Positions 1-64,000 of a stretch of 64,000 nt of DNA are shown in pieces. Below the pieces are notes generated by a model. That model was not told the origin of the DNA and ran no database searches. It saw only the letters and a list, made by a program, of their open reading frames with translations. Positions within the stretch are counted from its first letter, which is position 1. Each line of letters opens with the position of its first letter. The stretch is from an uncultured virus (IMG/VR IMGVR_UViG_3300045421_000122) (lineage: Duplodnaviria; Heunggongvirae; Uroviricota; Caudoviricetes). The stretch lies in the IMG/VR virus record IMGVR_UViG_3300045421_000122; one strand, given 5' to 3'. The translations under genes were made by a program, and so were the position numbers.

Positions 1-6
1 TGGTGG

Positions 7-22
7 TGTGAGATACATCACA
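7..22. promoter_or_regulatory. CRP/GlxR-type palindromic operator 1 (TGTGA-GATACA-TCACA)
   Basis: Perfect TGTGA-N6-TCACA, 40 bp upstream of the -35 at 63. Confidence 0.7.
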
Positions 23-62
23 GATACCATATCTCAAAATGTGAGATTATTAAAAAAATAAC

Positions 63-91
63 TTGCTATTTATTAGGAAAAATGTTAAACT
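63..91 (+). promoter_or_regulatory. sigma-A-type promoter
   Basis: TTGCTA-17bp-TAAACT with extended TG; AAAGGAG RBS downstream. Confidence 0.7.
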
Positions 92-118
92 AAAAATAAT
101 AACAAACAAAGGAGAAAC

Positions 119-289
119 ATGGCAGTAGCAAACTCGCTATACAAAGTAGGAGATACTTACACAACTCAAAAGTCTAAGGAAACAGGTGTTATCAAAGAAA
201 TTGTGCCACAGGCAAATGGTAACGTTCGTGTTAAGTTAGACCAAGGTGGTAAAACACGTTGGACAACTTGGACAGCAAAGTCATTATAG
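119..289 (+). CDS. 56-aa small SH3-like early protein (not in ORF track)
   Basis: AAAGGAG RBS; MAVANSLYKVGDTYTTQKSKETGVIKEIVPQ...WTAKSL*; similar to 894-1064. Confidence 0.8.
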   Translation: MAVANSLYKVGDTYTTQKSKETGVIKEIVPQANGNVRVKLDQGGKTRWTTWTAKSL

Positions 290-300
290 TTTAATGGCCA

Positions 301-329
301 AATCTCCTGAGCATGAGTTAAAACTGCTC
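301..329 (+). ncRNA. Repeated H-type pseudoknot motif, copy 1
   Basis: CTC-CT-GAGCA-T-GAG-TTAAAAC-TGCTC, 11 nt after the stop at 289. Confidence 0.7.
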
Positions 330-331
330 AC

Positions 332-360
332 TTGATTTCTATTCCTAAAAATGTTAGGAT
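332..360 (+). promoter_or_regulatory. sigma-A-type promoter
   Basis: TTGATT-17bp-TAGGAT with extended TG. Confidence 0.65.
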
Positions 361-386
361 AGATAGACCCCAACGAAAGGAAACAA

Positions 387-818
387 ATGGCAAGACATCA
401 AAGTAGAAAAGCAATAAATGTAAAAATTGCTACATCTAAAGTTATCAAAGCCTTAGAAGATAAGTTAGCACAAATCAAAAAAGATTATGCTAATAAAGAA
501 GCAAACGATAAAAAGTTGCAAAAGGCTAAGGAAAAATGGAACAAAGAGGTTGCTGAATTGGCGCTTACTCAAATTTCAAAAGCACAGAATATGAGAGTAA
601 ATCTTAATGGTTTCAGAGGCATGATAAATATAGATTTTGATATACCTAAATATCTTGTTGAATTACCTACTGAACCTGAACAAGAGCATCAAGCAATGAG
701 CCCGTATGAGTATCAAGAAACTACTGAAGAGATTGAGAACGCAATTCGTATTTTCAAGATGACAGATGAGGAAGTAGTTTCTACCTCTACCTACAACTCT
801 ATCGCTAGGTATCTCTAA
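387..818 (+). CDS. hypothetical early protein (coiled-coil N-terminus)
   Basis: 143-aa ORF, GAAAGGA RBS, own promoter. Confidence 0.85.
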   Translation: MARHQSRKAINVKIATSKVIKALEDKLAQIKKDYANKEANDKKLQKAKEKWNKEVAELALTQISKAQNMRVNLNGFRGMINIDFDIPKYLVELPTEPEQEHQAMSPYEYQETTEEIENAIRIFKMTDEEVVSTSTYNSIARYL

Positions 819-832
819 TAGTTTGGGGGTAT

Positions 833-861
833 TTGACTATGCCCCCAAAATTTAGTAAAAT
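833..861 (+). promoter_or_regulatory. sigma-A-type promoter; -35 lies in the loop of a TTTGGGGG/CCCCCAAA hairpin
   Basis: TTGACT-17bp-TAAAAT. Confidence 0.75.
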
Positions 862-893
862 AAATACAAAACTCACAACGAAAGGAAATCATA

Positions 894-1064
894 ATGACAC
901 TAAATGGATATAGGTATGAACTTGGCGACTTGTTCACAACAAGCACCACAGGTATCACAGGTAGAATTGTAAAGTTCTCACCTATCAACTCTAAACTAAC
1001 TAGAGTTCACTTAGCATTAGCAAACGGCTCTCGTCGTCTTGCTATGGTAAGCACAACCAAATAA
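894..1064 (+). CDS. 56-aa small SH3-like early protein (not in ORF track)
   Basis: GAAAGGA RBS; MTLNGYRYELGDLFTTSTTGITGRIVKF...STTK*; similar to 119-289. Confidence 0.8.
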   Translation: MTLNGYRYELGDLFTTSTTGITGRIVKFSPINSKLTRVHLALANGSRRLAMVSTTK

Positions 1065-1097
1065 TTTATCTCTGGTCTCAAACACCCGCCAGAGATA

Positions 1098-1126
1098 ATA
1101 CTCCTGAGCATGAGTATAAACTGCTC
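1098..1126 (+). ncRNA. Repeated H-type pseudoknot motif, copy 2
   Basis: ATACTC-CT-GAGCA-T-GAGTAT-AAAC-TGCTC; preceded by hairpin TTATCTCTGG/CCAGAGATAA. Confidence 0.75.
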
Positions 1127-1151
1127 CACCTCTAAAAACGGGCCGAGGCTT

Positions 1152-1167
1152 TGTGATCTAAATCACA
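1152..1167. promoter_or_regulatory. CRP/GlxR-type operator 2 (TGTGA-TCTAAA-TCACA)
   Basis: Perfect consensus, 31 bp upstream of promoter TTGAAA(1199)-17-TAAGAT(1222). Confidence 0.7.
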
Positions 1168-1248
1168 TCTCATTATTTAAGATAAATTAAGAACAGGCTT
1201 GAAAATGTCAGGGATTAAGTGTAAGATTATATTAACAGAAAGGAAAAA

Positions 1249-1518
1249 ATGATAGCCACCGCCTTTGCAATACAAGACGCCACTAAAGAGGCAGTATTTA
1301 ATAAAAGCACTGTAATGTTAGCAAAAGACCTGTTTGATAGAATGCAGTATATGGATAAAAATCAATTTGCTCAAGCCATATATAATTATTCAGGACATCT
1401 TGCTTCCCTCACAGCCACCTTAGTAACTCATGTCTGCTTGACAGAAACTCAATTAGATGAGATGATAAATACTATTAAAGAAATGGAATCTATGGGAAAG
1501 GATATCAATAATGAGTGA
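1249..1518 (+). CDS. hypothetical protein
   Basis: 89-aa ORF with GAAAGGA RBS. Confidence 0.8.
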   Translation: MIATAFAIQDATKEAVFNKSTVMLAKDLFDRMQYMDKNQFAQAIYNYSGHLASLTATLVTHVCLTETQLDEMINTIKEMESMGKDINNE

Positions 1519-1978
1519 GGAAGTAATAACACAGGAACAGTTGACTGTTCCATACAACCCTAATCTGCTTGTGACCTACAAGGTTATTCCTGGAGGCTAC
1601 GCAACATCTGAAAGTGTCACCTACATGACTAGTAAAGTAGTTGACATTGAGTGGACTTTACATAAAGGCAGGGAAGCACTTAGAGATCAAGTAGCATATG
1701 AAGTAAATAAATCTTGGTTAGAAGATCAGATCGCTGAGTGGTATAACCCCAACTATGATAAAGAAGATGTTCTTGTAGCACTAACAGAGCACTTTAAACT
1801 TAATCCTACTAAAGAAATTGATGTCTATGGAACCGTTACATTCAGTGGAACAATTACAGTTCCAGTCTCTGAACTTGAAGACTTTAATGTAGATAATGTA
1901 AATGTAAACGCAGAAATAAGTTCTTGGGACTATGACGCAGACTTTACTGTTGACGAAGTTACACTAGAAGAGAACTAG
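1511..1978 (+). CDS. hypothetical acidic protein
   Basis: 155-aa ORF overlapping the upstream stop. Confidence 0.8.
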   Translation: MSEEVITQEQLTVPYNPNLLVTYKVIPGGYATSESVTYMTSKVVDIEWTLHKGREALRDQVAYEVNKSWLEDQIAEWYNPNYDKEDVLVALTEHFKLNPTKEIDVYGTVTFSGTITVPVSELEDFNVDNVNVNAEISSWDYDADFTVDEVTLEEN

Positions 1979-2019
1979 GGCAGATCGCTGCAGAAACGTT
2001 TGATAGGGGGCTATCAACC

Positions 2020-2047
2020 ACATCCTGGCCATGATGTAAAACTGGCC
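2020..2047 (+). ncRNA. Repeated H-type pseudoknot motif, copy 3 (covariant)
   Basis: ACATC-CT-GGCCA-T-GATGT-AAAAC-TGGCC; both stems changed but still paired. Confidence 0.75.
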
Positions 2048-2088
2048 ATTCAAAATGCCGAGGTGCCCTAAATGTCCGTTTTGTTCTA

Positions 2089-2104
2089 TGTGTTTAAGAT
2101 CACA
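2089..2104. promoter_or_regulatory. CRP/GlxR-type operator 3 (TGTGT-TTAAGA-TCACA)
   Basis: One mismatch; 11 bp upstream of promoter TTGATT(2116)-17-TAAAAT(2139). Confidence 0.6.
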
Positions 2105-2150
2105 TTAATAATGCCTTGATTTTTTATCTGAAATATTATAAAATTAAATT

Positions 2151-2633
2151 ATGGGAAATCGTTGCTGTAATTGTGAAACTCTTATTCCACCTGCCTCAGA
2201 AGGTTATAAGCATTTTATAAATCATGAGATGTTTTCTGGTGAAACCATTTGGTGTGAAAGATGTAATAAAATATATCCTGGGCCATCTTACAAAAAACGT
2301 AGGTATATAACTTTGACGAGAATCAAACTAATTGCAAAAATAAAATTACAAAGAGGCTGTGAGTGGGAAAGTGGTTGTGAATATACAGAAGGCAAAAAGA
2401 TTTTTGCTCTTATGCTAGATTTAGACCATATTGAACCAAGTCAAAAAACTGCAGAGATATCATTTATGGCTGGCAAATTAACATATACTTGGGAAGATAT
2501 TTTAAATGAAATTGAAAAATGCAGAGTTATTTGTAAAATGCATCACGCCATTGTTCCATCATCTACTAAAAGACTTACCAAAACTGAAAAAGCCGCTCTC
2601 TTGCCAGTTGGCGGTCAATTAATTTCCGCATAA
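2151..2633 (+). CDS. HNH endonuclease with N-terminal Zn-binding motifs
   Basis: LDLDHIEP...EIEKCRVICKMHH HNH-type motif, CxxC pairs; leaderless start 7 nt after the -10. Confidence 0.75.
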   Translation: MGNRCCNCETLIPPASEGYKHFINHEMFSGETIWCERCNKIYPGPSYKKRRYITLTRIKLIAKIKLQRGCEWESGCEYTEGKKIFALMLDLDHIEPSQKTAEISFMAGKLTYTWEDILNEIEKCRVICKMHHAIVPSSTKRLTKTEKAALLPVGGQLISA

Positions 2634-2721
2634 AACATGATTGTTAAAAACCTCGGCCTCTTGTCCAAAATGTCCGTTTTGTTACGATTTACGATCTTTT
2701 ATCTATATTCTCTAATACTGA

Positions 2722-2750
2722 TTGACATTGTCAGCCAAATCTGTTAAAAT
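2722..2750 (+). promoter_or_regulatory. strong sigma-A-type promoter
   Basis: TTGACA-17bp-TAAAAT with extended TG. Confidence 0.8.
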
Positions 2751-2776
2751 AAATTAAAACAACTGAAAGGAAAAAA

Positions 2777-3793
2777 ATGGCACACGAGTTAGAAACTCAA
2801 AACGGCAAAGCCTCATTTGCTTCATTTCGTGAACCTGCATGGCATGGTTTAGGAACTGTCTTTACTGAGGAGAAAAATACAAAAGAAATGTTGGAAGCAG
2901 CAAATCTTAATAATTGGAATGTTCGTTTAGAGGACATGCCAATCCCATCACATTTAACAAGTGATAAAGAATATCAATATGTAATCCGCACTAATCCTAC
3001 TAACAATAATCAAATTGATGTTCTAGGTGTTGTGGGTGAGCGCTATCATGTTCTACAAAACGAAGACTTATTCTCATTTGGTGATAATATCCTAGATGGT
3101 GGTGGTCGTTGGGAAACTGCAGGCTCTCTTAAAGGTGGTCGTCAAGTATTTGGCTCTCTTGCTTTAGAGCGTGAGGTTGTTCTTGACCCTAATGGCGTAT
3201 CAGATAAAGTTAAAACTTATTTGCTTATCAATACTAGCCATGATGGCTCTGTTGCTATTCAAGCAAGTATTACTCCTGTTCGTGTGGTATGTGCTAATAC
3301 TCTTAATGTTGCACTTAATCGCACTAAGAAAAGAGATGGCGTTAAACAATCTTTCAAGATACGCCACACTCAGACCGCTAATGGTAAAGTCCAAATTGCT
3401 CGTCAGACTTTAGGTCTTGCCAATGCTTACATGGACGAGTTTAGTATAATGGCTAACGCTATGATTACTAAGCAAGTATCTGCAAAAGAGTTTAACGATA
3501 TAATTCTTGCTGCATATCCTAAACCTGATAAAGATACTAAGGGTGCTGTTAAAAAATGGGAGAATAAAGTTAATCTAATTAACGATATTTATACAGGAGA
3601 GTTTAACGGCATGATAGCGAATACTGCTTGGGGTGCGTTTAATGCATTAACTGAGCGTTTAGATTGGTATCGTTCTGCTCGTGGTGGAAACAATGAGAGC
3701 ATTCTTGCTTCCGCTTCTGGATTTGACCCTGCTATCAATGCAGAGAAAAATCGTTTGCTAAATGTAGTTCGCAACACCATGCAACTAGTTTAG
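2777..3793 (+). CDS. DUF932 / TIGR03299-family phage/plasmid protein
   Basis: MAHE...PAWHGLG, ETAGSLKGGR, NTSHDGS, TPVRVVCANT, RHT motifs. Confidence 0.85.
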   Translation: MAHELETQNGKASFASFREPAWHGLGTVFTEEKNTKEMLEAANLNNWNVRLEDMPIPSHLTSDKEYQYVIRTNPTNNNQIDVLGVVGERYHVLQNEDLFSFGDNILDGGGRWETAGSLKGGRQVFGSLALEREVVLDPNGVSDKVKTYLLINTSHDGSVAIQASITPVRVVCANTLNVALNRTKKRDGVKQSFKIRHTQTANGKVQIARQTLGLANAYMDEFSIMANAMITKQVSAKEFNDIILAAYPKPDKDTKGAVKKWENKVNLINDIYTGEFNGMIANTAWGAFNALTERLDWYRSARGGNNESILASASGFDPAINAEKNRLLNVVRNTMQLV

Positions 3794-3799
3794 TAAATA

Positions 3800-3827
3800 A
3801 AATCCTGAGCATGATTTAAAACTGCTC
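3800..3827 (+). ncRNA. Repeated H-type pseudoknot motif, copy 4
   Basis: AAATC-CT-GAGCA-T-GATTT-AAAAC-TGCTC between the DUF932 stop and tRNA-Asp. Confidence 0.75.
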
Positions 3828-3830
3828 CCT

Positions 3831-3904
3831 GGTCCCATAGATCAATTGGTTAGATCGTTACCCTGTCACGGTAGAGGTTGCGGGTTCAAGTCCCGCTGGG
3901 ATCG
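3831..3904 (+). tRNA. tRNA-Asp(GUC)
   Basis: Acceptor GGTCCCA/TGGGATC, anticodon arm TTACC-CTGTCAC-GGTAG, T-loop TTCAAGT; CCA not encoded. Confidence 0.92.
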
Positions 3905-4042
3905 CAAGAGGCCGAGTATAACATTTTTGTTATAATTTATTACGATAGCATAAAATTTTTCCCAATTTTCTATTACGTTGTGTTGACTTTTTTCCCATTT
4001 TGTAGGATAATAAATACATGACTACAATTATGAAGGGATTAA

Positions 4043-4207
4043 ATGCTAGGCTATACATATAAAGACATTCAAGGATTTGGTAATAGTTTAACTTGGGCCA
4101 TTGACAATGCCCCTGCTGAACACAAACAAGGTTTGTTAACCATATGGGATTTTTTTGAAGGCGTACTAGCGGAAGGATATGTGGATGACGCTACAGAAAC
4201 TTACTGA
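4043..4207 (+). CDS. 54-aa hypothetical protein (not in ORF track)
   Basis: AAGGGA RBS; MLGYTYKDIQGFG...DATETY*. Confidence 0.65.
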   Translation: MLGYTYKDIQGFGNSLTWAIDNAPAEHKQGLLTIWDFFEGVLAEGYVDDATETY

Positions 4208-4346
4208 ATATATGAAGATACATTTAATTAGTTTAGAACAAGATAGACAGAATACTGATTATCATTTGACTAGTGATCAATGTCTTGAATTAAATGGTGA
4301 AATTCGTGCTACCCGTCATTTATTGGATGTGGCCAATGAAGTATAA
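4185..4346 (+). CDS. 53-aa hypothetical protein (not in ORF track)
   Basis: GAAGGA RBS; MTLQKLTEYMKIHLISLEQD...NEV*; chained overlaps with neighbours. Confidence 0.6.
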   Translation: MTLQKLTEYMKIHLISLEQDRQNTDYHLTSDQCLELNGEIRATRHLLDVANEV

Positions 4347-4452
4347 GGTAGTTATTGAGGTAGTAGGTGGGGTAGCGTATGTTACTGAATGCCCACCTGA
4401 AGTTGATGTTGAGATTAGGGACTATGATCAATTGGAAGATGTAAAGTTATGA
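4336..4452 (+). CDS. 38-aa hypothetical protein (not in ORF track)
   Basis: MKYKVVIEVVGGVAYV...EIRDYD; ATGA coupling with the next gene. Confidence 0.55.
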   Translation: MKYKVVIEVVGGVAYVTECPPEVDVEIRDYDQLEDVKL

Positions 4453-4628
4453 CTGAGATGACTGCTGTGCTTCAAGACTATACGCGGACTAAGTATGATT
4501 ATCTTTGTAATGATTGTGATGCGTTGACTGAGATAACTACCCTTAAAAATTTGGATGACTATAGGGGTTGGTGCTCTTGTGGATCTCCAAACCTTACTCA
4601 AATTAACAAGCAGAACGCTACAGTGTGA
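4449..4628 (+). CDS. 59-aa zinc-ribbon protein (not in ORF track)
   Basis: YDYLCNDC...WCSCGS. Confidence 0.65.
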   Translation: MTEMTAVLQDYTRTKYDYLCNDCDALTEITTLKNLDDYRGWCSCGSPNLTQINKQNATV

Positions 4629-4639
4629 TTAAGATCACA
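4624..4639. promoter_or_regulatory. CRP/GlxR-type operator 4 (TGTGA-TTAAGA-TCACA)
   Basis: Perfect consensus, 10 bp upstream of promoter TTGTAA(4650)-17-TAAAAT(4673). Confidence 0.7.
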
Positions 4640-4706
4640 TTAAGATACCTTGTAAAATTTTGCAGGGTACAGTAAAATTGTATTAAGAAACTAACAAAGG
4701 AGACCC

Positions 4707-5267
4707 ATGCATACCCTGCACTATATAGCAGTTGAAGCAGAAAACAAGCAAAAAGCATTTGATAAGGTTACTACAGCCTTATTAACAGATGACGGATATC
4801 GCCTAGCAAATTGGTCAGATTGGCATGTAGTAGGCGGAGGAAGGTGGAGTAGCAATGCGAAGAAATCAAAAGAACCTGACTTTATGGCAGGTTATAACGA
4901 TGACCCTACTGATGTGTTGGGCTTTTCTGAAGATAAAGAAAAATTCCAGGAAACGCTAACCAATATAGGTAAGTGGCGTTCTCAAGCAGTTAATAGAGCA
5001 ATCAAAGAGATTGACACTGATAAGTTTATTAGTGATTTGGTTGACTATGCTTCAGAGGGGGGTAGGCTAGAATACAATGGTGATACCATAATGAGAGCCT
5101 ATACTATTAAAGAAGCAACACAAATGCTGTTAGGGCATTGGATACCTGATAGTGGGTTTTATGACCTTGAGGAAAATGTTGCTGAACTTAATTATCTTAA
5201 AGAGCGACTTGACAAACCTGAACAATCTGCTCTACAATATCTAGTACCTGTTGATTTTCATTTCTAA
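4707..5267 (+). CDS. hypothetical protein
   Basis: 186 aa, AAAGGAG RBS; DWHVVGGGRWS and C-terminal VPVDFHF. Confidence 0.8.
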   Translation: MHTLHYIAVEAENKQKAFDKVTTALLTDDGYRLANWSDWHVVGGGRWSSNAKKSKEPDFMAGYNDDPTDVLGFSEDKEKFQETLTNIGKWRSQAVNRAIKEIDTDKFISDLVDYASEGGRLEYNGDTIMRAYTIKEATQMLLGHWIPDSGFYDLEENVAELNYLKERLDKPEQSALQYLVPVDFHF

Positions 5268-5280
5268 GAAAGGATAATGC

Positions 5281-5484
5281 GTGGCAACATATGAAGTTAA
5301 AGTTGTAGGGCAAGTTGTAAAAGTTTTTACAATAGATAGCAATAAGTTAATTGATGAAGGTGACTGGGATGAAGGCGATGATACCTTTAATGAAGACAAT
5401 GCTAAAGATATTGCTATTGACAAACTTGTAGATGAATATGAGTTTGACCTAACTGAAGTATTAGAATGTAAGGAGATTTTTTAA
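5281..5484 (+). CDS. acidic hypothetical protein
   Basis: GAAAGGA RBS, GTG start. Confidence 0.7.
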   Translation: MATYEVKVVGQVVKVFTIDSNKLIDEGDWDEGDDTFNEDNAKDIAIDKLVDEYEFDLTEVLECKEIF

Positions 5485-5672
5485 TGGCTATATGGGACAT
5501 AGAAATTATATTTGAACCTACAGGGGATTCCATGAACTTTCAATATGAAACTGCTACCTTAGAGGAAGATGATATCTATAAGGAAGTAGCAAACCAACTA
5601 TCCGTTGTCCCAACCTTAATAGATGAGGATGAGGAAGAGAATAACGTAATACCTTTTAGGAGGATGGAGTAA
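5484..5672 (+). CDS. acidic hypothetical protein
   Basis: AAGGAG RBS, TAATG coupling. Confidence 0.7.
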   Translation: MAIWDIEIIFEPTGDSMNFQYETATLEEDDIYKEVANQLSVVPTLIDEDEEENNVIPFRRME

Positions 5673-6049
5673 TGGGAGCACGATGTAACTTTATATTTAA
5701 ACAAAATGAAAACCAGGCTGTATGTCTATATAGTCACTGGGGTGAGTATACTATGCATGAAGATTTGGCTGCCGCTTTAAAACACGCAGAGCCACGGTAT
5801 GGAGACATAGAGTACTACACACGAATGGTTATAAGTTACCTTATCAAGGATAATATCTTAGATGAGACAGGGTTTGGCATTAGTGCAGTAAATCCAAACA
5901 ATCTAGACTATCTAGATCAACCAATATTAATTGATCTTGTAAATAATACTATTAGTGACAGTACAGGATTTCATTATATTGATGCTTTTATAGATTATCA
6001 TTTAAAGTCTTTGCCCAGCGGATCTATCCTTTCTACCGCAGGGGCATAA
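5672..6049 (+). CDS. hypothetical phage protein (LYxHWG motif)
   Basis: 125 aa, TAATG coupling. Confidence 0.75.
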   Translation: MGARCNFIFKQNENQAVCLYSHWGEYTMHEDLAAALKHAEPRYGDIEYYTRMVISYLIKDNILDETGFGISAVNPNNLDYLDQPILIDLVNNTISDSTGFHYIDAFIDYHLKSLPSGSILSTAGA

Positions 6050-6080
6050 TAACGAAGGAGTGGGGTCACCTTCGTATAAT

Positions 6081-6128
6081 GAGAGGGCACAGGGTTTCTT
6101 GCCTCCCTTGTGCCTTCTCTTATCTTTT
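6081..6128 (+). terminator. probable intrinsic terminator
   Basis: GAGAGGGCACAGGG...CCCTTGTGCCTTCTC hairpin followed by TTATCTTTT; a second hairpin at about 6052-6075. Confidence 0.55.
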
Positions 6129-6150
6129 GGTATAATCATTTAGGAGAACT

Positions 6151-6387
6151 ATGTATAGAATAAATCGTAGTAAGATAAAAACTAAAGAGGAGAAGGTAGC
6201 AGACAAAATTATTACTCTGTTATCTGACCTTACTCTTGACTTAGAAAAAATAGGTTTTTATCTTGCCAGAACTGCTCCTTACATTATTTTTTGTCGCTCT
6301 ATTGAAGTATTAGATAGTGCAAAGTTTCAGAAACCAATAATTGACGAAAATAGAAGCGGTATATATGACGACAGATTTTATCAATAA
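6151..6387 (+). CDS. hypothetical protein
   Basis: TGGTATAAT promoter and AGGAG RBS upstream. Confidence 0.75.
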   Translation: MYRINRSKIKTKEEKVADKIITLLSDLTLDLEKIGFYLARTAPYIIFCRSIEVLDSAKFQKPIIDENRSGIYDDRFYQ

Positions 6388-6637
6388 AACTTCAATCCTG
6401 TCAGAACTATGGACCAATTATCGTGATGATGATGCGTTAGAAGATTTTATAGATTATAACGATATAGGTTTGCCGCTTGCCTATCTTGTTAATAATAAAA
6501 TTGTTTTGTCAACCTTAGAGGCAGAGTCATATATCAACGAAACATTTGATTTATTATTGAATGCTTTGTGGGTTGATGATATAGGGTTTGAAAATCTAGA
6601 TGAAATCTTATCATTTAGTTCAACCCGTCAATATTAA
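6365..6637 (+). CDS. hypothetical protein (start revised to ATG 6365)
   Basis: MTTDFINK...DFIDYNDIGLPLAY. Confidence 0.7.
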   Translation: MTTDFINKTSILSELWTNYRDDDALEDFIDYNDIGLPLAYLVNNKIVLSTLEAESYINETFDLLLNALWVDDIGFENLDEILSFSSTRQY

Positions 6638-6649
6638 AAATAAACACTC

Positions 6650-7180
6650 GGATCAAACCACAAACCTTCAAACCTTTATTACGAAAAACCTATTACGATC
6701 CCAAACCAAAAAATCCCAGAAACTTTCCAAACCTTTGTATCCCAAACCTTTGTATCTAGAATCCTATATGTCTTATAGTGATGATGTGTTGTATATTTTT
6801 TTATCCCCGTCGATTTTTGAAAAAGACATTACGAACGGTCAAACCGTAGCCCCCGCTGAAAGTTGCGGGCCTGTTTCCTAGTATAATTAGACATTACGAA
6901 GCGGGAATTTAAAATCACAAATATTTAAAACTTTTACCATAATTATCAAACCTTTTTAAACTTTTTGCTACTATTTTGGAAGATTTTATAACTTTTTTGT
7001 TATTTTTTTATAGGGGTTTTTAGGATATAAAGGTTTGACAAACCAAGGTTTGGGAGATATAATGCACACTCAGATACAGGATAGAAGGTTTGGGGAGAGA
7101 AGGTTTGGCCGCCAGAGATTACGAAGCCCCCTAAAAAAATCGCTCAATACTCCACTTTCCTCCACTTTCCTCCATTAAGT
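6650..7180. repeat. Repeat-rich non-coding locus, putative origin or regulatory hub
   Basis: CAAACC(TT) repeats on the left, inverted AAGGTTTG repeats on the right, 5x ATTACGA, tandem CCAAACCTTTGTATC x2 (6727-6756), CTCCACTTTC x2.5 (7150-7174), AT-rich core. Confidence 0.65.
7035..7063 (+). promoter_or_regulatory. perfect-consensus promoter with no adjacent ORF
   Basis: TTGACA-17bp-TATAAT. Confidence 0.8.
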
Positions 7181-7259
7181 CCATAACATTTTTTTATTAG
7201 TAAGATTTATTTTGTCTATGTTCCTTGACTTTATGACTAAATTTTGGTATGATTAAGTA

Positions 7260-7439
7260 ATGAAAAACTTAACAAATATCATTGCTGCATCAGGATGTTT
7301 TAACATAGAGGAGGCTCTTCGTGCTGTCGTTGAGATCCATATTCCAGAGGGCACACTAGTTTATAGATGCCAAGAAGATAAAAAGCCTTGGCCTTGTCAA
7401 ACTATTAAAACCATTGAAAAAGAGTTGACAAAGAAATGA
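7260..7439 (+). CDS. 59-aa hypothetical protein (H...C...WPC motif), leaderless (not in ORF track)
   Basis: TTGACT(7225)-17-TATGAT(7248), ATG 7 nt later; ALRAVVEIH...PWPCQTI. Confidence 0.7.
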   Translation: MKNLTNIIAASGCFNIEEALRAVVEIHIPEGTLVYRCQEDKKPWPCQTIKTIEKELTKK

Positions 7440-7615
7440 AAAATAATTTTACCAACGAATATCTTAACTGCAGACATTGGACAGAAGAGGAAAATAATCT
7501 TTGGAAAGGCTGGACTTACAGTTCCAAGAAGAATCGTTATTATTTTGATGATTTGGGCAATGAATCATTCGCTGACTTTTGGGCAGATGAGTTTTTAAAT
7601 CAAGCGTATAATTAA
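7436..7615 (+). CDS. 59-aa aromatic-rich hypothetical protein (not in ORF track)
   Basis: ATGA coupling with 7260-7439. Confidence 0.6.
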   Translation: MKNNFTNEYLNCRHWTEEENNLWKGWTYSSKKNRYYFDDLGNESFADFWADEFLNQAYN

Positions 7616-7618
7616 TTT

Positions 7619-7948
7619 GTGAATGCAACTACTGCTGCTCAAACAAAGGTTTCTCAACTTATTGTTGACTCACAAATTGCCATGCCAGACCACCCATTAT
7701 TTTTAAGGATATCAGTCCAGCCAGGAGGATGCTCAGGATTACGATATCAAACCTACTTCGACTACGAAAGAAAAGAAGGGGATAAGATTTATCCATTTCA
7801 AGGGTTTGACCTTGTCATAGATAGAATGAGCGATCCCTACCTTTTTGGGGCTACATTAGATTTTGTAGACACAATTGAAAAACAGGGCTTTACGATTGAT
7901 AATCCTAACGCAATGGGTTCATGTGCCTGTGGTGACAGTTTCCACTAA
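7619..7948 (+). CDS. iscA: A-type Fe-S carrier protein (HesB/IscA/ErpA family)
   Basis: LRISVQPGGCSGLRY, GFTIDNPNA, CACGDSF signature. Confidence 0.93.
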   Translation: MNATTAAQTKVSQLIVDSQIAMPDHPLFLRISVQPGGCSGLRYQTYFDYERKEGDKIYPFQGFDLVIDRMSDPYLFGATLDFVDTIEKQGFTIDNPNAMGSCACGDSFH

Positions 7949-7967
7949 TCTGTGCTATAATTATTAG

Positions 7968-8080
7968 GCAGACATTGAAGTCTGTATCACTTACTAGCAA
8001 CCAAAGGGGATCAACAATTTGCCTCACCCCTATTCACAAAATTGAGACGCAGTCTCCTGAGCAAGAGAAAAAAGGCTCTC
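7968..8080 (+). ncRNA. candidate ~110-nt sRNA ending in pseudoknot copy 5 (8053-8078)
   Basis: TGCTATAAT at 7953-7961; no start codon with RBS; several hairpins; TCTC-CT-GAGCA-A-GAGA-AAAAAG-GCTC. Confidence 0.5.
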
Positions 8081-8297
8081 TAAAAAACCAGCGGTATAAC
8101 AAACCTTTAACATGACAAACCATCAATCTCCAAACCTTTTATCCCAAATAGCCAACATTATCTCTCCTTATCTTAAGACTAAACATAAAGATACTGTATC
8201 TGTTGAATTGGCACAAAAAATATTAGATCTTATTAACTCTAGTGGGTATTACGATCCTTCTTGATATACCCGCTGATTTGTGGTATGATAGAAAATC

Positions 8298-8507
8298 ATG
8301 CAAAATAACGTAGATTTTGACAAACCAATTAAAAAGTATATATTTGAGTGCTGTATTGATTGCGGAAAATTTATTAGGACAAAAGATAAGGTTAGGCTGC
8401 TTTTATTTATGATGGATCATTATGGAGAAAAAGGTATTAAACGTTGTCACCATAAATGGTATGGGGAATTTGTTTGGACCATATTAAATTGGAGGCCAAG
8501 CATATGA
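8298..8507 (+). CDS. hypothetical protein (CxxC)
   Basis: TGGTATGAT promoter just upstream. Confidence 0.6.
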   Translation: MQNNVDFDKPIKKYIFECCIDCGKFIRTKDKVRLLLFMMDHYGEKGIKRCHHKWYGEFVWTILNWRPSI

Positions 8508-8640
8508 ATAAAACTAACCGCTATTGCCCATCTTGGGCATGGGAAGGTTTGTTGTTCTATTTTGCCACTTGCGTTTACCCACAAAGTTTGATACAATTAT
8601 AATATAAAAAAGTAACAAACCTTATTGAAAGTGAGGCGGA

Positions 8641-8988
8641 GTGAGTATTAAAGTAAAGACTCTCATTACCGTACAGTTTACTTTAATTATTTTATTGTTG
8701 ACTGCCCTGTTTTTTGTAGCAGGAGATTTAAAGGAGGCCAACAAAATGACACTTAATCAATCTCAATACTGTATTCGATATACCAGCGAGATTATTGCAA
8801 GTAGTAATCTTAGTTTAATTAGGGAGCAGGATGCTCATCAGAGAGATATTGATTCAGCCAATAAAAATATTGAGGATATAGTCAGTAGATACAACACATT
8901 GGTAGAGAGGTATAATAAAAATACAAGAGGATATGATTTTCAGCCTTTAAACCCTTACTCATACAAAATTGTAAGAACTGTTCCGTAA
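8641..8988 (+). CDS. membrane-anchored coiled-coil protein
   Basis: N-terminal hydrophobic helix; GAGG RBS, GTG start. Confidence 0.7.
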   Translation: MSIKVKTLITVQFTLIILLLTALFFVAGDLKEANKMTLNQSQYCIRYTSEIIASSNLSLIREQDAHQRDIDSANKNIEDIVSRYNTLVERYNKNTRGYDFQPLNPYSYKIVRTVP

Positions 8989-9021
8989 GAAAAAATATGA
9001 AAGGTATGGTATTGTATTAAT

Positions 9022-9312
9022 ATGGAAAAATATCAAATAAACTCTAAAATTTATGAGGTTCGAAAAGATTTAGAAAATGCAATATTCCGTAGGTACTTTG
9101 AAAAAAGATACTTTTCTACTTGGGTTGTTGCTAGTCTCATTATGGGTTTTTTACTAGGATTGTTATCAGTCAAAGGAGTACAAATGACAAGAGATGAAGA
9201 GCAACAAATTAGAGAGCAGATCGCTCAAGAAATTGAAGCGGTAGAGTTAAAAGAACTTAATGGTCTTGGAATGAAAATCATTGCTGCAGAGATAGCAAGG
9301 GGAGTTAGATAA
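9022..9312 (+). CDS. membrane protein with internal in-frame start (ATG 9184)
   Basis: Central TM helix; AAAGGAG before the internal ATG. Confidence 0.65.
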   Translation: MEKYQINSKIYEVRKDLENAIFRRYFEKRYFSTWVVASLIMGFLLGLLSVKGVQMTRDEEQQIREQIAQEIEAVELKELNGLGMKIIAAEIARGVR

Positions 9313-9381
9313 ACCATTGTGTTCCTTTTAGGACATCATGTGGTTTATTTCTCTCTTTGCATTAAATGGTAGAATAGATAC

Positions 9382-10020
9382 ATGCCTGAATTAAATGCTA
9401 ACGTGCCACCAATTGAATGCTATGTTCGTGGTAATTTTTTAAGAAATCAAAAAGACAGTCATGAGTTATATTTACCTTGTACTATCTTTGGTGTCTCTTC
9501 GGTACCAAACCGTAGCCCTTTGTTTCATTTTATTATGGAGGATGGTGGTATATGGTGGAGAATGCCCATCAATGCCTTTTGTACTAAATCAAATACTCCA
9601 GAGGTTGATTTACACAATTTAGTTTTGTGGAATTCTTTTAGTTCTTTTATTACCGTTACAAAATTTGCAAATCTTGCAAATCTTCGTATGCATTACGTTG
9701 ATAGAAATAAAACAAAGATACATGGAAAATATTTGTTTACTTTAGATTGGCATAGTGGAGATTCTAATTTTCTTGATGATGGCTACTCTGAAAATCCTGG
9801 ACAACATAAATGTGGTCATGTTATTGAGAGGGACGATGGCAACTTTGCTATTCAGCCGAATAATCGCATATTTGCATTAGATCCGTCGTTTACGACTAAG
9901 TATGGTAAACCTGTTATACGCAGATTAATTAATACAAGAAAATGGGATGTAGAGGATGCAGATAAATGGTTAACAGAAGATTCTGATGATTATCATTATG
10001 ATATTATAAACCAAGATTAA
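9382..10020 (+). CDS. conserved-looking hypothetical phage protein
   Basis: 212 aa; YLFTLDW, HKCGH, AIQPNNR motifs; leaderless. Confidence 0.8.
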   Translation: MPELNANVPPIECYVRGNFLRNQKDSHELYLPCTIFGVSSVPNRSPLFHFIMEDGGIWWRMPINAFCTKSNTPEVDLHNLVLWNSFSSFITVTKFANLANLRMHYVDRNKTKIHGKYLFTLDWHSGDSNFLDDGYSENPGQHKCGHVIERDDGNFAIQPNNRIFALDPSFTTKYGKPVIRRLINTRKWDVEDADKWLTEDSDDYHYDIINQD

Positions 10021-10057
10021 ATTTGACAAAAAATATTAGGGGATGTACAATATAAAA

Positions 10058-10183
10058 ATGGAAAAAGACAGAGTGGTGGTCTGTGATAAATGTGGTAAGG
10101 AACTTGAAGTTCGTTGGGCTGTCTTTGCTCATCATACATTATCTAGTCATTTAAGGGAGCATGAAGATGTCAAAGCAGCCTAA
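10058..10183 (+). CDS. 41-aa C2H2-like zinc-finger protein (not in ORF track)
   Basis: CDKC...HLREH; TTGACA(10023)-17-TACAAT(10046) promoter, leaderless. Confidence 0.65.
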   Translation: MEKDRVVVCDKCGKELEVRWAVFAHHTLSSHLREHEDVKAA

Positions 10184-10940
10184 AAAAAATAAAGAACAGA
10201 CAGTAGTAAATGTTAAACAGAAAGAAACAATTACTTTTGCTTGGTGTGACGGTGGTACAGTTGAAGGTAGATTTGCAAGCGGTATTTTAAATACCATGCT
10301 TGAAGCACAACGCAAGGGTATTAGAGTAGTAAGTAGTATAAGAGTTCAAGGCAATCAAATAGCACGTCAGAGACAATCTCTAATTGATTATTGGTATGAC
10401 AGCATGAATTCAGATTGGTTGATGTGGATTGACTCTGATATTGTTATGACTACAAATGCTTTTGAATTACTTTGGAATTCTGCAGAAAAAATATCAAAGC
10501 CACTTGTCACTGGAGTTTACTTTGTAAGTCAAGAAAACGAACAAAGTTTAATGGAGCCAACTCCTGCTGTTTATATGAATACAGATAGTCCTTATGTGAC
10601 TAGAGCAATTCATCCGTTGCCACCAAATCAACTAATACCAATAGATGTTGGTGGTTTTGGATTTGTTTTGATGCATAGATCTGTTGTTCCAAAAGTTCGT
10701 GAGGTTGCTGGAGAATTTTCTGTGTTTGGCGAAAATCAACAGGCAGCAAATAAATTTATTAGTGAAGATGTTTCATTCTTTAGAAAAGCACAACAGGCTG
10801 GTATTCAAGCATATGCTCACACTGGAGCACATGTCCAACACTTAAAAACTTTTTCTTTAGATATTAATTACTATAATATGTATTGGTCTGGAGTTGCTGA
10901 AGGTAAAATAAAAAGAAAACACGATCTGAATAAAAAATAA
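10161..10940 (+). CDS. GT-A fold glycosyltransferase (GT2-like)
   Basis: WLMWIDSDI (DxD), GFGFVLMHR, SEDVSF, HLK. Confidence 0.8.
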   Translation: MKMSKQPKKNKEQTVVNVKQKETITFAWCDGGTVEGRFASGILNTMLEAQRKGIRVVSSIRVQGNQIARQRQSLIDYWYDSMNSDWLMWIDSDIVMTTNAFELLWNSAEKISKPLVTGVYFVSQENEQSLMEPTPAVYMNTDSPYVTRAIHPLPPNQLIPIDVGGFGFVLMHRSVVPKVREVAGEFSVFGENQQAANKFISEDVSFFRKAQQAGIQAYAHTGAHVQHLKTFSLDINYYNMYWSGVAEGKIKRKHDLNKK

Positions 10941-10942
10941 TC

Positions 10943-11389
10943 ATGAAAGTTTGTAGCAAATGCAAATTAGAATTAAATGATTCAGAGTTTTCTCCTTCTT
11001 CTGGCGGTAAATATTTAAGGCCTGAGTGTAAGTCTTGTGCAAAAAAATTATTAAAACGAAGAGAAGAATTAAAAAAACAATATGGATATCCAGAACCAGG
11101 ATATATATGTTCAATATGTTTAAAAAATGAAGATCAATTAAAAGGTTCTGGTGGCAATGCAAGCGTTTGGGTTGTAGATCATGATCACAAAACAAATTCT
11201 TTTAGAGGGTTTTTATGTCACAATTGCAATCGTGGGCTAGGTGTATTTGAAGATAATGTAGAAAGATTAAACAGGGCAATTAAATACATAGATAAAAATC
11301 AAGCAAGTATTGAAGACATAGCAAAAATTATTTATGATGGTGGAGAAGATGCTTATACCAAAATAAAAAGAATAAAGAAATTAATTTAA
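10943..11389 (+). CDS. Endonuclease VII-like (HNH) nuclease
   Basis: CSIC...VVDHDHKTNSFRGFLCHNCNRGLG; N-terminal CxxC...CxxC. Confidence 0.88.
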   Translation: MKVCSKCKLELNDSEFSPSSGGKYLRPECKSCAKKLLKRREELKKQYGYPEPGYICSICLKNEDQLKGSGGNASVWVVDHDHKTNSFRGFLCHNCNRGLGVFEDNVERLNRAIKYIDKNQASIEDIAKIIYDGGEDAYTKIKRIKKLI

Positions 11390-11391
11390 TT

Positions 11392-12081
11392 ATGAAAAAA
11401 TACAATGATAATATTTTACAAAATATTAAAACAGTTAGTAATTATAGAAATATGCCAATTAATCATCATAATTATTTAATTCAACTTAAAAACAAATATA
11501 ACTTTAGCCCAAAAACTATTTACGATATTGGTGCATGTGTTTTGCACTGGACACAAAGTGCTGAACAAGTTTGGCCAGAAAGTGAAATAGTTTTATTTGA
11601 TGCAACAGATGCCTTTGAAAATTTATATTTAGAAACAGGATTAGATTATCATATAGGCGTTCTTAGTAATGAATCTGATAAAGTTGTAAAGTTTTATCAA
11701 AACAATGAAAATTTTGCAGGCAATTCTTATTATAAAGAAAATCCTAAATACAGTCCTGCAGCAAAATATTTATTTGATAAATCTAGTATTGTTGAATTAA
11801 TTACTAAAACTCTTGACGATGTAGTTGCAGATAAGTTTTTAAATCCCCCGCAATTAATTAAAATTGATGTTCAGGGCGCAGAACTTGATGTTTTAATGGG
11901 TGCAGATAGATCTTTGATAACTTGTGAACATTTAATTGTAGAGTTAAGAAATATTGAATATAATATTGGGTCTCCAGATAAAGAAACAATTATTGATTAT
12001 TTAAAAACTAAACGATTTAAAAATTTAGGGTTATTTTGTGATAATGGTCCTGATGGCGATTATCATTTTATAAAAGAATAA
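11392..12081 (+). CDS. FkbM-family SAM methyltransferase
   Basis: IYDIGA, TLDD, LIKIDVQGAELDVLMG. Confidence 0.88.
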   Translation: MKKYNDNILQNIKTVSNYRNMPINHHNYLIQLKNKYNFSPKTIYDIGACVLHWTQSAEQVWPESEIVLFDATDAFENLYLETGLDYHIGVLSNESDKVVKFYQNNENFAGNSYYKENPKYSPAAKYLFDKSSIVELITKTLDDVVADKFLNPPQLIKIDVQGAELDVLMGADRSLITCEHLIVELRNIEYNIGSPDKETIIDYLKTKRFKNLGLFCDNGPDGDYHFIKE

Positions 12082-12774
12082 TTATTTTTCGTATTTACTT
12101 TTTTCTTTAAATTTATTTAAAAATAAATCATCTCTAATTTTTATAAAAGATTCATCGTCTGTAGAAAGAAACGGAACTTTTTGTTCTTGATAATTATTAG
12201 ATATCTCTGCAAACTTATTTCTATAATAGACTTTTACATCTTTTATTTCTTCTCCACCAACTTGATGAATGTTTCCATATAATGATCTCCAAAAATTAGC
12301 AGGGCAATCTTTTAAAATTGTTTTTAATTTATTTTTTTCCATTGGCATTGGTGTGTGTGTTTCATAACTTAGTGGTTGTTTAAATCCTATTTTTTCAAGT
12401 TTAGCATATGTTGATCCTAATTTACCAATGTAATTAACATCCATTTTTAATCTTTTATATTTTTCTATTTTTATTGAAAGCAAACCTTCGTGGTAATATG
12501 GAATTGTATTTATTGTATCCAAGATAAAAAAATCATCATTCATCAATATAAATTGTTCTGGAATTTCATCTGATTGGACAATAGTTTTTAAATTTTCTGC
12601 AGCATTTTTATACTTGGTACTACTTTGTTCAACATATATATTTTTTCCTTTATACCAGTTTGGAACTCCGCCAACAATCCAAACCTCAGAATTTGGAAAA
12701 TACTTTTCCACAGATCGAATAGAATATCTTAATTCTTGATTTTCATCACCACGACTTATGTAAACAAAATTCAT
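12082..12774 (-). CDS. Stealth-like / GT-A sugar(-phospho)transferase
   Basis: ELRYSIRSVEKY and FILMNDDFF resemble Stealth CR2. Confidence 0.6.
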   Translation of the reverse strand: MNFVYISRGDENQELRYSIRSVEKYFPNSEVWIVGGVPNWYKGKNIYVEQSSTKYKNAAENLKTIVQSDEIPEQFILMNDDFFILDTINTIPYYHEGLLSIKIEKYKRLKMDVNYIGKLGSTYAKLEKIGFKQPLSYETHTPMPMEKNKLKTILKDCPANFWRSLYGNIHQVGGEEIKDVKVYYRNKFAEISNNYQEQKVPFLSTDDESFIKIRDDLFLNKFKEKSKYEK

Positions 12775-12790
12775 ATAATCCCTTAAAATT

Positions 12791-12808
12791 ATTATATCAT
12801 GCTATAAT
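12791..12808. promoter_or_regulatory. back-to-back extended -10 promoters
   Basis: ATTATA-TCATGC-TATAAT between divergent genes. Confidence 0.65.
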
Positions 12809-12827
12809 TATTATTGGTGGAGGAATA

Positions 12828-13787
12828 ATGTCAACAATTACTTTTTTGGGCAACTTTGAAGTGCCTTATAGTAGTGAAAATCATCATGCTAAATCTTTAG
12901 AGTCTCTTGGGCATACCGTTGAAAAATTGCAGGAAAAAAAAATAACAAGCGAAGAAATTTTATATAAAGCATTAGCATCTAATTTATTTATATGGGTACA
13001 TACACATAGATGGCAAACCCCAGGAAAACTATCTATGACAGATGTATTAAAAAAATTAAAGGCTGTAAATAAAGTAACAATAACCTATCACTTAGATTTA
13101 TGGTTTGGCATTGAGCGTGAGAAAGACTTAAAAGGTGATGAATTTTATACAAACATAGGTCACTTTTTTGCTACAGATAAATTAATGTGTGATTGGTTTA
13201 ATGAAAATACAAGTGTTAAAGGACATTTTTTGCCTGCTGGAGTTTATGATAAAGAATGTTATATACATTCAGATTACGATCCGTATAACTTTGAGCATGA
13301 CATAATTTTTGTTGGAAGTAGAAGATATCATTATGAACATAAGTATCGTCCAGAACTAATAGATTTTTTAAAAGAAAAATATGGTAAAAGATTTTTACAT
13401 GTTGGTGGAGATGGAGACACTGGAACAGTTCGTGGTGATGCACTTAATCGTATGTACGCAAAAAGCAAGGTAGCCATAGGAGACAGCCTAAATATAAACT
13501 TTAACTATCCATACTACACAAGTGATAGATTATTTGAAAGTACTGGTCGTGGTGGATTTACAATCTACCCTCGCATTAAAGGTCTTGAAAACTATTTTGA
13601 AGACGGTAAAGAAATTATATTTTATGAACATGGCAATCTTGAAGATCTTAAAGAAAAAATAAATTATTATATATCAGATGGATTAACCAGGGAAAAAATA
13701 AGATTGGCTGGTCATGAGCGAACTAAAAAAGAACATACTTATATTCATAGATGGTCCACCATATTAGAAACCCTAAATATTAAATGA
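12828..13787 (+). CDS. GT-B glycosyltransferase (CgeB/YkvP-like)
   Basis: DIIFVGS, YTSDRLFE, REKIRLAGHERTKKEHTY. Confidence 0.85.
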   Translation: MSTITFLGNFEVPYSSENHHAKSLESLGHTVEKLQEKKITSEEILYKALASNLFIWVHTHRWQTPGKLSMTDVLKKLKAVNKVTITYHLDLWFGIEREKDLKGDEFYTNIGHFFATDKLMCDWFNENTSVKGHFLPAGVYDKECYIHSDYDPYNFEHDIIFVGSRRYHYEHKYRPELIDFLKEKYGKRFLHVGGDGDTGTVRGDALNRMYAKSKVAIGDSLNINFNYPYYTSDRLFESTGRGGFTIYPRIKGLENYFEDGKEIIFYEHGNLEDLKEKINYYISDGLTREKIRLAGHERTKKEHTYIHRWSTILETLNIK

Positions 13788-14497
13788 CAGAAATGATTAA
13801 AACTAAATTAAATAATGAGTTTGAGATTGTATTGCCTAAGCATCGTGCTGACAGGCCTGAATGGTATACAGAAAAAGGTTGGGAAAAAAATAGATTACGA
13901 TCAATGCACAAAAACCTTGGACCCAATGATGTAATTTATTATATTGGCGGAGAAGAAGGAGAGATGGTTGCTCTGTGTCAAATTTGGGGAGCAGAAGTTG
14001 TGGTGTTTGAGCCTAATCCAAAAGTTTGGTCACATTATCCTCTTATATGGGAAAGTAATAATCTTAACAAACCATTAGTTTGTATTCCTGGATTCGCTTC
14101 CAATCAGGATAATAATTTAACAAGAGTTTATAAAAATGAATGGCCGCCAGAAGTTAATAATGAAATTGAAGCAGCGCATGGTTTTAAAGAATTATATTTA
14201 GAGGGTAATAGTTATGGTCAAGTAAAAATAGATTCCTGCGTTTATGAATATAATATTAAGCCACCTACTGCAATTTCTTTAGATGTAGAAGGTAGTGAGG
14301 GACATGTATTAAGGGGTGCAGAAGCCGTTTTAAGGCAGTTTAAGCCAAAGATATGGCTATCTGGTCATCCAGAGTTCATGATGCAACAGTGGAATGAATA
14401 CTTATATGATTTAAGATTCTGGCTGTGGGGGCTGGGATATAAAGAAACACTGCTTGATTATCAACATGAAGTACACTTGTTTTATGAATCAGCCTAA
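13784..14497 (+). CDS. FkbM-family SAM methyltransferase
   Basis: VVVFEPNP, ISLDVEGSEGHVLRGA. Confidence 0.85.
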   Translation: MTEMIKTKLNNEFEIVLPKHRADRPEWYTEKGWEKNRLRSMHKNLGPNDVIYYIGGEEGEMVALCQIWGAEVVVFEPNPKVWSHYPLIWESNNLNKPLVCIPGFASNQDNNLTRVYKNEWPPEVNNEIEAAHGFKELYLEGNSYGQVKIDSCVYEYNIKPPTAISLDVEGSEGHVLRGAEAVLRQFKPKIWLSGHPEFMMQQWNEYLYDLRFWLWGLGYKETLLDYQHEVHLFYESA

Positions 14498-15341
14498 AGC
14501 ATATATATTTTCATTAGATCCTCTTGATGCTGCTGATGGCAAATGGGATTATGGTTTATTAAAAGAATCTTTTGAAAGAAATAAAGTTCATCAGGTTGTT
14601 GTAAATAATATACCTAAAGATAATCGTGGCTTTGTTGTAATTCCTGGCCAAGGAAATGCAGGAAAAGAAGAATTAATAAATCAACAATTATCAAACCTTC
14701 AAAGAGCAGTGTTGTTTATAACTGGAGATGAGTGTGCTTTGTTTAATGTTGATGCTATTAAACATCCTAATATAAGTATTTGGATTCAATACCCGCATCA
14801 AAAACACGAAAAATATAACAAATTTTTTATAGGTGTTCCACAGCATTTAAAAAACAACTTGCCTGATTATCCTATTAAACAATACGACATATATTTTGGT
14901 GGTCAAATAACACATCAACGCAGACAAGAACTAGCCAAGGCAATGTCTACCGTAAAAAACGCTTTATATTGCCCTACAGAAGGGTTTGCACAAGGTGACT
15001 CACCACAGGAGTACTACAGAAAATTAGCCTCTGCCAGAGTTGCTCCTGCCCCCTCTGGAGCAGTGGTGATAGATTCCTTTAGATTTTTTGAGGCTATAGA
15101 AATGCTTACATTACCTATAGGAGATCGCAAAGATGCTCAGGGTAGAGAAACAAACTATTATGATTATGTGTATAAAAAAACAATACCAATAGAATTAACT
15201 GATGACTGGGAACAATTGCCTACAATTATGATAAACATTATGAATAATTATCCTGCTAATCTACATAGGGCTGTGGCTTGGTGGCTTAAATATAAAAGAG
15301 ATTTTGCTAACAAAATTATGGATCATTACTATGCAAATTAA
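14484..15341 (+). CDS. exostosin/GT47-like glycosyltransferase
   Basis: YDIYFGGQ, YYRKLASAR..APSG...DSFRFFEAIE. Confidence 0.7.
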   Translation: MNQPKAYIFSLDPLDAADGKWDYGLLKESFERNKVHQVVVNNIPKDNRGFVVIPGQGNAGKEELINQQLSNLQRAVLFITGDECALFNVDAIKHPNISIWIQYPHQKHEKYNKFFIGVPQHLKNNLPDYPIKQYDIYFGGQITHQRRQELAKAMSTVKNALYCPTEGFAQGDSPQEYYRKLASARVAPAPSGAVVIDSFRFFEAIEMLTLPIGDRKDAQGRETNYYDYVYKKTIPIELTDDWEQLPTIMINIMNNYPANLHRAVAWWLKYKRDFANKIMDHYYAN

Positions 15342-16092
15342 AGACATAACAATTGTAATGGCTACATCTGTGATTCCAGAACATCCTAGCACTACAATGA
15401 TAGAACAAACTATTCATGATATCCGTATTCATTTTCCAGATAATGAAATTATTATGCAAATAGATGGGCTAAGAGAAGAACAAATAAATCGTAAAAAAGA
15501 TTACGATGAATATAAAAATCGCATACTTTGGAAATGCTTACATGAATATAAAAATATTTTGCCTTTTGTTTTTGAAGAACATAGTCATCAAACCAACATG
15601 ATGCGTGAAACAATTAATGAAATTAAAACATCTCTTTTACTTTATGTAGAGGGAGACGCACCATTAACTCCAGACAATCCAATTGATTGGCAAAAATGTT
15701 TAAATATGCTTGAGCATAAAAAGGCTAATACCATTCGTTTTCACTTTGAATCAAAAATTCCTAAGTCTCATCAACATCTTATGTTTGGTTTAGAAGATGA
15801 TTTTATAATGACCTCTCAATGGAGTCAAAGACCACACCTAAGTATAAAAAAATATTATAAAGAAATAGTGCTTCCATCTTGCAAAGATAAATTTTTTATA
15901 GAAGATACTTTTCATGGAGTTGTTCAAGATGATATTCAGCCGTATAACGTGTTTAGTAAAGAAGGCTGGGAAAAACATAAACTCTGGATATATCATCCAG
16001 AAGGAGATATTAAAAGATCTTATCATTTGGATGGTCGCAAAGGCACCCGTAAATTTACCAAAGATGATCAAACCTGGGGTTACAAAGAATGA
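15331..16092 (+). CDS. GT-A fold glycosyltransferase
   Basis: LLLYVEGD, HLDGR; translationally coupled within the cluster. Confidence 0.65.
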   Translation: MQIKDITIVMATSVIPEHPSTTMIEQTIHDIRIHFPDNEIIMQIDGLREEQINRKKDYDEYKNRILWKCLHEYKNILPFVFEEHSHQTNMMRETINEIKTSLLLYVEGDAPLTPDNPIDWQKCLNMLEHKKANTIRFHFESKIPKSHQHLMFGLEDDFIMTSQWSQRPHLSIKKYYKEIVLPSCKDKFFIEDTFHGVVQDDIQPYNVFSKEGWEKHKLWIYHPEGDIKRSYHLDGRKGTRKFTKDDQTWGYKE

Positions 16093-17138
16093 GACTTGGA
16101 ATAATAGCCAGATCAGACAATACTGGTCTTGGTAATCAAACTAGGGAACTAGTAAACATGCTTAATCCTAATAAAATTCTTTTAATTGACTCTACTAAAT
16201 TTAATAAAAATAAACAACATCCAGAATGGTATCAGGGACACGATATTATAATGACTAATTTTGGATTTCCAAAGCGTGGAGAAATAAAACAATTTCTTGA
16301 TGGCTTAGATATTGTTTTTTCTTGTGAGACATTTTATTCTTCTATGTTCGTTGACATGGCTAGAAACTTAAAAATAAAAACAGTGCTTCAATATAATTAT
16401 GAATTTTTGGTAAATGTTCAAAACAAAGAAGAGTCTCTGCCAGATGTTTTTGTTGCCCCAAGTGTCTGGCAAATAGAAACAATGATAAAAATGTTTGGAG
16501 ATGAGGTTAAAATTATTCATTTACCACCCCCTACAAGTGTTGATCTTTTTAAAATACCAAGAGATGAAAACCTGTCAAGATTTCATAGTAGGCTTTTACA
16601 TGTTGGTGGAAAACAAGCGGCAAGAGATAGAAATGGAACAAATACTGTATTTGAAATGTTAAAATATTCTAAAGAAGATTACGAATTGGTTGTAACCTCA
16701 CAAACAGAATTTGAAAATGAAGTGCTTGATTCCAGGGTTGTTTTATTAAAACAAAATATAAAAAATAGAGAAAATTTATATTTTGGTTTTGACGGAATGA
16801 TATTGCCAAGAAGGTATGCTGGACTATGTTTACCAATGAATGAAGCCTTGATGAGTGCAATGCCTGTTTTTATGACAGACCTATCACCAAATAATAAAAT
16901 TTTACCAGAGCGTTGGCTTGTTCCTGCAACTCAAACAGGTCAGTTTAAAGCAAAATCTATAATTGATGTTTACTCTGCAAACCCAAAACATTTAGCAGAA
17001 CTTGTAGATAATTACATGAGAATGACTAGAAAAAAACAGTTAAAAATGAAAAATCAGGCTTTTGAAATTGCCAACAGTACATTTTCTGTAGAAGTTCTTA
17101 AAGATAAATATTTAAATTTATTTGAATCATTAATGTAA
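16089..17138 (+). CDS. GT4-like glycosyltransferase
   Basis: TGLGNQ, LPRRYAGLCLPMNEALMSAMPVFMTD. Confidence 0.85.
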   Translation: MRLGIIARSDNTGLGNQTRELVNMLNPNKILLIDSTKFNKNKQHPEWYQGHDIIMTNFGFPKRGEIKQFLDGLDIVFSCETFYSSMFVDMARNLKIKTVLQYNYEFLVNVQNKEESLPDVFVAPSVWQIETMIKMFGDEVKIIHLPPPTSVDLFKIPRDENLSRFHSRLLHVGGKQAARDRNGTNTVFEMLKYSKEDYELVVTSQTEFENEVLDSRVVLLKQNIKNRENLYFGFDGMILPRRYAGLCLPMNEALMSAMPVFMTDLSPNNKILPERWLVPATQTGQFKAKSIIDVYSANPKHLAELVDNYMRMTRKKQLKMKNQAFEIANSTFSVEVLKDKYLNLFESLM

Positions 17139-17171
17139 AAAGCGGGCCTATTTCTAAGCCCGCTTATTTTT
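17137..17171. terminator. bidirectional terminator at the strand switch
   Basis: AAAAAGCGGGC...GCCCGCTTATTTTT between convergent genes. Confidence 0.8.
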
Positions 17172-17185
17172 ACTGAGACTGTTTA

Positions 17186-17434
17186 TTACTTTGCAGTCTT
17201 TTTCTTTCCCTTGGCTTTACTTAAAGCCTCTTCAACAACTTTTGCTGTTGGTAAACGACCAAATGCTGGATCGTTTGGATTAATTGCACGTGCTGCAACT
17301 GGAATAATTGCTCCAATTAGCGCTGCCCACAAATCTTTTGGATCTGTTACGCCTGCAACGTAAAGTGCTGATGCTGCACCAACTACTGAACGTGCATATG
17401 ATGCAAGCATTGCCTTAAGTTCTTTTTGTGTCAT
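17186..17434 (-). CDS. putative holin
   Basis: 82 aa, two hydrophobic helices, basic C-terminus, NPNDPAFG. Confidence 0.6.
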   Translation of the reverse strand: MTQKELKAMLASYARSVVGAASALYVAGVTDPKDLWAALIGAIIPVAARAINPNDPAFGRLPTAKVVEEALSKAKGKKKTAK

Positions 17435-17577
17435 TTTATCCTCCTAGGATGTGACTCTAACCAGTATAGCATAGCCAGACCAGCAAACATTGGCGAGGCT
17501 GGAACTGGCAATTTGAATGCAGCAAAAATAACACCACATCCAAAACCTGTAATAAGTGATAGTATTATTTGTTTCAT
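17431..17577 (-). pseudogene. XapX/DUF1427-like small membrane protein, apparently frameshifted
   Basis: MKQIILSLITGFGCGVIFAAFKLPVPASPMFAG; a hydrophobic tail GYAILVRVTS* lies in another frame. Confidence 0.55.
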
Positions 17578-17586
17578 AATTTATTT

Positions 17587-17805
17587 TTATTTAATAGGAT
17601 TATCTATTGGAGTTGGAGCGGTAGCAAAAGTTCCACAATTGTTACACTCTATATCTAAATGATACATTCCTATTGTATAAGTCTCTGGATCAAATGAAAC
17701 TAATGCTCTAAATAAAATATTTCCACAATTAGGACAGGTGCAAGTTGGAATTCCTCTAGCGTCTATCAAGAGTTTCCTCTGGTAAAAATTTTTTAAGTTC
17801 TGCAA
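17587..17805 (-). CDS. zinc-ribbon protein
   Basis: CPNCG...CNNCG. Confidence 0.7.
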   Translation of the reverse strand: MQNLKNFYQRKLLIDARGIPTCTCPNCGNILFRALVSFDPETYTIGMYHLDIECNNCGTFATAPTPIDNPIK

Positions 17806-18178
17806 TTTCTTTGGATAATTTTTTAATTGTAAATTGAGTTAAAAAATTTTCTTTCTCTTCAGATTGATTATAATTTTTAATTTGAGGTTCTACTTCATTC
17901 ATAAATTTTTTTATTCCATCTTGAACACTTTCTATGTATTCAAAAGCCCAATCACGAGAATCAGAAAGAAATTTAATAAAATTTTGAGTATGAATATCTT
18001 GATCAATGTTTAAGTTTTTAATGTTTGCATAATTTTCATATGCTTTTTGTAGTTCAACTTTAGACATCAAGACTTCAGTAAAAGAATTTGTTATTTTATT
18101 TACTTTAGACATTGCCAATATATATGCTATAGAAAAAGAAAATGTCATTAAAGTTAATATAGCCAATAATGTTTCCAT
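17756..18178 (-). CDS. membrane-anchored hypothetical protein (start revised, leaderless)
   Basis: N-terminal TM helix; FIKFLSDSRDWAFEYIE. Confidence 0.75.
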   Translation of the reverse strand: METLLAILTLMTFSFSIAYILAMSKVNKITNSFTEVLMSKVELQKAYENYANIKNLNIDQDIHTQNFIKFLSDSRDWAFEYIESVQDGIKKFMNEVEPQIKNYNQSEEKENFLTQFTIKKLSKEIAELKKFLPEETLDRR

Positions 18179-18214
18179 GATACTATTGTACCCTACTTTC
18201 ACGAACTACCCGCA

Positions 18215-18445
18215 TTACTTTAATCGCTCTCGTGTTACCATTACGATGGCTCCCTCCATTTCTAAAGCCTTTTTAACAAGAATTACATATTTTACTGCTT
18301 CTATTTTTTGGTCATGTGTTAGCGGTAAAAATGCTTTCTCATCTAATTTTATCGTAAGAAAGTGCTCGTTGTCAATAATAGATATTTTAAAATTACTTGG
18401 AGATGGTATATTATGAAACGCTTTACGCATATTTTGTGTATACAT
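18215..18445 (-). CDS. hypothetical protein
   Basis: 76-aa ORF in operon. Confidence 0.7.
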   Translation of the reverse strand: MYTQNMRKAFHNIPSPSNFKISIIDNEHFLTIKLDEKAFLPLTHDQKIEAVKYVILVKKALEMEGAIVMVTRERLK

Positions 18446-18446
18446 T

Positions 18447-18728
18447 TTATTCCGTTGTTAAGGCCTGCCAAATGTAAGACCAATCTTTTTTAGTCTTATG
18501 ATTATTAAACTCTTTAGATATTTCACCGTCTTGTAAATAAACACCGCCCCAAACTCCCCATTCTTTTCCAGACACACCATTAGCAAAACAAGTTCTTGCA
18601 ACTGGACAGGCTCTACATAAAGAATCTACAAATTCTCTAGTCTCTGGTTTTTCTTCATAAATATCAAAATAAATATTTGTGTCTGAATTTAAACATAAAG
18701 CGTTATCTTTCCAAAGATGCTTCTTCAT
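18447..18728 (-). CDS. whiB: WhiB-family Fe-S transcription factor
   Basis: W..NALC...LCRACPVARTC...GVWGG. Confidence 0.92.
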   Translation of the reverse strand: MKKHLWKDNALCLNSDTNIYFDIYEEKPETREFVDSLCRACPVARTCFANGVSGKEWGVWGGVYLQDGEISKEFNNHKTKKDWSYIWQALTTE

Positions 18729-18730
18729 GT

Positions 18731-18940
18731 TTATATCCTATATTTATTGGGTATGCCCCATCCGCTGTTAGTAAGTTTATAAATGGTCTGGACGTACCAT
18801 TGACCATTAACTCTAACACCGTTGATTGCGGTTCTGCCAGCCTCTGTGCGACGACGATCAGCAACGTCCCATCCTATCCAGCAAAGATTTTTATTTTTAG
18901 AAATTATTTTTTCCATTGTTTCAAGTTTATTTACTATCAT
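18731..18940 (-). CDS. hypothetical protein
   Basis: 69-aa ORF directly upstream of whiB. Confidence 0.75.
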   Translation of the reverse strand: MIVNKLETMEKIISKNKNLCWIGWDVADRRRTEAGRTAINGVRVNGQWYVQTIYKLTNSGWGIPNKYRI

Positions 18941-19894
18941 TTATATTTTTTCCTCATAAAATTTAATCCAATTATTTGTAAATACATCCCAAGAAAATTT
19001 ATTGCTTATAATTTTTGCTTGATCTTTTGGATTAAATTGTTTTTGTTTAATCATTTCTATAGCAGTAATAATTTTTTGTGTAAAAATTTCTACATGTTCT
19101 TCATTTGTTTTTCCTTCTATGTCATACATTATTCCATAATTACTGCCAATTTCTTTTAAAGAACCAAAATTACTATAAACAGACAAACAATTTGCTGCTA
19201 AACTTTCTACAAGAGAAAGACAAAAAGTTTCGTGCCAATTGCTTGTATGCATAAAAATATGAGAGCGTGACATGTGATCTAAAACTGTTTTGTGTGGAGT
19301 TTTCCCATAAAAGAAAAATCTTGGATCCTGCAATATTTTTTTATTAGTATGATCAATTTTTACTGTATCTGGAATTATTTCATTAAAAATATTTAATCTA
19401 AAATCAATTTCTAATTTAGATAAAGCATGTAGACCAATCTCAAGACCTCTGCCTGGAGATGACGTATATATTAGTTCTGGAATTTTTACATTATCAAACC
19501 TGTTAATATCGTTTTCAATCTCTGAAATTGCATTATAAATTACAATAACTTTATTTGGATCTATGCCAGTTTTTTTTATTACATCTTGTTTATGATATTT
19601 AGAAACTGTAATTATATATTTAACCTTATCTAAAAACCTTTTATCAGTGAACATATGATATAGTTGAAAACCAAATTGATCAACAAGATTGTGAAGCCAA
19701 ATAATAATTTGTTTTGGTTCATATATTAACTCAAAATAAGGCTTGTCTGTTTGACCTGGCAAAATTAAACAATTGTATTCTTTAAGTCTTGGAACATATG
19801 GGGCTATATTTTGATGAAAATATTTAGCCATATATTCAGTTCCGCCAAAGTATTCATCTTTATAACAAAAAAATCTTGGATTTTGTTGTATCAT
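18941..19894 (-). CDS. GT4-like glycosyltransferase
   Basis: GGTE, YTSSPGRGL, ETFCLSLVES. Confidence 0.85.
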   Translation of the reverse strand: MIQQNPRFFCYKDEYFGGTEYMAKYFHQNIAPYVPRLKEYNCLILPGQTDKPYFELIYEPKQIIIWLHNLVDQFGFQLYHMFTDKRFLDKVKYIITVSKYHKQDVIKKTGIDPNKVIVIYNAISEIENDINRFDNVKIPELIYTSSPGRGLEIGLHALSKLEIDFRLNIFNEIIPDTVKIDHTNKKILQDPRFFFYGKTPHKTVLDHMSRSHIFMHTSNWHETFCLSLVESLAANCLSVYSNFGSLKEIGSNYGIMYDIEGKTNEEHVEIFTQKIITAIEMIKQKQFNPKDQAKIISNKFSWDVFTNNWIKFYEEKI

Positions 19895-19895
19895 A

Positions 19896-20252
19896 TTAAT
19901 ACCTAAATACTCCAATTTCTTTACCTTTCAATTCTGCGTTAGCAATTATTTTTGATACTGGTTCTTTAGGCTTACTTACAAAAACAAAATAATCCATGTA
20001 ATCAATATTTTCATTTACCCATTCAAATGGAACTTTATAAAATTTTATTTTTCTACCTCTTGCCTTCATACCACGCTCTGAAAGATTGCAAAATTCTGAA
20101 ACCATAGAGTTAACTTTTACTGGACCCAAAGAATAAACATTAAACTCAATATCACTTTCTTTCATATTAGACAATGCTACGCCCATGGCACGTAAGAAAA
20201 TATTATATTCGTCAAACTGTCTAGTTCCCTGAACCACCACGTTCATCGTCAT
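19896..20252 (-). CDS. hypothetical protein, possibly SLOG/YspA-like
   Basis: N-terminal VVVQGTRQFDEY resembles the YspA-like GSR motif. Confidence 0.6.
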   Translation of the reverse strand: MTMNVVVQGTRQFDEYNIFLRAMGVALSNMKESDIEFNVYSLGPVKVNSMVSEFCNLSERGMKARGRKIKFYKVPFEWVNENIDYMDYFVFVSKPKEPVSKIIANAELKGKEIGVFRY

Positions 20253-20649
20253 TCCTCCTATTTAAATTATCTAATATAAAAAGCATTTTGTCAAGTTCTT
20301 CTTTTGACATATTATTAGTATCTATTTTTTGAGCATTGTCAAAATCTGGATGGCCATTAATTATTTTTGATACATAAAAAATGTTATTGTCTACCCAGTA
20401 AGCCTTACCTTCTTCTGTAAAAATTACTTTTAAACTTTTTTTTTCATGATCATTGGCCAACTCAAATTTTGTTGAACTCATTGCAATTTGAAAGTTTGTA
20501 AGGTGTTTTAAAAACATTAAAACATCTTTTTCTGAATACATTTTTTTTTGCATTTCGCTTATAGTTTTATATTTTGTCAATAAAAACAACATTAAAGAAT
20601 ATAAACAAAATGCAATAAAATAAGGTATTACCCCATTAATTAAATTCAT
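20221..20649 (-). CDS. membrane-anchored hypothetical protein
   Basis: N-terminal TM helix; KAYWV motif. Confidence 0.75.
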   Translation of the reverse strand: MNLINGVIPYFIAFCLYSLMLFLLTKYKTISEMQKKMYSEKDVLMFLKHLTNFQIAMSSTKFELANDHEKKSLKVIFTEEGKAYWVDNNIFYVSKIINGHPDFDNAQKIDTNNMSKEELDKMLFILDNLNRRNDDERGGSGN

Positions 20650-20655
20650 TTTTAA

Positions 20656-20826
20656 CTATTCTGATTTTGTTTTTGTAATTTTTGTTGCGGGAATTGGCTT
20701 AGAATTGCTTTGTAACAATTTATTGTACCTTAATTGCCACTGCAAATTAACATACTCTAACTCATTTGTTCTCTGTTTGTAAAAATGAATTAGTTGTTTT
20801 AATTCTTCAATCCCTAAATCTTCCAT
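20656..20826 (-). CDS. 56-aa coiled-coil protein (not in ORF track)
   Basis: AGGGGG RBS; MEDLGIEELKQLIHFYKQR...KSE*. Confidence 0.7.
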   Translation of the reverse strand: MEDLGIEELKQLIHFYKQRTNELEYVNLQWQLRYNKLLQSNSKPIPATKITKTKSE

Positions 20827-20837
20827 AATTTTCCCCC

Positions 20838-21236
20838 TTAATTACTAAAAGCGCTACCCTGCCAAACCTTTTTTACACGATTTTTTTCACGTTCTGCAAT
20901 TTTACGTGACCAAGAAAATCCTGCATCTCCACCCCACGCATCCCACATAATGCGACCATTTGATGGATCACTATTATTATAGAAGTCTTTGCCCTTTTTG
21001 TCAACTTCATGACGAGAAAAAAATGAATACATTCTTTTAACAGTACTAAGAGACATTGCTCTACCTGCAACTATATCTGTTGCACGTCCCCATCCTATTG
21101 GAGTTCCAGCACCTTTTGCTTTACCCTCTGCTTTCCAACGTAATGCACGACGTGCTGCAGCCTTCATTCCAGATGTTGGCATGTATGTTTCAGCCTTATG
21201 AATATCTGAGGGTTGTACAATTTTAATTTTTGACAT
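20838..21236 (-). CDS. basic protein, possibly head-associated
   Basis: TVKRMYSFFSRH, WDAWGGDAG; C-terminal KKVWQGSAF. Confidence 0.75.
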   Translation of the reverse strand: MSKIKIVQPSDIHKAETYMPTSGMKAAARRALRWKAEGKAKGAGTPIGWGRATDIVAGRAMSLSTVKRMYSFFSRHEVDKKGKDFYNNSDPSNGRIMWDAWGGDAGFSWSRKIAEREKNRVKKVWQGSAFSN

Positions 21237-21366
21237 TTTTTTTATACTCTCCGTATTTTCCTAAAATTTCTTTAACTGTACCATTTTTTGCAAGACGAAC
21301 AACCATACCATTTTTTATTTGAATTGGATTAAAACCATCATGTCTTTTATATGATCCAGATGACAT
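21223..21366 (-). CDS. 47-aa basic protein (not in ORF track)
   Basis: MSSGSYKRHDGFNPIQIKNGMVVRL... Confidence 0.6.
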   Translation of the reverse strand: MSSGSYKRHDGFNPIQIKNGMVVRLAKNGTVKEILGKYGEYKKNVKN

Positions 21367-21367
21367 T

Positions 21368-22594
21368 TTATTTTCTAAATGTTTTCATGTCAAACAAAGA
21401 ACCAGACCATTCAGATTTTTTAGTTGATCTTGGATGTCCCTTTGGAAATAAATCTAAATCAAAAGGTTTTCTTGGAAATCTGCCACGCAAACCAGCCATA
21501 AAAGCATTTACTCTACCCATGGCCCATTGCTCCGCACCAGAAACACTCCCCCTAACTGATGAAGGATTGCTTCTGTATGCTCCTATACCACGACGATAAA
21601 CAGCCTGCAAGGTTCCTACACTAATTCTTTTATCACCATCTTTACCTTTGTTATATGCTTCCACAAGCGCTCTTAATTTTGATTCAGGTGCTTTTTCCAT
21701 CAGTTCTTCTGGCAAATACATTTTTTCATTATCAATTGGTTCAGAATTAATTCTTAAGGAACTAAATGGTTTTACTACACGTCTATCAGTTCTTGATCTT
21801 TTGCCTTTTTCATTTGTTGCGTAAACTCTTACAACTGCAACTGGATTATCTGAAGATGCTTCAACAGTTTCATTGGTTCCTGGAAGTTTAATTTTGCCAG
21901 AACGTTCTATTCTTTCTACAACTCCATGTGCAGATTCTGTTTTGTCTGGTGGTTTTGGCACTGCAAAAGTAACATGATCTCCAACAGAAATACCTTTTGC
22001 TTTATCAATACTATCTAACTTTGTAACTGGCACACAATTTGGAACCATTCTTCCATTTCTTTCTTTCATTCCTACTTGTTTATATCCTACCCAACAAGCC
22101 TTAGTCACATTATCCCATTTATCTTCTTCTTCGTTGTCAGAATGATAAGATTTCATAGTTTCTTCCGCATCCATTCGATGAGTTTCTTTATCTACTTTTT
22201 GTGCATCTGCATACATCATACCAATACTGTAAGCAGTTGGTTCCCACATATCATTTTCTTCTTTATAAATTCTAACAGACATTGCTGGATTTTCTGGTGG
22301 CATTGATCTTAAAGAATATCTGGTTCCAGGTAGTCCAAGAATACCACCTTCTTTCATTATGTGTTCTACTACACCGTGAACCAAACCCTCTGTAGTTGTT
22401 CCCATTACAAAATCTCCTTCTTTAATATCGCGAGCAGATTTTGTTATATTACCTTCAGAACGATTTATTGCATAAATTTGTGCGGCAGCCCGTGCTCGTG
22501 TATCGTGACAACCCATTACTTCATTAGTACCCACTTTAAGAGCAGGGTAGCCTGAACAACCGTATGAACCTTTAGCACCTACACGATATGGCAT
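21368..22594 (-). CDS. multi-module protein, possibly head-associated
   Basis: Two Tudor/SH3-like modules, CWVGY...VPNCVP, AVYRRGIGAY...QWAMGRVNAF; C-terminal KSEWSGSLF. Confidence 0.8.
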   Translation of the reverse strand: MPYRVGAKGSYGCSGYPALKVGTNEVMGCHDTRARAAAQIYAINRSEGNITKSARDIKEGDFVMGTTTEGLVHGVVEHIMKEGGILGLPGTRYSLRSMPPENPAMSVRIYKEENDMWEPTAYSIGMMYADAQKVDKETHRMDAEETMKSYHSDNEEEDKWDNVTKACWVGYKQVGMKERNGRMVPNCVPVTKLDSIDKAKGISVGDHVTFAVPKPPDKTESAHGVVERIERSGKIKLPGTNETVEASSDNPVAVVRVYATNEKGKRSRTDRRVVKPFSSLRINSEPIDNEKMYLPEELMEKAPESKLRALVEAYNKGKDGDKRISVGTLQAVYRRGIGAYRSNPSSVRGSVSGAEQWAMGRVNAFMAGLRGRFPRKPFDLDLFPKGHPRSTKKSEWSGSLFDMKTFRK

Positions 22595-22606
22595 ACAAAG
22601 ATTATA

Positions 22607-22939
22607 TCAGACTTTTGGAATTTTAAGAACCCTTTTTATCTCTTCTAAGGACCATTTTTGTTGTTTAGTCAATTTGATAAGTTCGTCTGGAATGAAGGCC
22701 TTTTTGGTCAATGTTACTATAGGTTCTTCTGCAAAAAAGTCAACGTTGACATATCCAGATTCCCAAAGTTTCATGACCTCAGAGTTAACAAAATTTAAAT
22801 GATCTTTGTAAAGTTCTTCGTTTATTTTTTGCATTTTGGGAGTAAATTCATAAAGAAGTTGTCCTTCTTCGTCCACACCAGCAACTCGCAATCCACCAGC
22901 AAGAATAAGACGTTCTATTTCATCATTTTCATTTTTCAT
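22607..22939 (-). CDS. hypothetical protein
   Basis: GGAGG RBS before ATG 22939. Confidence 0.75.
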   Translation of the reverse strand: MKNENDEIERLILAGGLRVAGVDEEGQLLYEFTPKMQKINEELYKDHLNFVNSEVMKLWESGYVNVDFFAEEPIVTLTKKAFIPDELIKLTKQQKWSLEEIKRVLKIPKV

Positions 22940-23029
22940 AAAGTCCTCCAACTCAGTTCTTGTTTTTAATCCAGCCGCGTTACTGCAAGGCTAACACCAT
23001 TCTGCTGTAAAATACAATATGTTTTTCAT
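22940..23029 (-). pseudogene. thioredoxin remnant
   Basis: MKNILYFTAEWC*PC (TAG at 22991-22993 within WCxPC); core of the fold missing. Confidence 0.75.
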
Positions 23030-23433
23030 TTACCAGATTTTGCTCTAGCCTTTTTAAGGACTTCAAAATCTTTAATCTTGGTTTCGCCAAGGTAGCCCCA
23101 AGCATAGCCGTCCTTAATCATTTTATTATTAATAGATTCTGACTCTCCATTTACGTATACCCAGCCAAGAATGCGACCATACTTTTCAGATGAATTCATT
23201 TTTTCTGTACGTATAACTATAGACTTTGCATCTTTAATATTTTTCTTTAAATATTCTTTGGCTTCAAGCCCAAGAGCCTTTTCTGCTTTATCTGTTGTTC
23301 TTAACTCTGGCGTATCAATACCAGCCAAACGAATACGAGATGAAAATAAAATATCAAACCCCAAATCAATAATAACGTCAATGGTATCTCCATCAACAAC
23401 ATTTTTTACTTCTTTTACAAAATACTCATACAT
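23026..23433 (-). CDS. thermonuclease (SNase-like)
   Basis: VVDGDTI, RIRLAGIDTPE, KYGRILG. Confidence 0.92.
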   Translation of the reverse strand: MYEYFVKEVKNVVDGDTIDVIIDLGFDILFSSRIRLAGIDTPELRTTDKAEKALGLEAKEYLKKNIKDAKSIVIRTEKMNSSEKYGRILGWVYVNGESESINNKMIKDGYAWGYLGETKIKDFEVLKKARAKSGK

Positions 23434-23690
23434 TATAATCCCCCTATTGGTTTTTTTCTTACTAATTTTTCACGCTCATCAATAACCTCTAACATAAAAG
23501 CCATCATTTTTTTGTAAGACTCTGGATTATTCATTATTTTATCGTAATGATGACTACAAAAAGTTAACTCGCCAGAAGCGCCTTTTACCTTAACTAGTGC
23601 CTGTACTCTGCATTTATCACAGATATCTTTGGCATTTAAAACCCACTTTCTAGCCTTTACGCTTGGGTGATCTTGTACAATACTATTCAT
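23433..23690 (-). CDS. Zn-binding hypothetical protein (leaderless)
   Basis: DICDKC...LTFCSHH. Confidence 0.7.
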   Translation of the reverse strand: MNSIVQDHPSVKARKWVLNAKDICDKCRVQALVKVKGASGELTFCSHHYDKIMNNPESYKKMMAFMLEVIDEREKLVRKKPIGGL

Positions 23691-23744
23691 AATACTATTA
23701 TACATCTACTTTCTGTTGTTTTAACAACATTACTTTTTTAAGAT

Positions 23745-23770
23745 GAGCAGTTTACTGACATGCTCAGGTC
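23745..23770 (-). ncRNA. Repeated H-type pseudoknot motif, copy 6
   Basis: Minus strand GAC-CT-GAGCA-T-GTC-AGTAAAC-TGCTC, about 24 nt after the Hsp20 stop. Confidence 0.7.
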
Positions 23771-23793
23771 TTTTATCTATTATACAGCGTTAA

Positions 23794-24225
23794 TTACTTT
23801 TTTGCAACTTTGATTGCAATTTCTTTTGGTTTTTTATCCTCTGGAATAATGCGATCAATGTTTATATATAACATACCGTCTTTTATTTCTGCATCAGTTA
23901 CTTCCATATATTCACCAAGTGCAAAAGTGCGAGTAAATTTTCTACTAGCAATGCCTTTATGAACAACTTTCGCTTCTAATACTTCGTTTATTTCTCCTCT
24001 TATAATTAAAGTTCCGTTATCTACCGATACTTTAATATCGTCTTTAGAGAATCCAGCAACGGCTAAAGATAGTTTGTATGTATCTTCATCTAATTTAATT
24101 ATGTCGTATGGCGGATATGCCTGACGAGTTGCTAAATTATGTACTGTGCTTAAACGTTCCAATTCGCGATTGAAACCAATAAAAAATGGATCTTTAAAAA
24201 GATCCAATGCAAATGAACTTACCAT
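23794..24225 (-). CDS. small heat-shock protein Hsp20 (IbpA-like)
   Basis: YPPYDI, LAVAGF, HKGIASRKFTRTF, DGMLYI. Confidence 0.93.
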   Translation of the reverse strand: MVSSFALDLFKDPFFIGFNRELERLSTVHNLATRQAYPPYDIIKLDEDTYKLSLAVAGFSKDDIKVSVDNGTLIIRGEINEVLEAKVVHKGIASRKFTRTFALGEYMEVTDAEIKDGMLYINIDRIIPEDKKPKEIAIKVAKK

Positions 24226-24302
24226 TATATGTTCTCCTTTTCAGCGAGTTTCATTTTTTGTATCCCCTTTTAGCAGATACAATCTCATTATATCATATAT
24301 TG

Positions 24303-24374
24303 AGCCTCCTGTAGGATTTGAACCTACGGCAACCCGCTTACAAGGCGGGTACTCTACCACTGAGTTAAGGAGGC
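24303..24374 (-). tRNA. tRNA-Thr(UGU)
   Basis: Acceptor GCCTCCT/AGGAGGC; anticodon arm CCCGC-CTTGTAA-GCGGG. Confidence 0.92.
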
Positions 24375-24376
24375 AG

Positions 24377-24448
24377 TACCCCCAAGGGGAATTGAACCCC
24401 TGTTACCACCGTGAAAGGGTGATGTCATAACCACTAGACCATGGGGGC
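24377..24448 (-). tRNA. tRNA-Glu(UUC)
   Basis: Acceptor GCCCCCA/TGGGGGT; anticodon arm TCACC-CTTTCAC-GGTGG. Confidence 0.92.
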
Positions 24449-24452
24449 AGAG

Positions 24453-24523
24453 AGCGGATAGCGGGAATCGAACCCGCACATTAACCTTGGCAAGGTTACG
24501 CACTACCACTATGCAATATCCGC
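24453..24523 (-). tRNA. tRNA-Gly(GCC)
   Basis: Acceptor GCGGATA/TATCCGC; anticodon arm TAACC-TTGCCAA-GGTTA. Confidence 0.92.
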
Positions 24524-24530
24524 AATACTA

Positions 24531-25415
24531 TTATTTTAATACATCAATAACTGCATTCTTTTTATTAGTATCATGAGTCATTGCAATAGATTTTAAATAA
24601 TCGTAAGTTGTTTGATAATTACCGCTATAACTTTTTGCCCAATAAGCAGCAAATGCAGACGCAGCAGCAGAGGTGCCAGAAACATTTCCTGTTGATAATT
24701 CATACCTACCTAAAGAATAAAAATCAACCTCTGCAGAATCATTTGCATAGTTTTCCGTCATATTTGACCAAGGACTAATTGATGAAATACCAATTGCATC
24801 TGGTAAACAGGATGGATAATCAATACGCACTTTGTTGTAATTGTTGCCACTTGCAAAAATACTTGCAACACCTATTGACTTTAAGGTTACAATTGATTTT
24901 ATCAATTCAGCATCAAATAAAGGCCTCATTTGACAATAGTTTGCTTTATCTAATGTTTTATGTCCAAGGGCGGCAGATACTGCCACTATATTGAACTTAG
25001 ATTGATTTTTTGCAACCCAATCAAGTGCTTGCTTTATCGTACTATTGGCATTAGCAGCAGCATGAGCAACGGTTCCATTTCTACCCTTTGGAAATATCCT
25101 TATAAAAACAATATTGACATTTGGATTAACTTTTACTGCCACTTGAGCCATTCTTGTTCCGTGAATAAATCCACCAACATTAATTTCTGAGGTAGGAAGT
25201 GTTGCTGATCCTGGACCTTCTTGAAATGATTTTTTATTTGGACATTGCAGTTCTTCCATTAAACAAACTTCGTAAATAATTTTGCCCTGCAATTCTGGCA
25301 AGGTAGTATCAATTGCTGTATCAATAATTGCAATTGATTTATTGGTTTGTGCATGAACAGGCTGCAATAGTGTCAAACCAAATAACGCTATTATCCCCAC
25401 TGCTATTTTTTTCAT
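24531..25415 (-). CDS. secreted subtilisin-like S8 peptidase
   Basis: Signal peptide; catalytic IAIIDTA, HGT, SGN, GTS motifs. Confidence 0.88.
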   Translation of the reverse strand: MKKIAVGIIALFGLTLLQPVHAQTNKSIAIIDTAIDTTLPELQGKIIYEVCLMEELQCPNKKSFQEGPGSATLPTSEINVGGFIHGTRMAQVAVKVNPNVNIVFIRIFPKGRNGTVAHAAANANSTIKQALDWVAKNQSKFNIVAVSAALGHKTLDKANYCQMRPLFDAELIKSIVTLKSIGVASIFASGNNYNKVRIDYPSCLPDAIGISSISPWSNMTENYANDSAEVDFYSLGRYELSTGNVSGTSAAASAFAAYWAKSYSGNYQTTYDYLKSIAMTHDTNKKNAVIDVLK

Positions 25416-25484
25416 TGTGCTCCACTCTTTTTCTTGTATATTTTTCATAACATTATGAAAATTTATTATATATAAAGTATACTC

Positions 25485-26009
25485 TTAAACGCTTATTACG
25501 TCAACTATACCCTCACATGAAGGACTAAATTTTATGGCAGCATTTATTGCTCCAACTACCCTTTTTCTAGGATCTTTAGATTTTTCTGTAGCAGCCAGAT
25601 AACCGTATGCATATTGACTGCCAGAACCCATCGCTAAATAATTTAATGAATATTTAGATAAAGACATATCCATAGCATTGTGCTCATAAATTTGACCTTT
25701 AATGCATATAATTAAACCTAAATCTGCATCTTTGGTTGTATCTACCCAAAAATCAGTGTAAAATGCTCTAAGTTGTTTAATAAATTTAGTTTGCATAAAT
25801 TTGTCTAAATTTTTTATATCTGGAACGTAAGGATTAAAATTATATCTCATTCTTTCCCCGTCAAGAGAACCAGCATATCCAATTAAATATGGTCCAATTT
25901 TCCAAATTTTGGGGGTAGTTAAATTTAAAATAATATCATCATCGGAAGCACCACGATCTCCAGCCATATAAATTTTATTCTCATGACGCACAACAGCAAT
26001 ACAAGTCAT
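25485..26009 (-). CDS. HslV/proteasome-beta-like Ntn hydrolase
   Basis: N-terminal Thr (MTCIA), MAGD, KIWK, AMGSGSQYAYG. Confidence 0.8.
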   Translation of the reverse strand: MTCIAVVRHENKIYMAGDRGASDDDIILNLTTPKIWKIGPYLIGYAGSLDGERMRYNFNPYVPDIKNLDKFMQTKFIKQLRAFYTDFWVDTTKDADLGLIICIKGQIYEHNAMDMSLSKYSLNYLAMGSGSQYAYGYLAATEKSKDPRKRVVGAINAAIKFSPSCEGIVDVISV

Positions 26010-26067
26010 AGCACTCCCTAGGCGTTTTACTTAGTATATCAGAGGATTTAGAGGTAGTCAAATACCC

Positions 26068-26643
26068 TTATTTAAGGGTTTGACCACATGTTGGGCATGT
26101 TTTACGCCTAGTAGCAGTCTTTTTAGCGGTATTAGCAGGGGCAGAGCCAAACTTGGGTCTACCAAACCCTACAATACAAACCATAAGATTTTTTTTATTT
26201 TTTTTATAAGCACGAAGTTTTTTACAAACCTCTCCACCATTTCTTTGACTTCCCCTTACATCGCTAGAGGTATTACCCTCAATGCACCAAACCGTGCCAT
26301 CTTCATTATCTTGAATCACAATTCCAACATGAGATATACGATCAACACCATCTGAAGGAAAATCAAAATATGCTATATCTCCTGCTTGTGGATCTGCAAC
26401 ATCTGTATCAATCCATTGACCAGCCTTTTTAAATGCCGCTGCCCCACCTGGAGTATAAACAGTATTAGGAACTTTTACTCCAGCCTCGTTAGCACACCAA
26501 TTAACAAATGATCCGCACCAAGGTTGAAAATCTGCTTTAGTAAATTTACCGTATTTGGTTTCGTTGTCTTTTGGACCCTCTACAGTTCCTATCTCTGCTT
26601 TAGCAACCTCAACAAGTTTTTCTGCTGTTCCTTGGTCTGCCAT
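26068..26643 (-). CDS. endolysin, CHAP domain
   Basis: QPWCGSFVNW, HVGIV, IEGNT. Confidence 0.9.
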   Translation of the reverse strand: MADQGTAEKLVEVAKAEIGTVEGPKDNETKYGKFTKADFQPWCGSFVNWCANEAGVKVPNTVYTPGGAAAFKKAGQWIDTDVADPQAGDIAYFDFPSDGVDRISHVGIVIQDNEDGTVWCIEGNTSSDVRGSQRNGGEVCKKLRAYKKNKKNLMVCIVGFGRPKFGSAPANTAKKTATRRKTCPTCGQTLK

Positions 26644-26645
26644 TT

Positions 26646-27053
26646 TTATTTATCCCAATTAGTATCAATTGGCTGTTCTTCTGGCATTGCACCATCTGGT
26701 TTAGCAAGTCTACGTGCTTTTGCTTCATCAATTTCTGCCTCTAATTTTTTATCTGCCTGCATATTTTTAGCATCCATTTCTTTGTTTGCTAATTGTGCAG
26801 TCATTACATCTTTAGCACCTGACTGACCTATTAATAGTCCTGCCAGTGTCCCTGTAATAAAGGTTGCTACACTACCAAGAACATTAAAAAACATTTTGTC
26901 ATTTTCTGATTGTCCCGTAATTGGTTGTGCAACAAATATTAAAGCATACATAATTCCTGTTGCTGTAATAAATAAAATAGATCCTAGAGTAATTCCTAGA
27001 ATAAACTTAAGTCTTGCATCTAATTCCGCTGGAGTTAATCTTTCTTTAGCCAT
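26646..27053 (-). CDS. two-TM membrane protein (lysis-associated?)
   Basis: Two hydrophobic helices; next to endolysin. Confidence 0.7.
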   Translation of the reverse strand: MAKERLTPAELDARLKFILGITLGSILFITATGIMYALIFVAQPITGQSENDKMFFNVLGSVATFITGTLAGLLIGQSGAKDVMTAQLANKEMDAKNMQADKKLEAEIDEAKARRLAKPDGAMPEEQPIDTNWDK

Positions 27054-27243
27054 TTGATGTCTCCTTACTTTCTACTAAATCTTCTGGACATGCCCCATTT
27101 GCAGTACAAATTGGCGGTTTGCACTCTGCACTTTCCCAATTTATTGGGTCTTGACATGAATATCTGTAATGACCGTCATATCCACAACCAGACAACCCTA
27201 GTGTCAGGGTAGTTGATATTAGGAGTATGCGTAGTTTTGACAT
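27046..27243 (-). CDS. small lipoprotein
   Basis: Lipobox LSGC after a signal peptide; Cys-rich. Confidence 0.7.
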   Translation of the reverse strand: MSKLRILLISTTLTLGLSGCGYDGHYRYSCQDPINWESAECKPPICTANGACPEDLVESKETSNG

Positions 27244-27322
27244 ACCTCCATTATATCAAACTTATTCGTGGTCTCCTATGTATAATTATATTAGTAATTA
27301 TATTATTTTTATTTAATAAAAA

Positions 27323-27356
27323 AGAGGGTAGAAATTAATCTACCCTCAATTTTTTA
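27323..27356 (-). terminator. intrinsic terminator
   Basis: GAGGGTAGA...TCTACCCTC flanked by A/T runs. Confidence 0.75.
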
Positions 27357-27366
27357 TAAGTAGTTA

Positions 27367-28965
27367 TTAAGCCTTAACTTTTTTCTGAATTTTTAATACA
27401 AGATTGGTTAAAGTCATAATTAACGCTTTAAGAGATGCAATGGTTACAGACAATTCAGCAACAGCGGCAAGTGCTTGTGATGCTGAATCGGTCACTTTTA
27501 CAGTTGCAGACACCTTTGCCTGACCTGCTGTTGGCAAATCAGTTCCGCCAGTTGCGCTGATGGTAACTTCTCCTGCAGATAGTGGCATATAAACTTTATA
27601 AATTTTTACACCATTTGCATCGGTTGTAATTGATGTTGCAGTAATCGTGTCACTTGATCCACCAAAGGAATAACTTGTAGAAATTCCTCCAGAAGCAAGC
27701 AAGTTAGCATATGCCTTTCCAGACAATACTGCACCTGTCGCATCAACTGGTGAAAGAGTAATTGTGGCTTGCTCTCCTGCTAAATAATTTGCTTTGTTAA
27801 AAGCCAATTTAATAGAAGCAACAGCAGCCTCTACACGCACAATTACTGTATCTGCAGAAACTGTGCCACTCTTTACTACTACACCTGCTGATCCAGTTTT
27901 AACACCAGCCAAAGAAAATAATGCTTCGCCATTAGAGATAGAAGCAGTTGTTCCTGAGTTGCTAATTACTGTTAAGTCTGTTGATGTTGCTGTTAGCGTT
28001 CCTGTTCCTACAACTACGCCAGCAGCATCATATGCTACAGCAGAAATTGCATCTGCATTAGAACCTACAGCAATTGTTGGCTTCTTTACAGTTGTAACAA
28101 CTTTAGCAATATCGCCATAGAATGTTACTTTTTCTGTTGCTAAGAGTACGCCAGATGCTGAAGTAAGACTAATACTACCTACTCCAGATGTCCCGTCAGA
28201 AAATACACCAATATAATTTCCTGCAGGGACAACTAATGATCTACCAAGAGCGCTAATTGTTGCATGGTTTGTGCCATATCCCAACATACCTGCTCCTGAA
28301 ATAGTTGCTGTAATTGATTCCGAAGCAGAACCATTAGCAGCGTTCTTTTGAGTTAATACAATAACTGCTGCAGCATCAGATGATGTAGTCTTTGAAGCAT
28401 ATACAGTTGCATCTGTTGTCGCTGAAATAGTTTCACCAGCATTCAAAATAGATGTTGTATAAGCGGTTGATGCTTTAAGATCTGGAGCGGTAACAGTAAC
28501 TGTCCATGTAAGGGCAGCAGATGTAACTGAGCCAGATGCGCTAGTTAATGTAGGAATAAATCTAACTATATATGTTCCAGCAACGCTAGGAACATAAAGT
28601 GATGATGTCAATTTTGCAGTAACATAACCAGTTGTATTTGTTGCTGGTGATATTGCTGCTGTTTTTGTATCTGCTGACAAAGCCACTGTTGCACTAGACG
28701 TTTCTGTAACGGTAAACTGTGGAACACTAGCAGCAGATGGAGCAGACAATACTGCTGATATTACTGAAACAGTATCTCCAATTGATGTTCCCAAAAATGA
28801 TACTGACACAACTGCTGTTGCGGTTTCGCCAGGATTAATGGTGTCTGCTACAGCATCAATAGTTACGACATCTGCATATACGGTAGCCCGTGTCGGAGGT
28901 GCCGACATCACGCCAATAGTTAAGGCTGCAGCCAAAACTGTGGCAATTTTTTTAAATGAATTCAT
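27367..28965 (-). CDS. secreted Ig-like/S-layer-like surface protein
   Basis: Signal peptide; Ala/Thr/Ser/Val-rich beta repeats (TTDANG); C-terminal amphipathic helix ending KIQKKVKA. Confidence 0.75.
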   Translation of the reverse strand: MNSFKKIATVLAAALTIGVMSAPPTRATVYADVVTIDAVADTINPGETATAVVSVSFLGTSIGDTVSVISAVLSAPSAASVPQFTVTETSSATVALSADTKTAAISPATNTTGYVTAKLTSSLYVPSVAGTYIVRFIPTLTSASGSVTSAALTWTVTVTAPDLKASTAYTTSILNAGETISATTDATVYASKTTSSDAAAVIVLTQKNAANGSASESITATISGAGMLGYGTNHATISALGRSLVVPAGNYIGVFSDGTSGVGSISLTSASGVLLATEKVTFYGDIAKVVTTVKKPTIAVGSNADAISAVAYDAAGVVVGTGTLTATSTDLTVISNSGTTASISNGEALFSLAGVKTGSAGVVVKSGTVSADTVIVRVEAAVASIKLAFNKANYLAGEQATITLSPVDATGAVLSGKAYANLLASGGISTSYSFGGSSDTITATSITTDANGVKIYKVYMPLSAGEVTISATGGTDLPTAGQAKVSATVKVTDSASQALAAVAELSVTIASLKALIMTLTNLVLKIQKKVKA

Positions 28966-28977
28966 TTTTCTCCCTGT

Positions 28978-30759
28978 TCATATTAATTTATATTCTGATA
29001 GGAAATCTCTAACATCGTCAGGTAGTTCCCTGTCTTCTAATTTTACCATATCTCTTTGTTTTTGTTCAAGTTTAGTGGCAGAAGACCAAGTATGAACCTC
29101 AATTTCAAGATTAGAGTCCTTACTTGTGTGAGATATTGCTTGAAATACTGCCCCACAAACTGCGTCGGCAAGGTCCTTAGATTTTTTGCGAGGATGATCA
29201 ATACGATTATTTTTCATAATTTTTAACTCGCTCATTTCTTCAAGCAATAAAGGTATCATTGGCATAACAATTCTTTCTTCATAAACCATCATAGCAAGAT
29301 CTTCGTAATGTTTTTTGGCAACAGATATAGTATTTGTTTTTAATCCAACGGCCTTTAATTCTTGCTGAATATCAAAGGATTGCCACCTATCAAAACTTAT
29401 CATTCCTATATTAAAACCTTCTCTACGAAGATTAATTATCCAGTTTTTTACTTCAGACAGGTTAACTGGTCCCTCTACTTTTGGTTCCCACCAAGCAACA
29501 GCATCTACAATAACTATGGGAGCAACCTGTTGATAATCTTTAATTACTTGAACATTTACCCACTTATCTACGTGTGCTATAGCAACCGCACATTTGTCAT
29601 GTTTTTGTGCTAAGTCTGCATGTATGTAATATATTTTTTCAGGATCTGGTTTAAAAGATAAGTCAAATCTTCTATATGAGTCTAATGGATTTCTTAAGGT
29701 CATACATTTTTGTAACTTGTCCTTTTGTTTAAAAAAAGCATCAGAAGAATATATTGGAATACATGCAAATCTCATTAATGCATCTCCAAGATCTGTTAAA
29801 AATGCAATTTTAAAATCTTCTATTTTACGAGTAGGATTGACCTCCCAAGTAGGTCTTTTTAATGCAAACATTTTAGGATACTTATATGAAAGAATGTGAT
29901 CTTCTTCCCAAACAATTTCAAATTGATTATCTGGACTCTCTGGCAATTCTTCATTTATAATAAATTTATGTCTGCGCTCTATTACTTCTTTTTCAGCAAT
30001 TACATCTTCATACCTCTTAGAAATAAAATCACCAGCATAACGAGGAAAAGAAAGAAGAACTACTTTGCCAAGATCTGGAAAACGAGAATCTACTGTACCA
30101 CGAAATGCTTTATAGATATTGTCAGCAGTTTTGCCCTGATCGTTACCAGTGCCAACATCAGTAGCAAATCCAGAAATTTCATCAAGCACTGCCAAAAATA
30201 AATTTAATCCCTCATGAGACTCTCGTTCTGAATGACCAGAGTAAACAGTAATTGATTTATTAAAACTAATTGAGTTTACTTTTGCTTCATATTTACCAGC
30301 AAACCATGGAGATTTTTCAATTTTATTTTTAAATCCCTTAAAAAAAACATTTTTTGCTTGCTCTGCATTAATAGCAACATTAATAATGTCTATTGCATCT
30401 CCACTTGGTTTTCCGAAATATCTTGCAGGATCTTTGAGACATAATAACTTATAGACAATATAAGCACAGGCAACAGTAGAAGTATGATCTTTGCCGCTAC
30501 CCTTACCCAACTGCAAGATGATTTCGTTTTTTGTGTATTTTTCATAGTGTTTTTCTCCAGCGTCTGTTCCTATTAGATTTTGTAAATCATTTTTTTTGTA
30601 AACCTGACTCATTGCCTCAACAATATCATATTGAATTTCAGATAAGGGTGGCTGACCAAGATAATCTGATGATTCTACAAACGTTTTTACATTTATTGGA
30701 ATTATTTCAAATTGTTCATTTTTTAAAGCATCAATAAAATCATTAAACATCGTGGACAA
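28978..30759 (-). CDS. terL: terminase large subunit
   Basis: Walker A LGKGSGKD, Walker B AVLDE, nuclease HADLA and KDLADA. Confidence 0.92.
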   Translation of the reverse strand: MSTMFNDFIDALKNEQFEIIPINVKTFVESSDYLGQPPLSEIQYDIVEAMSQVYKKNDLQNLIGTDAGEKHYEKYTKNEIILQLGKGSGKDHTSTVACAYIVYKLLCLKDPARYFGKPSGDAIDIINVAINAEQAKNVFFKGFKNKIEKSPWFAGKYEAKVNSISFNKSITVYSGHSERESHEGLNLFLAVLDEISGFATDVGTGNDQGKTADNIYKAFRGTVDSRFPDLGKVVLLSFPRYAGDFISKRYEDVIAEKEVIERRHKFIINEELPESPDNQFEIVWEEDHILSYKYPKMFALKRPTWEVNPTRKIEDFKIAFLTDLGDALMRFACIPIYSSDAFFKQKDKLQKCMTLRNPLDSYRRFDLSFKPDPEKIYYIHADLAQKHDKCAVAIAHVDKWVNVQVIKDYQQVAPIVIVDAVAWWEPKVEGPVNLSEVKNWIINLRREGFNIGMISFDRWQSFDIQQELKAVGLKTNTISVAKKHYEDLAMMVYEERIVMPMIPLLLEEMSELKIMKNNRIDHPRKKSKDLADAVCGAVFQAISHTSKDSNLEIEVHTWSSATKLEQKQRDMVKLEDRELPDDVRDFLSEYKLI

Positions 30760-31276
30760 CAGTGATTACCTCACCTTCTTTGGCCACTTCAGACAATCTA
30801 GACATTATCAAATCTCTTACCTTTGGATGTTCTGAAGCAATATCTCTTAAAATTCCAACCAATATTTCTTGGCGTTTTTCTATTTCTATCATTTCTTCTG
30901 CTAATTCTTTGTTTTCTAACAATCCAGCCTTTTGTAGCATATCAATTCGTTTTGCCTCAATGTCCATAACTAATTTAATTGATTGAGTTTTTGCATTAAG
31001 ATTGTTTGTCATTGATGCTTCATCAATAACCTCATATGCTTTTGTTATTAGTTTACTATAATGAGCGTCTGCTCCAACCAACGCTTCTTTTGCACGAGCA
31101 CGAATAGCATCATTAGCAGATGCCATTATTCTCCACTCATTTAGATGAGCAACAACCCTTGTTCGTGGCATTTGTAATTGTTTAGATATGGTTGTTGGAT
31201 CATTACCCTTTAAATATTCTTCAACAACTTTGTTAATTTCATCAAGATGTTGAACGATTTCGTTATCTGTTGTCAT
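30743..31276 (-). CDS. probable terminase small subunit
   Basis: N-terminal HTH plus helical body, directly upstream of terL. Confidence 0.65.
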   Translation of the reverse strand: MTTDNEIVQHLDEINKVVEEYLKGNDPTTISKQLQMPRTRVVAHLNEWRIMASANDAIRARAKEALVGADAHYSKLITKAYEVIDEASMTNNLNAKTQSIKLVMDIEAKRIDMLQKAGLLENKELAEEMIEIEKRQEILVGILRDIASEHPKVRDLIMSRLSEVAKEGEVITVVHDV

Positions 31277-31601
31277 TTTTTTCTTTTGCCACCTTTAATA
31301 AAATTAAATATCCAATTAAATCATTAATATCGTCGTCTCCTGGATATTCTGTGCCTTTTGTCAAACGACTTAATTTGTCATCTATTCTAACGTTTAACTG
31401 TTCAATTGAACTTGATTTACTAAAAATTCTTAAAGGGTTTATGGCAGAGTCTCCGTATGCAATATTTTTTTCAATTAGCATCTGTGCAATCCCCATACAA
31501 TTTTGTAATATTGCAAGGCCTGAAGGCGCTGATAATGAATGCAGATACAAATCATCATAATTGAAGTAATCAATATCTTTATATACTGGAACTGGTTTCA
31601 T
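31263..31601 (-). CDS. nucleotide-modification-associated (DUF1599/MazG-like) protein
   Basis: KNIAYGDS, VRIDDKLSR, DLIGYLIL; start revised to 31601. Confidence 0.7.
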   Translation of the reverse strand: MKPVPVYKDIDYFNYDDLYLHSLSAPSGLAILQNCMGIAQMLIEKNIAYGDSAINPLRIFSKSSSIEQLNVRIDDKLSRLTKGTEYPGDDDINDLIGYLILLKVAKEKNDNR

Positions 31602-31753
31602 CTTTTTGACTTCCTTAATTTGAATTTTGCAAGGTATACATAAATGGTTTCTACGCTTACCCCACATTCTTTAGCAATTTCTTCTGGACTTTTTTTATCC
31701 ATATGATAGCGTTTTTTAAGCCAAATTTGACTTTGATACATTTTAGCACTCAT
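31598..31753 (-). CDS. 51-aa HTH DNA-binding protein (not in ORF track)
   Basis: WLKKRY...SPEEIAKECGVSVETIYVYLAKF. Confidence 0.8.
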   Translation of the reverse strand: MSAKMYQSQIWLKKRYHMDKKSPEEIAKECGVSVETIYVYLAKFKLRKSKR

Positions 31754-32343
31754 TGTTCATCCTTGTCAAATTTTATTGCTTTTTCCCAATTATTTACAGA
31801 CCAATGACCTATTCCTGCTGCATCTGCTACATCATAATCTAATATTTTTTTGTCATAAATTATTTCTAATAGTTTTATTGTTCTTTTTTTTCTAAACTCT
31901 CTCTCATAGGCCTTGTACCAAGAAATAGATTTATTTGGATTAACAGATTTAATCTGAAACTGTTCTTCTTTTGTTAATTTTTTATTTCCTAAAAATGATT
32001 GCCAAGTTATTGGAGATACGCGACCAATTGTTTTTATACCAGCCAAACCAATACCTCCAATAATTGCTCCTTGTACTAAAGCAAGATCGGCAGCAGTTTT
32101 TGGACTATTCATAAATACCGTATGCTCAATTACTACAGCATCTAAATTTTTACATTGATTAAAAAATGCTCTAGTTTTTGCAGTTGCATCAATTGTTTTT
32201 TGATATATGTTATTTCCTTGCAAATTAATTTTTCCGTACCTATCTAATTTTTTATTAGTATAAAATGCAAAAGCAATATTATTTGTGCTTGCATCTATAG
32301 CGCATATTGAAATGGGTTGATTAATTGTATTGTTCATAATCAA
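31750..32343 (-). CDS. ruvC: RuvC-like Holliday junction resolvase
   Basis: AIDAST, VVIE, DVADAAGIG. Confidence 0.8.
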   Translation of the reverse strand: MIMNNTINQPISICAIDASTNNIAFAFYTNKKLDRYGKINLQGNNIYQKTIDATAKTRAFFNQCKNLDAVVIEHTVFMNSPKTAADLALVQGAIIGGIGLAGIKTIGRVSPITWQSFLGNKKLTKEEQFQIKSVNPNKSISWYKAYEREFRKKRTIKLLEIIYDKKILDYDVADAAGIGHWSVNNWEKAIKFDKDEQ

Positions 32344-32614
32344 AATATCCTTTTATTTCTTTTAACATTTTTTCTACTGCTTTTTTATGTATATTACAAT
32401 TTTGACAAAATCCAGATTCGTTATAAATTGAAAGTTGTTGTTTACATCCACCTAAACAAATTCTTTTTTTACCAATTCGTTTTTGAATCCTTGTAACTTG
32501 ATATCTTTCTACAATTTTATTTTTGGTTGCTTTATTTCTGCAATCAGAACTACAGTATATTTGATAACTTACTTTAGGTTTAAAAGTTAAATTACAATAT
32601 TCACATTGTTTCAC
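32321..32614 (-). CDS. zinc-finger protein
   Basis: CEYC...YCSSDC, C...C...CQNC. Confidence 0.7.
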   Translation of the reverse strand: MKQCEYCNLTFKPKVSYQIYCSSDCRNKATKNKIVERYQVTRIQKRIGKKRICLGGCKQQLSIYNESGFCQNCNIHKKAVEKMLKEIKGYFDYEQYN

Positions 32615-33437
32615 GCAATTCCTCCAGCGAAGCAATTTTAACTACACCATCACCCCGTTGATCACATGTTTTTTTAACTGGACATGTTTTACAAATTTTA
32701 GAGTTTGTTCTATAATTTTTAATTGGTAATTCGTTTTTCATCCATGAAGCACGAACATTAATCATCCAATTAAACGCATTGTCTGTCCATTTACGATAGT
32801 GATCATCGGCGTATATTGCAATTGGTAAAAGTTCATGATTATTTTTATTTTCATAAATAATAATTCCATGTTTGTGTTTAAGAATTTTCATATAAATTAA
32901 TAATTGAACAATATGATCATTTTTGGCTTTTTTGCTGTTTTTTCTATGTTCAAAATGCTCATTGTTACAAGTTTTTATTTCTATAAGTACTTCTTTTCCA
33001 TTCCAATCAACTATTCCATCTCCATGACCAAAAATTGGAGGATTTTCATTTCTTATATCAAACTCTGTTGTGTCTTCAAATTCTTTTGTTTTAGCATTTT
33101 CTTTTTTAAATATTTTGGCTATACCAGAATGTATTAAAGCATTTTGAATTCTTATATGACTATATGTTCCATTGGTTCTATTTGCAACACCATTAGGATC
33201 TATATAATCTTCAAACATAGAGCCTTCAAATGCAAAATACCAATATCTTGGACACTCTCCATGACCATATGCCAATGTTGATGGAGCAAAAGAATATTTG
33301 GTTGTTTGTTTAGGAACCAAAGGTTTTGTATATCCAGATTTTATTATATCTACAAGTCCAGTTAAATCAAAATTAATTTCTTTTGATTTTATACTTTCTT
33401 TTTTTAACATTATTTCTTTTAATAAGTTTTTAGTCAT
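32601..33437 (-). CDS. Cas4-like PD-(D/E)xK exonuclease
   Basis: CPRYW, GDG...EIKT, QLLIY, CKTCPVKKTC (four-Cys Fe-S staple pattern). Confidence 0.85.
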   Translation of the reverse strand: MTKNLLKEIMLKKESIKSKEINFDLTGLVDIIKSGYTKPLVPKQTTKYSFAPSTLAYGHGECPRYWYFAFEGSMFEDYIDPNGVANRTNGTYSHIRIQNALIHSGIAKIFKKENAKTKEFEDTTEFDIRNENPPIFGHGDGIVDWNGKEVLIEIKTCNNEHFEHRKNSKKAKNDHIVQLLIYMKILKHKHGIIIYENKNNHELLPIAIYADDHYRKWTDNAFNWMINVRASWMKNELPIKNYRTNSKICKTCPVKKTCDQRGDGVVKIASLEELRETM

Positions 33438-33463
33438 TGTTTACCTTTATTCCATTATATCAG

Positions 33464-33775
33464 TTAGCGAATTGTATATTTTAGTGCAGATACTAAATCG
33501 TTAATTGCTTCGGCAGAAGTATAATAAATATTCTTCTTACTTCTATTTCCCTTGTCAACATTTGCCATCCATGTGGCTTTTAATGACATTTTTGCTGCAA
33601 TAGCCTGAAGCCTAACAATTTCTACGGTTACTACATTTAATGGAATATCTGGTTTAAGAATAGTCTTGGCTATAAATGTCAATGCGGTTGTTAATTCTTC
33701 ATCTTGCATATATTCTGCAATTTCTGTCAAACCATTAATCTGATCTATTGCATTTTTTTGTGTATTTTCTGTCAT
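33464..33775 (-). CDS. hypothetical protein
   Basis: 103-aa ORF in the recombination operon. Confidence 0.75.
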   Translation of the reverse strand: MTENTQKNAIDQINGLTEIAEYMQDEELTTALTFIAKTILKPDIPLNVVTVEIVRLQAIAAKMSLKATWMANVDKGNRSKKNIYYTSAEAINDLVSALKYTIR

Positions 33776-34065
33776 TTTTTCTCTCCTGTTAGTTGATCTA
33801 ATAGTTCAAATTCTATTATGGCTAATCTTGTTTTTTTGTTACCCTCGCCCAGAACAACCACAACTGCTGGGGACTTGTCTGTGCCAGCCTGCAAAGAATC
33901 TGTAACGGCTTTGGCCCAAATTTCTTGATTAATAGTAAAAGATTTTTTTGTTTCTTTAAAATCAATAACAAAATTTTTCCAAGTTGCATCACCCTTTTTG
34001 GTGTTACGACCAGAATTTTTATGCCGTTTAGCATTTATTCTTTTACTTTCGTTTTTCTCGCTCAT
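33772..34065 (-). CDS. Hjc-like PD-(D/E)xK resolvase/nuclease
   Basis: NSGR...KGDA...IDFKE. Confidence 0.7.
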   Translation of the reverse strand: MSEKNESKRINAKRHKNSGRNTKKGDATWKNFVIDFKETKKSFTINQEIWAKAVTDSLQAGTDKSPAVVVVLGEGNKKTRLAIIEFELLDQLTGEKK

Positions 34066-34237
34066 AGTCTTTCTTCTTTTTATATTTAACTTGAAAAAGT
34101 TGTATTTTAGACAAATGTTTATTGCTACACATCCAAGACGCTATCCCAGTATCTAAATAGACTCTCATAGTTTTTACCTCTTCTTTACATGTTTTACAAG
34201 GAAATTGTCCTGGATAAACACTAAATTGTTCAGACAT
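34043..34237 (-). CDS. small zinc-binding protein
   Basis: CKTC...CSNKH. Confidence 0.7.
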   Translation of the reverse strand: MSEQFSVYPGQFPCKTCKEEVKTMRVYLDTGIASWMCSNKHLSKIQLFQVKYKKKKDYEREKRK

Positions 34238-35243
34238 TATTTAATTTATTTTTCAATATTTGTTGAAAATTTAAATCGTCTTTAGCGCGTTTAATAAGAC
34301 CATCTCTACCTTGAATTTTTGATCCATCTTCTAGTTGATACCATGCTCCAGTTCTGTTGACAATGCCAACGCTTTCTGCTGTATCAACAAGATCTCCAAT
34401 TGAATCAATGCCAATATTATCTCCTCTAAAATAGAAATCATATTCTCCAGACTGAAAACCTGGAGAAATTTTAGAAAATTGCAATTCCCAACGAACCTTA
34501 CGACCAATTTTTTCTTCAATAAGTTTATCACCTACATGAATTTTTCCTTTAATTGCTTGATTGTCTGATTCAGATGAGAATAGTTTAATAACACAGGAAG
34601 AATAAAATTTTGTGGCTTGGCCACCAGATGGTTGTTGACTTGTATACATAGAATTAATGTTGTTTCTTGATTGAGATATTAAAACTAATAATGTTGGTTT
34701 TATTTTATTATTAGCATAATTAAGCATTTTCCAGGCATTGCTAAAGTCTCTTGACTCTGCGCCAATTTGTTTAGTATTTTCAAGAGGCTTCATTTCATCT
34801 GTGTCTTTTTCAAAATAAATTGCAGGCAGCAAAGAAGTAATAGAATCAACAACAATTAAATCAACACCAGCATTCATTAATCCAACACCTACATCTACCA
34901 TATCGCTAATAGTACGTACTTGTGAGTAGATAAGTTTTGTTGAATCTACTCCAAGTTTTTTAGCCCAGTCTTCAGAATATGACATTTCTGAATCTATCCA
35001 TGCACAAATTTTGTTTTCTTTTTGCGCTAAAGCAATCATTTCTAAACACATTGATGATTTTGCTGATGACTTGCTGCCCCAAATTAATACTTGTCTACCA
35101 TATGGCAAGCCACCATTTAATGCACGATTAAGACCAAAACTTGATGTGGGCTGATGATCAAGGGTAATGTTTTCTCCTGTACCCAAACGTTTACGTATTC
35201 TTGGATCTAATTGCGAAAATACTTCTTCTACACTAATTGACAT
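34230..35243 (-). CDS. recA: RecA/UvsX-like recombinase
   Basis: GGLPYGR, variant Walker A GSKSSAKS, IVVDS, GAWY. Confidence 0.9.
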   Translation of the reverse strand: MSISVEEVFSQLDPRIRKRLGTGENITLDHQPTSSFGLNRALNGGLPYGRQVLIWGSKSSAKSSMCLEMIALAQKENKICAWIDSEMSYSEDWAKKLGVDSTKLIYSQVRTISDMVDVGVGLMNAGVDLIVVDSITSLLPAIYFEKDTDEMKPLENTKQIGAESRDFSNAWKMLNYANNKIKPTLLVLISQSRNNINSMYTSQQPSGGQATKFYSSCVIKLFSSESDNQAIKGKIHVGDKLIEEKIGRKVRWELQFSKISPGFQSGEYDFYFRGDNIGIDSIGDLVDTAESVGIVNRTGAWYQLEDGSKIQGRDGLIKRAKDDLNFQQILKNKLNNV

Positions 35244-38200
35244 TTACATCCTCCATAATTACTGTTCCTGTTTTAGTTTTGCCCAGAACAAATTTATAAG
35301 CATTGCCCTCTTTTATATGCATGTATGCTTTTGCAAAAGATGTTGGAAATATTGTAACAGACTGTAAGTCTCTAGATGTATCTGCTATCGTTAAAGATGC
35401 CATTCTTTTTCCTTTTTTAGTTAACCTTGGTTTAAATGCTATAACAAACATTTCATCATCTTTGTATGGCAATTGTCTATAATTTAAAAATTTAACAAGT
35501 GCATTTGATGAATTTTTTATTTCATCGACGGGAATTGCAGAAACAATGCGATTATCATTAGCAACAATAATATAAGTACGACCAGTCTCAATAACGGTAT
35601 TTTCATCATCAAATACACCAACAGATCCAGTTTTATCTAAAATCTCAACTCTTGACCAACCCTTTCCTCTTTTAATTATTTTAACCATTCCCATTAAAAT
35701 GAAAGATCCTTTTTCTTCAAAATCACAAATTTCATTAATAAACGCATGATAATGAGAAGGAACTGTAATGTTAAATTCTGGCAAGTTTAAATACTCATAA
35801 AGATTTTCATTTATTTTATTTTGATCTTTAGGATTATCTTCAAACGTTAATGCTCCAATGCAATTCATAGATTGAAGAGCACGACTGTTAGTGCCGCTGC
35901 CTTTTGTAAATGTAAAATTTTCTACTTCTTTGTAAGATTTAAATGGCCTTGCCGCTATGTATTTTTCTGCAATAGTATTAGAAATCCATTTAATAGCAGA
36001 TAAACCAAATCTAATTCCTTTACCTTCAATTTTAAAATCAATATCTGATTCATTTATATGAGGTAATTGAATTGAGATACCCATACGTTTTGCTTCAATT
36101 AAATATTCTGTTCTTGTATCTTTATTATTCTCATTTTTAAGAAGAGCAAACATAAACTCTAACGGATAGTAGTATTTGAGCCACGCCGTCCAATACGAGA
36201 CAGTACTGTAAGCAACGGCATGTGATTTGTTGAACGAGTAACCAGCATGAGCCTCAAAACTATGCCACAAATCCAAAGCGGTGTTAGGAGTAATAAAAGC
36301 AGAAGCGCCTTTAACGAATTTATCTTTGAATTCATCAAACTCCCTAGCATCTTTCTTTTTTCCAATAATCTTACGAACTTTGTCAGCCTCAGCCATTGTC
36401 ATTTTGCCAAGTTCAACGCAAGTTTGCATTACTTGTTCTTGGTATAGGATACACCCATATGTTTCCTCTGTAATTGGTTTTAATACTTGATGCAAATAAT
36501 CAATATTTTGACGTCCATGTTTTCTAGCGATATAGTTTTTACCAATTGTATTCATGGCTCCTGGACGTACTAAGGCATTAGATGCAGCCAATTCGGCAAG
36601 ATTTTTAACTCTTATTTTTATTAAAAGATTTGTATATGGAGTGGCTTCACACTGAAAAACTCCTTTTGTATAACCATCAGATAACATATCGTACACATTT
36701 TTATCATTTAGGTCAATTGTAAGAAGATCTATCTTTGTTTTATCTCTTTTTTTAACAATGTCTATACAATCTTTAATTACGCTTAAAGTTTTTAATCCAA
36801 GAGCATCAATTTTAATAAGTCCAATCTTTTCAGCCTCTTCCATATCAACACCAACAACTGGAATACGTTCATTAGACCCTGGAGAGGAACGAGTTTCCAT
36901 TGGAGCGTGTCTAAAAATTGGCTCTTTGCTTGTTACAATACCTGCAGCATGAACGCCAGTGCCACGAATTCGACCACGAAGTTGTTCGCCGTATAAAATT
37001 ACTTCTGGATATTTTTCACGAAACCATTCAGAATTTTTAGAAGTTACAAAATTATCCCATGTGTCAACAGTTTTTAAAACTTTATTAACATCCGAAAGAG
37101 GAATGTTTAGTGCACGAGAAACATCTCTTACTACCCCTTTGTCTTTAAACTCTAAAAAGGTAGCAATTGAAGCAACATGTCTATATTGTTTAACAAGATA
37201 ATCTTTGACTTCGTCGCGCCTTGAATCTTGAATATCTGTATCAATATCAGGAAAGTCATTACGCTCTGGATTAATAAAACGGAAAAACAATAAATTATTT
37301 TGTATAGGATCAATTTCAGTAATTCCAAGTAAATAACATAATAAAGATCCAGCAGATGATCCACGACCAGGACCAACCATAATATCTTCTTTTTTAGCCC
37401 AGTTAATCATATTGCTTACTACAAGAAAATATGGTGCAAATTTTTTATCACGAACAATTGTTAATTCTTCATCAAGTCTTTTTTCATATATATCATTACC
37501 AAGCCAATTACTATTAAGTTTATATTTTTCAAGATTTGCAAATGCTAAATTTGCTAATTCTTGATCTGGATTTTTATATTGAACTGGTAAAAGATTTAAA
37601 CCAAATTTTAAATTATAATCTTCTATTTTATTTGTTATTTCTAGTGTTGATTCAAACATTTCTTTATCTATAATTCCATGTTTGGCCATAGCATTACTTA
37701 TTTCTTCATAAGAAAGCAAATGAATATCAAACGAACGGAAAGACATTTGACGATTTGAACCATACAAATAATCAAGACGATCCATCATATTTTTTTGTTT
37801 TTTAGATTTTTCATATGTAACATCTTTTTGTAATTTTGTATGAGTATTAAGAATTAGCATCATTTCTTGAATAATTTTTTGATCAACTGTAGAATGATGA
37901 CAATCTGGTGTAACAACAATTTTTACTTTATATGCCTTAGCAAGTTCAATAAGCGACTCATTTATTTCTTTTTTGTTATGTGGCATAATCTCAATATAAA
38001 AATCATCAATAAAGTTTTCTTTAAACCATTCAATATGTTTTTTTGCTTCTGCGTATTCTCCCAATTCAATTGCTTTTGCTATAAGCCCACTTATACAACC
38101 AGATAAGACAATAATGCCCTCTTTATATTTCTGTAAAACCTCAAAATCAATTCTTGGTTTTTTATAAAAACCTTCAGTCCAACCAATTTCATTTAGTTTA

Positions 38201-38520
38201 TTTAAATTTTCTAAACCCTGTTGATTTTTAGCAAGAAGAATAATATGAAAATAATTAAGATCAAGCGGACCAGTTCTGTCAACTTTGTCACGCTTATCAA
38301 ACCTATTGTATGCAATATATGCTTCTGTACCAAGAATGGCTTTAATACCTGCCTCTTTACAGATACGATACATTTCGCGATGCCCTGACAAAGTACCGTG
38401 ATCTGTAATTGCAATTGCAGGCATACCTAGTTTAACTGCACGTTCTACATATTCCTGTGGAGTAGCCACACCATCCATTAAAGAATAATGGGTGTGGACA
38501 TGAAGTCCAACGTAAGACAC
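35233..38520 (-). CDS. dnaE: DNA polymerase III alpha subunit (family C)
   Basis: PHP HVHTHYS..DG, GRGSSAGS, PDIDTD, YSFNKSHA; no intein visible. Confidence 0.96.
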   Translation of the reverse strand: MSYVGLHVHTHYSLMDGVATPQEYVERAVKLGMPAIAITDHGTLSGHREMYRICKEAGIKAILGTEAYIAYNRFDKRDKVDRTGPLDLNYFHIILLAKNQQGLENLNKLNEIGWTEGFYKKPRIDFEVLQKYKEGIIVLSGCISGLIAKAIELGEYAEAKKHIEWFKENFIDDFYIEIMPHNKKEINESLIELAKAYKVKIVVTPDCHHSTVDQKIIQEMMLILNTHTKLQKDVTYEKSKKQKNMMDRLDYLYGSNRQMSFRSFDIHLLSYEEISNAMAKHGIIDKEMFESTLEITNKIEDYNLKFGLNLLPVQYKNPDQELANLAFANLEKYKLNSNWLGNDIYEKRLDEELTIVRDKKFAPYFLVVSNMINWAKKEDIMVGPGRGSSAGSLLCYLLGITEIDPIQNNLLFFRFINPERNDFPDIDTDIQDSRRDEVKDYLVKQYRHVASIATFLEFKDKGVVRDVSRALNIPLSDVNKVLKTVDTWDNFVTSKNSEWFREKYPEVILYGEQLRGRIRGTGVHAAGIVTSKEPIFRHAPMETRSSPGSNERIPVVGVDMEEAEKIGLIKIDALGLKTLSVIKDCIDIVKKRDKTKIDLLTIDLNDKNVYDMLSDGYTKGVFQCEATPYTNLLIKIRVKNLAELAASNALVRPGAMNTIGKNYIARKHGRQNIDYLHQVLKPITEETYGCILYQEQVMQTCVELGKMTMAEADKVRKIIGKKKDAREFDEFKDKFVKGASAFITPNTALDLWHSFEAHAGYSFNKSHAVAYSTVSYWTAWLKYYYPLEFMFALLKNENNKDTRTEYLIEAKRMGISIQLPHINESDIDFKIEGKGIRFGLSAIKWISNTIAEKYIAARPFKSYKEVENFTFTKGSGTNSRALQSMNCIGALTFEDNPKDQNKINENLYEYLNLPEFNITVPSHYHAFINEICDFEEKGSFILMGMVKIIKRGKGWSRVEILDKTGSVGVFDDENTVIETGRTYIIVANDNRIVSAIPVDEIKNSSNALVKFLNYRQLPYKDDEMFVIAFKPRLTKKGKRMASLTIADTSRDLQSVTIFPTSFAKAYMHIKEGNAYKFVLGKTKTGTVIMEDVNVN

Positions 38521-38527
38521 TATTTAA

Positions 38528-39175
38528 TTACCACTCAATATTTGATGAAGCAACAGATGGTGTATCAAAACCAAGATAAAATGCTTCTTGCTGAGCATAA
38601 GGAATTTTATTAAGAGCCTTTTCTATTACGTATGGCTCAACCTTTGACCAGTCAAATGGTTCTTTGTCTGGAGTTCCTGGAATTAATGTGTAACTTGTTT
38701 CAGTACCTTGGCCGTTTCGCTTTAATTTCCATGTGAGATTTGAAATGCTACCAGTTTCAAGTGCATACTCACGAATTGTATTAAATGATGATTGTTTGCT
38801 TACGCCCATAGCCCAAATTGCAGTGTATGGCTGTTCAATACCATCATCAACTAAAACGTTGCAGTAAAAACGAAGACGTGCTCTCCAGCCAGCCTTTGGA
38901 TCTTTGCGATGCATTTCTTCTGCCCAGTCACGACCCTCTGAATCAATTGTGTCAAGAGCACGACGCTTGTAATCTTTTGGATTTGTATGCTCTTTAACTA
39001 CCATAGCAAGACCGCGAGTCTGGCTGTAATTTGAAGAATCTTCATCTAATTCTTCAACAAAACGAATTTTTGCTGATTGTCCGTCTGCCAACTTAAGCCA
39101 ACGAACTTTGTTTCCTTCATATTTTGGTTTATCAACTAAAGCGCTGATATTTTTTAACCCTTTTACTATTGTCAT
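38528..39175 (-). CDS. ssDNA-binding protein (gp32-like)
   Basis: KLADGQSAKIRF, KRNGQGTETSY; lies between primase and DnaE. Confidence 0.7.
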   Translation of the reverse strand: MTIVKGLKNISALVDKPKYEGNKVRWLKLADGQSAKIRFVEELDEDSSNYSQTRGLAMVVKEHTNPKDYKRRALDTIDSEGRDWAEEMHRKDPKAGWRARLRFYCNVLVDDGIEQPYTAIWAMGVSKQSSFNTIREYALETGSISNLTWKLKRNGQGTETSYTLIPGTPDKEPFDWSKVEPYVIEKALNKIPYAQQEAFYLGFDTPSVASSNIEW

Positions 39176-39189
39176 TTTTCTCCCCTTTT

Positions 39190-40113
39190 TTATTCTAGCA
39201 TAGCGACTATTGAATTGTCAAACTTATAATTTAGTTTTTTAATTTCTTCATCGCTCATTTCGCCTATGTCTTTATATTTTTTGTCAATGTTTACAACAGC
39301 GACTTTAGAACCTATTTTACCTACAATACGCTCTGTCATAATAGCCCCCGCTTCATCATTGTCTGCTACTAGTATAACATCACTGAAATACTTTTCCAAT
39401 AAATTCATCTGAGTAGATGAAACATTAGCCCCTAGCGTAGCAACTGAGGGGAAACCTACCTGATCTAGCCTAATTGCATCAAAAGAAGACTCTACAATAT
39501 AAACAAACTTAAATGATCTAACTCTGTGCAAATTAAATAATATTTTTGATTTTTGTAGTCCTAAAGTATTTTTAAAATCTTTACCTTCAATTGATCTGCC
39601 TACAAAACCAATAGTAATTCCATCTGGAGACTGAACTGGTATAGTCACATAATCCTGTTTTTGAGAATATCCCAAACCAAATTTTTTAACAGATTCTTCT
39701 GTTATTCTACGACTATAGAAATAATTCATTGCTCTAGGTGATTCTATTGCTTGATTATTTAATCTTTTAAGCAATACCTCGTCAAATTGCACAAATTCAG
39801 GTTCAACGTTTAATTTTTTATCAATTAATTTAACAATATCCGTTTCAATATTTTTTTGTCTAATGTATCTAGCAGATTCAAAATAAGATCTCTTTGATAC
39901 AGCCATAATGAATTCTGTAAGATTTTTGCTAGTCTGACAACCAAAACAAAAAAACAAACCCTTTTCTTTAGATACCGTTCCAGCAGGAGTTCTGTGATTA
40001 TTATGAAACGGACAAAATATCATGAAATTACTTTCAGTTTGAGAAACAATCTCAATTCCAACTCCGTTTAATGCTCGTTCCACCTGTTCTTCATTATATA
40101 TTTCATTAAACAT
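39190..40113 (-). CDS. DNA primase (CHC2 Zn finger + TOPRIM)
   Basis: CPFH..CFGC, VESSFDA, DNDEAG. Confidence 0.92.
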   Translation of the reverse strand: MFNEIYNEEQVERALNGVGIEIVSQTESNFMIFCPFHNNHRTPAGTVSKEKGLFFCFGCQTSKNLTEFIMAVSKRSYFESARYIRQKNIETDIVKLIDKKLNVEPEFVQFDEVLLKRLNNQAIESPRAMNYFYSRRITEESVKKFGLGYSQKQDYVTIPVQSPDGITIGFVGRSIEGKDFKNTLGLQKSKILFNLHRVRSFKFVYIVESSFDAIRLDQVGFPSVATLGANVSSTQMNLLEKYFSDVILVADNDEAGAIMTERIVGKIGSKVAVVNIDKKYKDIGEMSDEEIKKLNYKFDNSIVAMLE

Positions 40114-41332
40114 TTTTTGCCTCAAAATCTTTATATCTGTAATAACCTTTATCAAAATCTACTTGAACTAAAAAGTCTCCCATAAAACCATTTCTATTTT
40201 TTCTAAATGCACATTCAATGATATCACTATTTGATGCACGACCAAGAGCAAGAACCCAATCTGCATCATATGCAATTTGTCTTGACCACGCTGTTTGACC
40301 CAAAGTTGGCACGGTATTTAAATTAGTAACATCATCAGGAGTAGCAGAAGAAATAGCAATAATTGGAATCTCTTCACTAATAGACATAAGTTTAAGTTCA
40401 CGAGATAGGCTTTTCATTCGTACCGTTTCATTTTCTGATTTTTGGTTTGGACTCATGAGTTGCAAATAATCAACAACTACAAAGTTTGGTTTGTATTGAT
40501 CTACCTTTCCACGAATAACATGTGGTGTAATTTCTCCACCACTGTCATTTGAAACAATATAAAATGGTGGTTTATTTTTAATTTTATCTTCATGCCATTT
40601 TTTAAGCACATCTGTCTCTGCTTCGCCATTGCACAATTTTCTGTGAGACCACAAGCCCTCTCCCATAATTGCATATACACGATTGCGGACCTCTACTTCC
40701 GACATTTCAAGACTTATAATTAATGGAGTCTTGCCCTGCTTCCATGACTCCACAGCAAAATATAAGGATAACCAAGATTTACCAATTCCTGGATAAGCCA
40801 AAAAAATACCAAGTTGACCTGGCATAATTCCAGAAGGAAGATAATTATCAAATCCTGGCAAACCAGTTTTAATACCTATTTTACCAAGTTGTTGTTCTTT
40901 ACGAACATTTTCAAAATATGCTATGGCAGACTGAATATCTGTTGCATCAATATCACGAACCGCAGCAGTGTTCTTTTTTAACTCTGCCGTTTTTGTTATC
41001 AAATCATTTAATGCGGCAACGCCATTACCAGCCTGTACCTGTGCTGCGGTAGATCTTAGTATGTCCTTGATGGTGTCATTTAAATACTCTAACTGCAACT
41101 CTTCTAGGTGATATTTGGTAGATCCAATATTATTTTCTGGCAAAAAGTCTCTAAACTTTTCTACCACTAATTCTAACGGAGGTACAGAACTATTTATTTC
41201 TGCATACTTGCGAATAAAAACCCATAAATCATTATGAGTGCGTAGTATAGAGTCAATATTAGCCTGTAACAAAATATGTATTTGTTTGTCTTTTAATAGC
41301 GCCGATATTAATTTTGATTCCGTATTACTCAC
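40106..41332 (-). CDS. dnaB: DnaB-like replicative helicase
   Basis: AYPGIGKS, SLEM, VVVDYLQLM, KNRNG. Confidence 0.93.
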   Translation of the reverse strand: MSNTESKLISALLKDKQIHILLQANIDSILRTHNDLWVFIRKYAEINSSVPPLELVVEKFRDFLPENNIGSTKYHLEELQLEYLNDTIKDILRSTAAQVQAGNGVAALNDLITKTAELKKNTAAVRDIDATDIQSAIAYFENVRKEQQLGKIGIKTGLPGFDNYLPSGIMPGQLGIFLAYPGIGKSWLSLYFAVESWKQGKTPLIISLEMSEVEVRNRVYAIMGEGLWSHRKLCNGEAETDVLKKWHEDKIKNKPPFYIVSNDSGGEITPHVIRGKVDQYKPNFVVVDYLQLMSPNQKSENETVRMKSLSRELKLMSISEEIPIIAISSATPDDVTNLNTVPTLGQTAWSRQIAYDADWVLALGRASNSDIIECAFRKNRNGFMGDFLVQVDFDKGYYRYKDFEAKNV

Positions 41333-41633
41333 TTAACCACCTTTTGCCCAACTCTCTGCGCTCCTGTCTTTCTTTTAAATCTTGTTCTATTGTTATCTTG
41401 CTATTTAAAATTTGCTGTGCATGATAACTAAAATAATTCCAAGTAGGATTTTGTGCTGTAGAAAAATAATATTCTAATAAATCATAACACGTTCCCAAGC
41501 CATAAGAGTCTAATAAAGCATCTGCGACCCACTGTTCAGCATTGAAATTTATTACAGACTTGGCTTCGTATTTTTGTAAATACAATTTGTTATATCTACT
41601 CAGCAAAGCCATTCGGTCTTTGCGCTTTGCCAT
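41325..41633 (-). CDS. hypothetical protein (possible helicase partner)
   Basis: Directly upstream of dnaB; start revised. Confidence 0.7.
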   Translation of the reverse strand: MAKRKDRMALLSRYNKLYLQKYEAKSVINFNAEQWVADALLDSYGLGTCYDLLEYYFSTAQNPTWNYFSYHAQQILNSKITIEQDLKERQERRELGKRWLSE

Positions 41634-41634
41634 A

Positions 41635-41844
41635 TTATTGTGTCGGTATCTCTGATCTTGCTTCTCTAACTTTTTCAATTAGTTGAGTTTCAACTAATTT
41701 ATATATACGATTTTGTGCCTGTATAATATCTTCATCTTGACGAGTACAATCTGTAATTCCTAGATCAACTCTTAGTGATTCAAAGTTGCCTAGATTTAAA
41801 GTATAACCTAGAGTTGCTGATACTCTTGCTGCTTCTGTTTCCAC
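41635..41844 (-). CDS. hypothetical protein
   Basis: TLNLGNFESLRVD motif; GTG start with RBS. Confidence 0.7.
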   Translation of the reverse strand: METEAARVSATLGYTLNLGNFESLRVDLGITDCTRQDEDIIQAQNRIYKLVETQLIEKVREARSEIPTQ

Positions 41845-41860
41845 TATTCCCCCCAAAGGA

Positions 41861-42403
41861 CTAGATTTTTTCTGACCAGACTGGAATAAATCTTCCGTCT
41901 TCTGTTCTTGTATATGTAAGTATACCATCACCAATTCTGCGTGTCAATTCTTGAGTTGTAGGCGTAATTCCATTTGTAATTAATTTATCTTTTCTAGGTC
42001 TGCCTAAATGATAACTTGCGAGTATATCACGAATTTCTTTTACTTGAGATTCAGAATAATATGCTCTAATTTGAAATCCTCTCTTTCCACCTTCTTGTGC
42101 CCCAAGCGGAGGCGGAATGATTCCTCGTTTTATTAAACTTGGCATATATTTTCTATGCCTATTGACAAGTTTAGCAGTTTCTGATACAGTAAATGCTCTT
42201 TCTCTATTTTTTCTAAAATCAGATCTTAAACAGGTTTCCAGTCTATCCTGAGTAATATTATAAAAAGTTACCATGCCAGTTGATCTAGAACTGTGATAAA
42301 ATCTAACAAGGTTGTTATTTACAAACCAAATTTTTTTATTACCTTTAATTACAGGCTCGTTATTATAACCTTGGACCTCAATTTTTCTTGGTCCATAAGC
42401 CAT
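41861..42403 (-). CDS. MerR-like HTH DNA-binding protein
   Basis: FTVSETAKLVNR...RGIIPPP...YYSESQV. Confidence 0.7.
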   Translation of the reverse strand: MAYGPRKIEVQGYNNEPVIKGNKKIWFVNNNLVRFYHSSRSTGMVTFYNITQDRLETCLRSDFRKNRERAFTVSETAKLVNRHRKYMPSLIKRGIIPPPLGAQEGGKRGFQIRAYYSESQVKEIRDILASYHLGRPRKDKLITNGITPTTQELTRRIGDGILTYTRTEDGRFIPVWSEKI

Positions 42404-42576
42404 GTGCCCTCCTTACTGCTTGACGGGGGATGAAAAAATTTTCTATATCCGCAAGTCAGGCAATATATTTCTAAATGTATTGAACTAGAATATTGTCTAT
42501 CAACAAACATTCTACGATTGCATTTTGTGCAATAAAGAAACAAAAAATACCCCTCAGTTTGAAATACCAACAGCAA
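42349..42576 (-). CDS. zinc-ribbon protein
   Basis: CTKC...CLTCG; true start uncertain. Confidence 0.65.
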   Translation of the reverse strand: MLLVFQTEGYFLFLYCTKCNRRMFVDRQYSSSIHLEIYCLTCGYRKFFHPPSSSKEGTWLMDQEKLRSKVIITSL

Positions 42577-42997
42577 TTATATTAACGTTTAGAGAAAGGT
42601 CTCCTGATGCGCCAAACCTTACAACCCCTTCTACTCTTGACACAGTAATTGATTTTAAAATAACTGTAACATTTTGTCCAGCAGGAGTATTTCCAATATT
42701 AACTGGTGTTGCAGTAACAATTGGTGGAAATTTAAAATCTGTTTTGAAATTATATTCAAAAGTTTTTTCGTTACCAGCGCTTACTGTTGAGTTGTTTGCC
42801 ACCTCTCTAAAACCACCAACAATTTGTAATTCAGAAGTTTTTAAGTTTTGTTGTGCGGCAGTAGCCGTGTCAATAGTACTATTTTTATAAGTAGCAGAAG
42901 ACACCTGTGTAGATATATCATTAATTGTATTAGCCAATTCGTAAATATATGTTACGTCTAAGGGTTGACCTCGTTCTGGTAGTGGTATTTTAGCCAT
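42554..42997 (-). CDS. minor tail/structural protein (H-type-lectin-like C-terminus)
   Basis: FKFPPIVTAT, VNIIAVG. Confidence 0.65.
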   Translation of the reverse strand: MAKIPLPERGQPLDVTYIYELANTINDISTQVSSATYKNSTIDTATAAQQNLKTSELQIVGGFREVANNSTVSAGNEKTFEYNFKTDFKFPPIVTATPVNIGNTPAGQNVTVILKSITVSRVEGVVRFGASGDLSLNVNIIAVGISN

Positions 42998-43023
42998 TAT
43001 TCTCCTTCATTCAATTATATCAG

Positions 43024-43437
43024 TTATAGCGAAGTTGTGTTAGATTCAAAAATAGTGAGTGTTTCATTTCTTTCTTTAACTGCTCCAGCGATTTGCACTG
43101 CAACCCTAACATTGCTCGTTGCTGCTCCTTTTAAAAATAGGTATGAATTAGTTGAGGTTGTGCCGTGATAAGAATATGATCCTCCATCAAATTTTGTAAA
43201 AATGTCATAAAAAGGTCTGTTTTCTTCATTTCCCCAAATTGTTGTTATTGCAGACCCGCTAACAGCAATGGTGCCACTTACTGCATTTGGTGTTACAGAA
43301 TCGACAGTAAATATTGGTGACCAGTGAGAGATTCTGTTTTTATCTTCTGAGATAATTCTAAATCTAGCAGAATAAACATTATCAGACTGTACTGGGGGAA
43401 GTTGATTTTTTAGAATTCTTAATACTTTATTAGCCAT
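43024..43437 (-). CDS. minor tail protein
   Basis: Beta-rich; position in the tail operon. Confidence 0.6.
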   Translation of the reverse strand: MANKVLRILKNQLPPVQSDNVYSARFRIISEDKNRISHWSPIFTVDSVTPNAVSGTIAVSGSAITTIWGNEENRPFYDIFTKFDGGSYSYHGTTSTNSYLFLKGAATSNVRVAVQIAGAVKERNETLTIFESNTTSL

Positions 43438-44558
43438 TATGAAACTCCTATTGAAAATCTGAACTCTACATAGTTATTTGTATTTGGTGATTTAATAACT
43501 GTTTCTGCATCTGTATTTTTAACAACTGTATATCCAGTTAAACCATAAAGAGGATTTGTAGTAGATGTATTTTCTAGTCTTAAGGCATCTAAAGCAATAT
43601 AATAATCATCTGATGGGCTTGAACTAACTTCTACTGATGCATATATTCTTACAATATTTACTACATCCCAGGTAAAACTAGCACTTTTAAATAGTTCTTG
43701 AATTTCTTTTGAAATTACGTAATATCTATTTGTTGTAAAATCAACATCATCTACCCCATCTTCTAATTCTATTTTTAATCTAGCATATTGATTATCTGGC
43801 GCAGAAAAATCAATTAAAATTTTAACTTTGTCTGGAGATGCTCCAGAATCTCCATCTTTATTTATTAAAGAAAAAGCAAACCTTAGTTCGTCTGTAGGAG
43901 CATTTTTTGTAAAATCAACAGCAGTGCCAATTCCAGTTAATCCAACATATTCTGATCCAGCCTGCACAGCAAAACCAGAAGTTGCTGATGCTGTTAATTC
44001 TGAAGTATCTCCCTGAAGAACTATAATATTATTAAAGAAACGACATCTTTCGTATATTTCATTTCTACCATCTTTAAAAAAGATAGCATTATCTGCATTT
44101 GTTTGAAATACAGAATCTTCAACTGCAATAACATTATCATCATTTGGATCGTCTAGGGGTTCTGAAACTAAATCTATTGCAACTGCAGAAGTACCAGAAT
44201 AGTATTGCCATCCTTCATTTGCTGTAAAAGCAAAAATTATTTTACTATCATATGCTCCTGCGGAAGGATTTGTTCCAGCAGAATATATTCCAATCTCAGA
44301 AATTTCATATCGTTCTTCTGTTGGTAATTCTGCTGTAAGGACTAATTTACTTACTCCACCTTCTGTTACAAATCCTCTTGAAGAGATTGGAACACGAAAC
44401 ATTTCAAGATCAAGGTTTTCTTTTGCTGAGTAGTCTCCATATGAATCTCCTGTTTCTAGGGGCTGTGGACCACATCCTATGGCTATGTAAGAGGCATAGG
44501 CAGGGGCCTGACCAAGCAGGTATTTGCCAATAATATTCTTACCAGTATTAGTTATCAT
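43437..44558 (-). CDS. minor tail/baseplate protein
   Basis: MITNTGK...IAIGCG...ISEIGIY pattern typical of baseplate/fibre-base proteins. Confidence 0.7.
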   Translation of the reverse strand: MITNTGKNIIGKYLLGQAPAYASYIAIGCGPQPLETGDSYGDYSAKENLDLEMFRVPISSRGFVTEGGVSKLVLTAELPTEERYEISEIGIYSAGTNPSAGAYDSKIIFAFTANEGWQYYSGTSAVAIDLVSEPLDDPNDDNVIAVEDSVFQTNADNAIFFKDGRNEIYERCRFFNNIIVLQGDTSELTASATSGFAVQAGSEYVGLTGIGTAVDFTKNAPTDELRFAFSLINKDGDSGASPDKVKILIDFSAPDNQYARLKIELEDGVDDVDFTTNRYYVISKEIQELFKSASFTWDVVNIVRIYASVEVSSSPSDDYYIALDALRLENTSTTNPLYGLTGYTVVKNTDAETVIKSPNTNNYVEFRFSIGVS

Positions 44559-44564
44559 TATTCA

Positions 44565-45470
44565 TTAAACTTCCGCCTCATATATTGTACCACTTTGACT
44601 AATTTCAACCTCTAATTGTTGATCATCTTCTAAATTATCAAGTTCTATAATTAAATCTCCAGTCTCTGTTTCTATATAAACATATGCTCCAGAAGGCCCA
44701 TCGCCTTCTCCTTCACCTAAAATATGATTTTCTAATTTTATAGGGAAATTAATAAAATATTTATCAGAGGTATCTTGAAGACTAAGTATGTTATTTGGAT
44801 TATACTGTTGTTGAATAGATGTAAGATTTTTTATTGGTCGATATGAAACGGTTTGTCCATTAATAGTGTCATTTCTAGCAATGTTTAATAACTCTTGTCC
44901 ACCAATGTCTTCAAATATTAAATCTGTCATTAAATCGATAGGAATTGTGTCTTGATCAATTACAAAAGTATCTAATGGAGCAGTTTTAATTGGTGGTTTA
45001 ACAACTTCTGTTTTAATTTCTGGTAATTTAGGTGGAGTTGGTGAGGGAGCATCAACAAGAGAAGTAAATAATCCGCTGCCAGTTGAAGTACCGCCGCTGC
45101 TAGTTGAAGTACCGCTGTCACCACGGTCAACCACCGCTGCCCTTTTTACTCCTGTTAAAGGATCAATATCTGGATTAGCAGCAAAGTATGCATTAGCCTG
45201 TGCCTGAAGTCTTTCAGACATTGCATTCATTGTTGCTTGAGAATTAACAGATGAAATTGTTGCTTGAGAATTAACAGATGAAGTATTAAGTTTTGGAGTA
45301 ACTGTAGGTTGAACTAATTTACTACCACTTGCTCCTGGTCCACCACCTTTGGGCAACGCCCCTTCTGGTCTAGTTGCGCGAGCGGCTGGCAAAATAAGGG
45401 GAATTCTATCTTCTCTTTGATTAGAGGTAATTATTTTAGGTTTGCCCCCACCTGAATTTTCGCTTGGCAT
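44565..45470 (-). CDS. minor tail protein with low-complexity N-terminal half
   Basis: LIFEDIGGQEL C-terminal domain; 27-nt duplication (SSVNSQAT x2) near 45231-45283. Confidence 0.65.
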   Translation of the reverse strand: MPSENSGGGKPKIITSNQREDRIPLILPAARATRPEGALPKGGGPGASGSKLVQPTVTPKLNTSSVNSQATISSVNSQATMNAMSERLQAQANAYFAANPDIDPLTGVKRAAVVDRGDSGTSTSSGGTSTGSGLFTSLVDAPSPTPPKLPEIKTEVVKPPIKTAPLDTFVIDQDTIPIDLMTDLIFEDIGGQELLNIARNDTINGQTVSYRPIKNLTSIQQQYNPNNILSLQDTSDKYFINFPIKLENHILGEGEGDGPSGAYVYIETETGDLIIELDNLEDDQQLEVEISQSGTIYEAEV

Positions 45471-45471
45471 T

Positions 45472-48400
45472 TTACACCTCCACTAAATATGCTGTCATGT
45501 CTGGTCCTGAAGTATTTCTAGAATACTCAATATTATACACAACATATTTTATATTATCTGCAGTAACTAAGTCAAGATTATCTTTGTCTTTATAATTTAC
45601 TGTAACCAAATCTCCTATTTGTAAAGTTGGAATAGAAAATAAATTAACTCCTATTGTTTTTTTAGGATCTTTAACTTTACTTATAATCCAACCAAGCAAA
45701 TCTTCAGCATCATCTTGAGTTTGTATATACGGACTTTCTAAAGAAAACTCGTTTTTACCATATATCAGTCTGCTTAATTTTATTTCATCATATCTTAATT
45801 GTTCTACCAAAGCAGATGTAGTCTGCGAACTGCCTTGAAATTCAGGATCTGACAAGTTACTTTTCTTTTTAAAATATTCATCTACAGTTAATTCATGAGT
45901 TGTATCTTGCGTAAATGTAACTCCTAATATTCTCAAATAATTTCCACTAGTACTGTCTAAATTTAAAAAAGTATCTGTCACGTTAAATATCAAAAATTCT
46001 GCTCCATAAGAACTTGCTTTAAATCCAGAAACAGTATATCCTTTTAATCTATTAAATGTTGGTGCTATCTTGGCATATAAAGCGGGATATGAACGATCAT
46101 ACCTAACATCAAAGTAAGCACATTCACGCATAATAGTTCCAAATTCATCAAAATATATAAGGTGTTTTGGAGGTTCTTGTGTACCAATTCCAGATAAATA
46201 AGTGGCCTGAATCATACCGCTAGTTCCATATTTTCTAAAAGATTCTGTATCATCAACTTTAACATTTGAGTAAGAAGAAAATAATGTTTCTCCTGTTGCC
46301 ATTGTGGTATTTTGAGATACATTATTACCTAAAGCAAAAATATTTTCAAACATACATCTAGAGGATCCACGAATAAATAAAGCCATATTATTATAAATTG
46401 GTAATGGATCTTTGTCATCTACTATTTTTATAAGTTTATCATTAATATACAAATAAAATCTACGAGTATTTCCTATATCTTGATACTCCACTGATAAATC
46501 ATATACCGTTGGATTTTCTTCTGCAGTTTGTCTGTGTTGACCAGTAAATCTACCATCATCAACCAAAATATTTGTTAAGCCTCCATAAATTTTAATAGGA
46601 ATTGCATTATTGTTTGAAGAGTCTTTTTTTACTTTATAAAAAACAACGTTATTAATTGATATTTCTGTTTGGTTAGTTTTACTATTACGTCTTAAATATT
46701 GTTCAATATTATTTTCTGTTAAAGCAACTATCTCAAAATAATATCCGTTATTAGTTTCTGGATTTAACAAAATTGCAATCCCTCCAGAACCGCCACCAAT
46801 ATTAGGATTTTGATTAGTTGCAACTCCAGGAACTTGATAATATGATGTGCTTCCAACTGGAGTTTGAGAACGAACTTCGCTGTTTTCAGTTTTTCCTACA
46901 ATTCTCATTCTTGTACCAAAATGTTTAAATGGTTGATCTAAGGGTTTGTATACATAAGAAATAAAATTTCTTGCAATTTCTGTAGTTTTAAAAGATGGAC
47001 CATTCATTACAAGAGCAGATGACTGTATTGTACCAGCCTGTGTTGTTTTTAAATTGCTAACTTGTGTTTCAGTTAAATAATTTGTTGCTAAAAAATTTTT
47101 TATAATACCATTTCTTGTAGTTTGTTTAGCCAAAACATTATTTACTCCTGCAGCCCCTGTTGTTGTTGCTGGTGCATTAATATCTGAATCAAGTGCAGTT
47201 GTAAACAAATATTGACTTTGCATGTCGCACCCGCGAATATTGTTTTCATTTGTCCAATAGATATTAATTCCAGCAGTATGTTCAGCAATCTTAGTTCCAA
47301 ATTGTGCACGACCATGTTCACTTACTGCTCCAGACTTCATTCTTGTGTTTCCATCTACTGTTTCATAAAAAGGAACAGAATATATTCTAATCAAGCCAGT
47401 TGGATATATTTTTCCATTAAACGGCAGAGAGGCAAAATATCTTTGATACTCTTGATTATTGCTTATGTAAACATTGCCAGTACCAGTTATGTTAAATTCA
47501 ACGGCATCATATCTTAAAATTTCTCCATTAGAATAAAAATATCCTTGATATCTATATAACCAATAAACACTTTCTCCTAAATCTATTGTATTATTTATAA
47601 TTGCTCCATTAGAAACAGTTGGTGGCGTGGCTGGAAGATTTGAATTTATTGGAATTGCGCCCAAACCATAAGTGCTAGCATTTTGTACTTTTTGATTTAT
47701 TGTTTTGCTTACTTCACTACCAGAAATTTCCCATAAAAGTGCTGGTAAATAATTCCAAGTTTTTTCTGAGTCTAATCTAGTTGCTTGATTTTTAATGCCA
47801 TAACTTCTTTGTATATATCTGGTTGTATAATTTATTTTCCCGTCATTATAAACTTTTTTATCTTGAGAAGCAATAGATAAAATATTCGGAAGATTTCCAG
47901 AAGAAGCATTTTTAATAATGCCTTCATTGTTTTGATTATTAATTCCAGACAAAACAAAATCAGTGTTTCTACTTGTAGCGCTAGGCAATAAGTAATTTTT
48001 GCTCATTACAACAAAATTATTATATTCATCAAAGAACATTGCACTTTGTGTTGCAATTGCAAGTTGTGTTAATACCTCAGCGACGTTTTGATCAGGAGCA
48101 ACAAAAAAATATGGAATGACTGGGTCTGATTCGCCTGCAACTCTTCTAAATACATAATTAGAAAAACCAATATAATCTAGCATCGTTGCAATAGCCACGC
48201 TTAAAGATGTTTTGGTCATAAGTAATTGTGGCGCTGGCATTGATTCTAAGAAAAAATAAAAATCTCTTAAGTTTAAAGATATTGTTGCTCCAGTAACATC
48301 TGCTTGTGGAAAACCTTCTGAGTGTAAGGTTTTAATAGGAACAAAATAATCAAATCCATTTACATTTATAATTTTTTCATAAAAATTAAACTTAATATTT

Positions 48401-49797
48401 TTTCTTAAATAATCTGCAACGATGCTTTCTTCGTTGTTATCATTAAATGCTTGATCATCATCAAAAATTTTTAAAGTACCATTTGAAGCAAGAAGGCTGC
48501 CTACTGGAATAGAACTATTTCCAAGATCAGATAACAGTTTTGTTATTTTATAATCAATTACTTTATTAGATATATTAACAACCAGTCTTGGAGACATTTC
48601 AATTAAATCAAATGTAGAATCAAATTTATTCATTACTTCTACAACTATTCGTATTCCTTTAATATATTGGAACTCTCTATATTTTTCAATGCTAATTCCA
48701 TCAATACTATCTGTAAAAGATTGTAAAGATGTTAAATCGGTAACAAAACTAGTTTGATTATCAATTGTTTCAGACCCTAAAGACCAACCATACTCAGCAT
48801 TAAATTGTTCATATTCTGTGCCAGTCCAAATATAAAATGTACCAACTTCTCCATCATTTTCAACTATTAAGTAAGCATATCCCTCTACATTTGTCTCTGG
48901 AAGCAGGGTATCTGAAGAAAGTTGTTCTGCAAAAATAAATATATCTTTATAAATATCTGGAATAATCAAACCATACTCTAATTCTACATATCCATCTGAA
49001 CCTATGATAGGTGTATTGTTTTCATCACCCCTAGTATCAAATTCATTGATTTCATATAGATTTGTCCAGTTATTTTCTATTAATCCCTGGATTTTCCAGC
49101 GTGAAGGCGTTGTTTTGTTGGCGGTACCAAACAAAGGATCATTAACACTCCCAGTGCTAGTAACAAAAGGACCAAGGTTAACATCTCCAACATTTGTTTG
49201 CATTTTTATAACAATACGGTTTGTTGGAACTGCCTGTTTATAAACAACAAAAGGAACGGCATCATCAATAAAGTTTAAACCATTAGATATTTTTTTGGCT
49301 ATTCCATATTCATTTCCATCTTCTGTCCTATAAGATGTAAAATATTTAAATTGATCATTTTTAGAAGGCATATAGTATCTTGGTCTTTGAGCCAAACTAA
49401 CTCCTGAATTTGCAAGTTTTCGGCCAGCAACGTAAAATGCTTTGTTGATACCAGATCTTGGTCTAAATGGTTTTAAACAATCTTCTAAAGAATAAATCAT
49501 TTTCATTTTATCTTTAGTTAAAGTAAATTGTTTTACTGTGTTATCATCTTTAAAACCGCCATCAATTAATACGTTTGAATCCGAAGCCCCAGTATAATAA
49601 TTTCCTGCATCTAATTGATCAAAAGTAGATGGAAGGGTACTGTAAATAGATCCAGTTGTGTTTGGACGATATCTATAGTTTCCAATTTTAAATATATTAT
49701 CTGGCATATTCATGTTCCATTCAGCCAGAATTAAAGATTGCGTACTTATTGTTGCAGATGTTTCAAGATGAGTTTTTAACTCTTGACTTTCAAACAT
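45472..49797 (-). CDS. large minor tail (hub/tip) protein
   Basis: 1441 aa, second gene after the tape measure. Confidence 0.75.
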   Translation of the reverse strand: MFESQELKTHLETSATISTQSLILAEWNMNMPDNIFKIGNYRYRPNTTGSIYSTLPSTFDQLDAGNYYTGASDSNVLIDGGFKDDNTVKQFTLTKDKMKMIYSLEDCLKPFRPRSGINKAFYVAGRKLANSGVSLAQRPRYYMPSKNDQFKYFTSYRTEDGNEYGIAKKISNGLNFIDDAVPFVVYKQAVPTNRIVIKMQTNVGDVNLGPFVTSTGSVNDPLFGTANKTTPSRWKIQGLIENNWTNLYEINEFDTRGDENNTPIIGSDGYVELEYGLIIPDIYKDIFIFAEQLSSDTLLPETNVEGYAYLIVENDGEVGTFYIWTGTEYEQFNAEYGWSLGSETIDNQTSFVTDLTSLQSFTDSIDGISIEKYREFQYIKGIRIVVEVMNKFDSTFDLIEMSPRLVVNISNKVIDYKITKLLSDLGNSSIPVGSLLASNGTLKIFDDDQAFNDNNEESIVADYLRKNIKFNFYEKIINVNGFDYFVPIKTLHSEGFPQADVTGATISLNLRDFYFFLESMPAPQLLMTKTSLSVAIATMLDYIGFSNYVFRRVAGESDPVIPYFFVAPDQNVAEVLTQLAIATQSAMFFDEYNNFVVMSKNYLLPSATSRNTDFVLSGINNQNNEGIIKNASSGNLPNILSIASQDKKVYNDGKINYTTRYIQRSYGIKNQATRLDSEKTWNYLPALLWEISGSEVSKTINQKVQNASTYGLGAIPINSNLPATPPTVSNGAIINNTIDLGESVYWLYRYQGYFYSNGEILRYDAVEFNITGTGNVYISNNQEYQRYFASLPFNGKIYPTGLIRIYSVPFYETVDGNTRMKSGAVSEHGRAQFGTKIAEHTAGINIYWTNENNIRGCDMQSQYLFTTALDSDINAPATTTGAAGVNNVLAKQTTRNGIIKNFLATNYLTETQVSNLKTTQAGTIQSSALVMNGPSFKTTEIARNFISYVYKPLDQPFKHFGTRMRIVGKTENSEVRSQTPVGSTSYYQVPGVATNQNPNIGGGSGGIAILLNPETNNGYYFEIVALTENNIEQYLRRNSKTNQTEISINNVVFYKVKKDSSNNNAIPIKIYGGLTNILVDDGRFTGQHRQTAEENPTVYDLSVEYQDIGNTRRFYLYINDKLIKIVDDKDPLPIYNNMALFIRGSSRCMFENIFALGNNVSQNTTMATGETLFSSYSNVKVDDTESFRKYGTSGMIQATYLSGIGTQEPPKHLIYFDEFGTIMRECAYFDVRYDRSYPALYAKIAPTFNRLKGYTVSGFKASSYGAEFLIFNVTDTFLNLDSTSGNYLRILGVTFTQDTTHELTVDEYFKKKSNLSDPEFQGSSQTTSALVEQLRYDEIKLSRLIYGKNEFSLESPYIQTQDDAEDLLGWIISKVKDPKKTIGVNLFSIPTLQIGDLVTVNYKDKDNLDLVTADNIKYVVYNIEYSRNTSGPDMTAYLVEV

Positions 49798-49798
49798 C

Positions 49799-50449
49799 TT
49801 ACACCTCTTCTAAATTTACAGATATATTCCACATGTCAAAATTATCGCCACCACGTTTTACAACAGAGTAATTAAAATCAGAAAAATATACTTCTATAAT
49901 TTCATTATATTGAACTAAGTGTTGAAAAGAATCGTCTATTATTTCTCCATCTGTTTTAAAATTAGCGTAGTTATCATATGCTAAATACATCCAAAATGGA
50001 CCTGTATGGTTGTTGTACCAATCTAATATTGCTACTCCACCAGCACCACCATCTGCTGTAAATTCTTGAGATGTTACATTTTTATATGGAGAAACACCAG
50101 TTGCATCATCAAAATCTGCCACTTGATAATATGCTCTTGAAGGAAGTAGACTCCATGAAAAATTAATTTGTAATTTATCTGCAATGTGATATGAACGCAT
50201 ACGACCATTTATTGTACGTTGACGCTGCTCTATTCTTTGTGGATTAAAAGAAAGTTCACTCCTATTATGATCAGATAAAATAATAAATTGATTTAATAAA
50301 TCTGGATCAGTTTCTTCTGTATCTGCGCCTACCTCGTGTCCATTAGGAACATACAATCCGTCTGTTAAAGTTCCAGGATTATTAGACCACAAAATTGCTT
50401 GAGGTCTCTGATATCTTTTTCTACCCGCTAAATAGGCTGAGGTTGTCAT
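49799..50449 (-). CDS. distal tail protein-like
   Basis: Follows the tape measure; RTINGRMRSY, WNISVNLEEV. Confidence 0.7.
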   Translation of the reverse strand: MTTSAYLAGRKRYQRPQAILWSNNPGTLTDGLYVPNGHEVGADTEETDPDLLNQFIILSDHNRSELSFNPQRIEQRQRTINGRMRSYHIADKLQINFSWSLLPSRAYYQVADFDDATGVSPYKNVTSQEFTADGGAGGVAILDWYNNHTGPFWMYLAYDNYANFKTDGEIIDDSFQHLVQYNEIIEVYFSDFNYSVVKRGGDNFDMWNISVNLEEV

Positions 50450-53400
50450 GATACTCTCTGACCCCTAACTCTTTGTGAATCTAAGTATTTAATTTCATTC
50501 ATTACAGTTTTTGCTATTTGATCTGCTGAAACATTTGTTCCACCAACACTAATACCAACATTATAATTATACACATCGGTTGAGTTGTCTCTGATTGATA
50601 TATTTCTTGATGATCCTGCATTTGTTCCGTAAGAAGGCCCTATCATTGATGGATATTTAGATTCATTTAACATTGATAGCAATGGACCAAATTCTTTTGA
50701 TGCTCTTTTGTTCATTACAAATTCTCCAGGGGTTAACATTGCGGGTACTGAATCAGACCCCATCCTTCCACCAACAGCAAAATACTTAGGAACCATTCCA
50801 CCTATGTTCATAGGCTTTATAAGTCCACCATACATTTTTTTTGTTTTTGGTTGTACAAAAGGATTGCCTGCTCCATAAGTAAAATTGCTTTTTGGAGCAA
50901 CTTTTGGTTTAAAAAGAGGATTGCCTGCTCCATAAGTAAAGTTGCTTCCTGGCTTTGTTTTATCATTTTTATCTGAGCCACCCTTATCACTACCTCCTGA
51001 GCCACCCGCACCACTACCTCCTGAGCCACCCGCACCACTACCTCCTGAGCCACCCGCACCACTACCTCCTGAGCCACCCGCACCACTACTTCCTGAGTCA
51101 TCCGCACCACTGGCCATCTCTTTTTTAATAGTTCTAATAACATGAACTGTTTCTACTGTTGTATTTAAACCAAGAATCGTTTTTAAAAGTGCGTCTGCTG
51201 TCTTTTTTGCTGCATCAACTTTGGTTTCATAATCTTTTACATCGGCATTTGCTATTGCTTGTAAAGTTTTTTGATCAGCAAAAAATTGTTTTCTTTGAGC
51301 AATAAATGCTAAATCTGCATCTTTTTGATCATTTATTTTTTTCAAAGCATCCTGTGCAGCAATTAAACTATCTTGTGCTACTTGCAATTTTCCTTTTTGA
51401 ATAGAGTAAATTTGATCTTCTTGTAAACGAATTGCTAATGTAGCAGCATTTTTTTGTTGATCTAAATTAAAAATTTGTTTTTCAATTGCTAATTGTCTTT
51501 GACTAATTTGATCTTTAGTCATTCCACCAGCAGTAAGTTCAGCAATTGCCTGTCCACGAGAAGCCTCAATTCCTGCTTTTTGTTTTTCTAGTCGAGAAGA
51601 TGCTGCTTGTGCCCTAGCATCTTGAACTGCCTGCGCCGCTGCTGCAACATCTCCAGATGTTAAGGCGGTAGCAATATTTAATCTTGATTTTTCTTGATTG
51701 GCTATTTCTTCATTAATAGAAGATATTTTTTCAAGGGCATTAATTTGAGTATCATATTTTTTATTAATTTCATCTGTGGCAGTATCAATTAATTTTAGAT
51801 TGTTAGAAAGTATTGATCCCTCGTCTTGCAGGGCTTGAATTGGACGATCATACAATATTTCTATATTTCTTCTTTTCTTTTCTATAGATTTTTCAATACC
51901 GTCAATTTCTTTTTCTATATCATCAACAACTTTTTCAGCATTTTTAACTGCAGCCTCTCCTTGCTGAATAGAGCCTCTGTATCTAATATCTATAACTTTT
52001 TCTTGTAAATCAAGAATTTCTTCTGGATCTGTAATTGGAGTTTTGTCTTGTATATTATTTAAACTTGTTTCCAGCCTTAAAAGTTTTTTTAATCGTGGAA
52101 GTACTTTATCTAAAGTTTTTGTTCTTTCTGCATTTAAAATTATTTCTCTTAAAGATGCATCATTAGATATTTCTAATGCATCCTTGTAAGCAATTTGTTT
52201 ACTTACTAAAAGATTAAAAACTTCAATTTGTTCTTTCATTGCTTTAATTTTTTTAGTCAAATCATCTGTTTCTTTTTTACCACCAGAAACTCCACCAGAT
52301 TTTTTAAGAACATCTGCTATTACCTTTTGAGCAACTTGCATTTTCTTTTCTAGTTCTGCCTTGATTGTTGAGGCTCTTATTTGAGCGTCTGCACTTTTAT
52401 CTGTTTCTGCTATTAGCAATGCTTGTATCATTTCGGCACTTACGGCAACCCCCAATGCTGCGGCCTTAACAATTAACAGTTGATTTGATGTATCTTTTAA
52501 ACCACCTGCTGCTTTTGCCAATTCAGAAGGAAGAGTTTTTAAAATTTCCTGCATTAAAAACAAACCTTCTGCTTTTGGCATAGAGTTAATACTCTTAGAA
52601 ATATTATCAAATGATTGATTAAATTGATCAGCATTAATTTTGCCACTACGTAATTGAGTGTCAAGAGACATAAAGGTATTTGAAATAACATTAGCAGTAG
52701 TTGATAGTTTTGTTTTTAAATCTTTAGAAATAACTTCTATTTCTTTCATTCCTGCGCCAACAGTACCCCTGCCACCAGGAACAAAAACTTTTGTTTTTTT
52801 GTAACCTTTGTCAAATGCACTTTTATAATCTTTTAACAAAACATCAACGGAGTTTTGTAATCCAGTCTGTCCTTCTTTTGTAGAAAGATCAATTGATTTT
52901 AAATCAAATTTGACATCTGTTTTTCCTGCTTCTTGTTGTAAAAGATAAATATAATTTTCAATTTGTTCTTTTGTTGCTCCTTGTCCAGTTAATCTTAGTG
53001 CTAGAGATCTAAAAATAATTTCTGCTTGTTGATTTGTTGCATTTTTAAGAGCACTAATTTGATTTTTAAATTCTGGATCTTCTTCTAATAATTTTTTAGT
53101 ATTTTCTATTTCTTGACTTCGTTCAACAGAAATTCCTGAAACTGGTGTTTTAGATTGTTCTAAATTACTTTTGATTGGAGTAAAGCCAAGTGTTCCTCCT
53201 AGTTTTTCTATCTGTGTTTTACTTAAATTAGCAGCCTTGCCAAGCCCCTCAATTGCTTGACGTTCTTTTTCTTTTGCAGCAGCCAATAATTTTGTAATTC
53301 CATAAAGTCCGCCAAATGCAACCGCAACTAATTTAAGTGGTCCAGGCAACATCATTAAAGATTGTGCAAGAAATGCTGCGCTTCCAACCTTCATTCCTAT

Positions 53401-56400
53401 TTCTCCTGCTTTGCCTGGAAGCATAGATGCTGCCATGGTAGCGCCACCAATTCCTGCTAATCCTCTTCTACCCATTCCTCTTCCAACCATTCCTCTTGTG
53501 TTTTCAAATCTATTTGAAGTTTTATTTTTTTGTAATTCAAGAAGTTGTTCTCTGTTTCGTCTAGCATTTTCTGTTATTACTGATAAAGGAACCGAACTCA
53601 CGTTTGTTTTTGCTGATTGTCCTACCATTCCACCTGGAACATACAAACCAGACGCTGTTTGAACCATACCTGCGCCAAGTTGTTGTCCAACTCTTTTAGC
53701 ATCATCAACGTATTCTTGTGCTCCAGAAATAAATCCTTGTGCAATACTTGCCCCAACCATTTTTGTTTGTCTTGAGGGAGATGCAACTCTTGCCTCTTGA
53801 ATTGCTCCTTGTACAACATTTCTTGTAATTGCTCTTGTTACCCTTGCACCAACATCTCCAAGATGTGGTGTCATTTGTCTTGTTAAATTTTCTGCGCTTG
53901 CAGTTATAGATGTAGTAATGTGAGACATTGTTGCAACTTGCCATTGGTTTAACATAGGATCTAGAGTTTGAAACGATCTTACAGTTCTTCCCCTGTTTTG
54001 TGAAAAACGTTCTGTTTGACGGAATGCTTCTGGATTTTGCTCCATTGCAAATCTTTGTGCTGCTGATCTGGCACTTCTATAAGATCCTGCAAAACTTGTT
54101 CTTCCAGTTCCACCCATGGATCCAGAGCCAACACCAACTGGTCCAACTGTTCTAATTTCGTTAATAGCATTTTCAAGAGCAACATCAATATTTTTTCCAG
54201 CAATTTTAATTCCTTTTGCTGCATTACGAAGAGCAGGAACAAGTATTGCCTCAAGATCTGCATCTTTAATAAATTGTTTTCCAGATTTATTTAAAGCATC
54301 TGCTGCTGTTTGAGCAAAAAGATTTGCAACTGTAGCAAATTCTGATTTAAACTTAGGGTTATTTATTCCAACTTTAAGATCTCTTGCAATAACTGCAAGC
54401 AATGGTGCCATAACTCCACCACCAGCACCACCTATATATTGTGATACGCCTGCAGTTGCAACACCTCTACCACCAAGTTGTCCCATAAGAGTATTAATAG
54501 ACTCTGGTAAGAACATTGTGGCATTCTTAAATCCTTTACCAAGTTGATATCCAGGAATATTGTCTGCAATTATTCCTTGAATTAATGGAGCATATTTTTT
54601 TGCCATCTTTGATGGAATTATTGCCTCTCCTGGAGAAACCATTGCTGGCACTATGTCTCCCGCGCCTTTTGGTCCAGGTACTGAAATAATACCGTCTGCA
54701 AATTTCTTTGTTGCTTTTCCTGGCATCATCATTCCAGGATTATTAAATGCAAAGTTTTTTGCTGCTACGTTAGCAGATTGATATGTAGCAATTAATCTTA
54801 TAAGTGCTTCTCTTTCTACATTAAATGTTTGAGTTAATTTGGCATGTGTTTGATCTAATGAATGTGCGGCTGCTGCAGCCTCTAATTGTTCTGAGTTTAA
54901 ATATTGTGTTTGTTCTCCAAGTACTTTAGATTGTCCAGTAAGCCGCAAAAATCCTGAACGCAGTGTTCCAAATAATTTAAGTGTATTTGCTAAAGCATTC
55001 ATTAACAAACCAAATGTCATTAAAAAGATAGGTCCTACTGCTCCTATACCTACTGTTAATAGGGTTATTAATCTTTTTGTACCGTCTGAAAGATTGCCAA
55101 ACTTTTCTAATACTCCGCCAACAAACTCTACAATTGGAGTTGCTGCTTCTAAAAATGATTTACCAACTGGAACAAGAGCAAGTTTAAGATCTTCTACACT
55201 TTTTCTAAATTTATTCATAGATGAATCTGCAGTCATGCCCAACTCTTGTTCAGATAGTTCAGAAAGTTCTTCTACAGATGCGTTTGCTAAATCAAGAACA
55301 CGAGAGGCCTGATTTCCATCTTTAGCAACGTTAGCAAATAATGTTGACAGACGAGCAAATTGAAACTTACCAAACATTTGTTCAATTGCTCTGGCTCTTG
55401 AAAGTGGATCTAATGCATTAAGAGCATTAGCAAATTCAATTACAGTTGCCTTAAGATTTCCTTTGTTTTTTTCAATAATTGCAGTAGCATTAATTCCAAA
55501 ACTTTTAAGCATGTCTGATGCTTTTTCAGTTGGATTAATTAATGCTCCAAGGCCTGATTTTAAAGCATTAGCACCTTCTGATGCATTAATACCACCTTCT
55601 TTCATTGCTGCAATAAAAAATGTTAAATCTTTTACGTCTCCGCCAAGTTGTTGAACAACGGGAGCAACTTTAGGAATAGCAGTAGTAATGTCATCTAAAG
55701 ATACAACAGTTTGGTTTTCTACTGCGTTCAAAAAGTTAATTGAATCTGCAAGTTTGTCAGATGACATTCCAAAAGCATTTTGTAATGAAATAGTCGTTTC
55801 AAGTGATTTTTGACTATCAATTTGACCCAAAATAGAAAGTCTAGTCGCTTCTGTAGTTTGACGTTGTAGGTCTAATCCTTGAAAACCTGCTGCTGCAGCC
55901 TCTGCTGATAATGCTACAGTTTGTGAAACTGCAACGCCATATTTGGTAAATTGTTTTCCAAGTTCAATAATGCTATCTAATGCTGCATCTGTTTCAGCCT
56001 TTGGTGTAAATAAATCTCCATAAACTTTTCTAAATTTAATAGTTTGCGCTTCCATTTCCATGAAAGTTTTTGCAGCGGTAGACGCAACTATTGAAAGCGG
56101 TATTGTAAAACCAACCATCAATTGACGACCAGCCCATTGTGTATTTTTACCAAAATTTAATAGATTGGTTGTGCCTTGTTTCATCAATTGATTAAATAGT
56201 GCTTGTTTCTGTGCTGCTATGGCTGTTTTGACGCCATAATCTTGCATGTTAAGAGCGGTAGGTCTAACGGCAATTGCTTGCATTGCTCCGCTAGCATCAC
56301 GACCTAATTTTATATATTGTGTCTGTAAGGTTTTAACACGCTCTTCTGCTACTTTGCCAATTGTGTCGAATTCTGTTTTAAATAATCTGCCAAATGTTTT

Positions 56401-56697
56401 TGTAGACGCACCAGCATATCTGAAATACTCCCGCATTCCAAATTTATTTTTTTCTAAAGAATTAGTGAAAGTTTCTGCACTGGTTCTTACAGTACGAAGT
56501 TCTGCAGAAAAAGCGCCAATAGAGTTAATACTATTAACTAAATTTTTCTGCAGAGACCTCTGAGCAAGTGCTGCGGACTCACTAGACCTAGCAATTGAGG
56601 TGTGAAACTGAGATATTTGTCTCTGTAAAGACTTTAATTGTGCTAATGCTTGCGACGTATCTATATTTACGCCAATATTAGCATTAACATCAGCCAT
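50446..56697 (-). CDS. tape measure protein
   Basis: 2083 aa, helical Ala/Gly-rich, TP901-like core (ASEGANALKS), follows the chaperone genes. Confidence 0.92.
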   Translation of the reverse strand: MADVNANIGVNIDTSQALAQLKSLQRQISQFHTSIARSSESAALAQRSLQKNLVNSINSIGAFSAELRTVRTSAETFTNSLEKNKFGMREYFRYAGASTKTFGRLFKTEFDTIGKVAEERVKTLQTQYIKLGRDASGAMQAIAVRPTALNMQDYGVKTAIAAQKQALFNQLMKQGTTNLLNFGKNTQWAGRQLMVGFTIPLSIVASTAAKTFMEMEAQTIKFRKVYGDLFTPKAETDAALDSIIELGKQFTKYGVAVSQTVALSAEAAAAGFQGLDLQRQTTEATRLSILGQIDSQKSLETTISLQNAFGMSSDKLADSINFLNAVENQTVVSLDDITTAIPKVAPVVQQLGGDVKDLTFFIAAMKEGGINASEGANALKSGLGALINPTEKASDMLKSFGINATAIIEKNKGNLKATVIEFANALNALDPLSRARAIEQMFGKFQFARLSTLFANVAKDGNQASRVLDLANASVEELSELSEQELGMTADSSMNKFRKSVEDLKLALVPVGKSFLEAATPIVEFVGGVLEKFGNLSDGTKRLITLLTVGIGAVGPIFLMTFGLLMNALANTLKLFGTLRSGFLRLTGQSKVLGEQTQYLNSEQLEAAAAAHSLDQTHAKLTQTFNVEREALIRLIATYQSANVAAKNFAFNNPGMMMPGKATKKFADGIISVPGPKGAGDIVPAMVSPGEAIIPSKMAKKYAPLIQGIIADNIPGYQLGKGFKNATMFLPESINTLMGQLGGRGVATAGVSQYIGGAGGGVMAPLLAVIARDLKVGINNPKFKSEFATVANLFAQTAADALNKSGKQFIKDADLEAILVPALRNAAKGIKIAGKNIDVALENAINEIRTVGPVGVGSGSMGGTGRTSFAGSYRSARSAAQRFAMEQNPEAFRQTERFSQNRGRTVRSFQTLDPMLNQWQVATMSHITTSITASAENLTRQMTPHLGDVGARVTRAITRNVVQGAIQEARVASPSRQTKMVGASIAQGFISGAQEYVDDAKRVGQQLGAGMVQTASGLYVPGGMVGQSAKTNVSSVPLSVITENARRNREQLLELQKNKTSNRFENTRGMVGRGMGRRGLAGIGGATMAASMLPGKAGEIGMKVGSAAFLAQSLMMLPGPLKLVAVAFGGLYGITKLLAAAKEKERQAIEGLGKAANLSKTQIEKLGGTLGFTPIKSNLEQSKTPVSGISVERSQEIENTKKLLEEDPEFKNQISALKNATNQQAEIIFRSLALRLTGQGATKEQIENYIYLLQQEAGKTDVKFDLKSIDLSTKEGQTGLQNSVDVLLKDYKSAFDKGYKKTKVFVPGGRGTVGAGMKEIEVISKDLKTKLSTTANVISNTFMSLDTQLRSGKINADQFNQSFDNISKSINSMPKAEGLFLMQEILKTLPSELAKAAGGLKDTSNQLLIVKAAALGVAVSAEMIQALLIAETDKSADAQIRASTIKAELEKKMQVAQKVIADVLKKSGGVSGGKKETDDLTKKIKAMKEQIEVFNLLVSKQIAYKDALEISNDASLREIILNAERTKTLDKVLPRLKKLLRLETSLNNIQDKTPITDPEEILDLQEKVIDIRYRGSIQQGEAAVKNAEKVVDDIEKEIDGIEKSIEKKRRNIEILYDRPIQALQDEGSILSNNLKLIDTATDEINKKYDTQINALEKISSINEEIANQEKSRLNIATALTSGDVAAAAQAVQDARAQAASSRLEKQKAGIEASRGQAIAELTAGGMTKDQISQRQLAIEKQIFNLDQQKNAATLAIRLQEDQIYSIQKGKLQVAQDSLIAAQDALKKINDQKDADLAFIAQRKQFFADQKTLQAIANADVKDYETKVDAAKKTADALLKTILGLNTTVETVHVIRTIKKEMASGADDSGSSGAGGSGGSGAGGSGGSGAGGSGGSGAGGSGGSDKGGSDKNDKTKPGSNFTYGAGNPLFKPKVAPKSNFTYGAGNPFVQPKTKKMYGGLIKPMNIGGMVPKYFAVGGRMGSDSVPAMLTPGEFVMNKRASKEFGPLLSMLNESKYPSMIGPSYGTNAGSSRNISIRDNSTDVYNYNVGISVGGTNVSADQIAKTVMNEIKYLDSQRVRGQRVS
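50988..51107 (-). repeat. 24-bp tandem repeat (4 perfect + 1 degenerate) encoding GAGGSGGS
   Basis: CACTACCTCCTGAGCCACCCGCAC units. Confidence 0.9.
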
Positions 56698-56722
56698 GAA
56701 TTACACCTTCTTTAATATATAT

Positions 56723-57046
56723 TTATCCTTGTGCATTAAGAATGTCGGTAACAGATGACAGATTAATGCCAGATGCTGCTTCAACAATCTTGTACACGGT
56801 TGGAAGATCTAACAACTCCTCTAATTTTTGAATGTCTTTTGCCAGTTCTGGCTTATACTGCTCCATAGCAATTTGTACACATTCAACAAGAAGAGTCATT
56901 GATTTCTCATTATCTTCTGCAACCTTAGCCACCCCTTCAAACTTCTTCATAAATGGACGAAGAAGAGAGATTTTTAAAGGGCGAACTGTAATTTTTGTTC
57001 CATCAATGAGAGTAAGTTCTTGAGCCTCATATGTGGTTGTCGCCAT
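56723..57046 (-). CDS. tail assembly chaperone (short form)
   Basis: Between major tail and tape measure; paralog of the N-terminal half of 57095-57808. Confidence 0.75.
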   Translation of the reverse strand: MATTTYEAQELTLIDGTKITVRPLKISLLRPFMKKFEGVAKVAEDNEKSMTLLVECVQIAMEQYKPELAKDIQKLEELLDLPTVYKIVEAASGINLSSVTDILNAQG

Positions 57047-57094
57047 TTTTTTCCTCCTATAGGTTATGTTAATTATAGCATAAAACGCTTATTT

Positions 57095-57808
57095 TTAATT
57101 TTTTATTAATTTAGGATCACGCAAATCATCATAGTCAATACCCATGCCAATCCCAAACCCTGCTTTCTGAGCATTAGGACCTTGAAGAGCCAAAATATCA
57201 TTTCCATCTTTTGTTTTGCCACCACTAAAGACTCTGGCTTTCATGTCTTCCCATTCTTGTTGTCCTTTTTTGTTATTGCTATTTTTATCTAAATCTACCC
57301 CCTGAATTGCAGCAAGAAATTTTTTTTCTTCATAGTCAAGTTCTCTTTTGCTTGATATGGTAGCAATAAGTTCTGTAATAGACATAGATTCTTCTAGTTC
57401 TTGATAGTCTTTCCAAATGCCCAGCAAAAAAGCCTCAGACTCAAGTTTGGCTAAATCCAAATTTTCCCAAGTAGAACCACTTTCAGTTGCTTGATCTTTT
57501 ACTGATTGTTCAGATTTTTTATTTATTTTTATACCTGCAGTAATATCTAATATTTTATATATAGTTGGCAGATCTACATTTTCTTCAATATCTTTTATAT
57601 CTTTTGATATTTTAGGATAAAATTGTTTCATACAAATTCTTACACATTCTACTAAAATCAATATTGCTTCATCATCATTTTTACTAACACGAATTGATTC
57701 AAACGCATTCATAAACTCTCTTAAATATTTTATTTTTAATGGTATTAAATCTATGTCAGTACCATCAAACAATTTTATTGTTTCAGTTTTATATATTTCT
57801 GTAGCCAT
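57095..57808 (-). CDS. tail assembly chaperone (long form)
   Basis: Chaperone-like domain plus C-terminal WKDYQELEES domain; start revised to 57808. Confidence 0.75.
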   Translation of the reverse strand: MATEIYKTETIKLFDGTDIDLIPLKIKYLREFMNAFESIRVSKNDDEAILILVECVRICMKQFYPKISKDIKDIEENVDLPTIYKILDITAGIKINKKSEQSVKDQATESGSTWENLDLAKLESEAFLLGIWKDYQELEESMSITELIATISSKRELDYEEKKFLAAIQGVDLDKNSNNKKGQQEWEDMKARVFSGGKTKDGNDILALQGPNAQKAGFGIGMGIDYDDLRDPKLIKN

Positions 57809-57829
57809 TTTAACTATTCTATCATATGC

Positions 57830-57860
57830 AAAAGACCCATCCCTTTGTAGGGGATGGGTC
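57830..57860 (-). terminator. intrinsic terminator after the major tail gene
   Basis: GACCCATCCC...GGGATGGGTC followed by TTTT on the minus strand. Confidence 0.8.
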
Positions 57861-57880
57861 AAATTAATCTTAAATTAATA

Positions 57881-58522
57881 TTAAGATGCGGTATGGGTAC
57901 GATCTACGATCTTACCGTATGCACCAGAAACATCTTCTGGAAGCAAGCGGAATGAAACTTCAAACATTGAAGGTTCATCACGTTTTGCAGAAACTGTAAC
58001 ATTTTCAATTGAAAGTGCACGGTATCCTACATAAACACGTTCCACATTGCTTGAATCATCGCAGTCACCAGTTCCTGGTCCTACTGCCAAGATTGCTCGT
58101 TCTACTGGACATTCTCCGATATCGCCTGCTGAAAGGTTCAGTCTGCGACCTGCGGAAGTTGATTTTGTGCCAGAAAGTTCATCACTTTTCATTGCAAGAG
58201 CAACAAGAAGATTCTCAAGTGTTGCTTCAGCAAATGCTGTTGCAACGTTTACCTGCATACCTTGTTTGTACAATTTTGCAACGTCAAGTACTTGATCAAC
58301 TGCAACCTCACCGAAGTCAGGTTGAAATTGCATTTCAAGACCATTCATTGTGTATCCAACATTATCAAAATCAGGGTCTGCTGACAAGGTTGACTTGTAA
58401 GACTCTGTTGAGACAAAAGGATAGTCTGAAAATACATCACCATCTAAAGTCGTGTCGCAAATAAAAAACGCTGCGGCTCCAACTATAATATTAGTTGACG
58501 TACCACGGGTATATGCTGGCAT
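57881..58522 (-). CDS. major tail protein
   Basis: NIIVGAA, VGYTMNG, FAEATLENL; GAGGTG RBS. Confidence 0.8.
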   Translation of the reverse strand: MPAYTRGTSTNIIVGAAAFFICDTTLDGDVFSDYPFVSTESYKSTLSADPDFDNVGYTMNGLEMQFQPDFGEVAVDQVLDVAKLYKQGMQVNVATAFAEATLENLLVALAMKSDELSGTKSTSAGRRLNLSAGDIGECPVERAILAVGPGTGDCDDSSNVERVYVGYRALSIENVTVSAKRDEPSMFEVSFRLLPEDVSGAYGKIVDRTHTAS

Positions 58523-58592
58523 TTATTTTCACCTCTTTTTCCTTTTATTGATAAATAGGCGTGTTTCCTCATTTGCAATTATAGCATCGTTT

Positions 58593-59171
58593 TTAAGTAT
58601 ATGGATATTGTGCTGATTCTCCAGAAGTATGATAATCATATTCAATAATGATTTTATTTAAGAAAAGGGTCCTAGCAGAGGCCAATTCAGCCACATCTCT
58701 GCTTTCATCTACTTGATATACCCTAATATTGTGAAAATACACTCTGGCTGGATTATCTTCAGTTGCATTTTCAGCACTGTAATTATTTACATCTTCGGCT
58801 GCCGCATCTTCTCTATCTAAAGAGGCGCTTATTATTCTTACGGCATCAATTAATTTACCCACATCAGAAGAGTATATAAAATAAATTAATTGTTCTCTTT
58901 TGTGGCGATAAAACGGGGTAGGTCTAAATCTCATCATTCTGTCATAAACAATTAATATAGGAGATTCTACCTGTTGAATTGAAACGGTATCGTTATATAA
59001 ATCTTCTATATTTGTTGGATACTGTGCTGGAACCATAGGATTAAATCCTGCTTGATTAGGTGTTGAAGGACCAGAGGCTATTAGCCCAAATATTGATAAC
59101 TGCTCATTAACATAGTTATTAATAAAAGTTGGAGCAAATCCAGTATCTTTAAGATTTGGAGTATATGTCAT
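58593..59171 (-). CDS. tail terminator/neck protein
   Basis: Directly upstream of the major tail gene. Confidence 0.55.
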   Translation of the reverse strand: MTYTPNLKDTGFAPTFINNYVNEQLSIFGLIASGPSTPNQAGFNPMVPAQYPTNIEDLYNDTVSIQQVESPILIVYDRMMRFRPTPFYRHKREQLIYFIYSSDVGKLIDAVRIISASLDREDAAAEDVNNYSAENATEDNPARVYFHNIRVYQVDESRDVAELASARTLFLNKIIIEYDYHTSGESAQYPYT

Positions 59172-59845
59172 TTAATACCTACCCTTGCATTTGCTATCCA
59201 ACTAAAACCAGTGCTTACGCCTTTTGCCCTACCAGTTTTTGCTCCAGCCCTAATATTTTTCTTAAATATTGTAGGCTTGCTTATATAATCATATAAACCA
59301 GAAGCACGAATAAAAGATTGTTTAAAATATTTTAACATAAACTCATCAAACACATCTTCGTAAGAGCCTCTAACTTGATTGCCACCAGGATTTCTTACAA
59401 CAACAGGTTTTTTAGTATATATTGTTTCTCCGCCAGATTCAAACCTTAAGACTCCACCACTTTTTGGTTTAATAACAACAGTCTTTCCTTGTTCCATAAT
59501 TTTTGCTTTGTCATAAAAGGGAGCCGTTGCATCTGCAGATACTGTTTTAGATTGTCTAAAATTAGAAAATAATGACAAACCACTTTTATTAACAACATAA
59601 TTAATGTCAAATAATCTAGCGGCTGGACTTCCAGTTCGATACCATTCATATACATGATGCAATGCTTTAGGGTTTGCTCTAGCATTTGTATCTATGTATT
59701 GTCCTAGGGCTTTTATAACTCCCTTGCCAAGATTACTTAAGAATATTGTTTTGCCTTTGTCTACCCCGTCTAAAAAACCATAAGAGTATTTAAGAACATT
59801 ATCCATTGTTTTGGCAAAGTGCTTAGTGTCTGTTCTTGCTATCAT
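59168..59845 (-). CDS. neck/tail-completion protein
   Basis: Basic; LHHVYEW; synteny. Confidence 0.55.
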   Translation of the reverse strand: MIARTDTKHFAKTMDNVLKYSYGFLDGVDKGKTIFLSNLGKGVIKALGQYIDTNARANPKALHHVYEWYRTGSPAARLFDINYVVNKSGLSLFSNFRQSKTVSADATAPFYDKAKIMEQGKTVVIKPKSGGVLRFESGGETIYTKKPVVVRNPGGNQVRGSYEDVFDEFMLKYFKQSFIRASGLYDYISKPTIFKKNIRAGAKTGRAKGVSTGFSWIANARVGIK

Positions 59846-60294
59846 TAATCACCCACAGTCTGATTTTCAGCCCTGCGTAAAATCATTTTGTAATATTCTG
59901 TGCTTCTTAAAGCACCAACAAAAGGCTCTACAGTTGCAACCTCATAAATTGTTCCACGGCCTGCCCTTACTCCAGCAGTTTCTATATAAACTAAATCATC
60001 ATTAGAGTGTCTGAGGTTGGCAATCAAAATATTAGTAATAGCATTTTTTTCTTTTTGAGAGGATATTCTAGGATCGTTTTTAGTTCTTGCTAATAATTTG
60101 TTTTGTAGTTGCAAAAACGAATCTGCTTTAACATTTTCTGTGCTGTCCGTTCCAACTGACTCTGCATTACAGGCTATAGTTTTGTCAAATACCCAGTCTT
60201 TTTTAGGTTGACCATAATCTCCTTGAGAAATAATTGGGTAATAAACGTCTGCTTTAAACGGGTATACAAAATCAGTAGTTTCACACAAAACCAT
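59845..60294 (-). CDS. head-closure (stopper) protein
   Basis: Size and synteny. Confidence 0.55.
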   Translation of the reverse strand: MVLCETTDFVYPFKADVYYPIISQGDYGQPKKDWVFDKTIACNAESVGTDSTENVKADSFLQLQNKLLARTKNDPRISSQKEKNAITNILIANLRHSNDDLVYIETAGVRAGRGTIYEVATVEPFVGALRSTEYYKMILRRAENQTVGD

Positions 60295-61262
60295 TATAAA
60301 ACTCCAGGACGAGTTATTGTTTTAAGATATTTTTTTAATATTTTGTCTACTAGTAAATTGCCAGTTCCATTAAAAATATTTTTATCATGCTTAAAGTTAA
60401 ATTGATCAGTTCTGTAAGATTCTATATATCGTTTATAATAATCTAATTTGCCAGACTTTATGTCTTGAATAAGTATATTAGTTGCATCTTTAATATCGTT
60501 AGGTACTACTTTATACCCTGCCTCAAGATAAAACATGTAATCTACGCCTTCTGGAAAACTAACTCCACCCTGAAAAGTTTGAATATTAGCACTATCTGAA
60601 GTATCAAACCATGAAAACGAATCTGATGCAGCGATAGGCATTCTTGCTGGTTTTCTCTCTGCTCTATTCCATTGATCTACTCCAGCAGATGGATCTTTAA
60701 CAATACCGCTTTTATCTTTTGTAATGCTGTAGTCATAACTATCTAATGCTGGTTCTTCTTCGCTAGAGTCCCAAACTAATTCAGCATTTTCGTATGCTTT
60801 AAGAATTTTGTAACCCCTCTTCCAAATTGGAATATAGTCAGTGCCTTGACCAACCACTTGAAGCCATTCTGTAGTAAAATAAAATCCATCTGGAATGTAA
60901 GAGTCAATTATTTGTCTTGCTAATTTTTCATATTCTGTATATTCCGCTATTTCTGTAGCAGTAGTTCCAAGGTCGTTTGGATCAATGTAGGGTCTAAGTA
61001 TTTCTAAATTATCTTCAACCACAATATCTCCACGACTAGATCCATTCTTTTCATATATAGTTACAGCGTAATAATCATCATAATTAGAAAAAGAATCAGC
61101 CAAGGTGCGTGTTACTAGGGCACTAGCATTTGCTGTGACTGTCACATCCAATATTTCTTCATATCTATCATTGTTTGATATTACAAGAAAATATGATGTA
61201 CTTGCTGTTGGAACAGTATATTCAATGCTAAGCGGGTATGGGGGAAGTCTTAAAATTTCCAT
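60294..61262 (-). CDS. head-tail adaptor protein
   Basis: ARQIIDSY, GYKVVPNDIKDA, TGNLLVDKIL. Confidence 0.7.
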   Translation of the reverse strand: MEILRLPPYPLSIEYTVPTASTSYFLVISNNDRYEEILDVTVTANASALVTRTLADSFSNYDDYYAVTIYEKNGSSRGDIVVEDNLEILRPYIDPNDLGTTATEIAEYTEYEKLARQIIDSYIPDGFYFTTEWLQVVGQGTDYIPIWKRGYKILKAYENAELVWDSSEEEPALDSYDYSITKDKSGIVKDPSAGVDQWNRAERKPARMPIAASDSFSWFDTSDSANIQTFQGGVSFPEGVDYMFYLEAGYKVVPNDIKDATNILIQDIKSGKLDYYKRYIESYRTDQFNFKHDKNIFNGTGNLLVDKILKKYLKTITRPGVL

Positions 61263-61594
61263 TATTCTATGCCATAATATCTTGCTAACTCCTGAGGGGT
61301 TGCTAATCTAACACCTTTACGAGTTAACCACCAATTGGCTGCCTCCTTATTGACTATATTATATCCGTTTTTCAAAACACCAAATTCTTTATTTATACTA
61401 CGTTTACTATTATTTGAAAACAATGCAACTTTTTCTGAATTTTCTGTTTTGGCTATTTTCACAACCTCTTTACCCTCTAGTATTTTAAGCATTTGTTCTC
61501 TTGTTCTTGCATCTTTTAAATCAATATCATTGTTTTTAGCAAATGATTTTATTTCAAACACACTTTTTGTTTTTAAATTTTCTACATCTAACAT
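61262..61594 (-). CDS. hypothetical protein with Rho-N/HeH-like motif
   Basis: LKTKSVFEIKSFAKNNDI; GGAGG RBS before ATG 61594. Confidence 0.65.
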   Translation of the reverse strand: MLDVENLKTKSVFEIKSFAKNNDIDLKDARTREQMLKILEGKEVVKIAKTENSEKVALFSNNSKRSINKEFGVLKNGYNIVNKEAANWWLTRKGVRLATPQELARYYGIE

Positions 61595-61627
61595 ATTTTC
61601 CTCCACTGTCATTATATCAGAAATACT

Positions 61628-61659
61628 AAAAGAGAGCGGTTTTTACGCCGCCCTCTTTT
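61628..61659 (-). terminator. intrinsic terminator after the capsid gene
   Basis: AAAAGAGAGCGG...CCGCCCTCTTTT. Confidence 0.7.
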
Positions 61660-61677
61660 AATTTTGTTGCTTATATT

Positions 61678-62805
61678 TTATGAGTCTGCGCTATCTGCGT
61701 CAACATATGCGACTGCATCTAACTCTTCCCATGCTAGACCAAAGCGAACAAATACTGTATATTCTACAGTGTCTTTCTTTGGCTTATATTCACGATTTAC
61801 TGTGATATCTCTCTGGAAGCCCCATACACGGTTATCAGGGAATGTCAAATCGACATATCCTTCTGGATAGTAAGGAACCTCAAGAACATCTACACCAAGT
61901 ACACGAGTTGTACGTGATGGACCAAAGGTCTGTGCTGTACCATCAAGGAATTCTTGACGGTTTGCTTGTGTGCTACCAATTCTGTCAGCGAATGCTGCAG
62001 AAATAGCATCTGCAAGTGTACCGTTGTTTCGAACGATACCAGCAAAAGCATCAGTGCCTGCATAGAACTTTAAATTACTCTTAATGGCACGATATTTACG
62101 TGGCATTGCCAATAACAAGTCTTGCATCACTGTTGTTGTGAAGTTATTGTCTGATACTGTTGCGCTTAATTCGTGTGCAGCATTTCCTACTGTTCCACGA
62201 GTTTGCTTGATGAATCCAGACATAATTGAAAGGAATGTGCCTGTTGCACCGTCACCGTTAATAGCCAAGTCTTCAATATCATTACCGAAAGCATTGGTCA
62301 TTAAACGAACTAGACGATCTTCAAGGGCTGCACCTTCAATATTGTCTTCCAAAGACTCTGTAGAAACTTCCCAATCAAGACGAATCTTTTTGGTTGTAAG
62401 TTCTACTTTGCTGAATGTAGCACCTGCGTTTGTGTAAGTGTCATCTGCTTGTGCAGCGGCACGAATCACACGCTCACCAACGTTAACCTTTTCGATCTCC
62501 ATGGTGTTTGCTCTCATTGTAACTCTACGACCATCTTTGGCGAGAACTGTTGCATCCCACACGTAGTCGATAAAGCGGCGAGCCTGTTCTGGATTAAGTA
62601 CGCCTCCGTTTGTTCCTGGGAATGGATTAACAGCGTTTGGTCCAGTTGTTACACCAAAAGTTCCACCGCTAACGTTACCAAGAGAACCTGCAGGAGATAC
62701 GTTACCATCTGGATCTGTTGCAGTTGCACTTCCAATACCACCAGATACGAAAGCACCTGCTTCAGCAGCCTTAATCAGTTTTTCTTGTATTTCTTGTTCC
62801 GACAT
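61678..62805 (-). CDS. major capsid protein (HK97 fold)
   Basis: GGVLNPEQARRFIDY, LEDNIEG, DIEDLAINGD; GGAGGTG RBS. Confidence 0.92.
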   Translation of the reverse strand: MSEQEIQEKLIKAAEAGAFVSGGIGSATATDPDGNVSPAGSLGNVSGGTFGVTTGPNAVNPFPGTNGGVLNPEQARRFIDYVWDATVLAKDGRRVTMRANTMEIEKVNVGERVIRAAAQADDTYTNAGATFSKVELTTKKIRLDWEVSTESLEDNIEGAALEDRLVRLMTNAFGNDIEDLAINGDGATGTFLSIMSGFIKQTRGTVGNAAHELSATVSDNNFTTTVMQDLLLAMPRKYRAIKSNLKFYAGTDAFAGIVRNNGTLADAISAAFADRIGSTQANRQEFLDGTAQTFGPSRTTRVLGVDVLEVPYYPEGYVDLTFPDNRVWGFQRDITVNREYKPKKDTVEYTVFVRFGLAWEELDAVAYVDADSADS

Positions 62806-62829
62806 ATTATTCACCTCCATTTTCGGTTT

Positions 62830-63999
62830 TTACTTAAATAGGTCGGCATTTGTGAGGAAACGTCCGCCCCATAGGGATTTTTGAGCCTTCATTTCTGAAA
62901 ACTCCTGCACGATCTCGCCTAGATCGCCAGACTTGCGGAAAGCGGTATCTGCTTCAACTGCATCTACTCTCTTTCCAAACTCATCAAAAGAACCCTTTAC
63001 TTCTTTTATTTCATTTGTTACGGAATTTACTTTTCCTGTAACATCTTCAAGGGACTTTGTAATTGCTGCAACGGTGTCTTGTACAGACTTTACTGTTGCT
63101 GCAAGATCGCTCAAGGCATTAGTTAGAGAATTTTTTATGTCTGTTACAGACTTATTAATTTCTGAAACAACATTAGTTTGATTCTCTACAACTTCTGTTA
63201 TAGAAGGAGCAACTTCATCAGATTTAGCAAGAACAGGTTCTGCAACTGCTTCTTCAACAATTGCCTCTGCTTCTGCTACAACTTCTGCTGTAGCCTCTGG
63301 AGCAACCTTAACATCTTCAACAACTTGTGTCTCTTCAACAATTTTTGTTTCAGTCACAATTGATGTTTCTTCTGTCATAAGATTATCCTCCTTTTTAATC
63401 TTAATTGTACTAATGCCTTTTGCACTATCAACTAAGAATTTTATTTTTTCTGTATTTTCTTTGTCAGATTTTTCTACAAAACCAATATTCTGCATGGGTT
63501 TTCCAGAATGTGGACTTGCTTCTGTTTCTGAAGATGAAATTAAAACTATGTCATTTTCTTCATCCCAAAAAACATTTTCAATTTCTGCTTTTGCTAAATA
63601 TCCGCTAAGTTCTCCTTTTTCAATAGAAATTACGTTAGCAAATTCATTGGCTGGATTATCAACAAGTGATAATTCACTTAGTTCATATTCTTTAATAATA
63701 CGCACTGATTTTTTTAATTCTTCATTAAATTCATCATCAAATTTTTTAATGCTACCACCAATTGAAAAGCCAGTCAAAGTTCCATCAAGAACCTTCTCCC
63801 ATGTATTTTGTGCTCCTTTAGAAACATAGGCTGAAACATAAACTCCGCTATAAAATTTTTTTACTTTAGGATCAAAATAACGATCTTCTTTAAAAGAAAC
63901 AACCTTACCTACAGCACTGGGTTGATGCATTTCGCGAAGGTTGCCACGAAATTTTTTAAAAGCGGTCATGCTTGCGTCTGTTGTTACAATGTCATTTTG
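62830..63999 (-). CDS. prohead protease/scaffold fusion (5' end outside the window)
   Basis: LREMH, GFSIGG, ELSLVDNPAN; acidic and coiled-coil C-terminus; frame open to the window edge. Confidence 0.9.
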   Translation of the reverse strand, partial: QNDIVTTDASMTAFKKFRGNLREMHQPSAVGKVVSFKEDRYFDPKVKKFYSGVYVSAYVSKGAQNTWEKVLDGTLTGFSIGGSIKKFDDEFNEELKKSVRIIKEYELSELSLVDNPANEFANVISIEKGELSGYLAKAEIENVFWDEENDIVLISSSETEASPHSGKPMQNIGFVEKSDKENTEKIKFLVDSAKGISTIKIKKEDNLMTEETSIVTETKIVEETQVVEDVKVAPEATAEVVAEAEAIVEEAVAEPVLAKSDEVAPSITEVVENQTNVVSEINKSVTDIKNSLTNALSDLAATVKSVQDTVAAITKSLEDVTGKVNSVTNEIKEVKGSFDEFGKRVDAVEADTAFRKSGDLGEIVQEFSEMKAQKSLWGGRFLTNADLFK

Positions 64000-64000
64000 T

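Follow-up and report, generated by a model that had tools for sequence, protein, structure and literature searches.

A compact H-type RNA pseudoknot behind stop codons in phages and other mobile elements

Six pseudoknots in one window

The window (the whole 64-kb stretch of DNA analysed here) contains six copies of a short pseudoknot, five on the + strand and one on the − strand, at the places where the original prediction had put them. Each is listed with its covariance-model (CM) score, its stems and, where there is one, its stop-to-CCU distance, which is counted from the end of the upstream stop codon to the first C of CCU:

304..329, + strand: copy 1, 47.2 bits; P1 CTC/GAG, P2 GAGCA/TGCTC; 16 nt behind ORF 119-289
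1098..1126, + strand: copy 2, 43.8 bits; 6-bp P1 ATACTC/GAGTAT, P2 GAGCA/TGCTC; 38 nt behind ORF 894-1064
2020..2047, + strand: copy 3, 35.4 bits; P1 ACATC/GATGT, doubly compensated P2 GGCCA/TGGCC; 45 nt behind ORF 1511-1978
3800..3827, + strand: copy 4, 46.6 bits; P1 AAATC/GATTT; 10 nt behind DUF932 gene 2777-3793
3831..3905, + strand: tRNA-Asp(GTC), directly 3' of copy 4 after a 3-nt gap
8053..8078, + strand: copy 5 (divergent), 28.5 bits; P1 TCTC/GAGA, 4-bp P2 GAGC/GCTC
23745..23770, − strand: copy 6, 42.5 bits; P1 GAC/GTC, P2 GAGCA/TGCTC; 25 nt behind Hsp20 gene 23794-24225 (−)

In 64 kb, just these six copies match the loose pattern CCTGNNCANGN{3,10}AAANNGNNC (0.02 expected, from 100 shuffles), and a CM built from 126 copies, from the window and outside it, scores them at 47.2–28.5 bits when the window is searched with filters off. 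The next match reaches only 14.3 bits; we consider it spurious because it lies inside ORF 44565-45470(−) and lacks the CCUGAGCA half. Among the direct-repeat families that a repeat finder returns for positions 1–9000, the motif ranks first (D1 and D4). The stems previously proposed for the six copies are correct, including the GGCCA/TGGCC version in copy 3; all six copies are co-oriented with their flanking ORFs, and none has a U-tract, as had also been predicted.

The element is an H-type pseudoknot of ~26–30 nt, built in the order P1 (variable, with a closing C-G pair), CU, P2a (GAGCA), U, P1b, an A-rich linker ending in AAAC, and P2b (UGCUC). In copy 1 these parts occupy 304–306/315–317 (P1), 307–308 (L1), 309–313 (P2a), 314 (junction U), 318–324 (linker) and 325–329 (P2b). 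At usually 4 + 5 bp the helices are short, and many are rich in A/U. L1, the closing C-G, the junction A-U and AAAC are conserved while the stems vary; this invariance is partly by construction, because the pattern-based collections fix part of the motif's sequence. The claim that the loops are nearly invariant mostly holds, with some latitude: L1 is C plus a pyrimidine, CU or CC (CC in 43/44), and at times 3 nt long; the junction base is U in 247, A in 11 and C in 6 of 264 instances; and the junction tolerates an inserted hairpin (a 16-nt insertion). Copy 5 deviates in having A at the junction instead of U and a linker that ends in AAAAG, a variant type that recurs in 7/264 instances. It has no credible ORF in front (an ORF ends at 7948, ~100 nt upstream), and a promoter-like site is situated upstream at 7932–7961.

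Behind P2b, the first base is commonly A (65%) and the second C (44%); G is scarce at +2 to +4 (4–7%), U accounts for 38–48% at +3 to +9, and ACCA directly follows P2b in 23/400 instances, with 11 expected. Of the stretches tested, the 30 nt 3' of the knot have the least structure (mean MFE −2.26, with 14% at −5 or lower). This G-poor, weakly structured region fits a single-stranded tail. As for the claim that most copies precede the next promoter, promoter-like sites of the downstream genes do follow copies 2–4, but the claim is weak because the consensus scan finds 51 such sites when 33.7 are expected.

Compensatory change and breadth of the family

Both P1 and P2 covary strongly in wider alignments of 141, 83 and 150 rows: A1, which consists of 141 pattern matches, and the CM-collected sets A3 and A4. 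In A1, pairing cells amount to 88.7% (72.3% in shuffles), and the covariation score of 0.417 (0.131 in shuffles) was reached by 0/500 of the shuffles and falls to ≤0.072 when the partners are slid; A3 and A4 reproduce this picture. Double changes occur somewhere in 5/5 P2 pairs and 4/5 P1 pairs, and even the closing C-G is replaced once by U-A. G-U exceeds A-C by 45 to 10 in P1 and by 14 to 2 in P2 (59 vs 12 in total), and therefore the structure is that of the sense-strand RNA. Orientation among relatives is not random: in 80 DUF932 loci, 172/172 CM matches lie on the gene strand. Compensation in two stems, the surplus of G-U pairs and the strict sense orientation strongly support the earlier proposal that what is under selection is an RNA pseudoknot, not a DNA site. 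A DNA-level site with coincidental pairings (a protein operator, or a recombination or homing target) could be read from the conserved half-sites CCTGAGCATG and AAACTGCTC as a bipartite arrangement, with an HNH endonuclease gene near copy 3, but this reading is already effectively refuted by the covariation of two interleaved stems, and the tolerance of G-U but not A-C and the strict strand bias with transcription also count against it, and duplex DNA cannot form a pseudoknot.

The original prediction had allowed for a match to an existing Rfam motif; in Rfam 15 there is none, even at E≤10, and the motif's literal sequence was not found in the searchable literature. Scans locate it at no fewer than 130 loci in IMG/VR and at least 121 loci in genome contigs. 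Phages that infect cyanobacteria, actinobacteria, alphaproteobacteria or Clostridia carry it, as do contigs of many phyla, those of Methanobrevibacter among them; cultured carriers include a mycobacteriophage, a T7-like Paracoccus phage and cyanophages. Within phage genomes it is found in gene runs of a T4-like cyanophage and of the T7-like podovirus ParMal1, which has its own RNA polymerase. Cellular genomes hold only 1–4 copies each, and so the motif is not a general host terminator. Judged from sequence, the six elements belong to a so far uncatalogued RNA family that is widespread in phages and other mobile elements.

Position relative to stop codons and tRNAs

The pseudoknot is anchored to upstream stop codons and runs in the same direction as the genes around it. 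An upstream open frame is present in 162/169 instances examined; across 20 multi-copy loci plus the window, 65/83 matches are intergenic (by crude ORF calls), and 59 of those 65 have a same-strand upstream gene. The stop-to-CCU distance has a hard minimum of about 8 nt: it is 7 nt once, instances at 8, 9, 10, 11 and 12 nt number 24, 10, 7, 10 and 8, respectively, and 75 instances fall at 8–16 nt. In half of all copies, an upstream stop is either >16 nt away or absent. The spacer between stop and P1 is 4–9 nt, with a peak at 5–6, and the stops used are TAA (54), TAG (21) and TGA (9). Distances to the next gene are broad. In four cultured phages, the motif is 8–13 nt past an annotated CDS stop on the same strand.

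A same-strand tRNA lies downstream in 61/381 instances (60 start 4–20 nt after P2b, one at 36), and a tRNA ≤110 nt upstream in only 1 of 381. One DUF932–tRNA-Asp synteny accounts for 51/61 of these cases, all unique instances from the 80 DUF932-selected relative loci; the other 10 include the window's own. tRNA-Ser, tRNA-Asn and tRNA-Met are also found behind the motif. In a Saccharibacteria group, a gene is preceded by a 14-codon leader ORF whose end overlaps the knot. The idea that the element marks a regulon finds weak support in these gene contexts: DUF932 and Hsp20 do recur upstream, but of the 148 upstream ORFs scanned, 112 belong to no Pfam family and the remainder are diverse.

A different kind of evidence comes from eight relatives of one gene, Kyanoviridae gp96, behind which the cyanophage S-RIM4 carries the pseudoknot. 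In 4/8 relatives sampled, this slot holds a stem-loop (−13.4 to −23.3 kcal/mol, starting 4–16 nt after the stop), with a U7 run in S-CAM1, UUUUCC in ACG-2014d and no U run in Syn1 and Bellamy; in 3/8 the next gene starts within 38 nt, and nothing is evident in S-RIM8. This replacement fits a terminator role and a 3'-end cap equally.

A putative 3'-end cap and its alternatives

Whereas the original prediction, which is partly supported overall, listed candidate roles rather than one mechanism, we tentatively favour a single reading (probability about 0.4): the knot would be a cap, or punctuation element, at the 3' end of the upstream message. A 3'-end stabiliser or exonuclease block is the best-fitting role because of the stop anchoring, the tRNA adjacency and the replacement by stem-loops. 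We hypothesize that the knot sits as near to the stop as it can while staying outside the terminating ribosome, so that translation would never unfold it. The message may then lose its downstream part, either through a cut (by RNase P where a tRNA adjoins, or by an endonuclease) or to 3'→5' exonucleases that work back from a distant end; for copy 4, RNase P cleavage at the 5' end of tRNA-Asp would leave a DUF932 message that ends in the pseudoknot plus 3 nt. The A-rich linker and pyrimidine L1 probably form groove triples, and the knot would halt 3'→5' exonucleases, thereby defining and protecting the 3' end of the upstream cistron. It would thus be a functional stand-in for the stem-loops and terminators that relatives have at the same place.

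T7 early messages end in 3' hairpins processed by RNase III. The proposed role, a defined and protected 3' end, is shared with these and with gene-end stem-loops and intrinsic terminators, which likewise lie just behind stops and occupy the identical slot in the gp96 relatives. The phage element differs in being a pseudoknot with conserved loop sequence and no U-tract, not a GC-rich hairpin, and in forming one sequence family across host phyla. Counting against a cap, ordinary GC hairpins would be a simpler barrier than these short, often A/U-rich helices, and some copies have no ORF in front (e.g., copy 5 of the window and the Saccharibacteria leader group). L1, the junction pairs and AAAC are strongly conserved in sequence across phyla, which suggests a specific partner, ligand or chemistry for which a mere barrier would have no need.

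That conservation is the core of an alternative that we consider unlikely on balance: a docking site for a factor or small ligand, or a self-acting RNA (a self-cleaving ribozyme or RNase P-type signal), in which the conserved nucleotides of loops and junction, rather than mechanical strength, would carry the function. Conservation across phages of four host groups and contigs of many phyla, with constant loops between varying stems, is riboswitch- or ribozyme-like, and the patchy, multi-copy distribution in mobile elements is one that hammerhead and twister ribozymes share. With U ahead of the first P2 G, a G-C pair and A at +1, the element resembles an RNase P cleavage context, and ACCA is over-represented after P2b, but follows it in only 23/400 instances; moreover, the junction base varies and accepts an insertion, no expression platform or consistent downstream feature was seen, a search of 148 kb of multi-copy loci revealed no known ribozymes as neighbours, and we know of no natural self-cleaving class as small as ~30 nt. 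The preQ1-I aptamer (Rfam PreQ1) has a similar size and the same succession of P1, short L1, P2a, P1b, A-rich tail and P2b; unlike it, our motif has no Rfam match, no multi-nucleotide L2 with a ligand-pairing C and no queuosine genes, and its position is 3' rather than 5' untranslated.

To a non-canonical terminator or pause signal we give low odds. Here the nascent knot, a quasi-continuous helix of ~10 bp, would destabilise the elongation complex at a G-poor stretch. The location just past stops (and, in the window, ahead of promoter-like sites) is terminator-like, the downstream base composition is low in G and relatively rich in U, a scan of 1–9000 finds no + strand terminator-like site beside any of the five + strand copies, and canonical terminators fill the gp96 slot in S-CAM1 and ACG-2014d. 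Yet P2b is followed by A and then C and not by a U-tract, one signal is unlikely to serve the polymerases of ParMal1, a T4-like cyanophage and Methanobrevibacter alike, and in many phages a tRNA lies 3–9 nt behind the knot, where termination would silence it.

The closest known motifs by shape are coremin (xrRNA-C) and its Watson-Crick variant xrRNA-WCC, from beny-, cucumo- and picorna-like RNA viruses, which are reported to stall Xrn1 and scanning ribosomes and to stimulate frameshifting (Dilweg et al., PMC10520033, PMC10321173). As described there, they too are very small, with a first hairpin of 3–4 bp whose loop contacts sequence past an A-rich UUAAA(C) spacer; they usually reside in 3' UTRs or intergenic regions and are modelled as BWYV-like H-type pseudoknots with minor-groove adenosines. 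The GAG/CUC stem of xrRNA-WCC corresponds to the three outer pairs of phage P2, and mutational tests show that the L1 nucleotide is needed (in coremin Y at loop position 1, in xrRNA-WCC G). On the same descriptions, the phage element differs in its 5-bp P2 (3 bp or non-canonical in the viral motifs), its 2-nt L1 (1 nt), the single base that separates P2a and P1b, and UGCUC in place of a conserved CUAC; its hosts are DNA phages of bacteria, possibly archaea, without Xrn1.

This likeness underlies a further reading that we also judge improbable, in which the knot would be a prokaryotic equivalent of coremin-type RNAs and act as a 5'→3' roadblock. It would hold up RNase J-type exonucleases, ribosomes that scan on after termination or some other 5'→3' motor, and so protect or insulate a downstream cistron or tRNA. 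The motif does lie just ahead of tRNAs and, in some bacteria, within 5' leaders, and its 4–9 nt spacer has the length at which a pseudoknot comes up against the entry site of the ribosome. But its position is fixed to the upstream stop, not to downstream starts, and the window genes after copies 2–4 have promoter-like sites of their own. In addition, the second hairpin that coremin is described as needing to stall Xrn1 (PMC10520033) is absent from the weakly structured tail, and frameshift pseudoknots of like size are reported not to have stalled Xrn1 (PMC10321173). The direction in which the viral motifs are described as blocking enzymes, 5'→3' and not 3'→5', also counts against the cap.

Stimulation of stop-codon read-through or −1 frameshifting at the gene end is very improbable. 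The spacer agrees with those of frameshift and read-through pseudoknots, and coremin-type knots are described as stimulating −1 frameshifting in vitro (PMC10321173). However, all three stop codons are used, half the copies are >16 nt from a stop or lack one, and in 165 instances at 8–16 nt the median extension is 7 codons in frame, 12 in the −1 frame and 3 in the +1 frame, with an in-frame X XXY YYZ heptamer in only 17/165. The luteoviral −1 frameshift knots (BWYV, PLRV) differ in lying within a two-frame overlap and not behind a stop. As described in PMC10321173, they resemble the phage knot in size, topology and short L1, in their location a few nt downstream of the ribosomal A-site codon, and in an A-rich second loop that is thought to dock in the S1 minor groove.

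Fold and covariation of the pseudoknot

The original prediction placed six copies of a compact H-type pseudoknot in the window. All six can be read in the sequence, each with the claimed order of P1a-CU-P2a-one base-P1b-A-rich linker-P2b:

304-329 (+), copy 1
1098-1126 (+), copy 2
2020-2047 (+), copy 3
3800-3827 (+), copy 4; a tRNA-Asp begins 3 nt past its end
8053-8078 (+), copy 5; divergent, with a 4-bp P2, in an untranslated stretch
23745-23770 (-), copy 6

A loose pattern returns these same six matches in 64 kb, where 0.02 would be expected by chance. The proposed covariance-model check, run on the window with filters off, likewise gives six matches (47.2-28.5 bits; model R1, see below), and the best match outside the copies scores 14.3 bits. 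We rejected this candidate seventh copy, at 44975-45020 (-): the sequence is coding, and the 5' half of the motif is missing from it.

The covariation that had been claimed from these copies persists in a wider alignment. We scanned IMG/VR with a pattern that left both middle P2 pairs and the whole of P1 unconstrained, and obtained at least 130 loci; among the matches listed, the window's six included, 127 of 145 instances form five P2 pairs together with two or more P1 pairs besides the fixed C-G. In a 141-row pattern alignment (A1), 88.7% of cells pair, as against 72.3% after shuffling, and the covariation score is 0.417 versus 0.131 in shuffles (none of 500 reaches 0.417); in slid registers it is at most 0.072 throughout. 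R1 was then derived from 126 rows (the 141, minus 17 that fail either stem, plus two restored AAAAGGCTC-type rows), and it encodes P1 only, not P2. Nevertheless, P2 covariation recurs in the sets that R1 collects. Over A1 and these sets P2 is paired in 97-98%, with double changes at pairs 1-4, and the collected sets show extra compensations from G-C to A-U at the first pair and from C-G to U-A at the fourth. Even the 'invariant' closing C-G is replaced once by U-A. G-U outnumbers A-C by 59 to 12. A site that acts at the level of DNA is ruled out by this covariation.

We name the loop between P1a and P2a as L1, and the single base between P2a and P1b as the junction. Conservation of the loops is in part built in, in that the patterns fix some of the sequence and covariance-model alignments lean toward the model. 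L1 is CU in the standard form; scans that exclude CU (24-nt form) give 70 loci. Among them P1 forms in that register in 48 instances, 43 of which have CC, and a 3-nt L1 (CUG, CUU) is seen in a few. The junction is U in 247 sequences, A in 11 and C in 6, and in eight sequences a small hairpin of about 16 nt is inserted there, between P2a and P1b (292-339 in the outside locus L323, plus seven others). These sequences show that the junction tolerates expansion.

Carriers and position at gene ends

Few sequence-conserved RNA elements are known in prokaryotic 3' untranslated regions. Carriers of this one are myo-, sipho- and podoviruses whose hosts are cyanobacteria, actinobacteria, proteobacteria and Clostridia, as well as contigs binned to other bacterial phyla; a 30-nt pseudoknot with that range would be among the most widely distributed phage RNAs outside the catalogues. 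Each of 49 IMG/VR records has between one and eight copies, which cluster and share an orientation, the highest counts being eight on one strand, seven, and six (one record each). Cultured carriers include cyanophage S-RIM4, Synechococcus phage S-EIVl (up to five matches), Mycobacterium phage Labelle and the T7-like Paracoccus phage ParMal1. When one 35-nt copy serves as a BLAST query against cultured phages, the only copies recovered have a P1 like its own, so that the search yields neither a carrier count nor a statement of absence from coliphages.

With a single genome scanned for each prokaryotic species, at least 121 loci emerged. Among the matches listed, many are contigs of Saccharibacteria, Clostridia, Chloroflexi and Bacteroidota, and two are Methanobrevibacter MAGs; about 13 look like chance, having no P1, among them those in Pseudomonas, which lie inside a gene. 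Bearing in mind that each of five cellular genomes has merely 1-4 copies, we consider that the element travels with mobile DNA rather than being a host-wide signal.

Another feature to emerge from these comparisons is the attachment of the element to the ends of genes. In the window, all six copies are co-oriented with the surrounding genes, and ORFs for two paralogous 56-aa proteins, a 155-aa protein, DUF932 and Hsp20 precede five of them. The sense orientation extends to homologs: among 80 relatives with a DUF932-tRNA-Asp block, 172 of 172 matches are on the gene strand. The upstream frame is open for at least 30 codons in 162 of 169 instances. The distance from the stop codon to the first C of the CCU has a sharp lower edge (one case at 7 nt, 24 at 8 nt, then decay; 75 instances at 8-16 nt), and 4 nt or more separate the stop codon from the first P1 pair, with one exception at 3 and a peak at 5-6; distances to the next gene are broad. 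Inside the ribosome, mRNA stays unpaired up to about +10/+11, counted from the P-site codon. Given that footprint, a helix at this spacing would be as near as it can get to a ribosome whose A site is occupied by the stop codon.

On the 3' side, 61 of 381 instances have a tRNA on the same strand after P2b (60 start at 4-20 nt, one at 36), whereas a tRNA lies upstream in only one of the 381; the majority of the tRNA-adjacent instances are the DUF932-tRNA-Asp block. The 30 nt downstream have a mean MFE of -2.26 kcal/mol (14% of 272 at or below -5) and are less structured than three control stretches; the sequence behind the knot is also G-poor. A tRNA-like substrate of RNase P would carry a 3' ACCA tail behind its helix; here A stands at +1 in 65%, and ACCA follows P2b in 23 of 400 cases, versus 11 expected under independence. 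An apparently recurring 'GGCCGAG' word after several copies is within chance (12 vs 7.8).

We scanned 148 of the 179 upstream ORFs for protein families. DUF932 (8), HSP20 (7), DUF7249 (4) and DUF3768 (3) recur, single families include RadC, NUDIX, DNA methylase and Mu gpT, and 112 of the 148 match no family. Labelle gp85 (806-1489 in locus L154) and ParMal1 gp26 (1085-1492 in L155) have long acidic C-terminal tails of the type found in phage single-strand-binding proteins; two other upstream ORFs weakly match the Enc34 ssDNA-binding family. Small look-alikes of the window's 56-aa proteins precede the motif in two outside loci (L161 and L249).

A separate arrangement is found at six Saccharibacteria loci (L157, L179, L184, L193, L201 and L239), where the knot overlaps the final codons, stop included, of a short leader ORF (14 codons, MSSDGEQWVGPEHD) that has a good Shine-Dalgarno sequence; the knot lies about 25 nt before the start of the next gene. 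The fold is used differently here, possibly for regulation.

Known RNAs and candidate functions

A match to an existing Rfam family had been left open in the original prediction. At the gathering threshold, Rfam 15 finds four tRNAs in the window and nothing else; at E<=10 it finds nothing at the four copies in 250-4000, and at E<=1 there is no match at the motif in six further loci. Over 148 kb of multi-copy loci, the gathering threshold returns only tRNAs, a tmRNA-like match and Glutamine-II. The latter (45.4 bits, 7726-7782 (+) in locus L138) lies in a motif-rich region of an IMG/VR phage and suggests that this phage is a cyanophage; the tmRNA-family match (47.3 against a threshold of 47, 5337-5409 (+) in L141) is likewise in a motif-rich region of an IMG/VR phage. 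A preQ1-I riboswitch was rejected, with no Rfam PreQ1 match and with the element behind stop codons rather than in a 5' UTR before queuosine genes. Mu-gpT-DE was rejected as well: one copy lies behind a Mu-like gpT gene (L236), and no Rfam family matches there.

Our literature search found no description of the motif; among the matches listed for literal motif strings there are only unrelated primer-type sequences, and the Minerva preprint is unrelated. The motif is absent from the passages and six supplementary files covered of Fremin et al. 2023 (PMC10690425); it may be one of the 10,006 candidates in this catalogue.

The closest shapes are two small RNA-virus motifs. Coremin (xrRNA-C) has a first hairpin loop of YGAD or YGNNAD (PMC10520033). 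The 8-nt phage loop, C-U-G-A-G-C-A-(U/A/C), resembles it in having Y first and, in most copies, A-D last, but its G is third, not second; the coremin spacer ends in CUAC, whereas phage copies share UAAAC and then UGCUC, which pairs with the loop. In xrRNA-WCC (PMC10321173) a Watson-Crick stem joins hairpin loop to spacer, and the phage P2 fits that description. Both RNA-virus motifs need a downstream second hairpin for Xrn1 resistance, and the phage element is without one. As a compact H-type pseudoknot, then, the element comes close to xrRNA-WCC in shape; it lacks the second hairpin and the loop and spacer consensus, and its setting is new.

We infer, tentatively (probability roughly 0.4), that the pseudoknot caps the 3' end of the upstream message. 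Four observations point this way: the tie to the stop codon, the short tail that RNase P would leave at adjacent tRNAs, the unstructured, G-poor stretch 3' of the knot, and the cyanophage gp96 slot, at which S-RIM4 has the knot and four relatives have stem-loops (-13 to -23 kcal/mol, some with and some without a U run); of the other gp96 relatives, one has nothing evident there, and in three the following gene starts no more than 38 nt away. Several points speak against a cap or in favour of a more specific role: the helices are small and the loops conserved across phyla, the Saccharibacteria group has the knot within a 5' leader, and coremin and xrRNA-WCC, the nearest known shapes, block 5'->3' enzymes and ribosomes (PMC10520033, PMC10321173).

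A bolder proposal, which we regard as rather doubtful, is a 'mechanical stop' that acts independently of the host; the element would then be the first class of exoribonuclease-resistant RNA in DNA phages and would share the coremin/xrRNA-WCC fold. Such an RNA would be active in many bacterial phyla, perhaps in archaea, its sole partner being the processive enzyme that it blocks. In that case some 30 nt could set the end of an RNA in nearly every prokaryote. Were the element to cap or block RNA ends, this would explain stabilised early, abundant messages (DUF932, Hsp20, SSB-like) that have no terminators, tie phage RNA biology to the xrRNAs of eukaryotic viruses, and offer synthetic biology a tiny, portable RNA-end element. 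A role in ligand binding or self-cleavage would instead make it the smallest natural example of its kind; no ribozymes were found near the element in the 148 kb of multi-copy loci.

Termination of transcription is improbable: there is no U-tract, as had been claimed (a terminator scan flags no copy), tRNAs come after the knot, and carriers rely on different polymerases. The intrinsic form, a GC-rich hairpin with an immediate U-tract, was rejected; P2b is followed by A (65% at +1), then C (44%) and U (48%). Stimulation of -1 frameshifting or read-through is very unlikely, with a slippery heptamer in just 17 of 165 instances, median extensions of 7, 12 and 3 codons, and stop codons of all three kinds. 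A type III antitoxin RNA (ToxI-like), made of tandem repeats beside an endoribonuclease toxin gene, was rejected, the copies being dispersed, one per gene end; no tandem array occurs in the window or in the 49 IMG/VR records.

Surroundings of the copies in the window

The genome is that of an uncultured, siphovirus-like lake-water phage and encodes a tape-measure protein, a DnaE-type polymerase and a large terminase; megablast of window 1-9000 against cultured phages finds no close DNA relative. The 24 sequencing runs listed for window 1-9000 are all lake-water DNA, with no RNA run among them, and so carry no information on expression. Several features accompany the copies:

119-289 and 894-1064, paralogous 56-aa ORFs, with a pseudoknot behind each
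833-873, 2722-2762 and 3983-4023, promoter-like family 1, TTGAC..17..TAAAAT plus AAAT
61-87 and 330-356, promoter-like family 2, ACTTGNTNT..AAAAATGTTA
2064-2085 and 2662-2683, 22-nt direct repeat TGYCCWAAATGTCCGTTTTGTT, 91% identical
2151-2633, HNH endonuclease ORF, flanked by that repeat
7932-8112, stretch around copy 5

The two repeated promoter-like families precede early genes, and family 2 begins 1 nt past copy 1. At the head of the stretch around copy 5 stands a strong promoter-like site (GTGACA-18-TATAAT with TG). The next 150 nt or so have no credible ORF, hold the copy and run to a gene start at 8112, which makes the stretch a long leader or else a small RNA. The repeat-flanked HNH gene looks like the footprint of a homing-type insertion; at this place, about 160-310 nt upstream of DUF932, the 80 relatives have a second pseudoknot copy.
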